Counted from the stretch's first letter, positions 1-64,000 are shown. The stretch: 64,000 nt of DNA from Candidatus Dormiibacterota bacterium (GCA_963709585.1 CAVPXI010000018.1:1-64000), one strand, 5' to 3'. Notes: a model not told the origin generated them from the sequence alone. Made by a program: numbers and translations.

Positions 1-362
1 GCACGTGCTATGTTCCTCACCCTTGCGAAGACCCTTGACGCCCCGTTCTGCCAGACCCTCACCGTCCCAGAGCGCTCGGCCCAGAAGAGTCTTCCGTCGG
101 GTGCGAACGATAAGGCGGTCGCGAAATTGGCCGGGATGGTGCCGCGCGGCGCGGGCTCGCTCGACGGCGCGACACACGCATTGGCGGTGGCCGAGGGTGT
201 CACGGTCGGCGACGCCAGCGTCGGTGTGGCCACCGGTGTCGCTGTGGCCACCGGCGTCACGCTCGCGGACGGTCGGGGAGTCGATCCACAGGCCGCTGCG
301 AGCACTGCCACGCCGGCGAGCGCGAGCCGGCGACGGATTCTCGTCGACCGGTCAGCCGACAG
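1..362 (-). CDS. Partial lipoprotein, probable PQQ-dependent sugar (glucose/sorbosone) dehydrogenase family; runs off the window edge
   Basis: Manual translation (not in ORF track): RRRLALAGVAVLAAAC lipobox, Pro/Thr linker, then ALSFAPDGRLFWAERSGTVRV, typical of the first GSDH propeller blade. Start codon uncertain. Confidence 0.6.
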   Translation of the reverse strand, partial: MSADRSTRIRRRLALAGVAVLAAACGSTPRPSASVTPVATATPVATPTLASPTVTPSATANACVAPSSEPAPRGTIPANFATALSFAPDGRLFWAERSGTVRVWQNGASRVFARVRNIAR

Positions 363-705
363 CGGCGCTCGGCTCCTCGTCGGCCACGATGACGGCGCTG
401 AGGTGTTCGCGTGCCCACGCACCGATCTCATCGATCACCCGTTGGAGGTCGACACCCGCCGGAGCGAGCTCGTACGAGGTGCGTGGCGGCATCTGTGAGT
501 GCACCGTCCGGCGGAGGAGGCCGAGGTCCTCGAGATGATCGAGGCGGACCTTGAGCGTCGCCGGGTTGCACCCGCCGACCGTACGGCCGAGCTCATTGAA
601 GCCGAGCGGCCCCTCGAGCAGGGCACGGACGATGTGCATCGTCCACTTCTCCTGCAGCACCTGTATGGCCTCGTGGACGGGGCAATACTCGCGTTCAGCA
701 TCCAT
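352..705 (-). CDS. HxlR/DUF24-family winged-helix regulator
   Basis: YCPV...EKW...LGFNEL...PPRTSYELAPAG pattern; N-terminal Cys. Confidence 0.9.
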   Translation of the reverse strand: MDAEREYCPVHEAIQVLQEKWTMHIVRALLEGPLGFNELGRTVGGCNPATLKVRLDHLEDLGLLRRTVHSQMPPRTSYELAPAGVDLQRVIDEIGAWAREHLSAVIVADEEPSAAVG

Positions 706-873
706 GTGGTTGATTCTCCATCCCGGTCAAGATCTTAACCTGAGGTTGGGTGGAAGGTCGCGGTGGTGTTCACTTGACAAACTATAGCACTTTACTTCAT
801 GATGTACGCTATCGGACGCAATCATGTTCGAGGCTGCCCGGGGCCTTCCCGGCATTCCCCAGGAGTACACGCC

Positions 874-1450
874 ATGACGTGGAGTCTTCGATCCGCATCA
901 CACCTCGGTCGCCTTCAGCGCGAAGCACCTCGGCGTCGCCACCGTGCGCGGGAGTTTCGGCCAGGTCACGGCAGACCTGGAACTGAACGATCCGAACGAC
1001 CCGACAACCGGGGCGGGCACCGTGACCGTCAAGACCGCGAGCATCACGACCGGCCAGGAGCAGCGCGACGGTCATCTCAAGAGCGCCGACTTCCTCGACG
1101 TCGAGAAATACCCGGAGATTGTCTTCAAGCTGAAGTCGATCAAGCCCGACGGCGACAATTTCAAGGTCACCGGCGACCTGACGATCAGAGGGGTGACCAA
1201 GGAGGTCACTCTCGATTACGAGCATGGCGGCTCGGTCGTCGATCCGTACGGCAACAACAGGGTGGGTGGCACGCTCACGGGGACCATCAACCGCACCGAC
1301 TGGGGCCTCGTCTGGAACGTCCCGCTCGGCGGTGGCGGCTGGCTTGTCGGTGAGAAGGTCAAGCTCGAGATCGACGGCGAGCTCGCAGAGGACAAGCCTG
1401 CTGCAACCGAGCCTGCCGCGGCAGAGGCCGCAGCCGGCGCGACCGCGTAG
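874..1450 (+). CDS. YceI-family protein (apparent +1 frameshift near 883)
   Basis: AGGAG RBS at 861, ATG at 874; shifted frame reads FDPHHTSVAFSAKHLGVATVRGSF; later RDGHLKSADFLDVEKYP and INRTDWGL. Confidence 0.88.
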
Positions 1451-1467
1451 CATTTACACAGAGGTAC

Positions 1468-2133
1468 ATGACGATGGCTGAGAGCATTCGCTTCTATTTC
1501 GACCCCCTCTGCCCGTGGTGCTATCAGACGTCGCGCTGGGCGCGGCGGCTCGATGAACTCGGCGTGGTTGACGTCGAATGGCGCGTGTTCTCGCTCGCGA
1601 TCGTCAACGGTGGCGACGAGGGGCGTGCGGCCGCGGACTCCGGGTCCGCGCCGTCGCTCCGGACCGCCATCGCGGTTCGCAACGCGCACGGCAACGACGC
1701 CGTGGGGGCGTTCTACAAGGCGCTGAGCGATGCGCGTCATCAGCGCGGTCTCGCCCTCGACGACCACGCGGTGATCGAGGCATCGCTTCGCGAGGCGGGC
1801 GTGGAGCCGGAGCTGCTGGAGCAGGCGCTGGCGGATCCATCGACGTGGGAGGCCGTGCAGCGCGAGCACGATGAGGCCGTCTCGGTGCACAAGGCATTCG
1901 GGGTGCCGACCATCGTTCTCGACGGTGGGGACGGGCCGCACATGTTCGGCCCCATCATCAGCGACATTCCGGACGATGAGGCTGCAGTCGACCTGTGGCG
2001 CCACTTCGTCTGGATGGCGCGCAATCCCAATGTCGCCGAGATCAAGCGAGACCGCCTGCCGCTCGACCTCGAAAGCATCCGGCTGTGGCGGCGCGAGCGC
2101 GAACGGGAAAAGCAGGCGCAGTCGGCGGCGTGA
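1468..2133 (+). CDS. DsbA-like thioredoxin-fold protein (Rv2466c-like)
   Basis: FYFDPLCPWCYQTSRW and FGVPTI cis-Pro motif. Confidence 0.85.
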   Translation: MTMAESIRFYFDPLCPWCYQTSRWARRLDELGVVDVEWRVFSLAIVNGGDEGRAAADSGSAPSLRTAIAVRNAHGNDAVGAFYKALSDARHQRGLALDDHAVIEASLREAGVEPELLEQALADPSTWEAVQREHDEAVSVHKAFGVPTIVLDGGDGPHMFGPIISDIPDDEAAVDLWRHFVWMARNPNVAEIKRDRLPLDLESIRLWRREREREKQAQSAA

Positions 2134-3890
2134 CCACAACGGGAGCCATCGCCCCCGCCCCCAAGACCTCGCGCAAGCACGGCGAGGTCGGTCCCCACTA
2201 CAAGTGGGTCGCACTCTCCAATACGACGATCGGCATGCTCATGGCGACCGTCAACTCATCGATCGTGCTCATCTCGCTGCCGGCGATCTTCCGCGGCATC
2301 AAGCTGAACCCGCTCGTCCCGAGCAATGTCAGCTATCTGCTCTGGATGATCATGGGCTACATGGTCGTCACCGCCGTGCTGGTGGTGAGCCTCGGGCGCG
2401 TCGGCGACATGTTCGGGCGAGTCCGCTTGTACAACCTGGGCTTTCTCGTCTTCACGGTCGGGTCGATCCTGCTCTCGGTGGTGTTCACCACCGGCCCGAG
2501 CGCCGCGCTGGAGTTGATCCTGTTCCGGCTGATCCAGGGGGTCGGCGGCGCAATGATCTTCGCGTGTTCCACCGCGATCCTCACCGACGCGTTTCCGCAG
2601 CGCGAGCGTGGCATGGCGCTTGGGATCAATGCGGTCGCCGCGGTCTCCGGATCCTTCATCGAACTCATCGTCGGCGGGCTGCTGAGCACGACTGACTGGC
2701 ATCTCGTGTTTCTCGTCTCCGTGCCGGTCGGGTTGTTCGGCACGGCGTGGGCCTACCTGAAGTTGCGCGAGACCGGCATCGTGAAACGGTCGCGCGTCGA
2801 CTGGTGGGGCAACGTCCTGTTCGCGGTCGGGCTTATCTCGGTGCTGGTGGGCATCACCTACGGGATCCAGCCATACGGCACAAACTCGATGGGCTGGACC
2901 AATCCGTCGGTGCTCACGTCGATCATCGGCGGTGTCGCCCTGCTGGTGGTGTTCGTGATCGTCGAGACGCGGGTCGAGGAGCCGATGTTCCGCGTGAACC
3001 TCTTCCGGCTCCGGGGCTTCACCTTCGGCACGGTCGCGGCGCTGCTCAGCTCCATCGGCCGCGGCGGGCTGATGTTCATGGTGATCATCTGGCTGCAGGG
3101 GATCTGGTTGCCACTGCACGGGTACAGCTATCAGTCGACTCCGTTCTGGGCGGCGATCTTCATGCTGCCGCTGACGGCGGGCTTCCTCATCGGAGGGCCG
3201 ACCTCCGGGTTTCTGTCTGACCGGCTTGGCGCGCGCGGGTTCGCGACCGCGGGCATGATCTTTTCGGCGATTGGCTTTGGAATGCTCATGTTCCTTCCCG
3301 CCAACTTCTCGTACCTGCCCTTCGCGTTGCTGCTCTTCCTCGTCGGCGTGTCGATGGGGATGTTCGTTGCGCCCAACACCGCCGGCGTGATGAACTCGGT
3401 GCCGGCCGATCGCCGTGGGGTGGCGTCGGGGATGCTGGCAACGTTCCAGAACAGCGGTATGACGCTGTCGATCGGGATCTTCTTCTCCTTGATGATCGCT
3501 GGACTCAGCTCGACGTTGCCGTCGACGATGTTCGCCGGGCTCACCGCCCACGGCGTGTCGGCGACAGTTGCGCATCATGTGGCGAACCTGCCGCCGGTGG
3601 GATCACTCTTCGCGGCGTTTCTCGGGTACAACCCCATAACCACGCTGCTCGGACCGTCGCTGCATACGCTGAGCGCGAGTCAGGCCGCGTACCTTTCCGG
3701 TCAGACGTTCTTCCCGAATCTGATCAGCAACCCGTTCATCGCGGGCATGCACATCACGTTCGCGTTCTCCGTGATCATGATGCTGGTCGGGGCCACGGCC
3801 TCCTGGCTACGGGGCGCCAGCCCGGCGCGGCCGGCGCCGGCGCCGCGCGTGGCTGCTCGGACGGAGGCGCTGAGCCCGCCGGTCAGCTAG
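2130..3890 (+). CDS. MFS drug efflux transporter, DHA2 (14-TM)
   Basis: GRVGDMFGR motif A, many TM segments; GTG start overlaps the upstream TGA. Confidence 0.9.
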   Translation: MTTTGAIAPAPKTSRKHGEVGPHYKWVALSNTTIGMLMATVNSSIVLISLPAIFRGIKLNPLVPSNVSYLLWMIMGYMVVTAVLVVSLGRVGDMFGRVRLYNLGFLVFTVGSILLSVVFTTGPSAALELILFRLIQGVGGAMIFACSTAILTDAFPQRERGMALGINAVAAVSGSFIELIVGGLLSTTDWHLVFLVSVPVGLFGTAWAYLKLRETGIVKRSRVDWWGNVLFAVGLISVLVGITYGIQPYGTNSMGWTNPSVLTSIIGGVALLVVFVIVETRVEEPMFRVNLFRLRGFTFGTVAALLSSIGRGGLMFMVIIWLQGIWLPLHGYSYQSTPFWAAIFMLPLTAGFLIGGPTSGFLSDRLGARGFATAGMIFSAIGFGMLMFLPANFSYLPFALLLFLVGVSMGMFVAPNTAGVMNSVPADRRGVASGMLATFQNSGMTLSIGIFFSLMIAGLSSTLPSTMFAGLTAHGVSATVAHHVANLPPVGSLFAAFLGYNPITTLLGPSLHTLSASQAAYLSGQTFFPNLISNPFIAGMHITFAFSVIMMLVGATASWLRGASPARPAPAPRVAARTEALSPPVS

Positions 3891-3914
3891 TCCTTGCTCG
3901 CGAGGGCAGGGCGG

Positions 3915-5120
3915 CTATTCCAGCGCCCGAGTTGCGGTGTCGAGCGACGGGCTGGGCCGTGCCGAATCCGGCAGCGTGGTCGGGTCATGCTCGGGGGCTC
4001 GAAGTGGCAATTCGAACCAGACAGTGACGCCATCGGCGTCGTTGTCCGCACCAACATCACCGCCATGCGCGGCGACGAGTTCCTTGACGATCGCCAGGCC
4101 GATGCCAGCGCCACCACTTCCACGCGCTCGGCTGGGATCAGCGCGGAAGAAGCGCTCGAATATGTGCGGGAGCGAGTGATCGTCAATGGTTTCGCCGATA
4201 TCGTGGACCGAGACACGCACCGACCGGCCGCGCCGGGCAGAACTCAGGTCGATCGCGGTTCCGGCCCGCGCGCACCGGATCGCGTTATCGACAATGTTGC
4301 CGACAACCTGACTGAGCCGTCCGGCGTCGCCGACCACGACGAGACCGCTGTCCGGTGCATTGATCTGCCAGGTGAGATGGTGCCGCTCCATGTTGGCATC
4401 GAAGCCTAGGACGACCTCGCGCACCACGGTGTCGAGATGCACCGGCTCTCGCGCCATCCGGTCGCGCGCCAGCTGGGCATCCGCCAGACCGCGTAAGTCC
4501 TCGACCAGCGCGATGAGCCGCCCGAGCTCTGAATGCGCCTGCTGCAGCCGCGCTGGTGAGGCGGCGATGACGCCGTCGCGCATGCCCTCGATGAGCCCCA
4601 GGAGATTGTGGAGCGGGGTTCGCAGTTCGTGCGCCGCGTCATTGGTCACCTGACGACGCAGCTCCTCGAGACGCTGCAATGACTGCGCCAGTTCGTTGAC
4701 GAACTCGGCAACTCCGCCGATCTCGTCGCGCCGACTTGTCTCGACCACTGCCGGCGCGGCTCCACGGGCCATCCGTCGTGTTGCCTCGCGAACGGCCGTC
4801 AGTGGCCTCAATGCGAGTGTCACCGCAGCGAAGCTGAGTCCGGCTGCGACGACTGCCGCAATCGCGATCGTCGGATAGATCTGGGCCTCGAACGCGGCAT
4901 CGTAGGCGCGCTGTCCTGCGGCGGGATCGACCGGCTGCCCGGCGGCGTGCATGATGACCATGAACTGCTGCTGCGCGATGTTGTGCATCAAGACGATGAT
5001 CGTCAGCACCGTCGCTGCGATGACGATGACGTTGAGGACAACGAGTTGCCATCGCAGGCCCAAGGCGCTCCATTGACGTCTGAGCACAGCCAACAAGCGA
5101 CGCGATGAAGCGGGTACCAA
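3915..5120 (-). CDS. Sensor histidine kinase (HAMP-HisKA-HATPase, BaeS-like)
   Basis: Two TMs, RRDEIG, AHELRTPL, NIVDNA, FERFFR, GAGIGL. Confidence 0.93.
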   Translation of the reverse strand: MVPASSRRLLAVLRRQWSALGLRWQLVVLNVIVIAATVLTIIVLMHNIAQQQFMVIMHAAGQPVDPAAGQRAYDAAFEAQIYPTIAIAAVVAAGLSFAAVTLALRPLTAVREATRRMARGAAPAVVETSRRDEIGGVAEFVNELAQSLQRLEELRRQVTNDAAHELRTPLHNLLGLIEGMRDGVIAASPARLQQAHSELGRLIALVEDLRGLADAQLARDRMAREPVHLDTVVREVVLGFDANMERHHLTWQINAPDSGLVVVGDAGRLSQVVGNIVDNAIRCARAGTAIDLSSARRGRSVRVSVHDIGETIDDHSLPHIFERFFRADPSRARGSGGAGIGLAIVKELVAAHGGDVGADNDADGVTVWFELPLRAPEHDPTTLPDSARPSPSLDTATRALE

Positions 5121-5123
5121 TGC

Positions 5124-5898
5124 TCAGATCCCCTGCGCCGTGATCTTGTATCCCACCCCGCGGATGGTGACAACGGCGGCATTCGCGTGCGCGGCCTGCA
5201 GCTTCTCACGCAGTCGAAACACATGAACGTCGACGGTCCGTTCCAGCGCCGGAAGGCGATCTTCGGTGTACAGCCTGTCGATCAACTGACCACGGGTGAG
5301 CACCCATCCGGGCCGCTCCAGCATCGCCTCAAGCAGTCCGAACTCCACGTGTGTGAGCGCGACACTCAGGCCGTCGATCGCGACCTCGTGTCGAGTCGGT
5401 GAGAGCTCGAGATTCCCCAGACGCAGGACCGTCGGCGGTCGCGGGCCAATCTCAGAGCGGCGAAGGAGTGCGTCGACGCGCGCCAGGAGCTCGCGAGGGC
5501 TGAACGGCTTCACCAGATAGTCGTCGGCGCCGGCGCGCAGCCCATCGAACTCGGTCAGGCTCGTCCGCCCGCGCGCTCAGGAACAGGATGGGCACGATCG
5601 ATCCGCCCCGTCGGATCTCGTCGCAGATCTGGAAGCCGTCTTTGCCGGGCAGCATGACATCGAGGATCAAGCAACGCGGCTCGGTTTGACGGACGTAGTC
5701 GAGAGCTTCGTTGCCCGTGCGGCAGATGACCACTCGATGTCCCGCACTCTCGAGATACGCGCGGACAACCTCGCCGGTGGTCTGGTCGTCTTCAACGACC
5801 AGGATCGGAGCTCCGAGCGACGCCGGCTCTGGTCTGCTCGGAGCTTCGTCTGCGCAAGTCGATCTGCCGTCGGACGCCGGCCTCTGGATGGTCACCAC
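5124..5898 (-). CDS. OmpR-family response regulator (apparent frameshift near 5547)
   Basis: ILVVEDD...LDVMLPG receiver in one frame; GADDYLVKPFS and RTVDVHV...TIRGVGY in the next. Start uncertain. Confidence 0.9.
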
Positions 5899-5986
5899 TC
5901 ACCATTCTGCGAAAGTCGCCGAGAAGCCGGGCGGCGCACTGCCACCCGGCTGCAAGTTCGAGCGATTCCGGCTGCCCGCGTTGGAT

Positions 5987-7133
5987 CTACGCAGAGACCG
6001 TGACCAACGCGAGACCCGAGGTCGCCGCGGGGAGTCCGCTGGCCGCAGATTGGTTCACTGCCCCAAGATCGCCCGAGGTGCTCACCGGTGCCGAGGCGAT
6101 CTCGGTCGTGGTCAGGACGAAGAACCAACCGGCCCCGGTGACCTGGTCGATGGGGTGGACACCGACGGTCGCCGCCACAGCCGACCGCAGGGTCAGCCCA
6201 CCGCCGGGACCGATGTTGTACGAGGAGACGGTGCCGGATGCGGCGTTCGCGAGGTATGCGCGGTTGCCGGCAGCGTTCACGACCAGCCAGCATGCAGCTG
6301 CCTGTGAACTCACCGACCTCGCTGATGGGATGCAAGGCGCCCGCCGCACCAACGCGGTAGGACGTCGCTGCGCTGACCCCACCCGCACCGCCACCCGCAT
6401 CGGAGACGATCGCCTCACCCCCGGCGCTGAACCCGAAGCCGTACGGGGCCGCTCCGGTCGACGCGGTGTCGCGCAAGCCTGTGAGCTGACCGTCCGCGGT
6501 CACCTTGAACGTGTCGATGCTGCTGCTCACCTTCTCGGTGACGATGACGTGATCTCCCGACGGAGTGAACCCGACCTGCTCAGGCGTCGCCGCTGCCGAC
6601 GAGAGGGAGACCGCCGCGTGGGACGAGGCTACGAGGGCATGGCTGGTCAGCACGAGACTGGCGACGGTCTTGCTTCCCTGGTTGAGGACCGCAACCCAGC
6701 GACCGCTGGCGGTGACGCTCACGGGATCGATGCCACCGGAGGGGGCGATGTCGACAAGCCGCAGGCTTCCGTTGGAGAGGATCCGGAAATACGAAACGGT
6801 GTTCGATCCTGCATTCACGACGAGAACGGCGTGCCCGCCGGCGGCGAGCGCGACCGCCCCTTGCGAGCCGAGCCCGGCTCCGGTGCCGTCGCCCCCAGTG
6901 GCGAAAGTACCGATGGACGTCAGGCTGCCGCCGCTTGCGACCCAGAACGCCAGCACCGCGTTGCCGCCGCCAGCCGACGTCTGGTTGCTCTCGGTATAGA
7001 CATATGAGCCTGCAGGGTGGTCGGCGGGAGCGGTGCTTGCGCCAACTCCGGTCGCCGCGGCGACGGAGATCGCGCCGGCGAGCAGCGAGCTAGCCAGTCC
7101 GACGCCGAGATTCTTGAGGGAAAGGTCTGCCAT
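5987..7133 (-). CDS. Secreted beta-propeller lactonase-family protein (apparent frameshift near 6308)
   Basis: GGAGG RBS, signal peptide, VYTESN...GLGSQG...VVNAGSNTVS; C-terminal AACW...YLANAASGTVS in second frame. Confidence 0.8.
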
Positions 7134-7253
7134 TTGATCCGCGCCTCCTGGTGCCTGGCTCGGTGCGAGCCATCTGTGGACACCGGCACCAGGGTTGGGC
7201 ACGAACATTTCGCTGGCGTTTCGATCCGAAAGCAACCAGTCGGGTTATGGGAT

Positions 7254-7711
7254 TTAAGCGACGTTCTCCACCGATGGCACGTGCACGATCAGTACCGGCA
7301 CGCGACTGCCGCTCAACACGGCATGGCTCACGCTGCCGAGGAAAAGGAGCCGGCGTCGCCTCGCCCGCGCGAGCCGACGACGATCAGATCATGGTTGCTC
7401 GCCGCCGCCCGGTCGAGCAGCGCCTGGGCCGGCGCCGCGTCGACGACGAGCACTTCGGCGCTCACCTCCGCGGGGATCGCGCCCTTCGCCTCGTCCGCGA
7501 TCGCCTGCGCGTCACTGCGGACGCCCGCGATGAATTCGTCGATGGCGCTTTGCGGCAGGGGGGCGACAGGGCCCCAAGGCATCAGCGTGCTGTAGGCGAC
7601 GAGGACGGTCAGCGACGCCTTCTGTGTACGCGCGATATCCACCGCCTGGGTGAGCGCGACCTGCGCGTGCTGCGATCGATCGACGCCGACGAGAAGGCTT
7701 GTGAACATCAT
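7254..7711 (-). CDS. Universal stress protein (one-base homopolymer loss near 7344)
   Basis: LLVGVDRS...DLIVVGSRGRG; restoring one T gives FLGSVSHAVLSGSRVPVLIV. Confidence 0.88.
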
Positions 7712-7907
7712 CAATCTCCGTTGGTCTGGGTGCGCGGTCCTCCAGATTCTGAGGCATTGGGGGGGAGCGCCCGCCCGGTGGCGGTCGGCTTTCGGACAGG
7801 CACCCGCGTGAGAGCAGATTGTCCGGGAACCGTCCGCGAGCCACCCCTAGAGTTCAGCTTCCGGCCCCGAGCGGGCCAGTCGGACCGAGGGTTGAGGAGC
7901 GTCCGCC

Positions 7908-8187
7908 ATGCTGGTACTTGCCGTCAACGCAACGATTCACTGGCTTACCCTCGTGAGCCAGGTCTCGCCGAACGATCCCCTCTCGCAGCAGGTGCTCGCT
8001 CGAGTTCGCCAACCCACTCCTGACATCGGCGCAATTCCTGATACCCGCCGCCGTCGCGATCAGTGGAATTCACAAAATGATGGAGCACCGGGAAAGTGGC
8101 GGTAGCTTCATGGTCGATATGGTTACGAAGGGCGGTGGAGCGATCCTTGTGTTGCAGCTCGTGAAGTCGATCTCTGGAGTTGGCTGA
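7908..8187 (+). CDS. Probable VirB2/TrbC-like pilin, 92 aa after repairing a frameshift near 8005
   Basis: GAGGAG RBS; repaired protein has a leader, hydrophobic FLIPAAVAISGI, a charged loop and hydrophobic GGGAILVLQLV; first gene ahead of VirB6/VirB4. Confidence 0.6.
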
Positions 8188-8378
8188 TGAGCACTGAGGT
8201 ATATCTGCTTTCCATACCGCTCGCGCGGCATCGAAACATTGTCCCGCGACCTCGTCGCAGCAATGCGCTGTCCCCCGGGTCCGGAGTGCAAGAGCCCGAA
8301 CACCCAAGGCAGGGCGTGACTGACACGCTTGTTGCCCCTCGGCATGCGGGCACGATGCAGCGCATCGATCCCGGCTGA
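8187..8378 (+). CDS. Small hypothetical ORF (63 aa)
   Basis: ATG overlaps the pilin stop (TGATG coupling); no recognisable motif. Confidence 0.3.
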   Translation: MSTEVYLLSIPLARHRNIVPRPRRSNALSPGSGVQEPEHPRQGVTDTLVAPRHAGTMQRIDPG

Positions 8379-8398
8379 TCTCAGCAGGCACGCCGGCC

Positions 8399-9943
8399 AT
8401 GGTCGTCGCAGCCAACTGGTGGAATCCGATCAGCTGGCTACAGAACGTAGCCGGTTTTTTTCACGGGGCATACGACGCTGGAGGCGCAGTGCTGAACGTG
8501 CTGGGCGGTGCGCTCACGATTCTCACGCAATTTTTTCGGTTCTTCTTCGATACCGGTCATTTCATCGCCGATGCCGTCAACTGGATCACCGGCGCGCTCT
8601 TCCCACCGGAACTGCAGACCTGGTTCCTCGGTACCATCGGCCAACCGGGGCAGCAGTGGAATTCCGCGCAGATCTACGAATCCTTGTACCGAGGAATGAT
8701 TCCGGCTGCGTTGATGATTGCCGGCGTTGCAGCCGCGGGTCGCATTATCCGGGCGCTCGTCGACCATCGGACCGGGTCCATGGAGACCATCCTTTCAGTC
8801 CTGCCGAGGTTTCTTCTTGCGGTTGCAGTCATCGGTGTACCGGGTACCCAGGTTAGCATTGGCTACACGGCAATCGTGTGGTCCATTGACGCGTCGATCG
8901 CGGTTTCGGGAGCCATTGTGGCACTCATCCTGCATGCGTCACTTCTCAGCGGATTCCAACCGGGTCAAGGATGGTTCAGCCATATCTTTGAGGTACTCGC
9001 CGCCACGAGCCACGACATGGTCGCGGTCGTCGTTGGCGGGATTCCTCTTCTGATCCTCGTGTTGTACACCGCCTTTCTGATGGTCGTTCGCACCGTGATG
9101 CTTGGTTTCTGTGTCGTCACGGCGCCACTGTGCCTCGCCACCGTCGTATTTGATGCGAACAACAAATTCTTCCATTGGTGGCTCGACCTGCTGGGCAGCG
9201 TCCTTCTGACTCCGCTGGTGCTCGGCATGGCGATCGCGCTGAGCTTGACGCTTGCGTCTCATGTCGTCAGCGCCTTCGCGGTTGGCCCGCTGCTCGCCGT
9301 CGTCATTATATGCGGCGGACTCTGGTTCGCAGGCAAGATGGTGCATCAGCTAACCTGGCGCGGCTTCAGTCACGGCAGCGCGCTCGCCGGGTTCGCCGCG
9401 GGGATCGCCACCATGATGGCGCCGGTGCATCGCTTGTCGTCCGCCGGCTTCATGGCGGAGGCGCTCGGAGCGAACCGCGACGGCGGGAACTCTGCAGTGA
9501 ACTTTATGAAGCGACTCGGGCTCGCGGCTCAGGGCTTGGGTCCCTCCGGGGTGACTCCGGGCGCGCTTGCCGCTGGGAACTTCGGCCCCGTGAGCCATGG
9601 CGTGGACCTCGTGGCCTCGGATGGGCCGCCAAACATAGCCGGAGCGCTCGGAGCGGACGGGCAGGCGGCCGTTGCGGGAGTGGAGAAGATGTTCTCGCAG
9701 CACGCATTCAACGCCTTCGGCGCCGCGCACAGCAAATTGATCGGCGCGTCGACCCGTGATCAGCCGTACGGCTCGCTGTCGTCCGGCGATCGGGCTAAGC
9801 TCGCGTGGAGCCGGGCGTCGCCGCGCAATCAGGCTGCATTTGCCAATGACTTCTTGTCCGAGTGGCTCGGCGCCGGTCCTGACCATGACCGCGAGCCCAA
9901 TCACACCATCGGCATGCCGGCGCTCGAGGCAGGAATCGCGTGA
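8399..9943 (+). CDS. VirB6/TrbL-like polytopic T4SS membrane protein
   Basis: Multiple TMs incl. RTVMLGFCVVTAPLCLA...FHWW, Gly/Ala-rich C-terminal tail; directly upstream of VirB4. Confidence 0.72.
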   Translation: MVVAANWWNPISWLQNVAGFFHGAYDAGGAVLNVLGGALTILTQFFRFFFDTGHFIADAVNWITGALFPPELQTWFLGTIGQPGQQWNSAQIYESLYRGMIPAALMIAGVAAAGRIIRALVDHRTGSMETILSVLPRFLLAVAVIGVPGTQVSIGYTAIVWSIDASIAVSGAIVALILHASLLSGFQPGQGWFSHIFEVLAATSHDMVAVVVGGIPLLILVLYTAFLMVVRTVMLGFCVVTAPLCLATVVFDANNKFFHWWLDLLGSVLLTPLVLGMAIALSLTLASHVVSAFAVGPLLAVVIICGGLWFAGKMVHQLTWRGFSHGSALAGFAAGIATMMAPVHRLSSAGFMAEALGANRDGGNSAVNFMKRLGLAAQGLGPSGVTPGALAAGNFGPVSHGVDLVASDGPPNIAGALGADGQAAVAGVEKMFSQHAFNAFGAAHSKLIGASTRDQPYGSLSSGDRAKLAWSRASPRNQAAFANDFLSEWLGAGPDHDREPNHTIGMPALEAGIA

Positions 9944-12573
9944 GCAGCGTGCGCGTCCCTTTGGCGGTCGACGCCCAGTTGCGTGTGCCATTCGGCCCGA
10001 TCCTGATGCCGCTTCGCGCACTGGTGCTCTTGACAGCGGCCGCACCGATGGCTCTGGCATGCCTGAGCCTCGGCGCGCTGTCTGTCGGTTCTCGCCTCGG
10101 ACTCGCAATCGCGGTGATGATGCTCGGGTTCACGGTCGCGGCGCCCATGCGTGAAGGCATCTGGATCGGGACATGGTGTCTCTATCGCCTGAGTTGTCGT
10201 CTCTTGACCACGGCTGTTCTCGACGGTGAGCGGCGCCGCGCGCGCGTTCAGTCCGCGGGAGGCGCGATGCAGGTGTCGAGAATTCGACGTGAGATCGCCT
10301 GGCGGTCACCGGTGCGAGCGCTCCGCCATTTGACCGGCTTGCCAACGTTGAGCGGTGCGGATGCAGGAGTCGTCCGCTTCAATCCCGGCGGTGCTCGCGG
10401 GATCATCATGCTCGAGGGCCCTGGGGGATCTCCGGCGAGCGAGGAACATGCCCGTTGGTGCTCGACCGTGATGCAGTGGCTCCTGGCTCTGGACTGCCCA
10501 GCGCAGCTGGTCAGTGTCGTCAGCAACTTCGATAGTCACCGTGCTCAAGGCGCCTTCGATGAGCGGGTCAAGGGTTGGCCGGCTACTCGACTCGCGGAGC
10601 TCGAGCGCGATCTGGCCGGCAAGGTGGCCGAGCAGAGCCTCGGACTCCGTCATTTCGTGGTGCTCTCGCCAGGACTCGCAGCCGCCGACGGAATCCCATG
10701 GCTCAGCCGCGCGACGCGCCTGCCGCGAGCTTTTGAGGCCAGCGATGAAGACGCGAGACGAGCTCTCCTCTCAGCGTTGCGGACGGCGCCAGGCCTAGGG
10801 GTGGCAGCAACGACCGCGGACCGTGATGACATCGCCGATCTCCTCGTCGATACCGTTGTCGGTGCGACGAGTGCTGCGGTCAGCGGTGCGGGAGTTGTGC
10901 GGATCGGGGACGAATTCCAGATCGCCCTCACTGTGACTCGCCTCCCTCCCACGGTTCATTCTGGTTCCGTTGTTGACGCCCTCGTCCGCAGCCGCGCAAA
11001 AGGCTACGCGAGCCTTCACGTGCTTCCGGTCGATGCGAAGGTTGCGCGCGCAGTGCTCGATCGCCGCGCGGCGATGCAGCGGTACACCGCCCGCGAAGGG
11101 AACGATGGCATCGACAATCAAGTTGCGCTCGCCGACACGACGGCGGCCCTCGCGGCGATCGCTCAGCGTCAACTCATTCCGTGCCGGATTGCGTTGGGCT
11201 TTGCGGTGCGAGACTCGGTTCTGTCCAAAGCAGCAGAAACGGCAGAACGGCTCGACGGCCTTCTCCGAGGCCAGGGATTTGACATCGTCCAGCCGACGTC
11301 GCCAGGCCTGCTGCCGTCCTTGGCGGTCACACCGGGAGGTTCACCGCTCGGACGCAGTCTTCAGCTGACGTCCGACGCGGTCGCCGCTTGCCTGATCCCA
11401 GCTCTGGGCACGCCGTTCTCGGATCAGCGACAGCCGCTCATAGGCATCAACCAGCTCACCGGAGCGCCGGCATACCTCTCCATCTGGAGTAGGCCAAACC
11501 ACAACGCGGTGGTCGTCGGAAGCTCCGGATCGGGCAAGAGTATGGCTGCGAAAACGCTGCTTGTTCGGCATGTGATGGAGGGTGCCTCTGCTGTGGTCAT
11601 CGATCCTGACTCGGAGTACCGACGGGTCATGAACGCGATCGGAGGACTCCATTTCGAGCTCGGTGAGGACTCGCTAAACCCGCTGGCCCCTGGCTGCGAT
11701 GTGCCGCCCGACGTGGCGGCGAGCCTCCTGCTCCCGGTACTCAGCGTCATGGCTGGTGACGAGAAGGGAGTCAAGGACGGGCGGCCGATTCGGCGGTTGC
11801 CCGACGAGGATCAAGGGTGGATCCATGGCGAGATCGCCTCCTTCTTTCGCGAGTGGGGTCGAGAGCGACCCGGTGCCGAACCGGTCATTCACGACCTCGT
11901 TGCGTTCATCGAGTCAACCTCCGCGGTGCAAGCGCTGACGCGGCGTGAAAAGGAGCGGTGCAGGATCATCACGGCGCGCCTGCGACGGTTCACTCAAGGT
12001 GATCGAGCCCAGATTTTCGATCGGCCATCCACATTTCGCGTCGGCGCCCGACCGGTCTCAATCGGTCTTCGGAACTTCGCGTTGACCTACGCGGCCGATC
12101 TGACGCCTGCTCTCGCGGTCGTGTTGACTGCTGTTCTTGCCGCTCTTGGCCGAGATCATGGACGACTGATCGTTGTCGTCGACGAAGCCCACCGCGTCAC
12201 CATCGATCCGGACGCGGGCGAGGTGCTCGGTCAGCTCGTCCGGCAGGCTCGCAAGCACGGTGCGGGCGTCTGGATGTGTTCGCAGCAGGTTCGCGACTTC
12301 GTAGGCACCGAACTGGGCAGAACGCTCGTTGCAACCGCGGCAACAAAAGTGATCCTCGGGGTCGAAGAGGCCGCGCTCGCCGACGTTCGCGACGTCTTTG
12401 GCCTGGGCGACGATGAGATTGCGGCAATCAACCCACCGGTTCAAGGACGTGCCGTGCTGCTGTCCGGTGGAGAGCGAACCGTTGTGGCGATCGTGCCTGG
12501 ACCGGCTTTGCTTGCGCTTGCGCAATCGTCGCCCGAACCGAGGTCTCTGCCAGTCGCCGCGTTCGCGGGCTGA
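9940..12573 (+). CDS. virB4: VirB4-like ATPase with N-terminal PrgI/VirB3-like membrane segment
   Basis: Walker A GSSGSGKS, VIDPDSEY, Walker B VVVDEAH, RQARKHG, SQQ; N-terminal VPLAVD...FG plus two TMs. Confidence 0.88.
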   Translation: MSSVRVPLAVDAQLRVPFGPILMPLRALVLLTAAAPMALACLSLGALSVGSRLGLAIAVMMLGFTVAAPMREGIWIGTWCLYRLSCRLLTTAVLDGERRRARVQSAGGAMQVSRIRREIAWRSPVRALRHLTGLPTLSGADAGVVRFNPGGARGIIMLEGPGGSPASEEHARWCSTVMQWLLALDCPAQLVSVVSNFDSHRAQGAFDERVKGWPATRLAELERDLAGKVAEQSLGLRHFVVLSPGLAAADGIPWLSRATRLPRAFEASDEDARRALLSALRTAPGLGVAATTADRDDIADLLVDTVVGATSAAVSGAGVVRIGDEFQIALTVTRLPPTVHSGSVVDALVRSRAKGYASLHVLPVDAKVARAVLDRRAAMQRYTAREGNDGIDNQVALADTTAALAAIAQRQLIPCRIALGFAVRDSVLSKAAETAERLDGLLRGQGFDIVQPTSPGLLPSLAVTPGGSPLGRSLQLTSDAVAACLIPALGTPFSDQRQPLIGINQLTGAPAYLSIWSRPNHNAVVVGSSGSGKSMAAKTLLVRHVMEGASAVVIDPDSEYRRVMNAIGGLHFELGEDSLNPLAPGCDVPPDVAASLLLPVLSVMAGDEKGVKDGRPIRRLPDEDQGWIHGEIASFFREWGRERPGAEPVIHDLVAFIESTSAVQALTRREKERCRIITARLRRFTQGDRAQIFDRPSTFRVGARPVSIGLRNFALTYAADLTPALAVVLTAVLAALGRDHGRLIVVVDEAHRVTIDPDAGEVLGQLVRQARKHGAGVWMCSQQVRDFVGTELGRTLVATAATKVILGVEEAALADVRDVFGLGDDEIAAINPPVQGRAVLLSGGERTVVAIVPGPALLALAQSSPEPRSLPVAAFAG

Positions 12574-12576
12574 AGG

Positions 12577-13326
12577 GTGGCGCTCCCCGCCGCAATCGGC
12601 GCTGCACTTTCGAGGGTTCGTTCCGCAGCGGCGCTGACTTCGGCTGTCGGCGGTGGGTCCTCGCGGCGCACAGGACGGCGTTTCGGGGCGTACTGCCTCG
12701 TGCCCTGCATCGGTTGCGGTGCATGTTCCGTGGTCGCAGGTATCGTCGCTCTGTCCGTCGGGAGCGGGCTTGTCGCCGCCACGGCGTCGCTGATTGGTGT
12801 CGGAAGTGGCCCGCCCTGCCAGGCAGAGACGGTGAGTTCCTGCGCCGCGCTGAGCGGGTTTGTCGTCGGTGCCCCGATGAACTGCCCGAACATGTACGTC
12901 AGCCAGGGATTCGGGGACACCCCGTGGGAGCACCCACATAGCGGTATCGACATCGTGTGCCCGCCCGCAACCATGGTGGTCGCGGTCGCGGATGGAGTTT
13001 TTCATCAAGCGCTGGGGCCGCCCATCGCCTGCCGGTACCCGCCGGGGCGGACCGGCGGCCTCGGCACGTACGGCGTCCTCGATGCCGGCGGCAGGACATA
13101 CCTCTACGGTCACCTCGAGGCGTTCGCCGCGCCCGACGGAGCGCATGTGATCATCGGGCAGCCAATCGGCTTCGAGGGGGCCACCGGATGCGCAACCGGC
13201 GATCACCTTCACTTCGAAGTTCTCGAGCGCGGCCGGCCGGTCGACCCATGCCCGGCCCTGCCAGCCGGATACCCCGATCCGCATGATCGGAGCGGGTTGC
13301 GGTGCTGGGGCTCCGCCCCGCCGTGA
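12577..13326 (+). CDS. Membrane-anchored M23 metallopeptidase (cell-wall hydrolase)
   Basis: HSGID, YGHL and HLHFEV zinc motifs; one TM. Confidence 0.88.
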   Translation: MALPAAIGAALSRVRSAAALTSAVGGGSSRRTGRRFGAYCLVPCIGCGACSVVAGIVALSVGSGLVAATASLIGVGSGPPCQAETVSSCAALSGFVVGAPMNCPNMYVSQGFGDTPWEHPHSGIDIVCPPATMVVAVADGVFHQALGPPIACRYPPGRTGGLGTYGVLDAGGRTYLYGHLEAFAAPDGAHVIIGQPIGFEGATGCATGDHLHFEVLERGRPVDPCPALPAGYPDPHDRSGLRCWGSAPP

Positions 13327-13410
13327 TCGTGCAATCACCCACCCACCCCCGAGTGTCCTATGCTCATCCCTGCCTGGCGGCGGGGCGATTCTCAGGGAGG
13401 GGTGCATCGC

Positions 13411-14046
13411 ATGAGTTGTAGAAGGCTGGCTGCTGCCATGTTCTTCAGCGCGGTTATTGTCGTCGTACTCGGGCTGATCGTATACACAGAGCAGACGAAC
13501 GCGACTCAGACCACGGCGGTGTGGATCGTTACGCATGATGTCGCCGCGGGAGCAGCCTTCGCCGCCGACGATGTCCAGCTCGTTCAGGTTCGTGCGGGAT
13601 CTGGTGACTTCAACTACGAGGTGGCCGGCCCAGCGACGTTTCATGCGCTCTTCGCACGAAACCTCCTAGTCAACGACATCTTGAGAAGCGACGATCTTGT
13701 CCCAGTGACGGCCGAGTCAGAAGTTGCGATCACCCTCGAAGCCGCCCCGCCCCTGACCGCGGGCGAGAACATCGACGTGTTCGCAGCTCTCTCGGGTAAC
13801 GAGCAGGTTCTCATCGGGCATGACCTGATCGTCAACACCGTATCCGGGGGATCCGTAACGGTGCTTGTTCCAGTGGCCGACGAAGCATCGTGGATCACGG
13901 TCGGGGCGTCAAACGTTGCGTTACATGCGGCACTCACCGTGCCTGGCGCACAGGTGGCGGCATCACCGCTCAGCGCCGATGCCGCGATACATATCCTCTG
14001 TGGGAGTGCGTGCGGGGGGCTCTCGGGAAGCGCGACAACACCGTGA
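13411..14046 (+). CDS. SAF-domain CpaB/RcpC-like pilus assembly protein
   Basis: GGGAGG RBS, one TM, VWIVTHDVAAGAAFAADDV SAF pattern, GENIDV. Confidence 0.72.
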   Translation: MSCRRLAAAMFFSAVIVVVLGLIVYTEQTNATQTTAVWIVTHDVAAGAAFAADDVQLVQVRAGSGDFNYEVAGPATFHALFARNLLVNDILRSDDLVPVTAESEVAITLEAAPPLTAGENIDVFAALSGNEQVLIGHDLIVNTVSGGSVTVLVPVADEASWITVGASNVALHAALTVPGAQVAASPLSADAAIHILCGSACGGLSGSATTP

Positions 14047-14750
14047 CGTTGCTCCTGGGTGTCTGTACCACCCGTTCCGGGCAGACCTCCACATCGTGGG
14101 CAACCAGCTTGGCCTGGTCGCTCGCGGCACGCCGCTCCGTGATGCTCATCGATTGCGATATGGAGGGTGGCACCATCGCGGATCTGCTCTATCTCCGACT
14201 GGATGACCGAGGCCTTGCCAACTGTTTCGGCGATCGAGCGGTGACGGCGACCGTGCTGGCTGCCCAGTCAATCCCCGTGCCAGACCGGCCGGGATTGCGA
14301 GTGATCCCGGGGCTGCGCAGCACCTATGGCCTGGAGATCGGCGATTGTCTTCGTTCGATTGCGCCGGCACTCGACGCTCTTGCCTGTGACACCGTCGTCG
14401 TTGATCTCGGGCATCCATGGGCGCACCCAAGCCTCCGCTCCCCGCGGGCCGCTGCAGACGCGGTCTGTGCAGTCTTCGATCGCGTCTTCATCGTGATTCG
14501 CGACGATCCGGCGTTGCTGTCGAGAAGCATCCACGTCCTCCGCACCGCGCGCCCTCCGCATGGCGAATTGGTGGTGTGTGAGCAGCGAGGAGCTACCCAC
14601 CGGCGGGTCATGGTCGAGAGCCTTGAACGCGAACTCCCCGATCTCCCAATCCGGCGAGGGTGGGTCTGGGACGAGCGACGCGCCGCTCGGGTCGCCGACA
14701 CGGGTCGTCCGACGATCCTCTCCGGCGTCGAAGCGGAGTTGCATCTGTGA
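14043..14750 (+). CDS. TadZ/CpaE-like MinD-family protein with degenerate P-loop
   Basis: TRSGQTSTSWATSLA, VMLIDCDMEGG, VVVDLG; lies between CpaB and TadA; GTGA coupling. Confidence 0.68.
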   Translation: MTLLLGVCTTRSGQTSTSWATSLAWSLAARRSVMLIDCDMEGGTIADLLYLRLDDRGLANCFGDRAVTATVLAAQSIPVPDRPGLRVIPGLRSTYGLEIGDCLRSIAPALDALACDTVVVDLGHPWAHPSLRSPRAAADAVCAVFDRVFIVIRDDPALLSRSIHVLRTARPPHGELVVCEQRGATHRRVMVESLERELPDLPIRRGWVWDERRAARVADTGRPTILSGVEAELHL

Positions 14751-16147
14751 CCTCCATTGCCGTTGGCGTGCCTGCCATATCCGGCGGTCACCGCTCCCCC
14801 GTACAGGTCAGCCGGTGGCCTCACATTCCGACTGAGGAGCGCGAGGTAGCGGAGATCATTGCCGCTTCGGTGCAACGATCGAGAAAGGGGGAACCGGCTT
14901 CGGTCCTGCACGAAGAGCGCTTGGGTGAGGACGTTGCTAGAGCCATTGACCAGGCTATCGAGTTGCCGCAGACCAGCGGGCTGCCGCTCTCGGTGGTCGC
15001 TGAGCTTGCTCGCAATCCGCGTTACCGGGCGACGACCCAACGAAACGCGATCATTCTTGGATCGCATCTCTATCCGCTGTCGCTACTGATCTACGGAGCG
15101 GAGCTCGAGAACATCACCTGTCTCGGCCACGACCACTGGCTGGTGAGCACGGTAGGCCGGAAGCTCTCACTCATGGGGGACAGCCCATTCTCGAGCGACG
15201 AAGACGTCCTCGAGTTCTTTCGGGGCGTCGTGCGCATGCGTGGGGTGACCGGTGATCAGTCGATCACGGACGCGTCGCCGATCGCAGAGGCGAACGTCGG
15301 CAGTGTGATTCGACTCTGCGTCGCGAAACGACCCGCGGTATCCGGGCGTTCCGATGTAAAAGCGGCCATCAGAGTGCCTGCACGCTCGAAGGTCCGCGAT
15401 CTCGGCGACTACGTGTCGCAGATGATCATCCCACCCGGGGTTGCAGCATTCGTGGAAGCGTGCGTGCGCGGTCGCGCCAATTTGATGATCGCCGGGGGTA
15501 CGTCCACCGGAAAGACGACTCTGGTGCGTGTTCTCGCGGGGATGGTCCCCGAGGATGAGCACATCGTGGTGGTTGAGGACGGAGCCGAACTACACCTCGA
15601 CCAGGACCGCGGCGATGGACGGCAGTGGCACGCGCTCACTACCGCTGTGTCGACCATCCCGTCGATTCGAGCAGACGCCGACGCACAGCATCTCACTATG
15701 TTCGATCTCGTACGGCACGCGCTCCGGTTTCAACCCGACCGGCTCATCCTCGGTGAATCCCGAGGTGAGGAGATGGCCGCGGTGTGCAAAGCACTGATGA
15801 CAGGCCACGACGGCTCGATGACGACGATCCATGCCGAGGATGCCGAGCTCGCCATCGAACAAGCAATGCAGTACGTTATGGAGAACGCCCGTTTCGCGGG
15901 AAACGAGAGACTGGCGCGGCGGATCGTGGAACAGGCGGTCCACGTGGTGGTGCACATAGCCAACCAGGACGGACGTCGACGCATCACCGGTGTCGTTGCA
16001 GTCGAGCGCGGGGGGAATCACAAGTGGGTATACCGCCAAGGGGATAGCGGAGGCCTCGTTCGGGGAACGGACCTTATCGGCAACCTGGGTCGCCTTGCAC
16101 CCCGAATCCGCGCCTTCCTCCCCAGCGACGAGGTCCCCGAGCCATGA
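14747..16147 (+). CDS. cpaF: TadA/CpaF (VirB11-family) secretion ATPase
   Basis: GGTSTGKTT, EDGAEL, LRFQPDRLILGESRG, GHDGSMTTIHA. Confidence 0.92.
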   Translation: MTSIAVGVPAISGGHRSPVQVSRWPHIPTEEREVAEIIAASVQRSRKGEPASVLHEERLGEDVARAIDQAIELPQTSGLPLSVVAELARNPRYRATTQRNAIILGSHLYPLSLLIYGAELENITCLGHDHWLVSTVGRKLSLMGDSPFSSDEDVLEFFRGVVRMRGVTGDQSITDASPIAEANVGSVIRLCVAKRPAVSGRSDVKAAIRVPARSKVRDLGDYVSQMIIPPGVAAFVEACVRGRANLMIAGGTSTGKTTLVRVLAGMVPEDEHIVVVEDGAELHLDQDRGDGRQWHALTTAVSTIPSIRADADAQHLTMFDLVRHALRFQPDRLILGESRGEEMAAVCKALMTGHDGSMTTIHAEDAELAIEQAMQYVMENARFAGNERLARRIVEQAVHVVVHIANQDGRRRITGVVAVERGGNHKWVYRQGDSGGLVRGTDLIGNLGRLAPRIRAFLPSDEVPEP

Positions 16148-17064
16148 CGCTCGGCAGCCAGCTTCCCGAGCCGGTGATCCTCGTTGCCGGGGTCGCGGCG
16201 ATCGTCGCGTGCGGGGGTGCCGGGATCGCCGCCATTCTCGGGGTTCAGCCACTGGCGAGGAGCTCGCGACACCGCACCATTCCTTTGCTCGAACACGAAA
16301 AGGACGTGGCCGCAGCGCTGGGATGGCCTTGGCGCCGCTGGGTCGCGCTGCGTGCCGGCGTGACGATGGCGGGGGTTGTCGTCGGATTCACAACGCAGAT
16401 CTGGTTCCTGAGCTTCCTCCTTGGCGCCATCGGGTTCTTCGGTGTCCGATTCCTCGTGGCTGGTCGTGCTGCGCGGAGGCGGCTGAGCATGGAGCGCGCC
16501 TTTCTCGTCCAGCTTCGAGCCCTACGCGATCGTATGGCGGTCGGCAATCAGTCACTGGACTCCGCCCTCCAGGAGATCGGGCGCAATCCCGGTCGTGAGC
16601 TGACCTACGTGCTGGAACCCTGGGCGCGGGGCGGTTCGGTCACGGGGAACATCGTCCGGAGCGGTCTACGCTCCCGTTCGCCTCTCGTGGAGCATGCCTG
16701 CGCTGTCCTGATCTGGGCGAGAACGCGCAGCCTCGACGGCCTCATATCCGCGATCGATGATGTGCTGCTCCCTGTTGGCGAGGCGCAACTTCAGGTCGAA
16801 GAGGAGTTGCTGGTCACCCTGACCCAGCAGCGAGCGGTCACGTTCGCCATGTCGGCGCTCATGACAGTCATGTTCGTGAGTCTCGTGCGCGTGGCCAGCT
16901 TCCGGGCGTACTACGCCACGTTCGCAGGCACCGTTGTCCTCCTCGTCGCCATCGCGATGTTCTTCGGCTTGATCGCAATGCTTGGGCGCATCGCCCGAAC
17001 CGCGCGCTGGACCCGCTGGGATCTCCATCAGGTCCAGGACCAGGAGTTGCATCCCCATGGCTGA
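16144..17064 (+). CDS. TadB-like T2SSF platform protein
   Basis: TMs, LRDRMAVGNQSLDSAL T2SSF-like segment; follows TadA with ATGA overlap. Confidence 0.75.
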   Translation: MTLGSQLPEPVILVAGVAAIVACGGAGIAAILGVQPLARSSRHRTIPLLEHEKDVAAALGWPWRRWVALRAGVTMAGVVVGFTTQIWFLSFLLGAIGFFGVRFLVAGRAARRRLSMERAFLVQLRALRDRMAVGNQSLDSALQEIGRNPGRELTYVLEPWARGGSVTGNIVRSGLRSRSPLVEHACAVLIWARTRSLDGLISAIDDVLLPVGEAQLQVEEELLVTLTQQRAVTFAMSALMTVMFVSLVRVASFRAYYATFAGTVVLLVAIAMFFGLIAMLGRIARTARWTRWDLHQVQDQELHPHG

Positions 17065-17953
17065 CGCCGTACCCTACGCCGCCGTTGCGATGCTCGCCAT
17101 TGGAGCATGGATCGGTGGGGTCGCCGTCCTGGATGTGTTCACGGCCGCTGACGCACGCGCCTGGCGACGCATGACCCAACTCCGGGGCTTCGCAACCCGC
17201 GGGTCGGCATTCGAAAGAGTTGCGCGTCGAGCTCCGATGCTGCAGCGTTTGCAGGCTGAACTCGACCTCGAGCGTCTCCTCGGTCAGGCGAACAGCGTCG
17301 ATACGCCAGCGAGCTTCCTCGCTCGAACCGGTGCGATCTCGTTGACGACCTTTGCGCTTCTGCTCGGTGTCACGGCTGGTGCCAGGGCATTGGAGGGCGA
17401 TTGGCCAGTTGCGCCGTGGGCGGCTGTGCTGATCGCGGTTCTGATTCTCCCGCTTGCGCTCGTCGATCTTCGTCGGCGCGCAAGTGGAGCACGCGAGTCG
17501 TCGGCCCGAACTCTCGGGGACATGCTCATGGCGGTCGCTGTCATGACCGACAGTCGTGGGCTGCAACTCGATGACGCGGTGAAGGTCATGTCACGCTGCG
17601 CGCGGGATGCTGCTCTGCAAAATCTCCTGGATCGAGGTGGGTTCAAGAGGCTGGTGGAGAGCTCATATCGCTCGACGGCGGAGAAGTATCGGCTCATCGG
17701 TGACGCGTATCGGATTCAAGAATTCCTCGACGTTGCCGACGCCGCGGCGACCACCAATGTTGGAGTCCCGGATCGAGTTGCCTATACACGCCTCGCTCTG
17801 ACGGTTTATCACGAGCGTCTCGCGGACGCCCGTGTGCGGGCAGCGCGGGCGAGAATTCTGATCACACTGCCTATAGCCGGCATGCTCATCCCGTTGCTGC
17901 TCTTGATCGGGGCTCCAACATTCCACGCAATATCCGCGGGGTTGGGAGGCTAG
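17057..17953 (+). CDS. TadC-like T2SSF platform protein
   Basis: C-terminal RAARARILITLPIAGMLIPLLLLIGAP typical of TadC. Confidence 0.75.
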   Translation: MADAVPYAAVAMLAIGAWIGGVAVLDVFTAADARAWRRMTQLRGFATRGSAFERVARRAPMLQRLQAELDLERLLGQANSVDTPASFLARTGAISLTTFALLLGVTAGARALEGDWPVAPWAAVLIAVLILPLALVDLRRRASGARESSARTLGDMLMAVAVMTDSRGLQLDDAVKVMSRCARDAALQNLLDRGGFKRLVESSYRSTAEKYRLIGDAYRIQEFLDVADAAATTNVGVPDRVAYTRLALTVYHERLADARVRAARARILITLPIAGMLIPLLLLIGAPTFHAISAGLGG

Positions 17954-17961
17954 CGGACATC

Positions 17962-18342
17962 GTGCGCAGAGCCACCCCTGCCCTCGGCCTTATCGTGGCG
18001 ATGCTCGCCTCGGCGTGGTTTGTGCTGCGCGCGCCCGATGTCGCCCAGGCATACGTCTTCTTCACAGCAGGAATACCCAGCCTCGCCGCGGGGGAAGCGG
18101 TGATGACGTTGCTTGCGTGGCTGGTTGTCATAGTCGCCGCGAGCGCGACGTTCATGGGCGTCTTCCGAGGGAGCTGGGCGTCGCGGGTTCGCGCACATTC
18201 CACCTCGTATGCGTCCCTGTTTCTCGTCGTCGGGCTGCTGCTTCTCGCGGTTGGTGCAGTTCAGCGAGCGCTGCCCGCGGCATCGATGTGCTGCGGGTCG
18301 GGTCCGGCGAATATTCGCGAGGCGATACAACTTGCGCACTGA
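17962..18342 (+). CDS. Small 3-TM hypothetical protein
   Basis: Hydrophobic segments, C-terminal MCCGSG; lies within the operon. Confidence 0.6.
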   Translation: MRRATPALGLIVAMLASAWFVLRAPDVAQAYVFFTAGIPSLAAGEAVMTLLAWLVVIVAASATFMGVFRGSWASRVRAHSTSYASLFLVVGLLLLAVGAVQRALPAASMCCGSGPANIREAIQLAH

Positions 18343-19825
18343 TCAGACGGCTTCGCGCGCGATTGTCGTGCTTCTTGAAGATGACGAGAGTGCCGACGCA
18401 GTTGCGCGGACGCTTGATGATCTGTCGTCGGATGGCGGCCGCGTGATCACCTTGCTGCCACCCACGCGTGGCATCGGATTCTTTTCGGACGGCCCCGAGC
18501 AACGGCAACTCGACGCGTGGTGGGACGCGCAGATTCCGCGCGACGCGCATGTCAGCTTCGTTCTCGACGACCGGGAAGGGTTGGCGGAGTGGCTGATCGG
18601 AATCGATGGGTCATGTTATGTCGGGGTTACCTCGACGCCGCGGCTTGCCGCCTACGACCACCGACCTGGTGTGCGCGTTCTCATGGCTCGATCTCCACTG
18701 GACTACGTCGCCGCCGTCATGAGTGACCTTGTACACGAGGGAACCTACGATGAGGTCGAAGCAAGCCGGATGCGCTCGCTGGCTGCAGCCTTCACCCAGG
18801 AATCCGTCTCGATCTCTGCGGACGCATCTGGCGACGGAGAGACCGAACCGGGCCCGGATCCGTTCGACCTGCTCATCGCAATGAGCCTTGACCAGGCAGA
18901 CGCGGCGGCAGCAACCATGAGACACGTACCTGCACCGAGGAATGAGCCACAGGCGTCAGCGAATCGTGGATTTCGTCTACCAGGTTGGGCGCGCCGAGCG
19001 GGGCCCCGGCGAACGCCGAACGACATATCGAACACGAACTTGGCCAATCTGCTCGTCATGCGGGGGTCGACCATCGTTGCCGTCGGATCTCGCAAAGGCG
19101 GCGTGGGCAAGACAAGTCACGCGGCAGGCGTTGCCATCGTGGCGGGAACCGCGCTGGATGCCGTCGGCCGCTGCGCTGCCATCGTGGACGCGAACGTGGC
19201 CAATCCCGATGCGTGGGGACAACTCAATCTCCCGCCCGGCGCTGCGACGGTGCGCGACATGGTCGTCGCGCTGGCCGCTGACCGGGAGCTTCCCAGACCT
19301 GTGCACGCGTCGACCCCGGCTTTGGCCTGCTATCCGGAGGCACGCGAGACCTCCGAGTACTCGCGAACCGAGATCGGATTGATGGCCGCTCATCTCCGCT
19401 CGCGCTATCCGCTGGTAATCGTCGATATGAGCAACCGGCTGCCGGATCCTACGGCTGGTCCCGCCGCTGCCGCAGCCGCCTACTGGCTGGAGCACGCCGA
19501 CGTTCTGGTGCTCCCGAGCGCCGCGTCGAAACAGGACTTCAACGGCGTGCTCGACTACCTCGACGTGCGTGACCTGCCGCCCGTAATTGTCGCGTCGCTG
19601 GTTGCGCGGACGCGGCGCAATCGCGAGCACCCGTTGGCCAAACGCTACATGACCGCGATTGCGCATCGGGTCTACCGAGTTGTGGACATTCCAGATGATG
19701 CGGAACGGGTCCGGTATGCAGGGATGCAGGGAGTCCCGGTCGAGGTCGTGTCAGCTCCTCTTCGAGCGGCGTATCGAGAACTGGCTGAGGCGATAGTGCC
19801 CGCTCCGCAGGCGGTCGCACCTTGA
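18332..19825 (+). CDS. MinD/ParA-family ATPase with extended N-terminal domain
   Basis: Deviant Walker A GSRKGGVGKTS, IVDAN, VIVDMS; TTG start inferred. Confidence 0.8.
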   Translation: MRTDQTASRAIVVLLEDDESADAVARTLDDLSSDGGRVITLLPPTRGIGFFSDGPEQRQLDAWWDAQIPRDAHVSFVLDDREGLAEWLIGIDGSCYVGVTSTPRLAAYDHRPGVRVLMARSPLDYVAAVMSDLVHEGTYDEVEASRMRSLAAAFTQESVSISADASGDGETEPGPDPFDLLIAMSLDQADAAAATMRHVPAPRNEPQASANRGFRLPGWARRAGPRRTPNDISNTNLANLLVMRGSTIVAVGSRKGGVGKTSHAAGVAIVAGTALDAVGRCAAIVDANVANPDAWGQLNLPPGAATVRDMVVALAADRELPRPVHASTPALACYPEARETSEYSRTEIGLMAAHLRSRYPLVIVDMSNRLPDPTAGPAAAAAAYWLEHADVLVLPSAASKQDFNGVLDYLDVRDLPPVIVASLVARTRRNREHPLAKRYMTAIAHRVYRVVDIPDDAERVRYAGMQGVPVEVVSAPLRAAYRELAEAIVPAPQAVAP

Positions 19826-20283
19826 GCCGGTGGATCGGCGCGGTGATGCGCCGCGGCACGTCGCCGGATCGATTGAGCGAACACGCGGTTCGGGAACAGC
19901 GGCTCGACCACATCCGCGATGCCGTCGAGCGATTCACGTATACGCTGGGGTTGCTGATCGCCGGTCACGACCCCGAGGATTCGGCTGACGACGGTCTGAC
20001 TGGCCAGCTCCAGCGCGAGCTCCGACCCTTCCTCGACGCTGGCGATGCGATGCGTCCAGACTTCGGAGCCTTCGGAGACTTACGAATCGAAGGCGAGTTG
20101 CTTCAGGTGTCGATGCCGGTACTGGCGACGCTGGAATTCGATGATCGCTGTGCTCGGGAGACGGTGCAAGGGCGAATGATCCCCGGCCGCGGACGGCGCT
20201 TGCGGGTCACCATGCACGTTGCCGTCGAACCGGTTCACATCATCGACTGCGCAATCTCCGAGGTTCCAGATCGACGTGGTTGA
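19822..20283 (+). CDS. Hypothetical soluble alpha/beta protein
   Basis: Coupled to neighbours (TTGA overlap); helical N-half, beta-strand-like C-half. Confidence 0.6.
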   Translation: MSRWIGAVMRRGTSPDRLSEHAVREQRLDHIRDAVERFTYTLGLLIAGHDPEDSADDGLTGQLQRELRPFLDAGDAMRPDFGAFGDLRIEGELLQVSMPVLATLEFDDRCARETVQGRMIPGRGRRLRVTMHVAVEPVHIIDCAISEVPDRRG

Positions 20284-20875
20284 TCGGACGATCGACCCCG
20301 CCGCGGGCACCACCTCTTTCCCAGAGCGATCCAACCAGACGCTGCCTGTTCCCCTCGGCGGGTTGGCTCCGGTGCACCGACACTCGACAGCGATGAGGCG
20401 CACCTTGCGCCGGCACCGCTCCGTGCCGCTGATGGCACTCGCATTCGCGGCTTCCGGCTCCGGCGTGTTGCTCTCAACCAGTCCGCGTTCCTTCGACGCC
20501 GGCGGAGATGCTGCCGGGGTGCACATCGACGACATGACGCTTGCGCCCGCTGCGCAGCCGGAGTCCGGGACCACGATCTTCACGGGCGCCGCGACACTGG
20601 TGATCGTCGCCCCCTCGCCGCGCACCGAAAGAGCTGGTGCGGTGACGACCTGGAACGGCGTCCCTACGACGGGGCGCTGCGTGCTCACTGACGGGGTTGC
20701 GGTAACCAGCGAGATGTGCGAGTACGAGATGGGTACAGCGCGATTGACCTCCACAGACAGCTATACCGCCGCGACGAGAACCTGGCATCGACGCTATAGC
20801 GACGGCGTCGAGATCACCATAGCGGTCCCCACCGGCAGCGAAGTGATCCCTATCCCGTTCCCGCTGGGGCGCTGA
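20276..20875 (+). CDS. Bitopic/secreted hypothetical protein
   Basis: Basic stretch plus hydrophobic segment, Thr-rich beta domain with two Cys; start uncertain. Confidence 0.6.
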   Translation: MVDRTIDPAAGTTSFPERSNQTLPVPLGGLAPVHRHSTAMRRTLRRHRSVPLMALAFAASGSGVLLSTSPRSFDAGGDAAGVHIDDMTLAPAAQPESGTTIFTGAATLVIVAPSPRTERAGAVTTWNGVPTTGRCVLTDGVAVTSEMCEYEMGTARLTSTDSYTAATRTWHRRYSDGVEITIAVPTGSEVIPIPFPLGR

Positions 20876-20951
20876 TCGAGCGGGGCATCGCGCAATTTGA
20901 GGTCATTGTCCCAATACCGTCCGGCGTGAGGATGCATCCTGCAAGTGACTG

Positions 20952-22721
20952 ATGGCTGCAGCTCCCTGGGATCGATATCAACCGTGGCGGGATATCGGTA
21001 CCAGCGGTGCGCTCATCGTGCTCTGGATCGTCCCATGGCTCGTCCTCACGGCGGCCACCTGGATCGCGGGCGGTCATCCGAGCGTGTCACCTGTCGCGTT
21101 TATCAATCCAGGCGACATGATTCGTCGCATCTGGTCAGTGAACGGGCCGTTTCAGTGGTGGGTGCTTGTGGCACCGACGTCCACCGTTGTCGCTTGGCGA
21201 TTTTGGGCCAGTCTTGCTCTTATGATCGCTGCTGCCGGAGTTGGCACTGCCGGCGTCAGAATCCAGATTGCCCAAATACGACGCGGCAGGTTCAGACAGT
21301 TCCTCCCTGCTGACCGCGGGGTCGTTCGTGTGGCGCACTGGGCTCGGGCTGTGGACCTCCGGTCGCTGCGTGGGCGCCCCGGTCACGACGGCGTATTTCT
21401 GCTTGGCAAATTCGGACGCCGGCTGCTGGTGAGTCAGCCGGAAACGAGCGTTCTAGTGATCGGACCCACCAGGTCAGGGAAGACCGCCGGGTTGGTCATT
21501 CCGAATCTCCTCGACTGGGATGGCCCCGCCATTGCGACCAGCACCAAGAGCGAACTGGTGGATCTCACTGCAGGCCGTCGGCAGTCGCTAGGCCCCGTAC
21601 ACGTCTATGACCCGACAGGGGAGATCGGGGACGGCTTCCGCACGGTCACGTGGTCTCCAATCGCTGGTTGCGAAGACCTCGATCGTGCCTGGATGGTGGC
21701 ATCGTGGCTGTGTGCCTCGTTACAGCAGGGAGGGGGGCGCGGCGACAACGATTGGTCGCACTGGGCTGAATCAGGGAAATTGCTGATCGCGCCGCTCCTC
21801 TACGCCGCCGCGATCACGGGTCGCACCATCATCGACGTGCGGACCTGGATTCACGGATTCGACATCGCGACACCGATCAGCCTCCTGGAAGAAATGCTGC
21901 TTGATCCTACGGCTCTGGCGGATGCCGACCCCATTCGCGCCATGTCGATGCTCGCCTCAGTTGATCAGCGACCGGAGCGTGAGCGCGGGACGGTCTTCTC
22001 GACGGTGATGCGCATCTTCAATGTCTTCACTGAACGAGCGGTCGCGGAATCAGCACTGTCGAGCCGCTTCGATGCCGATGACTTCCTCCGTGGCCGCGGC
22101 ACCCTCTACCTCTGCACGCCGAGGCAGACACCGGAGCGAGTTGCGAGCCTCTTCGTCGGCATCCTCATGACGGTGGTAACGTCCGCATACGCGCGATCGG
22201 AGCGGAACGCGGAGTGGCCGAAAACGGGCAGCCTTGGCCTGTTTCTTGACGAGCTGGCAAATGTTGTGCCCATCGAAGACCTCCCGGCGCTCGCCTCCCA
22301 GGGCGCCGGGCGCGGCGTGATGTTGATGTCAATTGTTCAGGATTTGAGTCAGCTCCGGGCGCGCTATGGCGTGGACAGGGCCAACACCATCTTGAACAAT
22401 CATGGCTGCAAGGTCATTCTTCCAGGAATCAGTGATCCCGAGACTGCGGATGTGCTCGGCAAGCTAGTCGGCCGTACAGCCTATACCGAGCAGCAGTTGA
22501 GTGTCGGCGCGGATGGACGGGTGAGCCGTTCGTATTCGATTCGACACGATGCGATGGCGACTCCTGACGCGTTGCGACAGCTGGCGGCCGGTAGCGCTAT
22601 CGTGATCCACAGAGACAGTCCGCCTGCGTTCGTGAGCCTGCCGTACTGGTTCCGGAGTGCGCGTTATCGAAAGCTCGTCAAAGTTCCGTATTTCCGGGCT
22701 GCCGAGCACGTCCCGCGCTGA
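20952..22721 (+). CDS. virD4: VirD4/TraG type IV coupling protein
   Basis: N-terminal TMs, GPTRSGKT, TSTK, FLDELAN, QDLSQLRARYG. Confidence 0.92.
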   Translation: MAAAPWDRYQPWRDIGTSGALIVLWIVPWLVLTAATWIAGGHPSVSPVAFINPGDMIRRIWSVNGPFQWWVLVAPTSTVVAWRFWASLALMIAAAGVGTAGVRIQIAQIRRGRFRQFLPADRGVVRVAHWARAVDLRSLRGRPGHDGVFLLGKFGRRLLVSQPETSVLVIGPTRSGKTAGLVIPNLLDWDGPAIATSTKSELVDLTAGRRQSLGPVHVYDPTGEIGDGFRTVTWSPIAGCEDLDRAWMVASWLCASLQQGGGRGDNDWSHWAESGKLLIAPLLYAAAITGRTIIDVRTWIHGFDIATPISLLEEMLLDPTALADADPIRAMSMLASVDQRPERERGTVFSTVMRIFNVFTERAVAESALSSRFDADDFLRGRGTLYLCTPRQTPERVASLFVGILMTVVTSAYARSERNAEWPKTGSLGLFLDELANVVPIEDLPALASQGAGRGVMLMSIVQDLSQLRARYGVDRANTILNNHGCKVILPGISDPETADVLGKLVGRTAYTEQQLSVGADGRVSRSYSIRHDAMATPDALRQLAAGSAIVIHRDSPPAFVSLPYWFRSARYRKLVKVPYFRAAEHVPR

Positions 22722-22756
22722 CCATCATTGACTTGCCGAAGTAGACCGACAGTCGC

Positions 22757-23776
22757 TCAGTCCGGTTCGCGAGCCGCCAGCGCAAGCATGTCGTCCGCGA
22801 GTTGATCGAATGTCGAAGGCAGGAAACCACGCATTATCATCACGCGCACTCGGTCGGCGAGCCACTCGACGCTGTGACGGTCATGTGCGGCACTGTCCAC
22901 GATCTCCTCGACGGACCCCGAGGACCGTTGCAGACGATTGCGCACAAGCAGCTTCAGCTGAGGTAGCACCGCTTCGACCTGCGTTGGCTCTCGGTGGCCT
23001 GAACGGTCGACACGAGTTGGCTCAAATTGATCCGAGTCGTCGCGGTGCAGGCCGAACAGTGCCGACAGGGTTGCGTTCGGATCGTCGGCCTGTTCCGTCA
23101 TGGGATTTGTCAGAGGCTGCACAACGACGGCGGGCCGCTGCGCTTCCATCTTCGGTGCTGTACGAGCCGGCGGCGCCGATTGCAAGGCCGAACCCACCCC
23201 TGGGTCGACGAGGATTCGAATGGTCCCGACGCCGCTCGCCGCGAGGTCATCGAGGAGATCCGGGGTGCCCAGGGTCGGGTGGGACTCGGCAAACGTCGCA
23301 ATCTGCCGCCCGTTTTGAATGACAGTGACTCCCCGGCCGGTCGTCACCTCCAGCTCGACTACGAACGTTCCGCCGCGCTCGCGAAAATCATGGAGCAACT
23401 GTGGCCAGACCACCCACTCGAGGCGGAGGTCGGCGTAGCAGGGAGCGCCTCGGATGAGCGGCCCAAGCAGATCCATCGCCTCGTCGGAGAGGCGGCACGC
23501 CGACACCGTCGCGGAGTGGGCCCCGCGGATCAGCGTGAGCGCCGGGTCACCGTTGCTTCGGACGCCATCGGCGACCCACACCGTCTCGGAGACGACGCCA
23601 TCGCGGACGACGAGGATGCCCTCACGCTCACCATCGCGCACGGTGATCACCCCATTGCCGACCGCAGGCGCCAGCGCATCGAGCACCAGAGCGCCGATGG
23701 GAAGCGCGTCGAACATCGTCGCGCCCACCGGGAGAAGCGGCAGCGACCAATCCCTTCCCAACTCGCCAATCATCAC
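22757..23776 (-). CDS. Hypothetical protein with two PATAN/DUF4388-like repeats
   Basis: GVITVRDGEREGILVVRDG and FVVELEVTTGRGVTVIQNG repeats, Pro-rich linker, helical C-terminus. Confidence 0.55.
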   Translation of the reverse strand: MMIGELGRDWSLPLLPVGATMFDALPIGALVLDALAPAVGNGVITVRDGEREGILVVRDGVVSETVWVADGVRSNGDPALTLIRGAHSATVSACRLSDEAMDLLGPLIRGAPCYADLRLEWVVWPQLLHDFRERGGTFVVELEVTTGRGVTVIQNGRQIATFAESHPTLGTPDLLDDLAASGVGTIRILVDPGVGSALQSAPPARTAPKMEAQRPAVVVQPLTNPMTEQADDPNATLSALFGLHRDDSDQFEPTRVDRSGHREPTQVEAVLPQLKLLVRNRLQRSSGSVEEIVDSAAHDRHSVEWLADRVRVMIMRGFLPSTFDQLADDMLALAAREPD

Positions 23777-23877
23777 GATCCAGTATGCGGCTCCTGAGGC
23801 CGCATCCGCCCGGTCCGACGCGGACGGATGGCGGACGTCCCTCCAACGCGCGGAAGCAAACTGCTAGGGTCCCAGCC

Positions 23878-24657
23878 ATGAATCTGGGGCTTCGCGGTCG
23901 CGCCGCGTTCGTGGCAGCGTCGAGCAAGGGCATGGGGCGTGCCATCGCCGAACAGTTCGCCGCCGAGGGCGCTGACGTTGGCATGTGCGCCCGCTCGGAC
24001 GCCACATTGCATAAAGCCGCCGACGCGGCGCGCACGCACGGCGGTCGCGTCGTGGCCACTATCGCGGACGTCGCCGACCCCGAGCAGACGAGGATCGCTG
24101 TCGAGCGCAGCGTGACCGAATTCGGGAGGCTCGACGCGCTGGTCGTCAACGCCGGCGGTCCACCGCGAGCCTCCTTCGCAGACCTCGACGACCAGGCGTG
24201 GGAGACTGCGCATCGACTCACCTTCATGAGTGCCGTCCACCTGGTCCAGGCGGCGCTGCCGGCACTCGAAGTCAGTCGGACTCAGCGGCCATCCTCTTCA
24301 TCACCTCGACCAGCGTCAAACAGCCGATCAACGGGTTGACCCTGAGCAACAGCATTCGCGGCGCCGTCAGCGGTCTTGCCAAGACGCTTTCCAACGAGCT
24401 TGCGCCACACATCCGCGTCAACTCGCTGCTTCCGGGCTCGATCAGGACCGATCGGCAGATCGAGCTGGCGCGTGCCTCCGGGGTGACCGACCTCGACGCG
24501 TTCTTCGCACGTGCCGGCGCGATCAACCCCCTCGGCCGAGTTCGGTGAACCCGACGAGATCGCTCGCGTCGCCGTGTTCCTCTGCTCTCCAGCAGCATCA
24601 TTCGTCACCGGCGTGTCGCTCGCCGTCGACGGCGGCCAGATCCAGTCGGTCGTCTGA
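23878..24657 (+). CDS. SDR oxidoreductase (apparent frameshifts near 24275 and 24541)
   Basis: [37 protein letters not shown]...SFVTG...VDGG. Confidence 0.88.
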
Positions 24658-24672
24658 CTCGAGGCGTGCAAG

Positions 24673-25641
24673 TCAACAGGTCGTCGTCGTGCTCAGGATG
24701 GCGAGGATGTTGGGTAAGTTGAAGAGCGCATGCGTGAGGATCCCGGGAACGATGCTCCGCGATCCTTGGTACAGCGAGGCGAGCACCAGGCCGACGAAGA
24801 AGAGCGGCAGGAACAGCACCAGTTGTTGGTGCACCGCCGAGAAGATCGCGGCACTAAGCGGAATCGCGAACACAGCCGGCCCCCAGCGATGGAGCCACCC
24901 GTAGATGAAGCCGCGAAAGATGGTTTCCTCGGAGATCGGCGCGATCACACAGACCACGATGATCGCGAGCGCGTAATAGTGGCTGTAGTCGTGCTGGACC
25001 TCATGGCACTGTCCGTTGCTCACCCCCGGGAACAGATTCTGGTTGATGGTCTGCAGATAGCTCGCTCCCACAAGCGCGACGTAGGTGGCGACGGGCGCTA
25101 GCGGAAGCCACCACCATTTGAATCCGCGCCACCCGAGATCGCGTAGCGTCCCGCCCCGGCGCATGAACGCGAGCACGAAGATGTTGAAGAGCATGCCGCC
25201 GTACTGGCACACCGCCAGCACCGACGACTCGATTGCGTTGCGCACCGTGGGATCGGAGTTGCTGGCTATCAGGTTGGTGAGGATCACCGCCACCGAACCG
25301 AGCAGCTGAAAAGCGCTGAACCATCCCGGCCAGAACATGACGAAGTCCGTCCAGTCCCACGGCACCTTCGGGTTCGGGTCAGTCGGGTCGCGGATGACGG
25401 GCAGGTCGTGTCGCATCCGGGTGGCGCCGACGCCGAGGATCACGACTCCGACGATGCACAGGCCTCCGCCACCGGCCACGGTCAGCAGGTCGCTCCCTTC
25501 GGCGCCACTGAAGAAGCCGAACGAGATGAGCACCAGAAAGGCCGCTTCCATGTAGAGGATGACCCGCGCGGCGTAATGGCGTCCACTGTCGGCCTGGTGC
25601 GGTGGCACGGCTGCCTGCGCTGGCGTCTGGGACTGAGTCAC
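24673..25641 (-). CDS. CPBP (CAAX/Abi) intramembrane metalloprotease
   Basis: EETIFRG, FSAVH, HALFN motifs. Confidence 0.9.
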   Translation of the reverse strand: MTQSQTPAQAAVPPHQADSGRHYAARVILYMEAAFLVLISFGFFSGAEGSDLLTVAGGGGLCIVGVVILGVGATRMRHDLPVIRDPTDPNPKVPWDWTDFVMFWPGWFSAFQLLGSVAVILTNLIASNSDPTVRNAIESSVLAVCQYGGMLFNIFVLAFMRRGGTLRDLGWRGFKWWWLPLAPVATYVALVGASYLQTINQNLFPGVSNGQCHEVQHDYSHYYALAIIVVCVIAPISEETIFRGFIYGWLHRWGPAVFAIPLSAAIFSAVHQQLVLFLPLFFVGLVLASLYQGSRSIVPGILTHALFNLPNILAILSTTTTC

Positions 25642-25668
25642 CGCGGGCAATTCTGCACAATCCATCCC

Positions 25669-26799
25669 GTGACCACGCTGGACTCGGTGATCGGCCACGG
25701 CCCCGTCCTCCAGCGTCTAGTGGCGAGCGGGGTCGATGAGGAGCTCACCCACGCGCTGCTGCTCATCGGGCCAGAGGGCGTCGGCAAGACCACGGCCGCG
25801 CTCGCGCTCGCCGGCGAGTTGCTCGACGCGTCGAATTGGCCGGGAGGGCTCGAAGCCCATCCCGACTTCTGGCTCGAGGACTCGGCAGCCGAGAACGTCG
25901 GCATCGACCGGATGCGGCCGTCGCCGAAGCGCAAACCCGGTGACGAGGAGGCGGGGCCGTCGCTCCAGCAGTTCCTCTCGCTCTCCGCGTACGCCGGTGG
26001 CCGGCGCGTCGCCCTGATCGCACGCGCCGACCGTCTCACCGAGCAAGCCGCCGACAACGTGCTCAAGACCCTCGAGGAACCGCCGCCGCGCACCCACCTG
26101 CTGCTCACCTCGGCGCATCCGGAACAGCTTCCTCAGACGGTGCGTTCCCGGTGCGAGACCGTCGTGCTCGGCCCCGTGTCGCGAGCGGCGATCGAGGTCT
26201 GGCTCCAGCGCGTCCACGGGGTGAGCGAGCGCGACGCCTCCACCGCCGCGTCGCTCGCGGCGGGCCGCCCGGGGCGGGCGCTGCGCCTCGCCACCGAGCC
26301 GGGTGCGCTCGAGGGCGAGCTCGACGCGCTCGATCGATTCATTGGCGCGGGTGGTCGGGGCGCCGAGGGGGCGCTTCGTGCCGCGGCCCTGGTCACCGTG
26401 GCCGCCGCAGCGGGTACCGAGCGCAGCGCAGAGGTCCGTGAACAGGCGCTGGTCACGCTGGGTGCGTGGGCGTCATTCGTGCGCGACGCGGCCTGCTTCG
26501 CCTCGGGCGCCCCCGAACTCGCCGTCTGGAAGGCCTACCGCCCGGCGCTCGAGGCCTGGGCGCAAGACCTCGACCTCACCCGCATCGTCGAGATCCTGGC
26601 CCGCATCCTTGAGACCGCCGAATCGGTTGCCATGTATGCGCAGCCCCGCCTCGCTTTCGAGGCGCTCATGCTCGAGATCTTCGCCGGCTCCAACAGCCCG
26701 CCGCTCGTGGAGCTCGCTCCTCGGGGTGGGCTGGAGGTCAGCGCCGGCGGCGCAGCACGAGGAAAGCCACGCCGATCCCCACCAGCGCGGCGGGGATGA
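25669..26799 (+). CDS. holB: DNA polymerase III subunit delta'
   Basis: VIGH, HALLLIGPEGVGK, HPD, LKTLEEPP, TVRSRC. Confidence 0.85.
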   Translation: MTTLDSVIGHGPVLQRLVASGVDEELTHALLLIGPEGVGKTTAALALAGELLDASNWPGGLEAHPDFWLEDSAAENVGIDRMRPSPKRKPGDEEAGPSLQQFLSLSAYAGGRRVALIARADRLTEQAADNVLKTLEEPPPRTHLLLTSAHPEQLPQTVRSRCETVVLGPVSRAAIEVWLQRVHGVSERDASTAASLAAGRPGRALRLATEPGALEGELDALDRFIGAGGRGAEGALRAAALVTVAAAAGTERSAEVREQALVTLGAWASFVRDAACFASGAPELAVWKAYRPALEAWAQDLDLTRIVEILARILETAESVAMYAQPRLAFEALMLEIFAGSNSPPLVELAPRGGLEVSAGGAARGKPRRSPPARRG

Positions 26800-26974
26800 T
26801 CCACGGGCTCTTGGCCGCAATCGAGGAGATCCGTTGACCGATCCCGGCCTCGGCATCGTCGTCGATCTCGAACGGATCCTCGGTCATCAGTCGGACGGTG
26901 CCGGCGACGCGGCGCGGGCTTTCCTCCTCACCCTCGACGGTGTCGTCGTGGCGAGCCGGTTCTGGAGTGGGCAT
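26738..26974 (-). CDS. Small tail-anchored membrane protein (78 aa)
   Basis: Acidic N-terminus, C-terminal TM ending RRRR; CATAAT 6 nt upstream of ATG. Confidence 0.55.
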   Translation of the reverse strand: MPTPEPARHDDTVEGEEESPRRVAGTVRLMTEDPFEIDDDAEAGIGQRISSIAAKSPWIIPAALVGIGVAFLVLRRRR

Positions 26975-27157
26975 CCGCGCATTATGGGCCGCTTCACCAC
27001 GCTCACCGGAGACCCTTCGCACCGGTGGAACCGACCACGCGAAGCGACCTGGGGCCGGGACCGGGCGAGATTGCGGGCGAACCCTACGGCACGAGGCGCA
27101 CCTATTCTGGTGTGGTGATCGGAACCGCTCGTCGCTCGCGGAGGTCGCCACCGCGTC

Positions 27158-27410
27158 GTGACTGAAACCACCATGCTCGATCTCAGCGGCTCGGAGGAGT
27201 TGTGCACCGAGCCGGGTGCGCTGGAGCGAGTGCGCAGGGCGTACGCGCGAACTCGAGCCCGGCGGTCGCCTTGACGTCCGTTCTCCGGTCGCCGAGCACG
27301 CCTTCGCGGTGCGCCAGTGGAGCCGCAAGAACAATGTCAAGCTGATAGTGGACGAGACGTCGGAAGGATTCCGCCATCTCGTCCTCGAGGCACCAGCGGC
27401 GAGCGCGTGA
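27158..27410 (+). CDS. TusA/SirA-like sulfur-carrier protein (apparent frameshift near 27251)
   Basis: GGAGG RBS; repaired LDLSGSEELCTEP...ARLEPGGRLDV...VRQWSRKNN matches the TusA pattern. Confidence 0.6.
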
Positions 27411-28705
27411 CGCCGAGGCATCTGCCCGAGGGATTTCTCCTGGGCTGCGCCACCGCGGCGCATCAGGTCGAGGGCGGCATCGACAACGACTGGTCGCGGT
27501 GGGTGGCGGATCATCCCGAGGCGGTTACCGGGGGAGGCGACGCCGAGATCGCGATCGATCAGTACCGGCGCTACCGTGAGGATCTCGAACAGCTCGGGTC
27601 GATGCACCACAACGCGCATCGCTTTTCTGTGGAGTGGGCTCGCGTCGAACCGGAGCCCGGGAGGTTCGACCCGGACGCGCTCGCTCACTACGCGGACGTC
27701 GTCCGCACCTGCCGGCGGCACGGCATGGAGCCGGTGGTCACGTTGCACCACTTCACATTCCCGGTGTGGCTCGCGGAGTCCGGTGGTTTCGCGGCTCCCG
27801 AGGCGCCGGTTCGTTTTGCCCGGTACGCCGCCGCGTGCGTGGAAGCCCTGGGCGACATGGTGACGTGGTGGGTCACGGTCAACGAGCCCACCGTGGTCGC
27901 GGTTCTCGGACATCTCGAAGGGCAGTGGCCGCCGGGCGAACGCTCACTGCGCCGCACCATCGCCGCGATGCGCGGTCTCCTGCGCATGCACGCTGCGGCA
28001 GCTCACGCGATCACAACCGTCTCGAGGCGTCACGGACGGCCCGCGCAGGTCTCGATCGCCCATCACGAGCGCCCCCTCGTGCCGCGCGATGCGTCATCGT
28101 CGATGGATCGAGCGATCGCGAAAGCGCCCGACTACCTTTTCAACCGCTGGTTTCTGCGCAGCTGCGTCGCGGGCCGCATGCTCGCTCCGGTCGGCCACGG
28201 TGAGGTGGTGCCCGGCCTCGCGGATTCGCTCACCTACCTGGGGCTGAACCACTACACGAGCGAGGCGGTGTCGTTCGACCTGGGAGCGCCCGGAATGCTC
28301 TTCGCCAGGCATGAGGCGATGCCGGACCTGCCCCTCTCGAGTGCGGGCTGGGCAATCGACGCGGGCGCGCTTCGACAGGCGCTCATCAATCTTTGGCATG
28401 ACTTCGCTCTTCCGATCCTGATCACCGAGAACGGCGTGGCCGACGACCACGACGAGTTGCGCCCCGCGTTTCTTCGTGATCATCTCGGCGCCGTGGTCGA
28501 TGCGATCGACGCCGGCGTCGACGTTCGAGGCTATCTGTACTGGACGGCGTGGGACAACTTCGAGTGGGCCGAGGGATACACCCAGCGCTTTGGACTCTTC
28601 GCTGTCGACCGCGAGACCCAGGAACGGATTGCCAAACCGAGCGCTGCGGTGTTCGCGGAGATCTGCAGGACTCGTGCGGTGCCCGTAGCCGCGTCCACTG
28701 GGTGA
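27407..28705 (+). CDS. Glycoside hydrolase family 1 (beta-glucosidase)
   Basis: ATAAHQVEG, TVNEP, ITENG, WDNFEWAEG. Confidence 0.93.
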   Translation: MTPRHLPEGFLLGCATAAHQVEGGIDNDWSRWVADHPEAVTGGGDAEIAIDQYRRYREDLEQLGSMHHNAHRFSVEWARVEPEPGRFDPDALAHYADVVRTCRRHGMEPVVTLHHFTFPVWLAESGGFAAPEAPVRFARYAAACVEALGDMVTWWVTVNEPTVVAVLGHLEGQWPPGERSLRRTIAAMRGLLRMHAAAAHAITTVSRRHGRPAQVSIAHHERPLVPRDASSSMDRAIAKAPDYLFNRWFLRSCVAGRMLAPVGHGEVVPGLADSLTYLGLNHYTSEAVSFDLGAPGMLFARHEAMPDLPLSSAGWAIDAGALRQALINLWHDFALPILITENGVADDHDELRPAFLRDHLGAVVDAIDAGVDVRGYLYWTAWDNFEWAEGYTQRFGLFAVDRETQERIAKPSAAVFAEICRTRAVPVAASTG

Positions 28706-28750
28706 CCGGCAGCCGGCAGGGCGCGCACGGATCGGGCCCGGGCGTGGAGT

Positions 28751-28774
28751 GGAGGCACGCTCACGCGTGCCTCC
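28751..28774. terminator. Perfect 10-bp hairpin between convergent genes
   Basis: GGAGGCACGC-tcac-GCGTGCCTCC; no U-tract. Confidence 0.45.
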
Positions 28775-28792
28775 GCACGCTGGACGGCCGCA

Positions 28793-28939
28793 TCAGCTGC
28801 GGTCGCGGCGATCGGACCATGCGTTGAACGCGGTCGCGACTCGCTGCAGGACTGTGCGATTCGAGCATCCGTGCTCGGCACAGAAGACGCGCCGGCGCTC
28901 GATGGAGCGAGCCAGCTCGATGTTCTGCAAGTTGGTCAT
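28793..28939 (-). CDS. Small protein, 48 aa (MTNLQNIELARSIERRRVFCAEHGCSNR...)
   Basis: Strong AAGGAGGT RBS; immediately downstream of the ArsR-type regulator. Confidence 0.6.
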   Translation of the reverse strand: MTNLQNIELARSIERRRVFCAEHGCSNRTVLQRVATAFNAWSDRRDRS

Positions 28940-28954
28940 CTCGTCTACCTCCTT

Positions 28955-29608
28955 TTATTTGTGTTGCGCTGGGACGTGAGTCCGGTGCGATGGACGTGGA
29001 TATGCGAAGAAGAGCAACTCGATGGGAAGCGATCCCTTCGGACGCTTCTTGGGGTTGCCGATGCGTTCGACGTACGGCTTGATGAGGTTGGTCACCTGCT
29101 CGTCGATCGCGTGCAGTTCCTCGACGGTCACGTAGAGGAGGAACTCGCTTGCGCCGGTCGCCTTCTGAACCGCCGTCGGGCTGTCGCGGCGCAGCTCTAG
29201 ACCTTCCTTGAGCCGGTCGAGGTAGAAGTCGTGGAGCACTCGCGACAGCGCCGCTCCCGCCAGCCTGGTCTCGAGATCATCACTGACGTCCGAGAAGCTC
29301 ATCCCGGCGTGGACGAGTCGCCACGGCCGCTTCCGTCCCGGGACGCCGGTCACCTCCTCGATGAACCCGTACTTGGCAAGCTGGCGGAGGTGGAATGAGC
29401 ACGTGGTCGGGCTCTCACCGATGATCTCGCCCGCCTGGGTGGCGGTCAGGGGGCCCTCGGCGGTCAGGACCTCCAGCAGGGCGATCCGGACTGGGTGAGC
29501 GACTGCGCGCATCGCCCGGGGATCGGTGAGCCTGCGCGGCTCGGGGATGGGGAGATTGGCGACCTGGGCTTCGTCCCGGGGTCTTGAGAGATTTGTTTCG
29601 ACATCCAT
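28955..29608 (-). CDS. ArsR/HTH_20 transcriptional regulator
   Basis: RAVAHPVRIALL, TATQAG, SFHLRQLAKYG, RPW. Confidence 0.88.
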   Translation of the reverse strand: MDVETNLSRPRDEAQVANLPIPEPRRLTDPRAMRAVAHPVRIALLEVLTAEGPLTATQAGEIIGESPTTCSFHLRQLAKYGFIEEVTGVPGRKRPWRLVHAGMSFSDVSDDLETRLAGAALSRVLHDFYLDRLKEGLELRRDSPTAVQKATGASEFLLYVTVEELHAIDEQVTNLIKPYVERIGNPKKRPKGSLPIELLFFAYPRPSHRTHVPAQHK

Positions 29609-29643
29609 GTATCGAAGTATATCTCTCGATAGATATCTCTGCA
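29584..29643. promoter_or_regulatory. Tandem palindromic operator array (consensus TCGAGAGATATCTCTCGA)
   Basis: Copies at 29584 (14/18), 29612 (15/18) and 29626 (15/18); overlaps the regulator start. Confidence 0.65.
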
Positions 29644-29664
29644 AGCCCGAGTGGTGGTTTGTGA

Positions 29665-31545
<1,881 letters not shown>

Positions 31546-31613
31546 CGCTTCGATGTAACCACAGCGCGGGGCACTGGTTAGAGTGGTGTGACCGTGGACA
31601 GGAGGCCATACCG

Positions 31614-32414
31614 ATGATCCGTCTGCGGCGGCCGGCACTCGCCGCGGTTGGGGTGCTGACCTTCGCGGCCGCGATCGCGCTGCCGCTGTGGACCATCGCG
31701 AACGCCACCACGGCCGGAGGGACGGTGCAGGTCCCCGGCGGATCGACGGTCGGGGCGACACCAACCGCTTCGGTGGCGACGGCGTCACCGGTGAGCACGG
31801 ATGCCGGCGCGGTCTATCTCCCCGGTCCGATCATCAAACAGGACCTCGCGCTCGACTGCGAATCGGCCGCCCTCGAGGTCGCGCTCGCGGTGCGCAACAT
31901 CGAGGTGCCGCAGGATCGGATTTACGCGAGCCTGCCCCAGGATCCGCGATCACCCGTCCTCGGCGCCGACGGGTACCCGGTCCGCTGGGGCGATCCGTTC
32001 ACGGCGTTCGTCGGTGACGTCAACGGCTATGAGCCCGACTTCACCGGGTACGGTGTGTACTACCCGCCGATCGTCGCGGCCGCCGAGCGATACGGCGCGC
32101 TGGCGGACGGCCACACCGGCTGGACCGTCGCCGCGATCGTCGCCCAGCTCCACCTCGGAAACTCAGTGGTGGTCTGGCTGACCTCGGATTTCAAAGCGCA
32201 CATCCCTCGCTACTGGACCGCGTGGGACGGGACTCGGGTCCCGTGGGCGATCGGCGAGCACGCCGTGCCGGTCATCGGTTACGACCCCGTCAAGAGCACG
32301 ATCAGCTTCGTCGACGTCCTCTACGGGGTGGAACGCACCATGAGCACGCAGGACTTCGCGGCGGCGCTGACCACGTTCGGCGGTATGGGCATCGCCGTGT
32401 CCTCGGCTCGGTGA
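31614..32414 (+). CDS. Secreted C39-like peptidase
   Basis: Signal peptide, Q...CES, EHAVPVIGYD. Confidence 0.8.
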   Translation: MIRLRRPALAAVGVLTFAAAIALPLWTIANATTAGGTVQVPGGSTVGATPTASVATASPVSTDAGAVYLPGPIIKQDLALDCESAALEVALAVRNIEVPQDRIYASLPQDPRSPVLGADGYPVRWGDPFTAFVGDVNGYEPDFTGYGVYYPPIVAAAERYGALADGHTGWTVAAIVAQLHLGNSVVVWLTSDFKAHIPRYWTAWDGTRVPWAIGEHAVPVIGYDPVKSTISFVDVLYGVERTMSTQDFAAALTTFGGMGIAVSSAR

Positions 32415-32585
32415 GGCAGGGTCGCCACTACGCCATCCCAGGCCGGAGCCACCTCACACCGGCAACTCGCTGTGCGCCGCGCACGACGATCGAGCCGGTT
32501 CTTGACGCCGGATCATGCCGGGAGGTGCGCTAGAATCTGCTGAGCCAGCCGCGCTTGTGCGATCCGCCTAGTTGGAGGCTCTCAA

Positions 32586-33926
32586 TTGCCACCGCCCACC
32601 CAAAAGGAAGCGCCCCCTGACCTCCTCGCCCGGGTGGAGGAGGCGCAGGTCCGCCACATCGACCTCCAGTTCACCGATGTCGTCGGTGGGGTGAAGACGG
32701 TCACCATCCCGGCCTCGCAGCTCCGTGAGGCGATCTCTCACGGGACCTGGTTCGACGGTTCATCGGTGGATTCGTTCGCACGCACGGCGGAATCCGACAT
32801 GTACCTGGTCCCCGATCCGTCGACGTTTCAGCTCCTTCCCTGGGGTGATGAGCGCACCGCGCGGCTCATCTGCTGGGCGACCACCCCCGATGGCGAGGCG
32901 TACCAGGGCGACCCGCGAGGCGTGCTGCGCCGCGCCGTGGAGGATGCCGAGCGCCTCGGCTTCGAGTATCACGTTGGGCCGGAGGTGGAGTTCTTCCTCC
33001 TCGAGCGCACCGCCGACGGATCGCTGGTCCCCACCCGCAACGACCGCAGCTCGTACTTCGACTTCTCGAGCGATGGCAACCGGGATCTCCGCCAGCGACT
33101 GGTCAGCGCGTTGATCAGCATGGGGATCGCGGTCAACACCTCGCACCACGAGATTGCGGGAGGACAGCACGAGATCGACATCGACGCAGCGCCGGCGCTC
33201 AAGGCGGCCGACGACCTGATCACCTTCCGCTACGCGATCAAGGCGGTGGCGCAGCAATCCGGGGTGATCGCGACATTCATGCCCAAGCCGTTCGATGGCA
33301 AGCCGGGCAGCGGTATGCACGTCCATCAGAGCCTCGTGCGACTGCGCGACTCGGCGAACGCCTTTGCCGGCGACGACGCCTATGGGCTCAGCGAGGTCGC
33401 CCAGCATTTCATCGCCGGGCAGCTCCACCACGCGGCCGGGATCAGCGCCGTGCTCGCGCCTCTGGTGAACTCCTACAAGCGCCTCGTGCGCGGCTTCGAG
33501 GCCCCGATCTTCATCTCCTGGGCGCGCACCAATCGCGGGGCACTCATCCGCGTGCCCCACGTCGGCCGCGCCGAGGCGACCCGAGTGGAACTGCGCAGTC
33601 CGGACCCTTCGTGCAACCCGTATCTCGCGTTCGCGGTCATGCTCCGGTGCGGGCTTGACGGCATCGAGCGCCGGCTCCCACTGCCGTCGCCGGTCGAGGA
33701 GTCGCTGTACGGGTTCGACGAGATCGAGCTCGAGCGGCGCAACGTCGGCGTGCTCCCCGACAACCTCAAGGACGCCATCGACGCGCTCGAAGCCGACGAG
33801 GTCGTCATCGACGCGCTTGGCGACCATCTGGCGGAGCGGTTCATCGCCGCCAAACGCCTCGAATGGCAAGCCTACCGCGGGCAGGTCACGCCCTGGGAGC
33901 TCGACCAGTACCTCGAGCGCTGCTGA
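32586..33926 (+). CDS. Glutamine synthetase family protein (GSI-alpha-like, ~446 aa)
   Basis: FDGSS, HHE, GQHE, FMPKP, GSGMH, GFEAP, RVELR, NPYL. Confidence 0.9.
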   Translation: MPPPTQKEAPPDLLARVEEAQVRHIDLQFTDVVGGVKTVTIPASQLREAISHGTWFDGSSVDSFARTAESDMYLVPDPSTFQLLPWGDERTARLICWATTPDGEAYQGDPRGVLRRAVEDAERLGFEYHVGPEVEFFLLERTADGSLVPTRNDRSSYFDFSSDGNRDLRQRLVSALISMGIAVNTSHHEIAGGQHEIDIDAAPALKAADDLITFRYAIKAVAQQSGVIATFMPKPFDGKPGSGMHVHQSLVRLRDSANAFAGDDAYGLSEVAQHFIAGQLHHAAGISAVLAPLVNSYKRLVRGFEAPIFISWARTNRGALIRVPHVGRAEATRVELRSPDPSCNPYLAFAVMLRCGLDGIERRLPLPSPVEESLYGFDEIELERRNVGVLPDNLKDAIDALEADEVVIDALGDHLAERFIAAKRLEWQAYRGQVTPWELDQYLERC

Positions 33927-33941
33927 CCGGATGCTCGCGAC

Positions 33942-35606
33942 ATGAGCTCGCCGACGATCACCGTCAAGGACGTGTGGCGGGGGGTGCTGCCGCCCGGGAC
34001 GGACCTGCTCGGCGGCGGCGGCGGGCTCGAACGAAGGGTTGAATGGGCGTGCGCGCTGCGCACACGTCCGCCCGCCTTCGAGGCGGTCAAGGGCGGCGAG
34101 ATCGCGTTCGTGCCCGTCAAGAGCATCCGCCTCCTCGACGAGCGACTCGATCTGCCCCAGGTCATGGTCAGCTTTGCCGAGAAGGGCGGGGTCGCGGTGG
34201 CGGTGGTCGGCGACGTCTCGGTGGAGAGCATCGCCGCGGCCGACCGCCTGATGATGCCCCTGCTCCGCTTGCCGGACGGGATCCACGCCACTGATGCGCA
34301 TCACACCTGCGTGCGCTTCATCCTCGACCAGCGAGCGCTCCTCCACGAACGTGCCCAGGAGCTGCAGCTGTCCCTGATGAACCTCGCGCTGGGCGGGGCG
34401 GGGCCGGACAAGATCATCGAGCGGCTCGCCGAGGTGACCGGCCTCGCGTCCGCATGGCTCGACGAAGCCGGCGAGGTGCGCCACCTCACCGTCACCGATG
34501 ACGCGTTGCTCGCCGACGTCGAAGCCGGGGCCGACGCGCTCCGCCGATGGGGCGCGACGATCGCCGCGGTCGGAGCCGACCCCCCGGTCCGCGAGTTCAC
34601 GGTCGGGCGCAACGGGCTCGCCACGCTGGTGAGTCCCGTCCCGATGCGCAATGGCGTCGGCGGCTTCGTGTGCGTGATCGGAGAGGAGCAGCGCCTGGAT
34701 CAGATCGCCCGTCTGGCGGTCGCGAGAGCCGCCTCGGCCTGCGCCATCGAGTTCGACCGCGAGCGTGCTGTCACCGAGACGCGCGACAAGCTCGAGGGCG
34801 AGTTCATTGCCTCGCTGCTCACCGGGTCGTACTCGTCGGAGCGGGTGGCGCTCGAGCGGGCGCGACGGCTCGGTGCCGACCTCACCCAGCGCGTCGCGGT
34901 GATCGCGCTCCGCGGGACCGTGTCCTCCGCGTCGTGGGAGATCCGAGCGCTCCGCGCCGCGCAAAACGTCGTCGCCAGGCGCGAAGTCCGGGCCCTGGTC
35001 GCCGCCCACGAGGACGCCGTCTGCCTGGTGGTCATGCCCGAGGCCGACGGAGCCGTCGACGCCTTGTACCGATTCGCTGAGCTGGTGCGCAGCGAGTGCG
35101 CCCGCGCCACCGATGACGCAACCACCTCGCTCGGGCTCGGCCGCACCCACGAGGGCGCGTCGGGCGTGCGCCAGTCGTTCCGCGAGGCCGAGCACGCGCT
35201 CGAGATGAGCCGCCGCCTGCTCGGTCCCGGGCGGCAGGCGAGCTTCGCCGACCTCGGACTCCACCGGCTCCTCTTCGCGATGGCGCAGCACCCGGAGCTC
35301 AGCGACTACTACCGAGGCACGGTGGGAGAGCTGGTCGCGTACGACGAGCGCTCGAGCGCCGAGCTGATGGCGACGCTCGACGCCTACTTCGAGGCCAACG
35401 GGTCACCGACCGAGACGGCACAACGTCTGAAGCTGCATCGCAACACCGTTCTGTACCGCCTGCGACGCATCGAGGAGGTCGGCCGGCTTCGTCTCGACGA
35501 CCCGGCGACCCGGCTCAACCTGCATCTCTGCCTGCGCATCCGCGACGTGATCCAGGCAGGGGCCGCTCGGGGCGCTCAGCCAGAGCCGGAGGGAGTCCCG
35601 GGGTAG
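33942..35606 (+). CDS. PucR/CdaR-family regulator
   Basis: N-terminal PucR domain, C-terminal LHRNTVLYRL HTH. Confidence 0.88.
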   Translation: MSSPTITVKDVWRGVLPPGTDLLGGGGGLERRVEWACALRTRPPAFEAVKGGEIAFVPVKSIRLLDERLDLPQVMVSFAEKGGVAVAVVGDVSVESIAAADRLMMPLLRLPDGIHATDAHHTCVRFILDQRALLHERAQELQLSLMNLALGGAGPDKIIERLAEVTGLASAWLDEAGEVRHLTVTDDALLADVEAGADALRRWGATIAAVGADPPVREFTVGRNGLATLVSPVPMRNGVGGFVCVIGEEQRLDQIARLAVARAASACAIEFDRERAVTETRDKLEGEFIASLLTGSYSSERVALERARRLGADLTQRVAVIALRGTVSSASWEIRALRAAQNVVARREVRALVAAHEDAVCLVVMPEADGAVDALYRFAELVRSECARATDDATTSLGLGRTHEGASGVRQSFREAEHALEMSRRLLGPGRQASFADLGLHRLLFAMAQHPELSDYYRGTVGELVAYDERSSAELMATLDAYFEANGSPTETAQRLKLHRNTVLYRLRRIEEVGRLRLDDPATRLNLHLCLRIRDVIQAGAARGAQPEPEGVPG

Positions 35607-35727
35607 CTGAGCGCCCTTGGTCGGCGGCGCGGACGGCTACTGGAGCTTGGACAGCGCCACACAGCAAGTACGGCCGCCGGTTACGTTCAGCGGCGCGAGG
35701 CCCCCTTGCTAGAGTCGACCAACAGCC

Positions 35728-36021
35728 ATGACCTACATCGTCACCGAGACCTGCGTCGACCTGAAGGACAAGTCCTGCATCGAGGTCTGCCCTGTGGACT
35801 GCATCCACGAGGCAACCGAGGACCGGATGGTCTACATCGACCCCGACGAGTGCATCGACTGTGGAGCCTGTGTGGATCCCTGCCCGGTCGACGCCATCTA
35901 CGCCGAGGAGGACGTGCCCGAGGCCCAGATCCTTTTTGTCGACATCAACAAGGTCTACTTCAAGGACAAGGCGCTCGCCCGGTCCCAGCTCGCGGAGATC
36001 AAACCGCCCGACGCGGCCTGA
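35728..36021 (+). CDS. fdxA: Dicluster (7Fe/8Fe) ferredoxin, FdxA-type
   Basis: [18 protein letters not shown] and [12 protein letters not shown]. Confidence 0.9.
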
Positions 36022-36201
36022 ACGACCCGGCAGACTGTTGGTTTGTGCAGCACGCACAACCACGTCCCCGAGATCATCGGACTGGGAGTCCATAGTCCGC
36101 GGCTCGCCTGAGCCCTAGTCTGCATCGTGTAGGGCCGCGGCAGCCGAGGGGTCCACTCGGTGGCGGCGGCGAAGAAAGCCACCCGTCGCGGAAGGAGTCC
36201 C

Positions 36202-37692
36202 ATGGCAATCGACGAGTCGCTAGCCGTGCGAGTACTTGAGGGGTCACCGACGATGTCTCCGACGAGCAACACCGAAACCAAGCCCAAGGACGTCATTCGC
36301 GACGCGCGCGAGAACGGCATCAAGATCGTGGACCTCCGGTTCACGGATCTCCTCGGCAGCTGGCAGCACTTCAGCATCCCGGTCGGCGAGCTGACCGAGA
36401 CGTTGTTCTCGGAAGGCATCGGTTTCGACGGATCGAGCATCCGCGGCTTTCAGAAGATCTTCGAGAGCGACATGCTCCTGTTCCCGGACCCGGATCGCAC
36501 GTTCGTTGACAGCACGCTCGAGATCCCGACGCTGGCAATCGTCTGCGACATCAAGGACCCGCTGACGCTCGCCAACTACAGCCGCGATCCGCGTTATGTC
36601 GCGCGCAAAGCCGAGGAGTACCTGCTCAGCACCGGCATCGCCGACACGTCGTTCTGGGGCCCCGAGTGCGAGTTCTACATCTTCAACTCGGTGCGCTACG
36701 ACCAGAACACCCACGAGGGGTACTACCACATCGATTCCGACGAGGGCATCTGGAACACCGGGAAGAACGGCACCGCGAACCTCGGCTACCGGCCGAAGTT
36801 GAAGTCGGGCTACTTCCCGACGCCGCCGGTCGACAAGCTCCAGGATCTGCGCAGCAAGATCGTGCTCGCGCTGATCGACGCGGGCGTCGCCATCGAGGTC
36901 CATCACCACGAGGTCGGCACCGCCGGGCAGACCGAGATCGACATGCGGTTCGACTCGCTCGTGAAGATGGCCGACAAGGTGCTCATCTACAAGCACATCG
37001 TCAAGAACGTCTGCTACCAGAACGGCTACACGGCAACGTTCATGCCCAAGCCGCTCTTCGGTGACAACGGCAGCGGCATGCACACCCATCAGTCGCTGTG
37101 GAAGGACGGCGTGCCGCTGTTCTATGACAAGGATGGCTATGCGCTGCTCAGCGACATGGCACGCTGGTACATCGGCGGACTGCTCGCGCACGCGCCGGCC
37201 ATCCTCGCCTTTGCGGCTCCGACCACGAACAGCTACCGGCGGCTCGTACCCGGGTACGAGGCTCCGATCAAGCTCGCGTACAGCGCCCGCAACCGGAGCG
37301 CTTGCGTGCGCATTCCAACCTACAGCCCCGCCCCGGCAGCGCGCCGTCTCGAGTTCCGCTCGCCCGACCCGATGTGCAATCCGTACCTCTCCTTCGCAGC
37401 CTGCTTGATGGCCGGCCTCGACGGGGTCAAGCGCCGGATCGAGCCCCCGAAGCCGATCGAGGCCGACCTCTACGAGCTCGAGGGAGAGGAGAAGGCGATG
37501 GTCAAGGACCTCCCCGGCTCGCTCAGCGAGGTGCTGAACGCGCTCGAGCTCGACAACGGCTTTCTCACCGAGGGTGGTGTGTTCACCCAGGACCTGATCG
37601 ACATGTACATCTCGTACAAGCGCGAGAACGAAGTGGACCCGGTGGCGCTGCGGCCGCATCCCTACGAGTTCGCCCTGTACTACGACGCCTGA
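36202..37692 (+). CDS. glnA: Glutamine synthetase type I (GSI-beta)
   Basis: FDGSSIRGF, GYFP, HHHEV, GYEAP, ADLYEL adenylylation-type Tyr, RPHPYEF; start 36202 or 36253. Confidence 0.96.
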   Translation: MAIDESLAVRVLEGSPTMSPTSNTETKPKDVIRDARENGIKIVDLRFTDLLGSWQHFSIPVGELTETLFSEGIGFDGSSIRGFQKIFESDMLLFPDPDRTFVDSTLEIPTLAIVCDIKDPLTLANYSRDPRYVARKAEEYLLSTGIADTSFWGPECEFYIFNSVRYDQNTHEGYYHIDSDEGIWNTGKNGTANLGYRPKLKSGYFPTPPVDKLQDLRSKIVLALIDAGVAIEVHHHEVGTAGQTEIDMRFDSLVKMADKVLIYKHIVKNVCYQNGYTATFMPKPLFGDNGSGMHTHQSLWKDGVPLFYDKDGYALLSDMARWYIGGLLAHAPAILAFAAPTTNSYRRLVPGYEAPIKLAYSARNRSACVRIPTYSPAPAARRLEFRSPDPMCNPYLSFAACLMAGLDGVKRRIEPPKPIEADLYELEGEEKAMVKDLPGSLSEVLNALELDNGFLTEGGVFTQDLIDMYISYKRENEVDPVALRPHPYEFALYYDA

Positions 37693-37733
37693 GCGACCGG
37701 CTCAGGAACTCCACAGCACACTCCTTCCTGGAC

Positions 37734-37773
37734 AGGGGGGCCGGGTTACCTCGACCCGGCCCCTCCTTTATTT
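37734..37773 (+). terminator. Intrinsic terminator after glnA
   Basis: AGGGGGGCCGGGT-loop-ACCCGGCCCCTCCT followed by TTATTT. Confidence 0.8.
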
Positions 37774-37796
37774 CCGGATCAGGGTTTCTCCGAGGA

Positions 37797-38156
37797 TCAG
37801 GCCTGCGCGGTCTTCAGTTCGCGGAGAACGCAGAACTCGTTGGCCTCCGGGTCGGCCATCACCACCCAGGTGACGTCACCCTGACCGATGTCGATGCGCC
37901 GAGCGCCGAGCGACAGAAGACGCTCGACCTCCGCGGCCTGGTCGTCCGGGCGCAGGTCGAGATGGATGCGATCCTTGACCGACTTCCCCTCCGGAACATG
38001 GAGGAAGAGGATGTCCGGACTCTCGCCGCCAGGCTCGATCCACAACTCGCCGTCTTCCGGGCCGTGCAGCTCGAGGCCCAGTGCCTCGCTCCAGAACGAG
38101 GCGACCAGGAGCGGGTCGGTGCAGTCGATGACGATGTTCTGCCAGCGAAGCGACAT
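37797..38156 (-). CDS. VOC/glyoxalase family protein
   Basis: IVIDC.DP...FW, RIHLDL, VMADPEANEFCV. Confidence 0.9.
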   Translation of the reverse strand: MSLRWQNIVIDCTDPLLVASFWSEALGLELHGPEDGELWIEPGGESPDILFLHVPEGKSVKDRIHLDLRPDDQAAEVERLLSLGARRIDIGQGDVTWVVMADPEANEFCVLRELKTAQA

Positions 38157-38165
38157 GCCCGCAGT

Positions 38166-39342
38166 CTAGCCGCGGACCCGGGTGCCGAGCACCGCGTCAC
38201 GGATTGCACCAACCTGCGCGGCCGGCGGGTACCAGCGCAGCACGTGCTCGAGCCCGCGCGCTGAGACACCTGCGAGGTCGAGGTCGCCACGAACCGCCTG
38301 CTCGATGCGGTCCTCCCAGTCGTACGCGTCGACGAGGTATCCGTTGACGCCGTCCTGGATGGCGAGTTCGAAAGCTGTATGTCGGGGTCGCAAGCGTCGG
38401 GGTCTCGACGATCGCCGCCTCGAAATACTTCAACTCCGATTTCGAGTTGCTGAACACGTTGGTCTGCAGCGGCACGATGTTGAGACTGGTCGAGCCGATG
38501 AGCGTCTGCAGCGTCAGGAAGTCGGTGAGCGGGAGGATGTCGATGCGATCGCCGAAGCCGCGCAGCGCAGGTCCGACATCGAGGAATCCCACGATCAGCA
38601 GCCTCACATCGGCGTGGCGAGTCATGACCTTGGCAAGCGCCGTCGACACGAGCTCGAAGTCGCGGTTGTGGGTTGGCGTCCCGCTGAAGTAGCCGATGGT
38701 GGTGACGCGGTCAGAGCGCTCGGACGCGTGGCGGGTACGCCGTACCTCCGCGGAGCGCTCGAGTTGCAGGTTGTTGAGAAAGTTCGGCACGACCCACGTC
38801 GGCAACTGCGCAAATTCCTCGATCCGCGCCGAGAGGAAGTGGTTGGTCGATATCGCCCCGTCGCAGAGCCGGAGCATCGCACCGACCCGCGACATGGCGG
38901 CGAACCATTCGTCGAGCATCGCCTCGCCCGGAGTTCGATCCAGGGTCTCGAGGACGAGGCTCACGTACCTGGTGTCGAAGATCAGGTCGTCGACGTCGAA
39001 CAGCACGCGGCAGCCGCCGGCTCGCGCCCGGGTGACCAGGCTGTCCAGCCTCGCGGTGTAGCGCGTCCGGCAGATGATCAGCGTGTTGACGTTGCCGATC
39101 AGCCGCTCGAGTATCGGCAGTTCGGCTCGGGTGAACCAGGTCGCCGAGATGCGCTGATCCGGCTCATCGAGTCCGAGCGCCTCGACCATGTTGAACACGC
39201 GATACCGAAACGTGCTCGTGTCCGGCACCTCGTAGACATAGGCAACCGTATGAGCACCGCCTGCCGCCAATGTGCGGACGCGTTCATCGATCGTCGGCGC
39301 CCACGGATCCGGGAACGCCGGCGGTGCGGCCTTGGTGCGCAC
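38166..39342 (-). CDS. GT-B (GT4-like) glycosyltransferase (apparent frameshift near 38367)
   Basis: STFRYR, FDVDD, GYFSGTPTH, KSELKYFEAA; repaired PTYSFRLAIQDGVNGYL. Confidence 0.82.
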
Positions 39343-39344
39343 CC

Positions 39345-41042
39345 CTAGCCTTCGGTGGCGGACAGCGCACCCGCGAGTTGATCGCAGATCGGCACGAACA
39401 CCGCGCTCCAGTCGGTCAGGAACCTGCTGCTGCGATGGTTGGCGGTCCGGAGGCTCGCGTCGCTCGCGAGGGTGACGCCCTGGCCGATGCCGGCCACCAG
39501 GGTGGGCAGGTTCGGATCGCTGCAGATGATGTTCGCCGAGTACTGATCGAGCGACTGCTTGTCGGAGCCAAACGTGTTCGTGACGACCACCGCTCCCGCC
39601 GCGGCCAGGTCGAGCGGCGGGTAGCTCGAATGCGGGGATGCCATCAGCGACAGCCCGAGATCCATACGCCGGAGCAATCGCTGATAGTCGTGCCAGCCGA
39701 GGTTCTCGATGAGCGTCGGGCGGACGCCTCCGGGCAGGACGACCGGTTCCAGGTCCCTGCCGATGAAGAAGAAGTCCCACGCCGCGGGGTCGAGGTGCCC
39801 GGTCTCGATGGCGCCGGAGATCGCCTCGAGCCCCCGGTAGTACAGGTTGCGGAGATTCTTCGGTCGGGCGTAGAAGAGGAAGTTGCGCTTGTCCGATGCG
39901 GACTCCTCGCGTGCCGTCAGAAACGCCGGGAACGCCGGCTCGAACCACAACGGCGTTCGAGCATGGGTATCGGGACCGCCGAAGAGATAGTCGAAGAGGG
40001 GCTTGGAGTTGACGACGCACCTGATTCGCGGGTCGTCGAGAATCTCCGCGCAGCGAATCGAGTCATCTCCCTCGGGATAGAAACGCCGTTCGTCCTCCTG
40101 GACGAGATAGATGATGCTCGCGGGATCGACCGATGCGCGGGTCGCCCACGTCGTCCACCACGACGTGGTGATGAAGACGTCGCCGGCGGCGACGTCGACG
40201 AGCCGTCCGTTCGACGTGTCGCGCGATGAGAAGACAAAGTCGACATCTCCGTGCCATGGAATCCCGTTGGCCTCGAGCACGGTTCGGCAGTTTGCCGGGG
40301 TCGGTGGCTCCGAGCGGGTGATGATCCGCAGAGGCCGTTCGGTGCGCCGGGCCAGGAGCGAGGCGAAGATCAGCGCCGTTCCGACGCCTCCGAAGAGGCT
40401 GCCGCTGTTGATGCTGTCGGTCACCACGGAGATCCGCTTCGGTGCCGATGCGCTCGCGTACACGTGCAGCGGGCGGAGGTTCGGGAAGCGTTCGTCGAGC
40501 CTGAGCGTCAACCACTGCCGTTCCACGGTGGACGGCGCGATCTTGCTGCCACGCGGCCGCCCGTGGCGCAGATAGTGCAGGAGCGCATTGGTGCGGGGTG
40601 ACACATCGGGATTGTGCTCGAGGTAGAAATCAGTGGAGAACAGCGGCCCCGGGTCCAACCCCTGCGCGGCGCCGATGAGCGCGTAGTGCCGGAGCGGATC
40701 CATCCCCGACCGCGAAACCTCGGCGTAATTCGCCCGGTACCACGCCGCATCGAACAGCCCGGAGCCTTGCATCTCGCGCAGGTCGCGCGGAAATTGCAAT
40801 CGTGCAAACGCCCTGCGATGGAAGTTGATCCGCCCAGTCCCGGTGACGACGTTCAGCGCCTTGATCGCGGTCTTCGAGACCTGCGGGTACTGCCGGATGA
40901 CCGAGCGAAGCTGCGAGTACGGCGGCTCGAGCAGGGACTGCCGCAACCGAACGTTCTCTTGCTGCGCCTCGTCGAGCTCGTGTTGAAGCAGCGTGATTCT
41001 CAGGCCGGGATCGTCGCGCCCACGCGCACCGTCGTCATTCAT
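39345..41042 (-). CDS. WsaF-like rhamnosyltransferase with N-terminal FD..WY/HY repeats
   Basis: FGGVGTA, FYARP, LSLMASPHSSYPPL; FDAAWY...DPLRHY repeats. Confidence 0.78.
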   Translation of the reverse strand: MNDDGARGRDDPGLRITLLQHELDEAQQENVRLRQSLLEPPYSQLRSVIRQYPQVSKTAIKALNVVTGTGRINFHRRAFARLQFPRDLREMQGSGLFDAAWYRANYAEVSRSGMDPLRHYALIGAAQGLDPGPLFSTDFYLEHNPDVSPRTNALLHYLRHGRPRGSKIAPSTVERQWLTLRLDERFPNLRPLHVYASASAPKRISVVTDSINSGSLFGGVGTALIFASLLARRTERPLRIITRSEPPTPANCRTVLEANGIPWHGDVDFVFSSRDTSNGRLVDVAAGDVFITTSWWTTWATRASVDPASIIYLVQEDERRFYPEGDDSIRCAEILDDPRIRCVVNSKPLFDYLFGGPDTHARTPLWFEPAFPAFLTAREESASDKRNFLFYARPKNLRNLYYRGLEAISGAIETGHLDPAAWDFFFIGRDLEPVVLPGGVRPTLIENLGWHDYQRLLRRMDLGLSLMASPHSSYPPLDLAAAGAVVVTNTFGSDKQSLDQYSANIICSDPNLPTLVAGIGQGVTLASDASLRTANHRSSRFLTDWSAVFVPICDQLAGALSATEG

Positions 41043-41067
41043 GATGTCGCGATGCCGGTGGGACCGG

Positions 41068-42942
41068 TCAGCCCGCAAGCACCTCGGTCGCGGGCAGCAA
41101 TGCGAGCCCGGCGGCCGCGATGCCGTCGGCGTCGAGTCCAAGCTGCTCGAGGAGCGCGGCCTGAGCGCCGTGCTCGATGAACTGGTCGGGAAGGCCCATC
41201 CTCACGATCGGCACCATGACCCCGTCCGAGGTGAGCAACTCGGTGACCGCCGATCCGAAGCCGCCGGCGGCGACGCCATCCTCGACGGTGATGACCGCTC
41301 GGTGGCGCGCGGCGATCGCGCTGAGCTCGGGCGCGAGCGGTTTGACGAAGCGGGCATCGACGACTGTGGTCGAGATGCCGAGGACGGCGAGCTTTTCCTG
41401 CGCCTGCATCGCCACGGGCACCATCTTGCCCACGGCGAGGAGGGCGAGGTCCCGTCCGCGACGGTGGATCACGACACTCGGCACCGGGATCGGCTCGAGC
41501 GGCTCGGTGCTCGCTGAAGGTGCCGGGCCACGGGGAAAGCGCAGCGAGAACGGCCCTTCATACGCGAGGGCGGTCGCGAACATTCTGCGCAACTCATCCG
41601 GCGAGCTCGGCGCCGAAATGGTCATGCCCGGAATGCAGCGCAGGTAGGCGAGATCGAGCATGCCGTGGTGCGAGGGTCCGTCGGCGCCGGTGATGCCCGC
41701 GCGGTCGATCACGAACGTCACCGGGAGCCGGTGCAGCGCGACGTCGGACGCGACCTGATCGAAGGCGCGCTGCAGGAAGGTCGAATAGATACAGACGACC
41801 GGACGCAACCCCCGCATCGCCAGGCCGGCCGCGAACGTCACCGCGTGCTGCTCGGCGATGCCAACATCGAAGAAGCGTTCCGGAAAGCGTTGGGCGAACT
41901 CGAGGAGACCGGTCGACGATGCCATCGCGGCGGTGATCGCGACGATTCGCTCGTCGGCCTCGGCTGCCTCGCACAGCGCTTCGCCGAAGACGTCGGTCCA
42001 GTCGACCCCCTTCTTGGCCGAAGTACCGCTGTCCGGGTCGAACGTCGAAACTCCGTGGAATTTGTCAATCTTGTCTGCAACTGCGGGGCCATAGCCCTGG
42101 CCCTTGTTGGTGACCACGTGAACGACGACCGGCCCCCGGATCCGAGCGGCATCGCGCAGCGCCTTCTCGACGGCCTGAAGATCGTGCCCGTCGATTGGTC
42201 CACCGTATTTGAGGCCGAGCGTCTCGAAGAGCGAGATCGGTGCGACCAGCTGCTTGAGCGAGTTCTTCATCCGCCGGGCGGTCTCGTATGCGGAGTGCCC
42301 GACCGCCGGAAGCGCGCGCAGCGCGTTCCCCGCCGCATCCTTGGCCGCCTCATATCGTGGTGAGAGCCGGAGATGACCGAGGTTCTCCGCGATCCCCCCG
42401 ACCGTCGGCGCGTAGCTCCGACCGTTGTCGTTCAGGATGATCACCATCTCGGGCTTCAACTGGCCGATGTTGTTGAGCGCTTCATACGCCATGCCGCCGG
42501 TGAGCGCGCCGTCGCCGACGACAACCACGACCTTGCCGGTCTCACCGCGCAACTCTCGAGCGGTGGCGAAACCGAGCGCGTAGCTGAGCCCGGTGGACGC
42601 GTGCGAGTTCTCGATCAGATCGTGCTCGGACTCGCGTCGCGAGGGATACCCGCTCAGACCCCCTTGCTGGCGCAACGTGTCGAACTGGCCGACCCTGCCG
42701 GTCAGCATCTTGTGGACGTACGCCTGGTGGCCGGTGTCGAAGATGATCGCGTCGCGAGGGCTGTCGAACACCCGATGCATCGCCACCGTGAGCTCGACGA
42801 CGCCGAGGTTGGGGCCGAGATGACCCCCGGTCCGCGAGACGGCGGTGATCAGCTCCTCACGAATCTCTGCGCAGAGGCGGGTCAGATCCTCCGGGCCGAG
42901 CCCGCGCAAGTCGTCCGGCCCGGCGATCTCCTCGAGCAGCAC
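41068..42942 (-). CDS. dxs: 1-deoxy-D-xylulose-5-phosphate synthase
   Basis: GGHLG, HQAYVHK, GDGALTGG, IAEQHA, DGPSH. Confidence 0.96.
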   Translation of the reverse strand: MLLEEIAGPDDLRGLGPEDLTRLCAEIREELITAVSRTGGHLGPNLGVVELTVAMHRVFDSPRDAIIFDTGHQAYVHKMLTGRVGQFDTLRQQGGLSGYPSRRESEHDLIENSHASTGLSYALGFATARELRGETGKVVVVVGDGALTGGMAYEALNNIGQLKPEMVIILNDNGRSYAPTVGGIAENLGHLRLSPRYEAAKDAAGNALRALPAVGHSAYETARRMKNSLKQLVAPISLFETLGLKYGGPIDGHDLQAVEKALRDAARIRGPVVVHVVTNKGQGYGPAVADKIDKFHGVSTFDPDSGTSAKKGVDWTDVFGEALCEAAEADERIVAITAAMASSTGLLEFAQRFPERFFDVGIAEQHAVTFAAGLAMRGLRPVVCIYSTFLQRAFDQVASDVALHRLPVTFVIDRAGITGADGPSHHGMLDLAYLRCIPGMTISAPSSPDELRRMFATALAYEGPFSLRFPRGPAPSASTEPLEPIPVPSVVIHRRGRDLALLAVGKMVPVAMQAQEKLAVLGISTTVVDARFVKPLAPELSAIAARHRAVITVEDGVAAGGFGSAVTELLTSDGVMVPIVRMGLPDQFIEHGAQAALLEQLGLDADGIAAAGLALLPATEVLAG

Positions 42943-43025
42943 ATGGTCAGTCTAGTGGAGCCGACCCGGATGGCTCCGCCGGCGAAATGCCCACACACGT
43001 CGGTCGCGGAGCATGATTACCGGCC

Positions 43026-43829
43026 ATGCAGGGACTGGAGCCACGCGAGGCGGTGCTCGAATGCGCCGCGCGAGATGGCGATATCGCCGAGGGCGCCCTC
43101 TGGCTCGCTGCCGACGACTGCCCGGGCGTGGAGCCGGAGCGCTGGCTCGAGCGCCTCGACGAGCTGGCCGGCGAGCTGCGCTCGCGCTGCGGTTTGCACG
43201 GTTGCGGCCCGTCCGATGCTCCGCTGGTCGGCGCGCTGCTGCGCGACCGTCTTCGCCTTCGCTGCGCCGGAGGCGGCGATCCACGCGCCCACTACCTCCA
43301 CACCGTGCTGGAACGCGGGGCGGGCGTCCCGATCGCGTGCTCGGCCATCTGGATCGCGGTCGGCGCCAGGGCTGAGATTCCCGTGGAGGGCGTGAACCTT
43401 CCCGGGCACTTCGTGGTCCGGGTCAACGGGCACCTGTTCGACACCGTGGCCAGCGGCGAGCCCCTCGATGAAGAAGACGTCAAGCGCCTGGTAACCACAT
43501 CCACCGGGCGGGAGATCGAAGGTCTCGAACCGGCGCAGGTGGCGCGAGCGAGCGCGCGCGACATGCTCGCGCGCATGTCGCGCAACCTGCGCCGCTGCTA
43601 CACGAGCCTCGAATGCTGGGACCAGGCGCTGCGTGCGGCCGACCGCTGCGTCGACCTGGTGCCCTCGCCGGCCGAACGCCGCGATCGCGGTCTGCTCCTG
43701 TGGCGCATGGGCAAGGTCGTGGCTGCCCTGACCGATATCACCGCGTACCTCGACGAGGCTCCCGAGACGTGTGCCGATCGCACCGCGATGACCGAGGTCG
43801 CCGGCCGGCTGCGCGCCTTCCTCAACTGA
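43026..43829 (+). CDS. SirB1-like transglutaminase-core/TPR protein
   Basis: YLHTVLERGAGVPI, GVNLPGHF, ERRDRGL. Confidence 0.8.
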   Translation: MQGLEPREAVLECAARDGDIAEGALWLAADDCPGVEPERWLERLDELAGELRSRCGLHGCGPSDAPLVGALLRDRLRLRCAGGGDPRAHYLHTVLERGAGVPIACSAIWIAVGARAEIPVEGVNLPGHFVVRVNGHLFDTVASGEPLDEEDVKRLVTTSTGREIEGLEPAQVARASARDMLARMSRNLRRCYTSLECWDQALRAADRCVDLVPSPAERRDRGLLLWRMGKVVAALTDITAYLDEAPETCADRTAMTEVAGRLRAFLN

Positions 43830-43872
43830 CCGCCGGCGATGTGACCGGCGAGGGTCGACCGGGTTGCCCGGC

Positions 43873-44250
43873 TCAGTGCACTCCGATCAGCAATGACAGC
43901 AGCCAGATCACGCCGATGAGTGCGAGCACCGCGAACGGCATGATCACGAAGACGACGAACGAGAAGACGAGCCGCTCGTCGGGCATCAGCTCCGGCGCCC
44001 GTTTGCGGACCCGAAGGTCGTGCGTGTACCAGTAGACCCCGCCGACGAGGAATCCGAGCAGCAGGAAGAAGATTCCCGCGAACCCGGTGACGATCCCGAC
44101 CGCGTTGGGTGAGACTGTGAACCGCCACGCGGCTCCGCCGGCGAGCGACAGCAGCCCGCACGAGATGTAGCGGAGCAGCATCGGCACCGGACGGGGTTGG
44201 GCCGGATCCGGCGACCGCCGCGACGCGGGAGCGTTGTTCGTGGTCGCCAC
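43873..44250 (-). CDS. Small 3-TM membrane protein
   Basis: Three hydrophobic segments; start uncertain (44181 or 44250). Confidence 0.6.
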   Translation of the reverse strand: MATTNNAPASRRSPDPAQPRPVPMLLRYISCGLLSLAGGAAWRFTVSPNAVGIVTGFAGIFFLLLGFLVGGVYWYTHDLRVRKRAPELMPDERLVFSFVVFVIMPFAVLALIGVIWLLSLLIGVH

Positions 44251-44385
44251 CCCGGGGCGGGAGTTCGAGGGCACGGGCCGAGTATAGGGACGACACGCCA
44301 TGCGTCCGGGGGACGCGCGCGCCTGAGCCGTTGCGCTCACCTACACTTGGCGACCACTGCTGCGGCGCACGGAGGATTCGGAAAT

Positions 44386-44844
44386 ATGACCGTCGGCGCG
44401 CGACTCCCTGACTTCGACCTCGAGACCAGCGGCGGTGGTCGCGTAAGCAACGCGGACCTTGAAGGCCGACGCACCGTGCTGTACTTCTATCCGAAGGACG
44501 ACACACCCGGCTGCACGCTGGAGGGTCAGGAGTTCACCCAGCTCAACGAGGCGTTCAACGCTGCCGGGGTCACCGTCTACGGGGTGTCGCCGGACACGTC
44601 GAAAAGCCACGAGCGGTTCATCGCCAAATGCGCGCTGGCAATACCCTTGATCAGCGATCCGGAGCGGCGCTTGATCAACTCACAGGGGCTGTGGGTCGAG
44701 AAGAAGTTCATGGGACGCCAGTACATGGGCGTGGCGCGCACCACCCTTCTGATCGGACCGGACGGGACGATCGTGCGCGAATGGCGGGATGTCAAGCCCA
44801 GCGGGCACGCCGAAGAGGTCCTGGAGACCGTCAACAGCGGTTAG
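44386..44844 (+). CDS. bcp: Peroxiredoxin BCP/PrxQ
   Basis: YFYPKDDTPGCT; GGAGG RBS. Confidence 0.93.
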   Translation: MTVGARLPDFDLETSGGGRVSNADLEGRRTVLYFYPKDDTPGCTLEGQEFTQLNEAFNAAGVTVYGVSPDTSKSHERFIAKCALAIPLISDPERRLINSQGLWVEKKFMGRQYMGVARTTLLIGPDGTIVREWRDVKPSGHAEEVLETVNSG

Positions 44845-45829
44845 GCGCGCGATCGCCGGAGAGCGGATCGACCTCGCGACGCTGCTCGCGCGCCGGGTCG
44901 TCTTCGTCGCGGGCAAGGGAGGGACCGGCCGGAGCACGATGACCGCGGCGCTGGCGCTCCTGGGCGCTCGCGCCGGCAAACGCGTCCTCGCCATCGATGT
45001 CGACGCCAAGGGCGACCTCGCCGCCGCGCTCGGGTCACCGCCCGCCGGGTTCGCGCCACGCGTGGTCCAGCACGATCTCTCCGTCCTGGAATTGCGCACC
45101 GACGAGTCGTTCCAGGAATACCTGAACATCTATTTCAAGGTTCCGCGCCTGACCCGGCTGACCCCGCTGGCCCGCGTCTTCGACTTCATCGCCACCGGCG
45201 TTCCCGGTCCGCGAGACATGCTCGTGGTCGGCAAGATCGCCTACGAGGAGCGCCGCAAGGAGCCCGCATCGAGATCACCGGTGTGGGACCTGATCCTCGT
45301 CGACTGCGCCGCGGGAGGTCAGGCGGAGTCACACCTGGCGGCCCCGAAGGCGATGCTCACACTCGTCCGCGGCGGGCTCATCCGTGCCCAGGTGGAGTGG
45401 ATCGACGCGCTGATCCGGGATCCTGTCCGGACCACGGTCGTGCTCTGCGCTCTCCCGGAGGAGATGCCGGTGATCGAGGCGATCGAGCTGCACGAACACC
45501 TTCGCGCCGGATCTGGCGTAACCGTCGATTTGTGCGTGCTGAATCGTGCCGTCGACGAGCCGGTGAGCGCGGCGCACCGCCGGCTCGTGTCGGCGCTGGT
45601 CGACCCGGAGCACGTCGACGCGGTCGCGCAGCGATTGGGTGGATCGCCCGCGCCGCTCGAGGCCGGCATCGACCTCCAGGGGCACCTGTTCGACACCACC
45701 GCGCGCTACATGCGTCAGCTCCGGAGCCGGCTGCCGATGCCCGTCGTGCCGGTGCCGTTCATCGTCGATCGGACCGGACTCACAACCACGCGAGCGGTGG
45801 CCGACGCGCTCAGTGGCAGGCTGGCATGA
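44789..45829 (+). CDS. ArsA/Get3-family ATPase, degenerate partner
   Basis: GKGGTGRST, PEEMP; start uncertain. Confidence 0.82.
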   Translation: MSSPAGTPKRSWRPSTAVRRAIAGERIDLATLLARRVVFVAGKGGTGRSTMTAALALLGARAGKRVLAIDVDAKGDLAAALGSPPAGFAPRVVQHDLSVLELRTDESFQEYLNIYFKVPRLTRLTPLARVFDFIATGVPGPRDMLVVGKIAYEERRKEPASRSPVWDLILVDCAAGGQAESHLAAPKAMLTLVRGGLIRAQVEWIDALIRDPVRTTVVLCALPEEMPVIEAIELHEHLRAGSGVTVDLCVLNRAVDEPVSAAHRRLVSALVDPEHVDAVAQRLGGSPAPLEAGIDLQGHLFDTTARYMRQLRSRLPMPVVPVPFIVDRTGLTTTRAVADALSGRLA

Positions 45830-47028
45830 GCGCCGGCGCGGGGGGCCACATCCCCGAGCGGCGCAGGAGCGTTCGCAAGGACCCCGCCGGATTGGGGCGC
45901 CGTCTGGCGTCCCTCGACGTGGTGATCTGCTGCGGGAGCGGAGGGGTCGGCAAGACCACGGTGAGCGCTGCACTCGGCATGGCGATCGCGGCCGCGGATG
46001 ACAAACGCGTCCTGGTCCTCACCATCGATCCGGCGCGGCGACTGGCCACGGCGCTGGGCATCAAGGGTATCGGCGCCGAGCCGGTGCGCATCCCCAAAGC
46101 GCGCCTGCGTCGAGCCGGGATCACCATCACCGGCGACCTCGAGGCGGCGATGCTGGACATGAAGCAGGCGTGGGACCGGATGATCGAACGCTACTCACCG
46201 GATCGCGCGACGGCGCGGCGGATCCTGCGCAACCCGCTCTACCAGCGCATCACCAACTCATTCGTCGGATCACACGAATATGCGGCGATCGAGGCGCTGT
46301 ACGAGCTTCACGACGCCGGAGAGTACGACTGCATCGTCGTCGACACGCCGCCGTCTCGCAACGCGCTCGACTTCCTCGAAGCGCCGACCCGGCTCACCGA
46401 TTACGTGGGCTCGCGACTGCTGTCCATGCTGTCGGGAGGGCCGTCACGGTTCGGCTTCCGGGCGATGAACTTTGCGGCCGCGCCGTTCCTGCGTCTCGCC
46501 GACCGGCTCCTGGGCGCCGAAGTGCTCGCCGAAGTCTCGGAGTTCGTCCAGCAGCTCCAACTGCTCTACGACGGGATCCAGGGCCGAGCTCGGTCGGTGT
46601 ACCGGCTCCTGCGCAGCCCGCAGACGGGCTTCGTCGTGGTCACGACCCTGGAGCAGGGTCCTTTCAGCGAGGCCGAATTCTTCTGCACCAAGCTGCGCGA
46701 GTTCAAGATGCCGCTGCGCGCCATGGTGGTCAACCGCGTGCTGCCGGACGTTTTCAATGATGCCGGCGGCGTCGCGGCCGCGACCACGCTGGTCGAGGAC
46801 CCCAAGGTGGCCGCCTGGCTGACCGGCGAGCTCCACGCCCGCGTCTCCGCGGAGCCTGCGCGCTTCATCGGCGCGACGTTTCTGAACCGCCACACCCTGG
46901 CACTGCGCGAGGCGCGTCAGCTGTCGAAGTTGAGCCGGTTCGGTGAGGTGCCCATCGTGCGCATCCCGCTCTTCAGCGACGAGGTCTCCGAGCTCGAGGG
47001 GCTGGTGCGCATCGCGCGAGCACTCTGA
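45826..47028 (+). CDS. ArsA/Get3-family ATPase
   Basis: GSGGVGKTT, TIDPARRLA, VDTPP. Confidence 0.9.
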   Translation: MSAGAGGHIPERRRSVRKDPAGLGRRLASLDVVICCGSGGVGKTTVSAALGMAIAAADDKRVLVLTIDPARRLATALGIKGIGAEPVRIPKARLRRAGITITGDLEAAMLDMKQAWDRMIERYSPDRATARRILRNPLYQRITNSFVGSHEYAAIEALYELHDAGEYDCIVVDTPPSRNALDFLEAPTRLTDYVGSRLLSMLSGGPSRFGFRAMNFAAAPFLRLADRLLGAEVLAEVSEFVQQLQLLYDGIQGRARSVYRLLRSPQTGFVVVTTLEQGPFSEAEFFCTKLREFKMPLRAMVVNRVLPDVFNDAGGVAAATTLVEDPKVAAWLTGELHARVSAEPARFIGATFLNRHTLALREARQLSKLSRFGEVPIVRIPLFSDEVSELEGLVRIARAL

Positions 47029-47044
47029 TCCGGGCGCACGCGGT

Positions 47045-49900
47045 TCAGCCCTGACCCGCGAGCAGGCGCATGCGCGCGCTGTGACGCCCGAGCGAGTGCG
47101 CATCTCCGATCACGTCGAGCACCGGTGGATCCGCGAGCCGCACCACCGAGCAGTCGCCCGCGGTGATCCGCGAGACGGCCTCGATCATCGCGGGGTCGGC
47201 GGTGCTCAGCAGGACCTGGTGCGTTGCAGACAGATCGTGCAAGAACTCGATGAACAGGTCGCGACGGAGCGGGTCGGAGGTGAGCAGGGGTTCGTCGAGC
47301 AGCAGCGGGGTGCGCTCGCCTCCACCGCCAAGCACCTCGCAGAGCGCCAGTCGGAGGAGCAGCGCCACCTGGTCGCGGGTGCCGTGCGACACCGCGTCGA
47401 GCGGCACCATGTCGGGCCGATCATGGCCGAGCAGGCCGAGCGCGAAATGGTCGGTGTCGACATTGACCTCGACGTATCGGGCACCGGTCAGTAGGCTGAG
47501 GCGGCTCCCCAGAGACTCGGCGAGGCGTGGCGCGAGCTCTCGATGGGTCACGCGCGACGCCGCCTCGATCAGATCCGCCGCTCGCCGCAGTGCCTTGAGC
47601 TGGTGCAGGCCTCGATCGCGCGCCGTTTCGCAGGCGTCGCGCTCGTCCTCCAGGTCCGCGATCGCGGGGAGCGTGTCGAGCACGCCACCGAGCCGGGCGC
47701 GCAGCTCGCGAGCCTGGTCGCCGGCCGAGGTTGCCGAGCGCCGCGCCCGTTCCGCTTCGAGGTCGAGTGCCTGCAGCACCGCGGCGTCCGGGGGCGCGGC
47801 AGCCAGCGCATCGGTGGGATCGCCGCCGCACTGCATCAATTGATCCGCAAGCTCGGTCTCGAGGCTCTCGAGCGTAGCCGCGTCGCCCCCGAGGGCGCGG
47901 GCTGAGCGCTGGAGATCATCGAGCCCGCGGCGCGCCGCATCGTGACGCCGCCGCGCGTCACAGGCGTGGTGGAATCCGGCCACGGCGGCGGCCCAGTCAC
48001 CTTCGGGGAGGCCGATCCCGGCAGCCCGGAGGATCGTGCGAAGCCGCACCTCGAGGTTCGCGACCGCGCGGGCTGCGCGGTCGACGTCGTCGCTCGACTG
48101 GGCGCCGGCCGATTCCTCGGCAGCGAGCACGGCATCCTCGGCGAGCAACTCCTCGCGCCGGCGCGCCTGCAGGACGGCGGCGTCAATGCCGTCGAGGATC
48201 TGCTGCGCACCCGCGATGACGGCTTCCGGGGTCGCGCCGGCTCCGCGAGAGTGCTCGGCGACGCATGCCTCGGCGGCGAGGGCACGGCAGCGTTCGAGCA
48301 GGGAGGTGAGCGCGAGCTGCAGCGCCTCCGCATCGCCACGACGGCGGGACGTGCGCAGCTGAGCATCGTCGAGAGCGTGGTGCAGCGTGCGCAAGACCGG
48401 GAGGCGATCCTGCAGCCGGGCAAGCTCCGCCGGATCGATTCCCGCATCCAGCGCGAGCACCGTTGCCGCAGCGCGGGCACGCGAAGCCGAGGACGATCGT
48501 ACCCAGGCGCGCCACGCCAGCAAGGCGGCACCGAGCCCTCCGAGCACCCCAGCGACGAGCGCCGCCAGGGCGAGGTGGGCGTGATCAAGCCCCGCCGCCG
48601 CCGCCGCGGCGAACCCCGCAACGAGGATGGCCGCGCCGCCGAAGGCGCGACCGCCGCGTCCGGCCGCCTCCAGCTCGGGGAGCAGTTCGTCGATCACGTT
48701 CGCGGGCAGGCCGCGAAGCCCCGTTGCCGCGATCTCGCGACGAAGCCCTGCCTCGCGGGCGTCGTCACCGCCGGCGCGACCCGCGGCGCTCGCAACCGCG
48801 ATCAACTCGCCGCGCAGGCGCTGGGAGCGTTCACCGACATCCCCGCCGATCTCCCCCGCGGATCCGATCGCCGCCACCCCGGACGCGATCTGCTCGCGTC
48901 GGGAACGGATCGGCCGCAGGCGTTCGACCGCGCTCTGCCAGCGCGCTGCGGCACCGTCGGCGCTCGACTTCGCCTGGACCAGCTCGCCACCAAGCGTGGT
49001 GACCTCGGTCTCGACGTCGAGGGGGAATCGCGCGTAGGACGCGGTTGCCTCGATCTCCACGGCATGGAGCTTGGCCTCGCGCACCATCTCCGCGAGGCGC
49101 ACCCGCCGGCCGGCGACGTCTGACAGGCGCGCCGAGAGCCGCGCGCGTTCGGCCTCAACCCAGCGATCGGTTTCGGCGGCCAGGGTCGCGTCGAGAACGG
49201 CAAGGCGCTCCTGGTCGACGGCGACGGCCGCCAGCCTGGTTCGCGCGTCGGCGAGGATGAGGTCCAGGGTTCGAAGCCGGGCGGTCGCGACCCCGAGCGG
49301 ACTGGCGGTGCGCCGCTCCGACCCGACCCGATCCATCGCCTCGCGGATGCGCCCCAGGGCCTGCGCTGCGGTCACGCCCCGGCGGGTGTCCGCGAGCCGC
49401 TCGATCGCCTCCTGCAGCTGGCCGGCGCGCTGCCGGGCGCTCTCCGGCGCATCGATGCGGAGGCCGTCGTCGCCGAGCCATGCGGTTGCGCAGAAGACCG
49501 CTTCGTCGATCCCGAGGTGGAACCGGCCGGGCGTCACCGCACGTCCACTGCGCAACTCGTCGGTCAGCTCCGAGCCCCCGAGCTCGAGGACCTGCACCGG
49601 CTGCTCGCGGGTGTCAAGGCGCCGGGCGACACGGATTCGGCGTCCATCGTCGAGCTTGTAGGTCAGCGCGAGACCGTAGCCGCCCCGAGTCCAGGGCTCG
49701 TAGCGCGCCCAGTCACTGCGATCGACCGCACGACCCTGACCGCCGGCATCGACGCCGTAGAGCGCACCGCGCACCGCGCGCAGCAGCGTCGACTTGCCCG
49801 ACTCGTTGGCTCCCGCGATGACCGTGACGTGGGGATGCAGGTCGGTGGTGATGTCGTGGAGGCAGCCGAAGCCGGTGATCTCGAGGCGCTCCAGGATCAT
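47045..49900 (-). CDS. YhaN/SbcC-like SMC ATPase
   Basis: GANESGKST, long coiled coil with central TM pair, VSHGTRDQ, LLDEP. Confidence 0.88.
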   Translation of the reverse strand: MILERLEITGFGCLHDITTDLHPHVTVIAGANESGKSTLLRAVRGALYGVDAGGQGRAVDRSDWARYEPWTRGGYGLALTYKLDDGRRIRVARRLDTREQPVQVLELGGSELTDELRSGRAVTPGRFHLGIDEAVFCATAWLGDDGLRIDAPESARQRAGQLQEAIERLADTRRGVTAAQALGRIREAMDRVGSERRTASPLGVATARLRTLDLILADARTRLAAVAVDQERLAVLDATLAAETDRWVEAERARLSARLSDVAGRRVRLAEMVREAKLHAVEIEATASYARFPLDVETEVTTLGGELVQAKSSADGAAARWQSAVERLRPIRSRREQIASGVAAIGSAGEIGGDVGERSQRLRGELIAVASAAGRAGGDDAREAGLRREIAATGLRGLPANVIDELLPELEAAGRGGRAFGGAAILVAGFAAAAAAGLDHAHLALAALVAGVLGGLGAALLAWRAWVRSSSASRARAAATVLALDAGIDPAELARLQDRLPVLRTLHHALDDAQLRTSRRRGDAEALQLALTSLLERCRALAAEACVAEHSRGAGATPEAVIAGAQQILDGIDAAVLQARRREELLAEDAVLAAEESAGAQSSDDVDRAARAVANLEVRLRTILRAAGIGLPEGDWAAAVAGFHHACDARRRHDAARRGLDDLQRSARALGGDAATLESLETELADQLMQCGGDPTDALAAAPPDAAVLQALDLEAERARRSATSAGDQARELRARLGGVLDTLPAIADLEDERDACETARDRGLHQLKALRRAADLIEAASRVTHRELAPRLAESLGSRLSLLTGARYVEVNVDTDHFALGLLGHDRPDMVPLDAVSHGTRDQVALLLRLALCEVLGGGGERTPLLLDEPLLTSDPLRRDLFIEFLHDLSATHQVLLSTADPAMIEAVSRITAGDCSVVRLADPPVLDVIGDAHSLGRHSARMRLLAGQG

Positions 49901-51042
49901 CGCAAGCCGACCTCCGCCCCGGACAACGCCATCAGCCCGTAACGGAGCGCGTCCTCGAGCACCAGCGCTTCCTCAGCATCGGCATGCTCCGCGGCCCCGG
50001 TTGCGGCGCGCACGAAGGCGCCCCGCGTGCTCTCCTCGAGCAACGCGGCTTCGAGATCGACGAAGGGCGACGTGAGGTCGCGTACCTTGACTGCGGCGAG
50101 GTTGAGGCGCTCCCGCACCGCGAGCTCCACCGTGAACGCGTCCACCGACACCGATGGATCGACCGCGCCGCTCAGGTCGACACGGATCATGGTCCGCTCC
50201 GGGTCGTCGAACCCGGTCGACGCGCAGTGCATCGTGACCGTATCGATCACCGCCTCCTCGGAGCCGCACGCATCGGCGTCGCACTCCACGGTGAACACCG
50301 ACCAGCGATTGGTGTCGTGCGCGATGAACCGGACATCACCCCGATCGGTGATCTCGACGACCACCGGGCCACGCCCGCCTTCGTCGTCGAAGCCGAGCGG
50401 CTCCGGAGTCCCGGGGTAGAGGAGCCCCGAAGCCGAGTCGAGGCGTCGGCGGTGATAGTGGCCGCACAGCGCGGCGGCAAAGCCGGCGGCGCGGATCCGA
50501 TCCGCGTGGAACGGACCGTGGATCGACTTTCCCTCGGGTCGCGAACCGAGCTCGGCGCCGTGGAACAGCGCGAGATGTACGCCCGACCCGGACGTTGCCG
50601 GCGCACCGGCAAGCGGGTCGCCCTGCCAGGACGGCTCGCGGTGAGCGAGCCCCCAGAGGGTGACGCCGTCGGTGAGCTCAACCGGCTCGAACTTGGTGCT
50701 GCCGAACACGGTGACGTTGGATGGCCATTCGACGCGCCGATACAGCGACCCCGGGAGCAGGGCGTCGTGATTTCCCGGCGCGATCAGCACCCGCATCGGC
50801 TGCCACGACGCGAAGGTGTCGGCGAGGAACCGGCCGGTGTCGACACCGGCGCGTTCGTGCTCGTAGAGGTCGCCGCCGATCGTGACCGCCGAGCAGCCCT
50901 GTTCCATGGCCAGGCGTCCCGCGCTCGTGAGGGCTTGCCGGAGCCCCTGGCGGCGCCGCCGCGCGAGCTCGCCCTGGCAGCCCATGGCGGCAAACACCCT
51001 GTCGAGGTGGAGGTCGGCGAGATGGAGGAGACGTATCGTCAT
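49897..51042 (-). CDS. YhaO/SbcD/Mre11-like metallophosphoesterase
   Basis: ADLHL, GGDL, PGNHD, GHYH, YPGTP. Confidence 0.9.
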   Translation of the reverse strand: MTIRLLHLADLHLDRVFAAMGCQGELARRRRQGLRQALTSAGRLAMEQGCSAVTIGGDLYEHERAGVDTGRFLADTFASWQPMRVLIAPGNHDALLPGSLYRRVEWPSNVTVFGSTKFEPVELTDGVTLWGLAHREPSWQGDPLAGAPATSGSGVHLALFHGAELGSRPEGKSIHGPFHADRIRAAGFAAALCGHYHRRRLDSASGLLYPGTPEPLGFDDEGGRGPVVVEITDRGDVRFIAHDTNRWSVFTVECDADACGSEEAVIDTVTMHCASTGFDDPERTMIRVDLSGAVDPSVSVDAFTVELAVRERLNLAAVKVRDLTSPFVDLEAALLEESTRGAFVRAATGAAEHADAEEALVLEDALRYGLMALSGAEVGLR

Positions 51043-51201
51043 GGTGCTGGGAATGAGAACGGCGACCTGGAGGCGAACGTCAGTTCGCACAGCCTAGCAC
51101 AGGTTCAGCGGCCGAACTTCTGCCACAATTGGCCAGTACCGACAGAGGGTTGCCCTGGCCGCCGGCCAGGGTCGAGTCGGAGCAGCGGGTGGGGGATCAG
51201 G

Positions 51202-52839
51202 GTGGATTCTCGATTGCATTTGTCTCGGCGTGGCAGCCAGGCAGGGGCGGGAATCGTCGGTGCGGCCGTGGCGATCAGGTTGCTCACGCTTCCTGTCAGC
51301 CCCGGTGTCCGTGTCGTGGACGCGCTCATGGCCGCGCTGGCTGCGGGCGCCGGCAGCCTGCTGCTTCGCCTGCCCCAACCACTCGAGCGGTTCCGCCACA
51401 GGGCATCAGTGTTGGGCGCCGTCGGGCTCGCGGTGGTTGCCGCGGTCGGGTTGCGGGCGGCCGCCGGTCAGCTTCCCGACTTCGCGCTGATCGCGGCGCT
51501 CGCCTTCACGGCCATCCTGGTCGGGCTGGACACCGACGCGCCCCAGACCGGCCCGGCGCGAACGATCGCACCACTGTCTCGCGACCCCTGGCCGTTCGCA
51601 CTCGCAGCCGCCGGAGCCGTCGTCGCAATCTTCGTCGCGCTGTGGCTCACCACGGCTCCCGCGTCATCGGGGATCGGGTCACTGGTGGTGGCGGTGGCCG
51701 CGATGATCGGGGTCAAGCTCATCGCCGTCGGTGGGGCCGGACGCAGCCTCGCCCGGTTGGACGACGAGACGCGCCGCGGGCACGTGTACGCGACCCTCGG
51801 TCGCAAGCTCGGCGTCGCGCGCGATGTCACCTCGGTCGCCTCGGCCGTCCTCGAAGCCTGCCGGGAGATCTTTCCGGAGACGTCAACGGGCATGGTGCTC
51901 ATCAATGACCCGGCGGACGGACTCCTGAAGTCCCCAGGTACTTTCTTGTCTTCGAGTGGCGTGGGATCGGGTGGTCCCGGATACGAGCTCGCTCCCGGCG
52001 AGGGACTGGGCGGTGCCGTCTTCGTCGCCGAGCGGGCGGCCGTGTGGCCGACGACCCTGTCCGCTTCGATGGCGCAGGCGAGCCTCAGGGAGGCGAATCG
52101 GATCCGGCTCCGACAGTCGAAGCTTGGATTCATCCGCTCGGCGATCGGCGCCCCGCTCCGGGTCGATGGAACCGCGATCGGAGCGATCGTGCTCACCTCG
52201 GAGCGGCAGGAGAACGCCTGGGCCGAGGCCGATGCGCCGATCATCGAAGCCCTCGCCGACGAGGCCGCGCGCGCGATCGAGCGAGCCCGACGCCACGAGG
52301 AGGAGATGGGGCGCGCATTGCTCGACGCCGTCACCGGGATGGCCACGCGCCCGCAACTGCTCGCCGTCCTCGACAAGGAGCTCGCCCGCGCGTCGCGACG
52401 CGAAAGCACGCTCGCGCTGATCATCGCCGACATCGACGGCTTCGGAGACCTCAACGACCGCTGGGGCCACGACGCCGGCAACCGGGTGCTCGAGACATTT
52501 GCCGACGTGCTTCGATCCATCCTCCGCCGGGAGGACAGCGCTGCCCGCTTCGGCCCCGACGAGTTCGTCTGCGTGCTCCCCGGCGCCGATCGCGACCAGG
52601 CCGGCGCAGTCGTCGCGCGCATCCAGCAGCGATTCACCGCTGACACCTCCGGAGACCAGGGCGTGGGCCGGTCCGGCGCAACGGCCTCGGCAGGCCTCGC
52701 CGTGTATCCGAGCAACTCGGCGGACATGGGAGGCCTCCTCGAGGCGGCCTCGCGTGCCCTCGCGGCCGCGAAGGAGACGTATGAATTGACCGGCCGGTCA
52801 AGGCTCCGGCGCCGGGCTCGAGACGCCGCCTCGAATTGA
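51202..52839 (+). CDS. Membrane GAF-GGDEF protein with degenerate GPDEF site
   Basis: N-terminal TMs, GAF (IGAPL), DIDGF..LNDRWGH, RREDSAARFGPDEF. Confidence 0.85.
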   Translation: MDSRLHLSRRGSQAGAGIVGAAVAIRLLTLPVSPGVRVVDALMAALAAGAGSLLLRLPQPLERFRHRASVLGAVGLAVVAAVGLRAAAGQLPDFALIAALAFTAILVGLDTDAPQTGPARTIAPLSRDPWPFALAAAGAVVAIFVALWLTTAPASSGIGSLVVAVAAMIGVKLIAVGGAGRSLARLDDETRRGHVYATLGRKLGVARDVTSVASAVLEACREIFPETSTGMVLINDPADGLLKSPGTFLSSSGVGSGGPGYELAPGEGLGGAVFVAERAAVWPTTLSASMAQASLREANRIRLRQSKLGFIRSAIGAPLRVDGTAIGAIVLTSERQENAWAEADAPIIEALADEAARAIERARRHEEEMGRALLDAVTGMATRPQLLAVLDKELARASRRESTLALIIADIDGFGDLNDRWGHDAGNRVLETFADVLRSILRREDSAARFGPDEFVCVLPGADRDQAGAVVARIQQRFTADTSGDQGVGRSGATASAGLAVYPSNSADMGGLLEAASRALAAAKETYELTGRSRLRRRARDAASN

Positions 52840-52878
52840 CATCGGCTGACGAATAGTTCTACACTCAAACTATTCGTC
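52836..52878 (+). promoter_or_regulatory. Sigma70-type promoter with overlapping MarR operator
   Basis: TTGACA (52836) - 18 nt - TACACT (52860); 11-bp inverted repeat GACGAATAGTT/AACTATTCGTC at 52848 and 52868. Confidence 0.8.
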
Positions 52879-52900
52879 CATCGAACACTCGAGGGAGAGT

Positions 52901-53434
52901 GTGAGCCAGGCACCTTCGGTGGAACGGCCACGCCGTTCCCCACAGATCACCAGCGGTGCTCGTCGCGATGAGCTGGCCGACCTGCTGTTCGGGTATATCG
53001 GCGGTCTCAAGCGCCGGCTCATGGCCAGCGTCCCCGAGGAGCTCAAGGGTGAGTTCGGCGCGGTCACCTGGCATCAGGTCGGAGCGCTCGAGCAACTTCG
53101 CGTTGCGACTCAAACGTCGGCCGGAGCGACCATGAACGAGATCGCGCGCATGAATCAGTGCGCGCTCAGCTCGGCGAGCGCGCTGGTGGACCGCATGATC
53201 CGTCTCGGATTCGCCGAGCGGCTCAGCAACTCCGGAGACCGGCGCATCATCCACATCGCTCCGACCCCGCTCGGCCTGCAGATGCTCGACCGATTCGACG
53301 AGGCGCGCAAAGCGGTTTCGCTCGAGGCGCTGGCCACGCTGAGCGACGCGGACCTCGAGGAGCTGGTGCTCCTCATGCGCAAGATCGTCGACTGGCCCGA
53401 GCCCGGACACGTCAAGGAGGTCGCACATGACTGA
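52901..53434 (+). CDS. MarR-family regulator
   Basis: TMNEIA...SASALVDRM...GDRR...TPLG. Confidence 0.88.
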   Translation: MSQAPSVERPRRSPQITSGARRDELADLLFGYIGGLKRRLMASVPEELKGEFGAVTWHQVGALEQLRVATQTSAGATMNEIARMNQCALSSASALVDRMIRLGFAERLSNSGDRRIIHIAPTPLGLQMLDRFDEARKAVSLEALATLSDADLEELVLLMRKIVDWPEPGHVKEVAHD

Positions 53435-55269
53435 GGTGCTTGACCGCCCCGACGCGCGGGCCGCCGAGGTCGCGCCCGCAGACAGCGGCGCCGGCGTCGC
53501 AGAGGTTCGATCCGGGCGTTTCGACTACAAGTGGATCGCGCTCGGCGTGGTGTTGCTCGGCACGATCATGACGATCCTTGACGCGACCATCGTCAACATC
53601 GCCATACCGACGCTCCAGGTCGACCTCAAGGCCGGCTCGTATGCGGACATCGCGTGGGTCGTGACCGGCTACATGCTCGCGCAGGGCGCGGTGATCCCGA
53701 TGGCCGGATGGGCGAGCGATCGCTTCGGAACCAAGCGCCTGTACCTGGTCACCATCGCGCTCTTCACGCTCGCATCGATGGCGTGCGGGGTCGCCCAGAA
53801 CCTCCCGGAACTGGTCGTCTTCCGGGTGCTGCAGGGACTCGGTGGCGGCATGCTCATGCCGATCGGCATGACCATCATCATGCGAGCGGTCGGGCCCCAG
53901 AACATGGGACGGGTCATGGGGATCTTCGGGATCCCGATGCTGCTCGCGCCCGCGGTCGGGCCCGTGCTCGGCGGCTGGTTCGTGCAGGACTTCTCGTGGC
54001 GGCTGATCTTCTACGTCAACGTCCCCATCGGCCTGATCGCGTTCGCGTCCGCCTGGCGGTTCCTCACCGAGTTCGCCAAAGGCGCACGGGCTGCGGCTGG
54101 ACACATTCGGCCTCCTCACCGCGCCGCCGGCGGCCGTGGCGGTGATGTACGCCGTCGACCAGAGCATCGCGCGGGGCTGGGGATCGTTGCTGGTCATCAG
54201 CCTTCTCGGCGGTGCCGCGCTGTTGCTCGCAGCCTTCGTGCTGTCGCAACTGGGCCGGCGGCGCGCGGCGACGCTGCTGATGGTTCCGCTCGCCGCCGCC
54301 GCGCTGCTGCTCGCGCTCCGCAATGGCGTCGTCGAAGGCTGGACCGCCCTGGACACGATGGTGATGCTCGCGGGTGCCGCGCTTGCGGTCGTGAACCTCG
54401 TGATCGGCGATCGCGGCAACCCGGAGCCACTGCTCCAGTTGCGCCTCTTCCGCGACCCGACCTTCTCTTGGTCGATGGGCCTCAGCTTCATCATCGTGAC
54501 CGCCCTCTTCGGCGGCATGCTGTTGCTGCCGCTCTACCTGCAGGAGGTGCACGGGTACAGCCCACTCGAGACCGGACTCCTCCTGCTGCCACAGGCCGTC
54601 ACCGCCGCGGTCGCGATGCCGCTCGGCGGCTATCTCACCGACCGTATCGGCCCGCGGCCGGTGGTCGCAACCGGCATGGTCATGCTTGCGGGCGGCGGTT
54701 TCCTGCTCGCGCAGATTCACCCGACGTCATCGAACTGGCTCGTCGTCAGCGCGCTGCTGCTGCGCGGGTTCGCGATGGGATTCTCGATGATGCCGTCGAT
54801 GGCCGCGGCGATGGCGCGCGTTCCGCGTCACCTCAGCTCGAGTGCGTCGAGCATCTCCAACAGCCTGCAGCGTATCGGCTCATCGATCGGCATCGCGGTG
54901 CTGGTGACCGTACTCGCGGCGCAGTTCACGACCGCGATCGGACAGGCGTCGTGCGCTCCTTCACCGGCTGCGCTCAGCGCTGCATCGACACCCGGCCATC
55001 AACTCACCACCGCCGAGTTCTGCAGCACGTTGCAGGGACAGTACGCGACGCTGATCCAGAACGGCGGTCAGACGACCACGACCGGGAAGGTCGCGCCGGT
55101 GGTCGCCCAATTCGGCCGGACATATGCGTCGGATGCGCTCAGCACCTCGTTCGATCGAACCTTCGGATTCATCACGATCCTGACGCTCCTCGGCGTGATC
55201 CCCGCGCTGTTCCTGCGCAGGCCTGACAAGACGGCGGGCGGACAGATTCCTCAGCTCGATGCCGCGTAA
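53427..55269 (+). CDS. DHA2/EmrB MFS efflux transporter (apparent frameshift near 54072)
   Basis: LDATIVNIA, GWASDRFG, APAVGP; C-terminal half in the next frame. Confidence 0.9.
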
Positions 55270-56274
55270 GGTCCTGGTCCTCGGGGGTACCGACTTCGTC
55301 GGACCCGCGGTCGTCGCCTCGGCGCTCGCCCGCGGAGACGACGTGACGATCTTTCATCGCGGCCAGACCGGAGCGGTACCCGACGGTGTCCGCGCGATCC
55401 ACGGCGACCGCACCAACACGGCCGACCTCGATGCATTGACCAGCGACGAGTGGGACCTGGTTGTCGACGCCTGGTCGCACGCGCCACGGGTCGTGTACGA
55501 GTCCGCGCGAAAACTCGAGCCGCACGCAGCGCGCTATGTCTACGTCTCGACCATCTCGGTGTACGCAGAAGCCCACGATGGCGTCATCACCGAGGCGTCG
55601 AAGACGGTCGACGCGCGCCCCGACGCCGGCGCAACCGAGTACGGCGCCGACAAACGCGGCGCCGAGCTTGCCGTTGAGAGCGTGTTCGGCGCCGAGCGTT
55701 GCCTCTTCGCACGACCCGGGCTGATCCTCGGACCGCGCGAGAACATCGGGCGTCTGCCCTGGTGGCTGCGCCGGATCGCTGCCGGCGGCGACGTGCTCGC
55801 ACCCGGCCCGCAGGACCTCGCGGTGCAGTACATCGATGCGCGGGATCTCGCGGCCTTCGCCATCGACACTGCGCTGAACGGGGCGGTGAACACGTTCGCC
55901 GGCCTGGCCACACCACGATGGCGGAGGTTCTCGATCTCTGCCACGAGGTGACCGATTCGACCGCGACGTTCACCTGGGTGGACGCGGACTTCCTGCTGGA
56001 GCACAAGGTCGAGCCCTGGACGGAGCTGCCGATCTGGGTGCCGCCGGTCGCCGACATGGCGAACTTCTACACGTGCGATTCCTCGCTCGCGCTTCGATCG
56101 GGACTCACCTGCCGCTCCGCGCGCGAGACAGTGGCGGACACGTGGTCGTGGCTGCGCGATAACCCGGACTGGTCACCGCTCGCGAGCGCCAATCGCTCGG
56201 GCGTCGGCATGAACCCGGAGCGCGAGGCGGCGTTGCTCGCCGCCTGGGCCGATCAGCCGCCCGCAGCCCTGTAG
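55259..56274 (+). CDS. NAD-dependent epimerase/dehydratase (apparent frameshift near 55895)
   Basis: LGGTDFVG, YGADK, ARPGLILGP, VEPWTELPIW. Confidence 0.85.
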
Positions 56275-57071
56275 CGTCGCTGTCGCCGCGCCACGAGCTC
56301 GTCGATCGGGATCTCCCCGAGCTCGTCGAGATGTCGGATCACCGCTCCGCGGATGGCGGCGATGACCAGTGGTGCGTGCGCGTGCGCACCGGGGGGCGGC
56401 TCGGGGATGAGCTCGTCGACGAGCCCGATCCGGTTCGCGGTGTCGACGCCCGGACGCAGCGCCGCAGCGGCGCGAGCGCGCTGTCCCGCGTCCCGATAGA
56501 GGATCGCCGCGCAGGTCTCGGGAGGCGCGACGGTGTACACCGCGTTCTCGAGGGCGAGCACGCGGTCGGCCAGTGCCAACGCAAGCGCACCGCCGGAGCC
56601 GCCTTCGCTGAGCACCACGCTGACTGTCGGCGTACGCAGGCCGAGCATGCAGAGCAGCGCCTCGGCGATCGCCCAGGCCTGGCCGCGCTCCTCGGCGCCG
56701 ATACCGGCGTGTGCGGCCGGCGTGTCGACCAGACAGACCACCGGCATCGAGAACTTTTCCGCCTGGCGCATGAGCCGCACCGCCTTGCGGTACCCCTCCG
56801 GGTGGGGCATACCGAAGTTGTGGAGCGCGCGAGTCATCGGGTCGGTGCCCTTCTCCTGACCGATCACCATCACCGACCGGCCGCCGAGCCGCGCGGGCCC
56901 GCCGACCACCGCTCGGTCGTCACCGAAGAGCCGGTCACCGCGGAGCTCGGTCCAACCCCCGGTGATGGCGGCGATCACCTGCAGCGCGCGCGGACGCTCC
57001 GGGTGGCGGGCGAGCTCGACTGCCGCAAAGGCGACGCGCTCGCGTTCGGTGGTCTCGATCGAGGTGCTCAT
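56253..57071 (-). CDS. accA: Acetyl-CoA carboxylase carboxyltransferase alpha
   Basis: ARHPERP, NFGMPHPEGYRKA, GAEERGQ, EGGSGGAL. Confidence 0.93.
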   Translation of the reverse strand: MSTSIETTERERVAFAAVELARHPERPRALQVIAAITGGWTELRGDRLFGDDRAVVGGPARLGGRSVMVIGQEKGTDPMTRALHNFGMPHPEGYRKAVRLMRQAEKFSMPVVCLVDTPAAHAGIGAEERGQAWAIAEALLCMLGLRTPTVSVVLSEGGSGGALALALADRVLALENAVYTVAPPETCAAILYRDAGQRARAAAALRPGVDTANRIGLVDELIPEPPPGAHAHAPLVIAAIRGAVIRHLDELGEIPIDELVARRQRRYRAAGG

Positions 57072-57943
57072 GCGCGTCCCGAGTAGATGCGGATCAGCGT
57101 CCCCACCGTGTCGCGCAGGCGGCGGCGCTCGACGACCGCGTCGACCATCCCGTGAGCGAGCAGGAACTCGGCGGTCTGGAAGCCGTCGGGAAGCTTGTCG
57201 TGGGTCGCCTGCTCGATCACCCTGCCCCCGGCGAACCCGATTCGCGCTCCCGGCTCGGCAATGATCACGTCGGACTGGACCGCGAAGGAGGCGGTGACCC
57301 CGCCGAAGCAGGGGTCGCCGAGGATGCTGACGTAGGGAAGTCGCGCGGCGATGATCTCGGCGACGGCCGCCGAGCAGCGCGCCATCTGCGCCAGCGAGGC
57401 GATGCCCTCCTGCATCCTCGCGCCGCCCGACGTGCACACCGCCACCAGCGCCCGTTGCTCGGCGCCGGCGACCTCGCAGGCGCGGGCGAAGATCTCGCCG
57501 GCGCCGCTACCCAGCGATCCGCCGAGGAATTCGAAGTCCATGCAGGCGAGCACCACCGGATTCCCGGCGAGCGAAGCCCTGGCGGTGAGGAAGGCCTCGT
57601 GCAGGCCGGTGCGCTCGCGGGCTCGGGCCACCCGTTGCGGGTAGGGGACACCGTCGTCGAACCCGAGGGGATCGCGATCGCCCACCTCCACGACGAGCGT
57701 CTCGGCGGTGTTCGGGTCGGCGAGCTGGTCGATGCGCTCCGCAGCGCCGACGACACCGTGATGGCCGCACTCGGAGCAGACGTTGAGGTCGGCCGCGTAA
57801 CGCTCGGCGACGAACCGGCGCTTGCAGCGAGGACATGCGACCGTCCCGGTGGTCGGCGCCGTGGGCCTGAGTTCGGGTCCGGGCGCCTGAAGCCTGTTTC
57901 GCGGCGCCTGTCGCCGCGACGTCACCGCGTCGGCGCGATCCAT
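57068..57943 (-). CDS. accD: Acetyl-CoA carboxylase carboxyltransferase beta
   Basis: CPRC/CSEC zinc finger, SGGARMQEG, GGVTASF, FQTAEFL. Confidence 0.93.
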   Translation of the reverse strand: MDRADAVTSRRQAPRNRLQAPGPELRPTAPTTGTVACPRCKRRFVAERYAADLNVCSECGHHGVVGAAERIDQLADPNTAETLVVEVGDRDPLGFDDGVPYPQRVARARERTGLHEAFLTARASLAGNPVVLACMDFEFLGGSLGSGAGEIFARACEVAGAEQRALVAVCTSGGARMQEGIASLAQMARCSAAVAEIIAARLPYVSILGDPCFGGVTASFAVQSDVIIAEPGARIGFAGGRVIEQATHDKLPDGFQTAEFLLAHGMVDAVVERRRLRDTVGTLIRIYSGRA

Positions 57944-58938
57944 CGCAGAGCGATGCCACCCCACACGACGCCCGATCCGAACGCGATGCAGACCACTCGG
58001 TCACCCTGACGCATCCTGCCGTTCTCCACGGCTTCGGCCAGCGCGATCGGGATCGAAGCGCCGCTGGTGTTGCCGTACCGATCGATGTTGATCACCACCC
58101 GGTCCAGCGGCATGTTCAGGCGCTTCGCCACCGCCTCGATGATGCGCAGATTGGCCTGGTGGGGGACGAGCAACGTCACGTCGTCCAGCGACCAGCCGGC
58201 CTCGGCACAAACCGCCCGCGCCGCGTCCGCCATCCGCTCCACGCCGAGACGGAAGGTCCCCTTGCCGTACATGCGAAGGCCGTTCTCGCCGTCCTCGTCG
58301 CCGGCCTTCGGGCCGTAGTAGATGAGATCCGCCTCGCCGCCGTCGGCGCCCCACTGGATGCCCTCGATGCCCCCGGCGTCGGAGACGCCGAGCACCGCGG
58401 CACCGGCGCCGTCACCGAAGAGCACGCAGGTCGACCGGTCCTTGTAGTCGATGAGCGACGTCAGGGCGTCGCCGGCGATGACCAGCACCCGGCTCATTCC
58501 CGACGACACGATCAGGCCGCGGCCGATGGCGACCCCGTAGACGAAGCCGGCACAGGCGGCGGCGATGTCGAACGCGGGGATGCCGCCCAGGCCGAGGCGG
58601 CGTTGCACGAGGCAGGCGGTGGAAGGGAGCGGCGAATCGGGGGACACGGTCGCGACGATCAGGGCGTCGACGCTGTCAACCTTCGCGGCGGCCATCGCTC
58701 GACGCCCGGCCTCCGCGGCCATCATCGACGTGGTCATCCCCGACGCGATCTTGCGTCGCTCGCGGATACCCGTGCGCTCGAGGATCCAGGCGTCTGATGT
58801 TTCCACCATCGCCTCGAGGTCGGCGTTGGTGATGATCTCGTCGGGCAGGTACGACGCGATTCCCAGGATGGCCGCCGTGCGAGTGGCGCCTGGGGGAACT
58901 CCGACGGGGGTGGACGCGGGGGCGTGAAGGATCGCCAT
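57922..58938 (-). CDS. fabH: Beta-ketoacyl-ACP synthase III
   Basis: AACAG, LFGDGAGA, PHQAN, YGNTS. Confidence 0.94.
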   Translation of the reverse strand: MAILHAPASTPVGVPPGATRTAAILGIASYLPDEIITNADLEAMVETSDAWILERTGIRERRKIASGMTTSMMAAEAGRRAMAAAKVDSVDALIVATVSPDSPLPSTACLVQRRLGLGGIPAFDIAAACAGFVYGVAIGRGLIVSSGMSRVLVIAGDALTSLIDYKDRSTCVLFGDGAGAAVLGVSDAGGIEGIQWGADGGEADLIYYGPKAGDEDGENGLRMYGKGTFRLGVERMADAARAVCAEAGWSLDDVTLLVPHQANLRIIEAVAKRLNMPLDRVVINIDRYGNTSGASIPIALAEAVENGRMRQGDRVVCIAFGSGVVWGGIALRWIAPTR

Positions 58939-59007
58939 CTCGACAGAAGCTTAGGCGAGCGCCCGGGGTTACGTCACCGTTGCGCTGATGTACATTTCCC
59001 GATCGAG

Positions 59008-59487
59008 ATGCTCGGGAGCCTGCTCGCGGTCAACAACCCGTTCCCGTTTTCGATCAGCGGGTTCACCGGGCTCACCACTGCCCAGATCATCTCGTTCTTC
59101 ATCGTGTTCGTCATCTTCAACGCATACGTCGTCCTCATCGTGATCGCCCTGGTCGCCTTCTACTTCACCTCGAAGCCTCGGCACGGAGTGGTCCGGACGG
59201 CCGCCATCTGGCACTTCGTCGCCGTCCTGTGGATGCTCTTCGCGTTCGTGGGGACGGTCTGGGGCGCTCCGGCCGAGAAGACCTTCCTCGCCGGAACAGG
59301 CCTCGCGACGCTCGGCATCGGTCAGCGAGCCGTCAACGAGTTCATCAGCATGGGCTTTGCCTTCATCGCCGTCGTCTGCATGGCGATCGGGTTCGCCCGC
59401 GGCTCCGTGCAGAATCGAGCTATCCGCGAAGAAGCCCTCGTCTCCTTGACCTCGGCGGATCAGCCGGCCGGACTGCTATCGCAGTGA
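59008..59487 (+). CDS. 3-TM hypothetical membrane protein
   Basis: Hydrophobic segments, host-like codon usage. Confidence 0.65.
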   Translation: MLGSLLAVNNPFPFSISGFTGLTTAQIISFFIVFVIFNAYVVLIVIALVAFYFTSKPRHGVVRTAAIWHFVAVLWMLFAFVGTVWGAPAEKTFLAGTGLATLGIGQRAVNEFISMGFAFIAVVCMAIGFARGSVQNRAIREEALVSLTSADQPAGLLSQ

Positions 59488-59976
59488 GAACGACAGGATC
59501 GAGGCGGGGTTCAACAGGGCGAAGGCGCGCTGGACGGCGTGGGTCTCGTTGGTGATCGCGGTGATCCACAGGGCCGAGAGGTTGGTCACCGGCAGGAAGT
59601 CGCCGGGGTGGCGCTCGAGGTGGTCCTGGAGGTCGTGGCCCGGCGCGAGATGCACATCGCCGACCAGCGATATGGCCGAGGTGTTGATCGACGCCGCGTA
59701 GGCGACCGTCTCGCGCCACATCGCCGAGTTGCCGTCCGGTACCTCCTCGAGCGGTGACACCAGGATCACGCCCGCCTTGGCGATGGTCACGCGGGGCTCG
59801 AGCCTGCTGAGGACCGGGTAGTTCGTCGAGAGCGGCTCCGCGCGCGAATTCCTGACCTGAAGGAACGCCCCGAACCGGTTGATGCTGTCGCTGAGGCGCT
59901 CCGCGCCGAGGACCTCGAGCTCGCCCGTCAACCGTATGAAGGTGCCATAGATCTCGACCTCACGCCATCCGCTCAC
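59476..59976 (-). CDS. Hypothetical protein, two internal repeats (DUF6812-like)
   Basis: RLTGELEV...RLSD...FLQVRN and LVGDVHL...LQD...FLPVTN repeats. Confidence 0.6.
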   Translation of the reverse strand: MSGWREVEIYGTFIRLTGELEVLGAERLSDSINRFGAFLQVRNSRAEPLSTNYPVLSRLEPRVTIAKAGVILVSPLEEVPDGNSAMWRETVAYAASINTSAISLVGDVHLAPGHDLQDHLERHPGDFLPVTNLSALWITAITNETHAVQRAFALLNPASILSFSLR

Positions 59977-60088
59977 AGGCTGCCAAGGCTACTCTCCGGC
60001 GCCCGCCGCGGGCGCGCCTTTCCGGGGGCGCGGCGCGGCGTGTGCGGTGACGTATCCTTTCGGCCGTCTGACGCTCCGAACACGAGAT

Positions 60089-60223
60089 ATGGAACGCCTC
60101 ATCGTCGCCCTCCGCACCGACTTCGGATGCTTCGCCATCATCGTGGCATTCGTCGTGATCATGATTTCGGCGATTGTGTTCGCCAATATCCTCACCCCTC
60201 CAGCAAGCAATCCACTCCTGTAG
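60089..60223 (+). CDS. 44-aa single-TM peptide upstream of the Rieske gene
   Basis: MERLIVALRTDFGCFAIIVAFVVIMISAIVFANILTPPASNPLL. Confidence 0.6.
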   Translation: MERLIVALRTDFGCFAIIVAFVVIMISAIVFANILTPPASNPLL

Positions 60224-60318
60224 CCAGGGATGAGGCTCGATGCGACCCCCGGCCGGGCGGCGTTCACGCCGCAAGTTCGTAAACTTGTCCCAGGGACGAG
60301 CCCCGTCGTGAGGACTGT

Positions 60319-60987
60319 ATGGCACTGAATCCGTACGAATCGCCGCGGGGGAGGATGCGTGCTCGCGCCGAGTTGACGAGACGTCAGTTCCTGATGATCA
60401 TGGGTGGCCTCGCAGCTGCGGGCGCCAGCCTCTTCGGCGGCATCGAAAGTCTCAAGTTCCTGTTTCCGCAGGCGTCGTCAAACGCACCCGCGCTGTTCAA
60501 GACCTCGTTCACCTTCGAGCAGCTGACCGGCGGCATTGTCAACGGCAAGGCCGTGACGCCCGTCAACGTCCTCTCGGAGACCGCCAAGCGGGTCACCGTC
60601 GTGCTCGACGATGCCGGCATCTACGCGGTGTACCTGGTCTGCACGCATCTCGGTTGCACGCCGAACTACGTCACCGACGTGACCACCGGGTCCGGCGTGT
60701 CCTCGTCTGTGGCCGAAGCGCGTGGGGTGCGTACCGCGGACCAGCGACTCCCCAATGGGTGGGCGTGCCCCTGTCACGGCAGCCGCTACTTCATCGACTC
60801 GACGAACTTCTACGGCCCGGCGCCGCGGCCCATGGACTGGGTGAACATCGAGGTCACCCCGGACGGGTTCTTCGCGGTCGACCGAGCCGCACTGGTGGCG
60901 ACTCGTGGCCCTGGGAACAACCAAGCGCCACAATGGCGCCTGCTGGTCGATACCCAGAAGAGTAATGGCAAGACCCTCGGGGTCTGA
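60319..60987 (+). CDS. Rieske iron-sulfur subunit
   Basis: Tat signal TRRQFL, CTHLGC, CPCHGS, GPAPRP. Confidence 0.93.
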
Positions 60988-61025
60988 GTGAGGAGGCGGG
61001 CTTCGCGAATGAGGGGTCTCGGTCG

Positions 61026-61757
61026 ATGAGCGCAACCCCCGGCCAGGCAAATCCGGTCCGCGCGTTTGTCGCGCAGCTCTGGGGATCGGTGTTCCGCCAC
61101 GGTCTGCCCACCAACGACAAGGTCGCAGCTCGCACCGCGCTGACCAACTTCTTCCTGCACATCCATCCGGTGCGGGTCAAGAAGTCCGCGGTTCGCGTGT
61201 CCTACACGCTGTGCCTCGGCGGCCTCTCGTTCTTCCTCTTCATTCTGCTGACGATCACCGGGCTGTTCCTGATGTTCTATTACATCCCCTCGGTGGACTC
61301 GGCGTATCAGAACGTCAAGGATCTGCAGTTCGTCGCCGTCTTCGGCGACATCATCCGCAACATGCATCGCTGGGCCGCGCACGCGATGGTGATCACCGTC
61401 TGGTTGCACATGGCTCGCGTGTTCTACCAGGGCGCCTACAAGCCGCCCCGGGAGTTCAACTGGGTCATCGGCACCTTCCTGCTCCTGATCACGCTGCTGC
61501 TCTCGTTCTCCGGCTACCTGCTTCCCTGGGACCAGCTCGCCATCTGGGCGATCACGGTCGGCACCAACATGGCCAAGTACGCCCCGATCGTGGGGCCCTA
61601 TACCCGATATCTCCTGCTCGGTGGCGACCAGGTAGCACAAGGTGCCCTGATTCGCTTCTACGTCTTACACGTCATCGCCCTGCCCCTCATCGGCTTCCTG
61701 CTGATGGTCGTACACTTCTGGCGCGTCCGTAAAGACGGGTTCACAGGAGGCCTCTGA
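61026..61757 (+). CDS. petB: Cytochrome b6 (split cytochrome b, N-terminal part)
   Basis: YTLCLGG (heme ci Cys), [23 protein letters not shown]. Confidence 0.92.
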
Positions 61758-62311
61758 TGGCGACTGTCGTCGAGGGACGCGACCCACGAGGCTCGGTGGC
61801 GCCGCGTCCGCAGACGCCCGTCTCGGGACCTGAGCTGGCGAACACCCCACTGGTCATCCGCCGTCGCGAGGACGAGGAGACGGTGGTCACGTTCCCCTAC
61901 CTGGTGTGGCGGGAATTCCTTGCCGGCCTGGCGGCCTTCGTCTTCCTGATGCTGGTGTCGATCCAGGTCAACGCCCCGCTGCTCCAGAAGGCCAACGTGT
62001 CGATCACGCCCAACCCGGCCAAGGCGCCGTGGTACTTCGTCGGACTACAGGAGCTGCTCGAGCGATTCCCGCCGATCATGGCCGGGGTCGCGTTCCCGAG
62101 CTTCGTGATCATCTTCATGATCCTGACCCCGTACCTCGACCGCAACCCGAGCCGTCGCCCACAGGACCGCAAGGTGGCGATCGTGCTCTTCACGATCTAC
62201 GTCTGCCTCGCCGTGGCATTCGTGGTCATCGGCGAGTTCTTCCGCGGTGAAGCGTTCAACTGGGACTGGACCCTCATCCTCGGCCATCCGGGTCTGAGCT
62301 CGCCTGTATGA
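61757..62311 (+). CDS. petD: Cytochrome b6 subunit IV
   Basis: TPNPAKAPWYF (PEWY variant), PYLDR. Confidence 0.9.
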   Translation: MATVVEGRDPRGSVAPRPQTPVSGPELANTPLVIRRREDEETVVTFPYLVWREFLAGLAAFVFLMLVSIQVNAPLLQKANVSITPNPAKAPWYFVGLQELLERFPPIMAGVAFPSFVIIFMILTPYLDRNPSRRPQDRKVAIVLFTIYVCLAVAFVVIGEFFRGEAFNWDWTLILGHPGLSSPV

Positions 62312-63312
62312 GGGGGAGGATCTTCTTCGTCGGGCTCAGCGTCGCGCTTCTCGGTCTGGTGGCCTGGGCGGCGTTCAAGGACTCGGCCAACCGGGGCTAC
62401 ATCACCATCCAGCAGCAATACCTGAAGGACTACCCGACGTCGGACTTCAACGTCCAGGTCCAGCAGCTCTTCCCCAGCTTTCCCCAGGCGACGATCGAGG
62501 GTGATACCTACCGCGTCGAGCGATGCATCTCGTGCCACGTCCCCGACATCGGCACCATCGGGCCGGTGGCGGCCGCAAAGCGCCTGAGCCAGGACTTCTT
62601 CAAGTACGAACCGAATGCCAAGCAACTCGCGGCCCAGTACCACCTGACCGGCAACCATCCCGCATACATCAGTCCGACCGGGAGCAACTACCCGCCGTCG
62701 ATGAGCTATCAGCAGTACGGGCCGACAGGGTTCACATCGTTCACCTACACGCCCTACTCGGCGCCGGGCGCGCCGCTGGCCGCCCCGGTGACGGTCGAGC
62801 AGCCTGGACCGCTTCCCGACTTCCTGAATCCGTCCACCAACTACGGCAGCGGGGGGACGCCGACCGGTAACCTCGGCATCGACCAGATCGGTTGCATCGT
62901 CTGTCATAACGGCAACCGCCTCGGCCTCGACGAGACCGACGCGCACCAGAACCTGATCATCAACCCCGAGTACTCGTTCACCGAGGGCGCGCAACTCTAT
63001 TACCAGAACTGCGCACGATGCCACGGGGGGCAGGGTGAGGGCGGCGCGGGTCCGCCGCTCAACAACCAGGACCGTCTCGGGTACTTCAACGAGGACTACT
63101 ACTACCGCTGCATCGAGTACGGCTTCACCGGCTTCGAGCATCTCGGCAGCATCATGCCCAACTGGGGCGGGATCGCCAGCGACTACAACCCGCAAGCCAA
63201 CCCGCCCGGGCCCGGCGCCGTTGTGAACGCGTCGCCGGTGCTGAGCCAGACGCAGATCAATATCCTCATACAGTTCATCCGCCAGTGGGAGAACTACAAC
63301 ACCCTTCCATGA
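62308..63312 (+). CDS. Membrane-anchored triheme cytochrome c
   Basis: CISCH, CIVCH, CARCH, distal MP. Confidence 0.88.
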   Translation: MRGRIFFVGLSVALLGLVAWAAFKDSANRGYITIQQQYLKDYPTSDFNVQVQQLFPSFPQATIEGDTYRVERCISCHVPDIGTIGPVAAAKRLSQDFFKYEPNAKQLAAQYHLTGNHPAYISPTGSNYPPSMSYQQYGPTGFTSFTYTPYSAPGAPLAAPVTVEQPGPLPDFLNPSTNYGSGGTPTGNLGIDQIGCIVCHNGNRLGLDETDAHQNLIINPEYSFTEGAQLYYQNCARCHGGQGEGGAGPPLNNQDRLGYFNEDYYYRCIEYGFTGFEHLGSIMPNWGGIASDYNPQANPPGPGAVVNASPVLSQTQINILIQFIRQWENYNTLP

Positions 63313-63322
63313 GGACTCCAGA

Positions 63323-63448
63323 GTGAAGCGTCGCAGCACCTTCGCGCGAGACTTGATCGGAACGCTCGCCGTCTTCATCGGCCTGCTCGTGTTCACCTTC
63401 GTGCTCATCTACGGCGAGTTCCTGCTCGAGAACTTCAAGGCGCACTGA
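63323..63448 (+). CDS. 41-aa single-TM peptide
   Basis: GAGGA RBS; MKRRSTFARDLIGTLAVFIGLLVFTFVLIYGEFLLENFKAH. Confidence 0.65.
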   Translation: MKRRSTFARDLIGTLAVFIGLLVFTFVLIYGEFLLENFKAH

Positions 63449-63452
63449 CGCG

Positions 63453-63587
63453 ATGCCCATACCGTTGCTCGCGGAGCTGTACCCCGGCGAGGCCGGCTGG
63501 GGCGACGTTCTCTTCGTCGCCATCTGGGCCTTCGGCACGCTTCTGCTGGCCGCGTACTACCTGTATCGGGCTTTCGTCGGGCGATGA
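63453..63587 (+). CDS. 44-aa single-TM peptide
   Basis: MPIPLLAELYPGEAGWGDVLFVAIWAFGTLLLAAYYLYRAFVGR, starts 4 nt after the previous stop. Confidence 0.62.
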   Translation: MPIPLLAELYPGEAGWGDVLFVAIWAFGTLLLAAYYLYRAFVGR

Positions 63588-63641
63588 CGGGGAATCGTCT
63601 GCTGGGCGGCCTCGCCGTCGCGGCGTGTCGTCGCGCAGGCG

Positions 63642-64000
63642 ATGGCGTCTGAGGCGGGAGGGGTCAGCCCTCTGCGCCGGCCCAATCCGGGTGTCGCCGC
63701 GGGGCTGTCGATCGTCCCCGGGCTCGGGCAGCTCTACAACCGCCATCCCCGCAAGGCGCTGTACTACCTGTCCTGGACCGTCTTCACGATCGGTCCGGCG
63801 ATCCTGCTGATCATGGCCGGACAGACGGTCGGTCACACGCTGCTCACCCACGGCTCCGGCGCGCTCTTCCTCCTGGTCGCGCTGGTGTCGGTGTTCGCAT
63901 TCATCGGCCTCTTTCTGGCGGGTCTATTCGTCTGGGCGAGCTCGATCATCGACGCCTACCAGAGCGCCGTCGCGCTCGGCGCGGGCGACCCCGAGCGCGC
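63642..64000 (+). CDS. Partial TM2-like membrane protein
   Basis: PNPGVAAGLSIVPGLGQLYN...SIIDAY; truncated by window end. Confidence 0.7.
   Translation, partial: MASEAGGVSPLRRPNPGVAAGLSIVPGLGQLYNRHPRKALYYLSWTVFTIGPAILLIMAGQTVGHTLLTHGSGALFLLVALVSVFAFIGLFLAGLFVWASSIIDAYQSAVALGAGDPER

Follow-up and report, generated by a model that had tools for sequence, protein, structure and literature searches.

Described pairings of type IV secretion and Tad genes

In canonical Tad/Flp loci, such as Cpa of Caulobacter and Tad of Aggregatibacter, the genes run in the order CpaB - TadZ/CpaE - TadA/CpaF - TadB - TadC. Type IV secretion systems (T4SS) are the source of the importers ComB and Ced; the Ced importer of Sulfolobales, an archaeal VirB2/VirB6/VirB4-like membrane system, works with Ups type IV pili, its parts being separately encoded. 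On linear plasmids of Cutibacterium acnes, a tad locus is immediately preceded by T4SS-like genes; the authors detected the TadE2 pilin by mass spectrometry and asked whether the pili are tied to the transfer apparatus, a functional link left open in the part of their report drawn on here (PMC5696575). The linear plasmids of two Streptomycetaceae, Embleya sp. (NZ_CP108778.1) and Streptomyces canus (NZ_CP108710.1), compared by annotation only, carry co-oriented T4SS genes followed by a SAF/CpaB-like gene, a hypothetical gene, a CpaF/VirB11-type ATPase gene and two T2SSF genes. Their T4SS genes encode a PrgI-family protein, a VirB4-like ATPase, a T4CP, a 'replication-relaxation' protein and an NlpC/P60 hydrolase in Embleya, and a C40 hydrolase, ATP/GTP-binding proteins and a 'replication-relaxation' protein in S. 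canus; several unrelated genes separate the T4SS and Tad blocks. Chromosomal systems are also described. Patescibacteria, a sister lineage, have a chromosomal MPF-FATA-like T4SS, mostly without a relaxase, with VirB4, VirB6, a VirB3-like protein and wall hydrolases including M23 enzymes, the T4CP often being encoded elsewhere; the relevant portion of that account reports no VirB3-VirB4 fusions (PMC12102498). The Streptomyces operon cmdABCDEF is likewise chromosomal and encodes a membrane VirB4-like ATPase and further membrane proteins with, according to the description used here, a non-conjugative role (PMC2782261).

The locus analysed here lies in a 64-kb window, the whole stretch of DNA under study, from a member of the Dormibacteria, and differs from each of these systems. 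It shares the canonical Tad gene order in one block of putative Tad genes, but this block is without Flp pilin, TadE/F pseudopilins and TadV peptidase, the divergence of its putative platform proteins puts them beyond the reach of PF00482, and it has three additional genes (g11, g12 and g14). With Ced/Ups it would share the principle of a T4SS-like membrane system aided by a type IV pilus; the CedB and CedD profiles scored E 0.0088 and 4.9e-4 against the operon, far below their cut-offs. As on the C. acnes plasmids, a VirB4-family ATPase gene and transfer-type genes stand directly 5' of Tad genes in a monoderm; however, the C. acnes locus is described as plasmid-borne, with an FtsK/TraB-like translocase, a TcpC-like protein and its own tad pilins (PMC5696575), whereas the Dormibacteria locus is chromosomal, has no pilins, encodes a VirD4-type coupling protein and contains no recognised TcpC-like gene. 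The Embleya and S. canus loci differ from it in being plasmid-borne and in having TadE/TadG genes as well as a relaxase-like gene encoded in cis. The monoderm-type T4SS core fixed in the chromosome is shared with Patescibacteria, for which no Tad-type motor is mentioned in the portion cited, the term 'Tad' being absent from the text (PMC12102498), and cmdABCDEF, set beside the locus by description, is without Tad-type genes and VirD4 (PMC2782261). No known ICE or plasmid matching the locus gene for gene was seen: PLSDB held no near-identical plasmid DNA, and the best plasmid VirB4 was 28.8% identical to the Dormibacteria protein over 42% of its length. In an ATPase tree, the Dormibacteria clade stands apart from the Embleya and Streptomyces plasmid ATPases with 100/100 support, on long branches, which points to an origin of the T4SS and Tad pairing in Dormibacteria independent of the plasmids. 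The pairing is unusual, yet has precedent on actinobacterial plasmids, and the word 'undescribed' in the first-pass annotation was too strong, since T4SS genes beside tad were already known from Cutibacterium, Embleya and Streptomyces plasmids.

Composition of the operon

ORF calling in the window confirmed a row of ORFs, all in one orientation, at 7908-22721. Four-nucleotide start/stop overlaps join g03 to g04 (GTGA, 9940-9943), g08 to g09 (ATGA, 16144-16147) and g12 to g13 (TTGA, 19822-19825). The row opens with g01 (7908..8187, + strand), a small two-helix membrane protein gene of the T4SS module that is frameshifted near 8005 by one extra base in the window assembly. This base is missing from 21 of 22 aligned relatives and also from contigs of runs X1, X2 and, one base further on, X12; the X3 contigs do not span the position. 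The 65-residue ORF (7908-8105) initially drawn as a VirB2-like pilin is therefore a frameshift artefact, and relatives and independent contigs alike give a true product of 92 residues. Its mature part, residues 23-92, is almost invariant across 20 species and the leader is variable. A homologue lies directly 5' of VirB4 in T4SS-only loci, and none was found in stand-alone Tad modules. No Pfam profile, those of TrbC/VirB2 and T4SS pilins included, matched the 92-residue product (E up to 10) or any of 30 representatives of its family, and Foldseek with an AF2 model (pLDDT 62) returned nothing at E up to 0.001. The likeness to VirB2/TrbC lies in size, two helices, variable leader and position only, and the label VirB2- or VirB3-like for g01 reflects no more than its shape and place.

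The next ORF, g02 (8187..8378, +), is doubtful as a gene: it was matched at 41-90% identity in 14 loci, is missing from 9 of 23 complete loci, has a dN/dS of 0.4-0.6 and matched nothing in family profile searches. A polytopic membrane protein is encoded by g03 (8399..9943, +; dN/dS 0.07-0.18); its several hydrophobic segments give a topology that fits VirB6/TrbL, and the match to PF04610 is weak (E 1.3e-4, 22.2 bits, below the cut-off of 25.9), so that the proposed VirB6/TrbL identity is tentative. The VirB4, M23 and VirD4 identities proposed at first are borne out by clear profile matches, and the proposed TadA is clearly a T2SSE ATPase. The VirB4-family ATPase gene g04 (9940..12573, +) matched TraC-F-type (2e-29), VirB4_CagE (8.6e-25) and P-loop_TraG (2.5e-11) profiles; all NCBIfam scores were below the equivalog cut-offs, indicating a divergent VirB4 member. 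Its hydrophobic stretch at residues 16-71 is an N-terminal membrane hairpin, and residues 1-137 gave no PrgI match at E up to 0.1, so the suggested PrgI-VirB4 protein was not confirmed. The T4SS wall hydrolase is g05 (12577..13326, +), a membrane-anchored M23 peptidoglycan endopeptidase (PF01551, 1.5e-16) whose place is taken in some relatives by a longer SLT+M23 form. In profile searches, none of the 15 products matched a VirB8/TcpC/PrgL-like scaffold.

The Tad-derived module begins with g06 (13360..14046, +), a CpaB/RcpC-like protein with one TM segment and a SAF-like domain; direct matches were weak (CpaB N-terminus 1.3e-3, SAF 0.018), and orthologues matched SAF at 7e-7 (above cut-off), 0.0043 and 0.0046. 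The TadZ-like ParA/MinD-type gene g07 occupies 13890..14750 (+) as its longest ORF and probably starts near 14040, tblastn matches beginning at residues 25-52; it has a weak P-loop match of its own, and an orthologue matched CbiA at 1.3e-6 (above cut-off) and AAA_31 at 2.9e-6. A T2SSE-superfamily ATPase of the TadA/CpaF-VirB11 kind follows (g08, 14660..16147, +; PF00437 4.5e-27). Its NCBIfam scores for VirB11 (1.5e-38), TadA-family conjugal transfer-associated ATPase (TIGR03819, 4.6e-38) and TrbB (2.6e-35) are near-ties, all below their cut-offs, and cannot separate TadA from VirB11/TrbB; in the ATPase tree, g08 groups with stand-alone Tad-type ATPases of Dormibacteria, and its neighbours and the tree place it among Tad-type modules. 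Two genes for putative, divergent TadB/TadC-like (T2SSF) platform proteins come next. For g09 (16144..17064, +), PF00482 gave no direct match, hhalign against the genome's own TadB/C gave about 1% probability, and one of six orthologues from distant Dormibacteria matched T2SSF over the full domain (0.037). For g10 (17057..17953, +), the direct PF00482 match was at E 3.9, and four of six such orthologues matched PF00482/T2SSF (5.1e-8, above cut-off; 1.6e-4; 9.3e-4; 1.8e-3); none of its 136 homologues is named. T2SSF was present in 29 of the 30 nearest named ESM Atlas clusters for g09 and in 27 of 30 for g10.

The remainder of the block consists of g11 (17962..18342, +), a small three-TM protein by its hydrophobic segments; g12 (18209..19825, +), a large ParA/MinD-like protein with an N-terminal extension and a second TadZ/CpaE-like candidate; g13 (19822..20283, +), a soluble protein without a family name; and g14 (20219..20875, +), which has an N-terminal hydrophobic segment, had no match in family profile searches and closes the module. 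Both g11 and g14 occur in stand-alone modules. The direct MinD/ParA matches of g12 are weak (5e-4 to 5e-3); an orthologue matched CbiA at 2.9e-4, a Walker-A-like motif lies at about residue 295, and the true start is probably later than drawn. Thus the CpaB, TadZ, TadB, TadC and MinD/ParA names given at first sight have weak or no direct matches and gain support from orthologues and the Atlas. The first four are putative identities resting on SAF, ParA/MinD and T2SSF matches of distant orthologues, on language-model neighbours and on the TadE genes that precede stand-alone modules.

The last gene, g15 (20952..22721, +), encodes a VirD4-type coupling protein (PF02534 8.1e-48, TraG-D_C 1.5e-23) and is the only PF02534 match of the genome. 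In the window, as first noted, VirB4 and VirD4 enclose the Tad block, but in most relatives they do not, 17 of 23 having a convergent VirD4. By blastn against the closest relative (L039), the DNA on either side runs colinear (92% and 95% identity), and the segment 20918..22732, which contains exactly the VirD4 gene, is inverted at 85%. No convincing inverted repeats were found flanking this segment, and the orientation of the window is borne out at the VirD4 junctions by spanning contigs of X2, X3 and X12. Beyond it lies d1 (22757..23776, -), a conserved flank gene without matches in family profile searches that travels with VirD4 and the Tad-derived block, adjoining VirD4 in relatives and g14 in loci without VirD4.

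Conservation and separability in Dormibacteria

The order and strand of g03-g14 are kept in 23 of 29 VirB4-centred loci, between the same chromosomal flank genes, which upholds the initial view that T4SS-type and Tad-type genes form one operon. The ORFs are unbroken in 23 related loci. Across species, dN/dS is 0.04-0.18 for g03, g04 and g06-g10, rising to 0.25-0.38 in two comparisons with the most distant genome, and 0.12-0.31 for g05, dS being saturated throughout; the values for g11 and g14 are 0.23-0.55 and 0.2-0.47. The row of genes is therefore genuine, and purifying selection acts on it. The same data argue against the view that the locus is the functionless, decaying relic of a conjugative element integrated long ago, a disfavoured reading that we consider very improbable. 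Deletions with differing breakpoints in at least five relatives (L051, L058, L060, L061 and L063), the operon GC3 of ~0.70 as against ~0.85 in much of the window and the g01 frameshift would all suit such decay; however, the low-GC3 zone spans 3.9-29 kb and includes ordinary flank genes, and the frameshift is missing from independent contigs of near-identical strains. An ICE or conjugative plasmid was also considered and rejected, there being no relaxase or integrase in cis and the same flank genes in relatives.

The two blocks are nevertheless unlinked in many relatives, so that a refuting outcome named in the first-pass annotation has in part come about. In other Dormibacteria the Tad-derived block (g06-g12 and g14) occurs by itself, in some cases preceded by TadE genes; VirB6, VirB4, M23 and VirD4 are all missing beside it in G041, G053, G208, G074, G232, G320, G155 and G312. 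Conversely, G119 has the T4SS genes without the Tad-derived block. The modules are therefore separable and, as VirD4 is often convergent or not found, the hybrid appears to have arisen when T4SS genes joined a resident Tad-type operon. The resident part would be a lineage-specific pilus-motor operon without pilin, pseudopilin or prepilin-peptidase genes of its own, comprising the CpaB-like and TadZ-like proteins, the TadA-type ATPase, the two T2SSF platform proteins, the three-TM protein, the second ParA-like protein and g14. The T4SS genes appear to have been received at three points: upstream as g01-g05 (the small membrane subunit g01, the VirB6-like protein, VirB4 and the M23 hydrolase), inside the block as g13 and downstream as VirD4. 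The gene g13 was found in all 23 complete hybrid loci and, alongside VirD4, in L088 and L091; it was unmatched in ten loci that have the Tad-derived block without T4SS genes, and was seen only where T4SS genes or VirD4 occur.

That each module persists alone in relatives would also be expected of two physically separate machines under one promoter, a Tad pilus for attachment or mating-pair formation and a T4SS for transfer, with a coupling that is regulatory only. We regard this arrangement as rather unlikely. It could draw its missing parts in trans: a six-frame genome search gave no Flp (PF04964) or TadE (PF07811) match on the operon's contig at E up to 0.1, but five of each on other contigs, and the sole prepilin peptidase match (Peptidase_A24, PF01478) lies on contig C23, outside the window. 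Moreover, on the actinobacterial plasmids the tad loci beside the T4SS genes are complete and have pilins of their own, and the C. acnes authors, as noted, did not settle a functional link (PMC5696575). On the other hand, the block has no pilin, pseudopilin or peptidase although its stand-alone homologues in other families follow TadE genes, g13 sits within it yet is tied to T4SS genes or VirD4, and contig C16 of the same genome has a canonical TadB/TadC pair of its own and an Flp gene, which could serve ordinary Tad pili.

A possible joint apparatus and its substrates

Our preferred explanation, to which as a whole we give about even chances, is that the locus is a vertically inherited chromosomal operon in a clade of monoderm Dormibacteria, uncultured soil bacteria, in which a resident Tad-type motor operon and a minimal monoderm T4SS would operate jointly as an apparatus for contact-dependent transfer. 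The clade is called monoderm in the part of a preprint consulted (10.1101/2021.05.31.446380). Joint working is favoured by the conserved order between fixed flanks, the near-invariant g01 and the link of g13 to T4SS genes or VirD4. Counting against it are the separate modules of many relatives, the convergent or missing VirD4, the distribution of TrwC, the deletions in at least five relatives, the lack of any recognised VirB8/TcpC-like component and the failure of g09 and g10 in direct T2SSF searches. We speculate that the M23 enzyme would open the wall, VirB4, VirB6 and g01 would form the membrane translocon, and VirD4, where present, would recruit substrates. A candidate substrate is DNA of mobilisable elements integrated at other places in the genome, after nicking by their TrwC-type relaxases. 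A filament or a wall-spanning conduit may be built or retracted by the Tad-derived ATPase and platform, from Flp pilins whose genes lie at other sites or perhaps from g01. In a bolder form, which we think decidedly improbable, the Tad-class motor would have been re-tooled to polymerise g01 or to energise a g01 conduit, giving a chimeric machine for plasmid-free chromosomal DNA exchange or import. If this were true, the independent actinobacterial plasmid case would suggest that monoderm T4SS generally need a pilus motor.

The joint transfer apparatus has to be weighed against an exapted, relaxase-independent system for DNA uptake or exchange or for another envelope function, like ComB, Ced or the Patescibacteria T4SS, in which VirD4 would be dispensable; we consider this unlikely. 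The fixed chromosomal site is consistent with it, as is the search for mobility genes, which found no relaxase, integrase or replication gene within the 64-kb window. The distribution of TrwC relaxases does not follow that of the locus: they were found in 4 of 10 family genomes with the Tad-derived block, leaving six in which none was found, and in all five without it (two as fragments only). VirD4 varies in more than its orientation: some relatives carry a truncated copy, and none was detected in four of the ten family genomes examined that have the block, all four also being without the T4SS core. Described systems lend further support, namely the mostly relaxase-free chromosomal T4SS of Patescibacteria (PMC12102498), the non-conjugative VirB4-like cluster of Streptomyces (PMC2782261) and the need for Tad genes in transformation of Micrococcus luteus, as cited in PMC5696575. 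Against exaptation, VirD4 is intact and conserved (72-89% identity) in most hybrid loci, other relaxase families may have escaped a search made with the MOBF and MOBP/Q profiles, and the genome itself encodes a full TrwC relaxase-helicase beside an integrase on contig C8, with a degraded copy on C4.

A composite operon at a fixed chromosomal site

How T4SS of monoderm cells pass substrates through a thick wall and find partners is poorly understood. The window, contig C18 of a 3.5-Mb genome in 24 contigs (completeness 88.8%), carries a chromosomal locus of an abundant, uncultured soil lineage in which 15 ORFs (g01-g15) lie on one strand between 7908 and 22721, with 4-nt start/stop overlaps at g03/g04, g08/g09 and g12/g13. 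Clear profile matches identify g04 as VirB4 (TraC-type profile, 2e-29), g05 as Peptidase_M23 (1.5e-16), g08 as a T2SSE ATPase (4.5e-27) and g15 as VirD4 (8.1e-48). The TrbL/VirB6 match of g03 reached 22.2 bits, below the cut-off of 25.9, g06 matched a CpaB N-terminus at 1.3e-3 and SAF at 0.018, and the ParA/MinD-type matches of g07 and g12 were weak. For g08 the NCBIfam scores do not discriminate among VirB11 (1.5e-38), TIGR03819 (4.6e-38) and TrbB (2.6e-35). On one side the operon is flanked by an MFS transporter, a two-component system, a lactonase-like gene and a Usp gene, and on the other by d1 (no family), an SDR gene, a CAAX protease, holB, a GH1 glycosidase, an HTH regulator and thiC; no relaxase or integrase was found among these flank genes. 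Rfam gave no match in the whole window, and a promoter/terminator scan of 7600-23000 returned no more candidates than shuffled controls. In the accessible part of a preprint (10.1101/2021.05.31.446380), Dormibacteria are grouped with Chloroflexi and CPR as a monoderm clade.

Among 29 loci collected via VirB4, the order and strand of g03-g14 are kept in 23; of the other six, three (L010, L019, L035) run into a contig end or are atypical, and three (L020, L031, L032) hold T4SS genes only. Low G+C in L020 and L031 was dropped as a sign of a mobile element, another fetched contig of the same genomes being equally low. Loci centred on VirD4 share the neighbours d1-d8 and u1-u6, and because these chromosomal neighbours agree on both sides among relatives, the locus is a fixed chromosomal site and no roaming element. 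PLSDB plasmids held no near-identical DNA, and the best plasmid VirB4 was 28.8% identical over 42% of the protein. Estimates of dN/dS, which are rough owing to saturated dS and rest on 2-9 relatives per gene, were 0.04-0.18 for g03, g04 and g06-g10 (reaching 0.38 in comparison with the most distant genome), 0.12-0.31 for g05, 0.14-0.25 for g12 and g13, 0.2-0.55 for g11 and g14, and 0.4-0.6 for g02, a doubtful gene. These selection data argue against the reading of the locus as a decaying remnant, which we consider very improbable. The evidence shows that the composite operon is functional and vertically inherited.

The first gene and the probable Tad-type core

The first-pass annotation had opened the operon with a 65-aa pilin ORF at 7908-8105, which turned out to be a frameshift artefact caused by one extra base near 8005. 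When 7700-8420 was aligned with 22 relatives, codon-periodic conservation ran from the ATG at 7908 to a TGA at 8185-8187, and the extra base was absent from 21 of the 22. It is also left out, at full depth, in contigs of near-identical strains from sequencing runs X1 and X2, and left out one base further on in those from X12, a run labelled RNA-Seq that we judged to be probably DNA; contigs from X3 have no coverage at ~8005. No RNA run was listed among the sequencing runs. Since the base is missing from relatives and from independent strain contigs, g01 is almost certainly intact in nature. Its 92-aa product consists of a variable hydrophobic leader followed by a mature part (residues 23-92) that is almost invariant across 20 species, including the most distant hybrid, whose VirB4 is 54% identical. 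Loci that have T4SS genes and lack Tad-type genes carry a g01 homologue immediately in front of VirB4 (65% identity over 54 residues), and none was found at stand-alone Tad-type loci; g01 is therefore part of the T4SS module. The family is small: a search of 1.84 billion proteins with an E-value limit of 1e-3 yielded 46 cluster representatives. Neither the g01 product (P0002) nor any of 30 family representatives matched the VirB2/TrbC or PrgI profiles, and Foldseek found no PDB match to an AF2 model (pLDDT 62) at E of 0.001 or below; ATP-synthase c-ring hairpins ranked best, at E above 5. As profile and fold searches gave nothing, the label VirB2-like remains a resemblance, in size, helices and position.

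Seven family representatives (P0125-P0131) match residues 1-62/76 only and then diverge, near a G-run with an indel column in the 7700-8420 alignment; this may reflect assembly indels or genuine variant C-termini. Two flank genes are also broken up: at 5124-5898 (minus strand) the receiver and Trans_reg_C parts of a response regulator lie in two overlapping ORFs, and at 23785-24904 (plus strand) the SDR gene stops prematurely, its end overlapping a following ORF that has no family. Like g01, both may carry single-base indel errors of assembly. GC3 is ~0.70-0.78 across ~25 kb (about 3900-29000), a zone that extends beyond the operon and includes ordinary flank genes, and ~0.85 in the remaining window.

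Direct tests did not establish a Tad identity for g06-g10. Pfam and NCBIfam profiles gave no T2SSF match for g09 or g10, a six-frame search of the genome with PF00482 matched four other places, none of them on contig C18, and profiles of g09 and g10 run on PDB sequences found nothing with an E-value of 10 or less. Alignment by hhalign of g09 with g10, and of each with the genome's own TadB/TadC, gave probabilities of ~0.1-1.5%, the aligned stretches falling at the start of the T2SSF domain, and the AF2 model of g10 (15-row alignment, pLDDT 51) was too poor for a fold search. Other Dormibacteria families hold homologous g06-g12(+g14) blocks, 27-46% identical, and genome G004 has one such block as a second copy. 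Their g10 orthologues match T2SSF in four of six cases (best 5.1e-8, above the cut-off) and their g09 orthologues in one of six (0.037, full domain); one g06 orthologue matches SAF at 7e-7 and one g07 orthologue CbiA/ParA at 1.3e-6. In three of these loci TadE-like genes (PF07811, 1.1e-9 to 5e-5) lie just upstream of the CpaB-like gene. The nearest named clusters in the ESM Atlas carry T2SSF in 29 of 30 cases for g09 and 27 of 30 for g10, with scores of 0.95-0.96. Because orthologue profiles, upstream TadE genes and Atlas neighbours agree, we accept g06-g10 as what appears, on sequence, to be a divergent Tad-type core; among 136 homologues of g10, none is named and none has a Pfam domain on record. 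A genome search found no Flp, TadE or prepilin-peptidase gene in the hybrid operon. Elsewhere in the genome Flp matches lie on contigs C15, C14, C13, C16 and C5, TadE matches on C12 and C1, and a prepilin peptidase on C23.

Separable modules and the orientation of VirD4

When a sample of 401 genomes from the phylum-level group was searched with a g10 profile, 19 carried a member of the g10 family; the counts cover the unpublished G173 and G272. In the window's own taxonomic family 12 of 17 genomes were positive, as were 3 of 12 in one sister family and 2 of 5 in another; two further families had none (0 of 4 and 0 of 8), and one weak match came from elsewhere. Module linkage was scored in 34 class-level genomes. 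VirB4 (identity at least 53%) adjoins g10 on one contig in G400 and G296, and lies on a separate contig in G004, G092 and G146, close enough to the contig end for adjacency to be possible; in G092 no overlap was found between the end of its contig C3 (T4SS genes) and the start of its contig C18 (Tad-derived block). G119 has T4SS genes and no g10 match. That same contig of G092, and G280, where the contig starts with an SLT+M23 hydrolase, carry g06-g14 including g13, plus VirD4 on the same strand. Four genomes (G232, G320, G155 and G312; 90-93% complete) carry g06-g12 and g14 beside d1, without g01-g05 or g13; VirD4 was sought in these genomes and TadE upstream of their blocks, and neither was found. 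Taken together, these distributions point to the Tad-derived block as the resident element and the T4SS-type genes as later additions at three points: g01-g05 would have been added in front of the block, g13 inserted between g12 and g14, and VirD4 added behind. Integration of the modules, as opposed to mere adjacency, is argued for most strongly by g13, which tracks the T4SS genes despite its location inside the Tad-derived block. The natural hybrid, motor-only and T4SS-only forms constitute a ready-made comparative experiment.

The placement of the Tad block between VirB4 and VirD4, emphasized in the first-pass annotation, holds in the window but not in most relatives. Contigs from runs X2, X3 and X12 bridge both VirD4 junctions in the window orientation, and no strand-changing joints are listed there among the run contigs. 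In relatives showing both g14 and VirD4, the latter is convergent in 17 and co-oriented in six (L045, L046, L050, L062, L030 and L034); VirD4-d1-d2 is inverted as one block in three loci, L045 (co-oriented), L054 and L057 (both convergent). Relative to the closest relative, the inverted segment is exactly 20918-22732, at 85% identity with flanks at 92-95%, and no convincing terminal inverted repeats surround it.

Across L036-L063 and the window, VirD4 alone or VirD4-d1-d2 is variously oriented between species, in four arrangements; even the window and its closest relative (VirB4 96% identical) differ in VirD4 orientation. Neither a recombinase nor a flanking inverted repeat was seen at this recurrent inversion spot. 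The adjoining d1 (22757-23776, minus strand; 339 aa, no family match) evolves fast, at 42-69% identity against 80-90% for its neighbours, and remains beside VirD4, or g14 where VirD4 is missing. In L051, L058, L060, L061 and L063, independent deletions with differing breakpoints have taken out the greater part of the operon together with a piece of VirD4; the left edge falls just after g01 in four of the five, and the other end varies (VirD4 residue ~345, ~466, ~469 or ~486, or inside g12).

Plasmid precedents and possible roles

The machine had been proposed as undescribed; the pairing of T4SS and Tad genes is itself not new, as plasmid precedents exist. Our literature search, within Dormibacteria and beyond, turned up a single case of such a hybrid, on Cutibacterium acnes plasmids, and the accessible part of PMC5696575 leaves open a functional link between T4SS genes and adjoining tad loci on actinobacterial plasmids. 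The only plasmid VirB4 match was an Embleya linear plasmid, whose T4SS part comprises a PrgI-family protein, a VirB4-like ATPase, a T4CP, a 'replication-relaxation' protein and an NlpC/P60 hydrolase; co-oriented and ~7 kb downstream are a SAF-domain protein, a hypothetical protein, a T2SS/T4P/T4SS ATPase, two T2SSF proteins and three TadE/TadG proteins. A Streptomyces canus linear plasmid has the same layout, and on a conjugative plasmid of Arthrobacter a full tad locus lies apart from the transfer genes. The NCBI name of TIGR03819, 'TadA family conjugal transfer-associated ATPase', also links a TadA clade to conjugal transfer. In an 18-row ATPase tree, rooted for drawing only and with two plasmid rows on long branches, the 13 Dormibacteria hybrid and stand-alone ATPases split at 100/100 from the genome's own canonical Tad ATPases and three plasmid ATPases, and the hybrid ATPases are sister to a stand-alone copy of the same family (98/97). 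The association in Dormibacteria therefore seems to have arisen within the lineage, independently of the actinobacterial plasmids. Compared with those plasmids, coupling in the Dormibacteria locus is tighter: it is a single operon, no pilin genes accompany its motor, the motor block encloses a T4SS-associated gene, and a small subunit is almost invariant.

Because the genes form one operon without pilins in cis, with g13 embedded and g01 invariant, and because a convergent precedent exists in another monoderm phylum, we favour, with roughly even confidence, the reading that the T4SS and Tad halves may cooperate in contact-dependent transfer. If the modules do work as one machine, they would represent a new architecture of contact-dependent transfer and possibly a route of gene exchange in Dormibacteria. 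The same gene content could instead encode co-regulated yet physically separate machines, which we regard as doubtful. An exapted, relaxase-independent role in uptake or in the envelope, as proposed for Patescibacteria in the accessible part of PMC12102498, seems unlikely to us. Relaxases were searched for as the TrwC-type and PF03432 families. The genome has no PF03432 relaxase, and its sole PF02534 match is the VirD4 of the window. Contig C8 carries a full TrwC-type relaxase-helicase (980 aa) beside a tyrosine recombinase and a DpnII-type restriction enzyme (L077:11876-17762), and contig C4 a degraded TrwC copy beside another recombinase (L078:7197-11755); both probably represent integrated mobilisable elements that lack their own T4SS and would need one in trans. 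TrwC occurs in four of ten family genomes with the Tad-derived block and in all five without it (two as fragments only), and thus does not follow the locus across the family.

A second, divergent pair adjoins a class II ribonucleotide reductase on contig C7 of the same genome, at about 353000-356600 (L065:8123-11614). The first member, a protein of 434 aa, joins a weak PrgI N-terminus to a ParA/MinD domain; the second is a VirB4/HerA-like ATPase of 695 aa. Weak matches to ATPases of this type occur in many genomes of the class.
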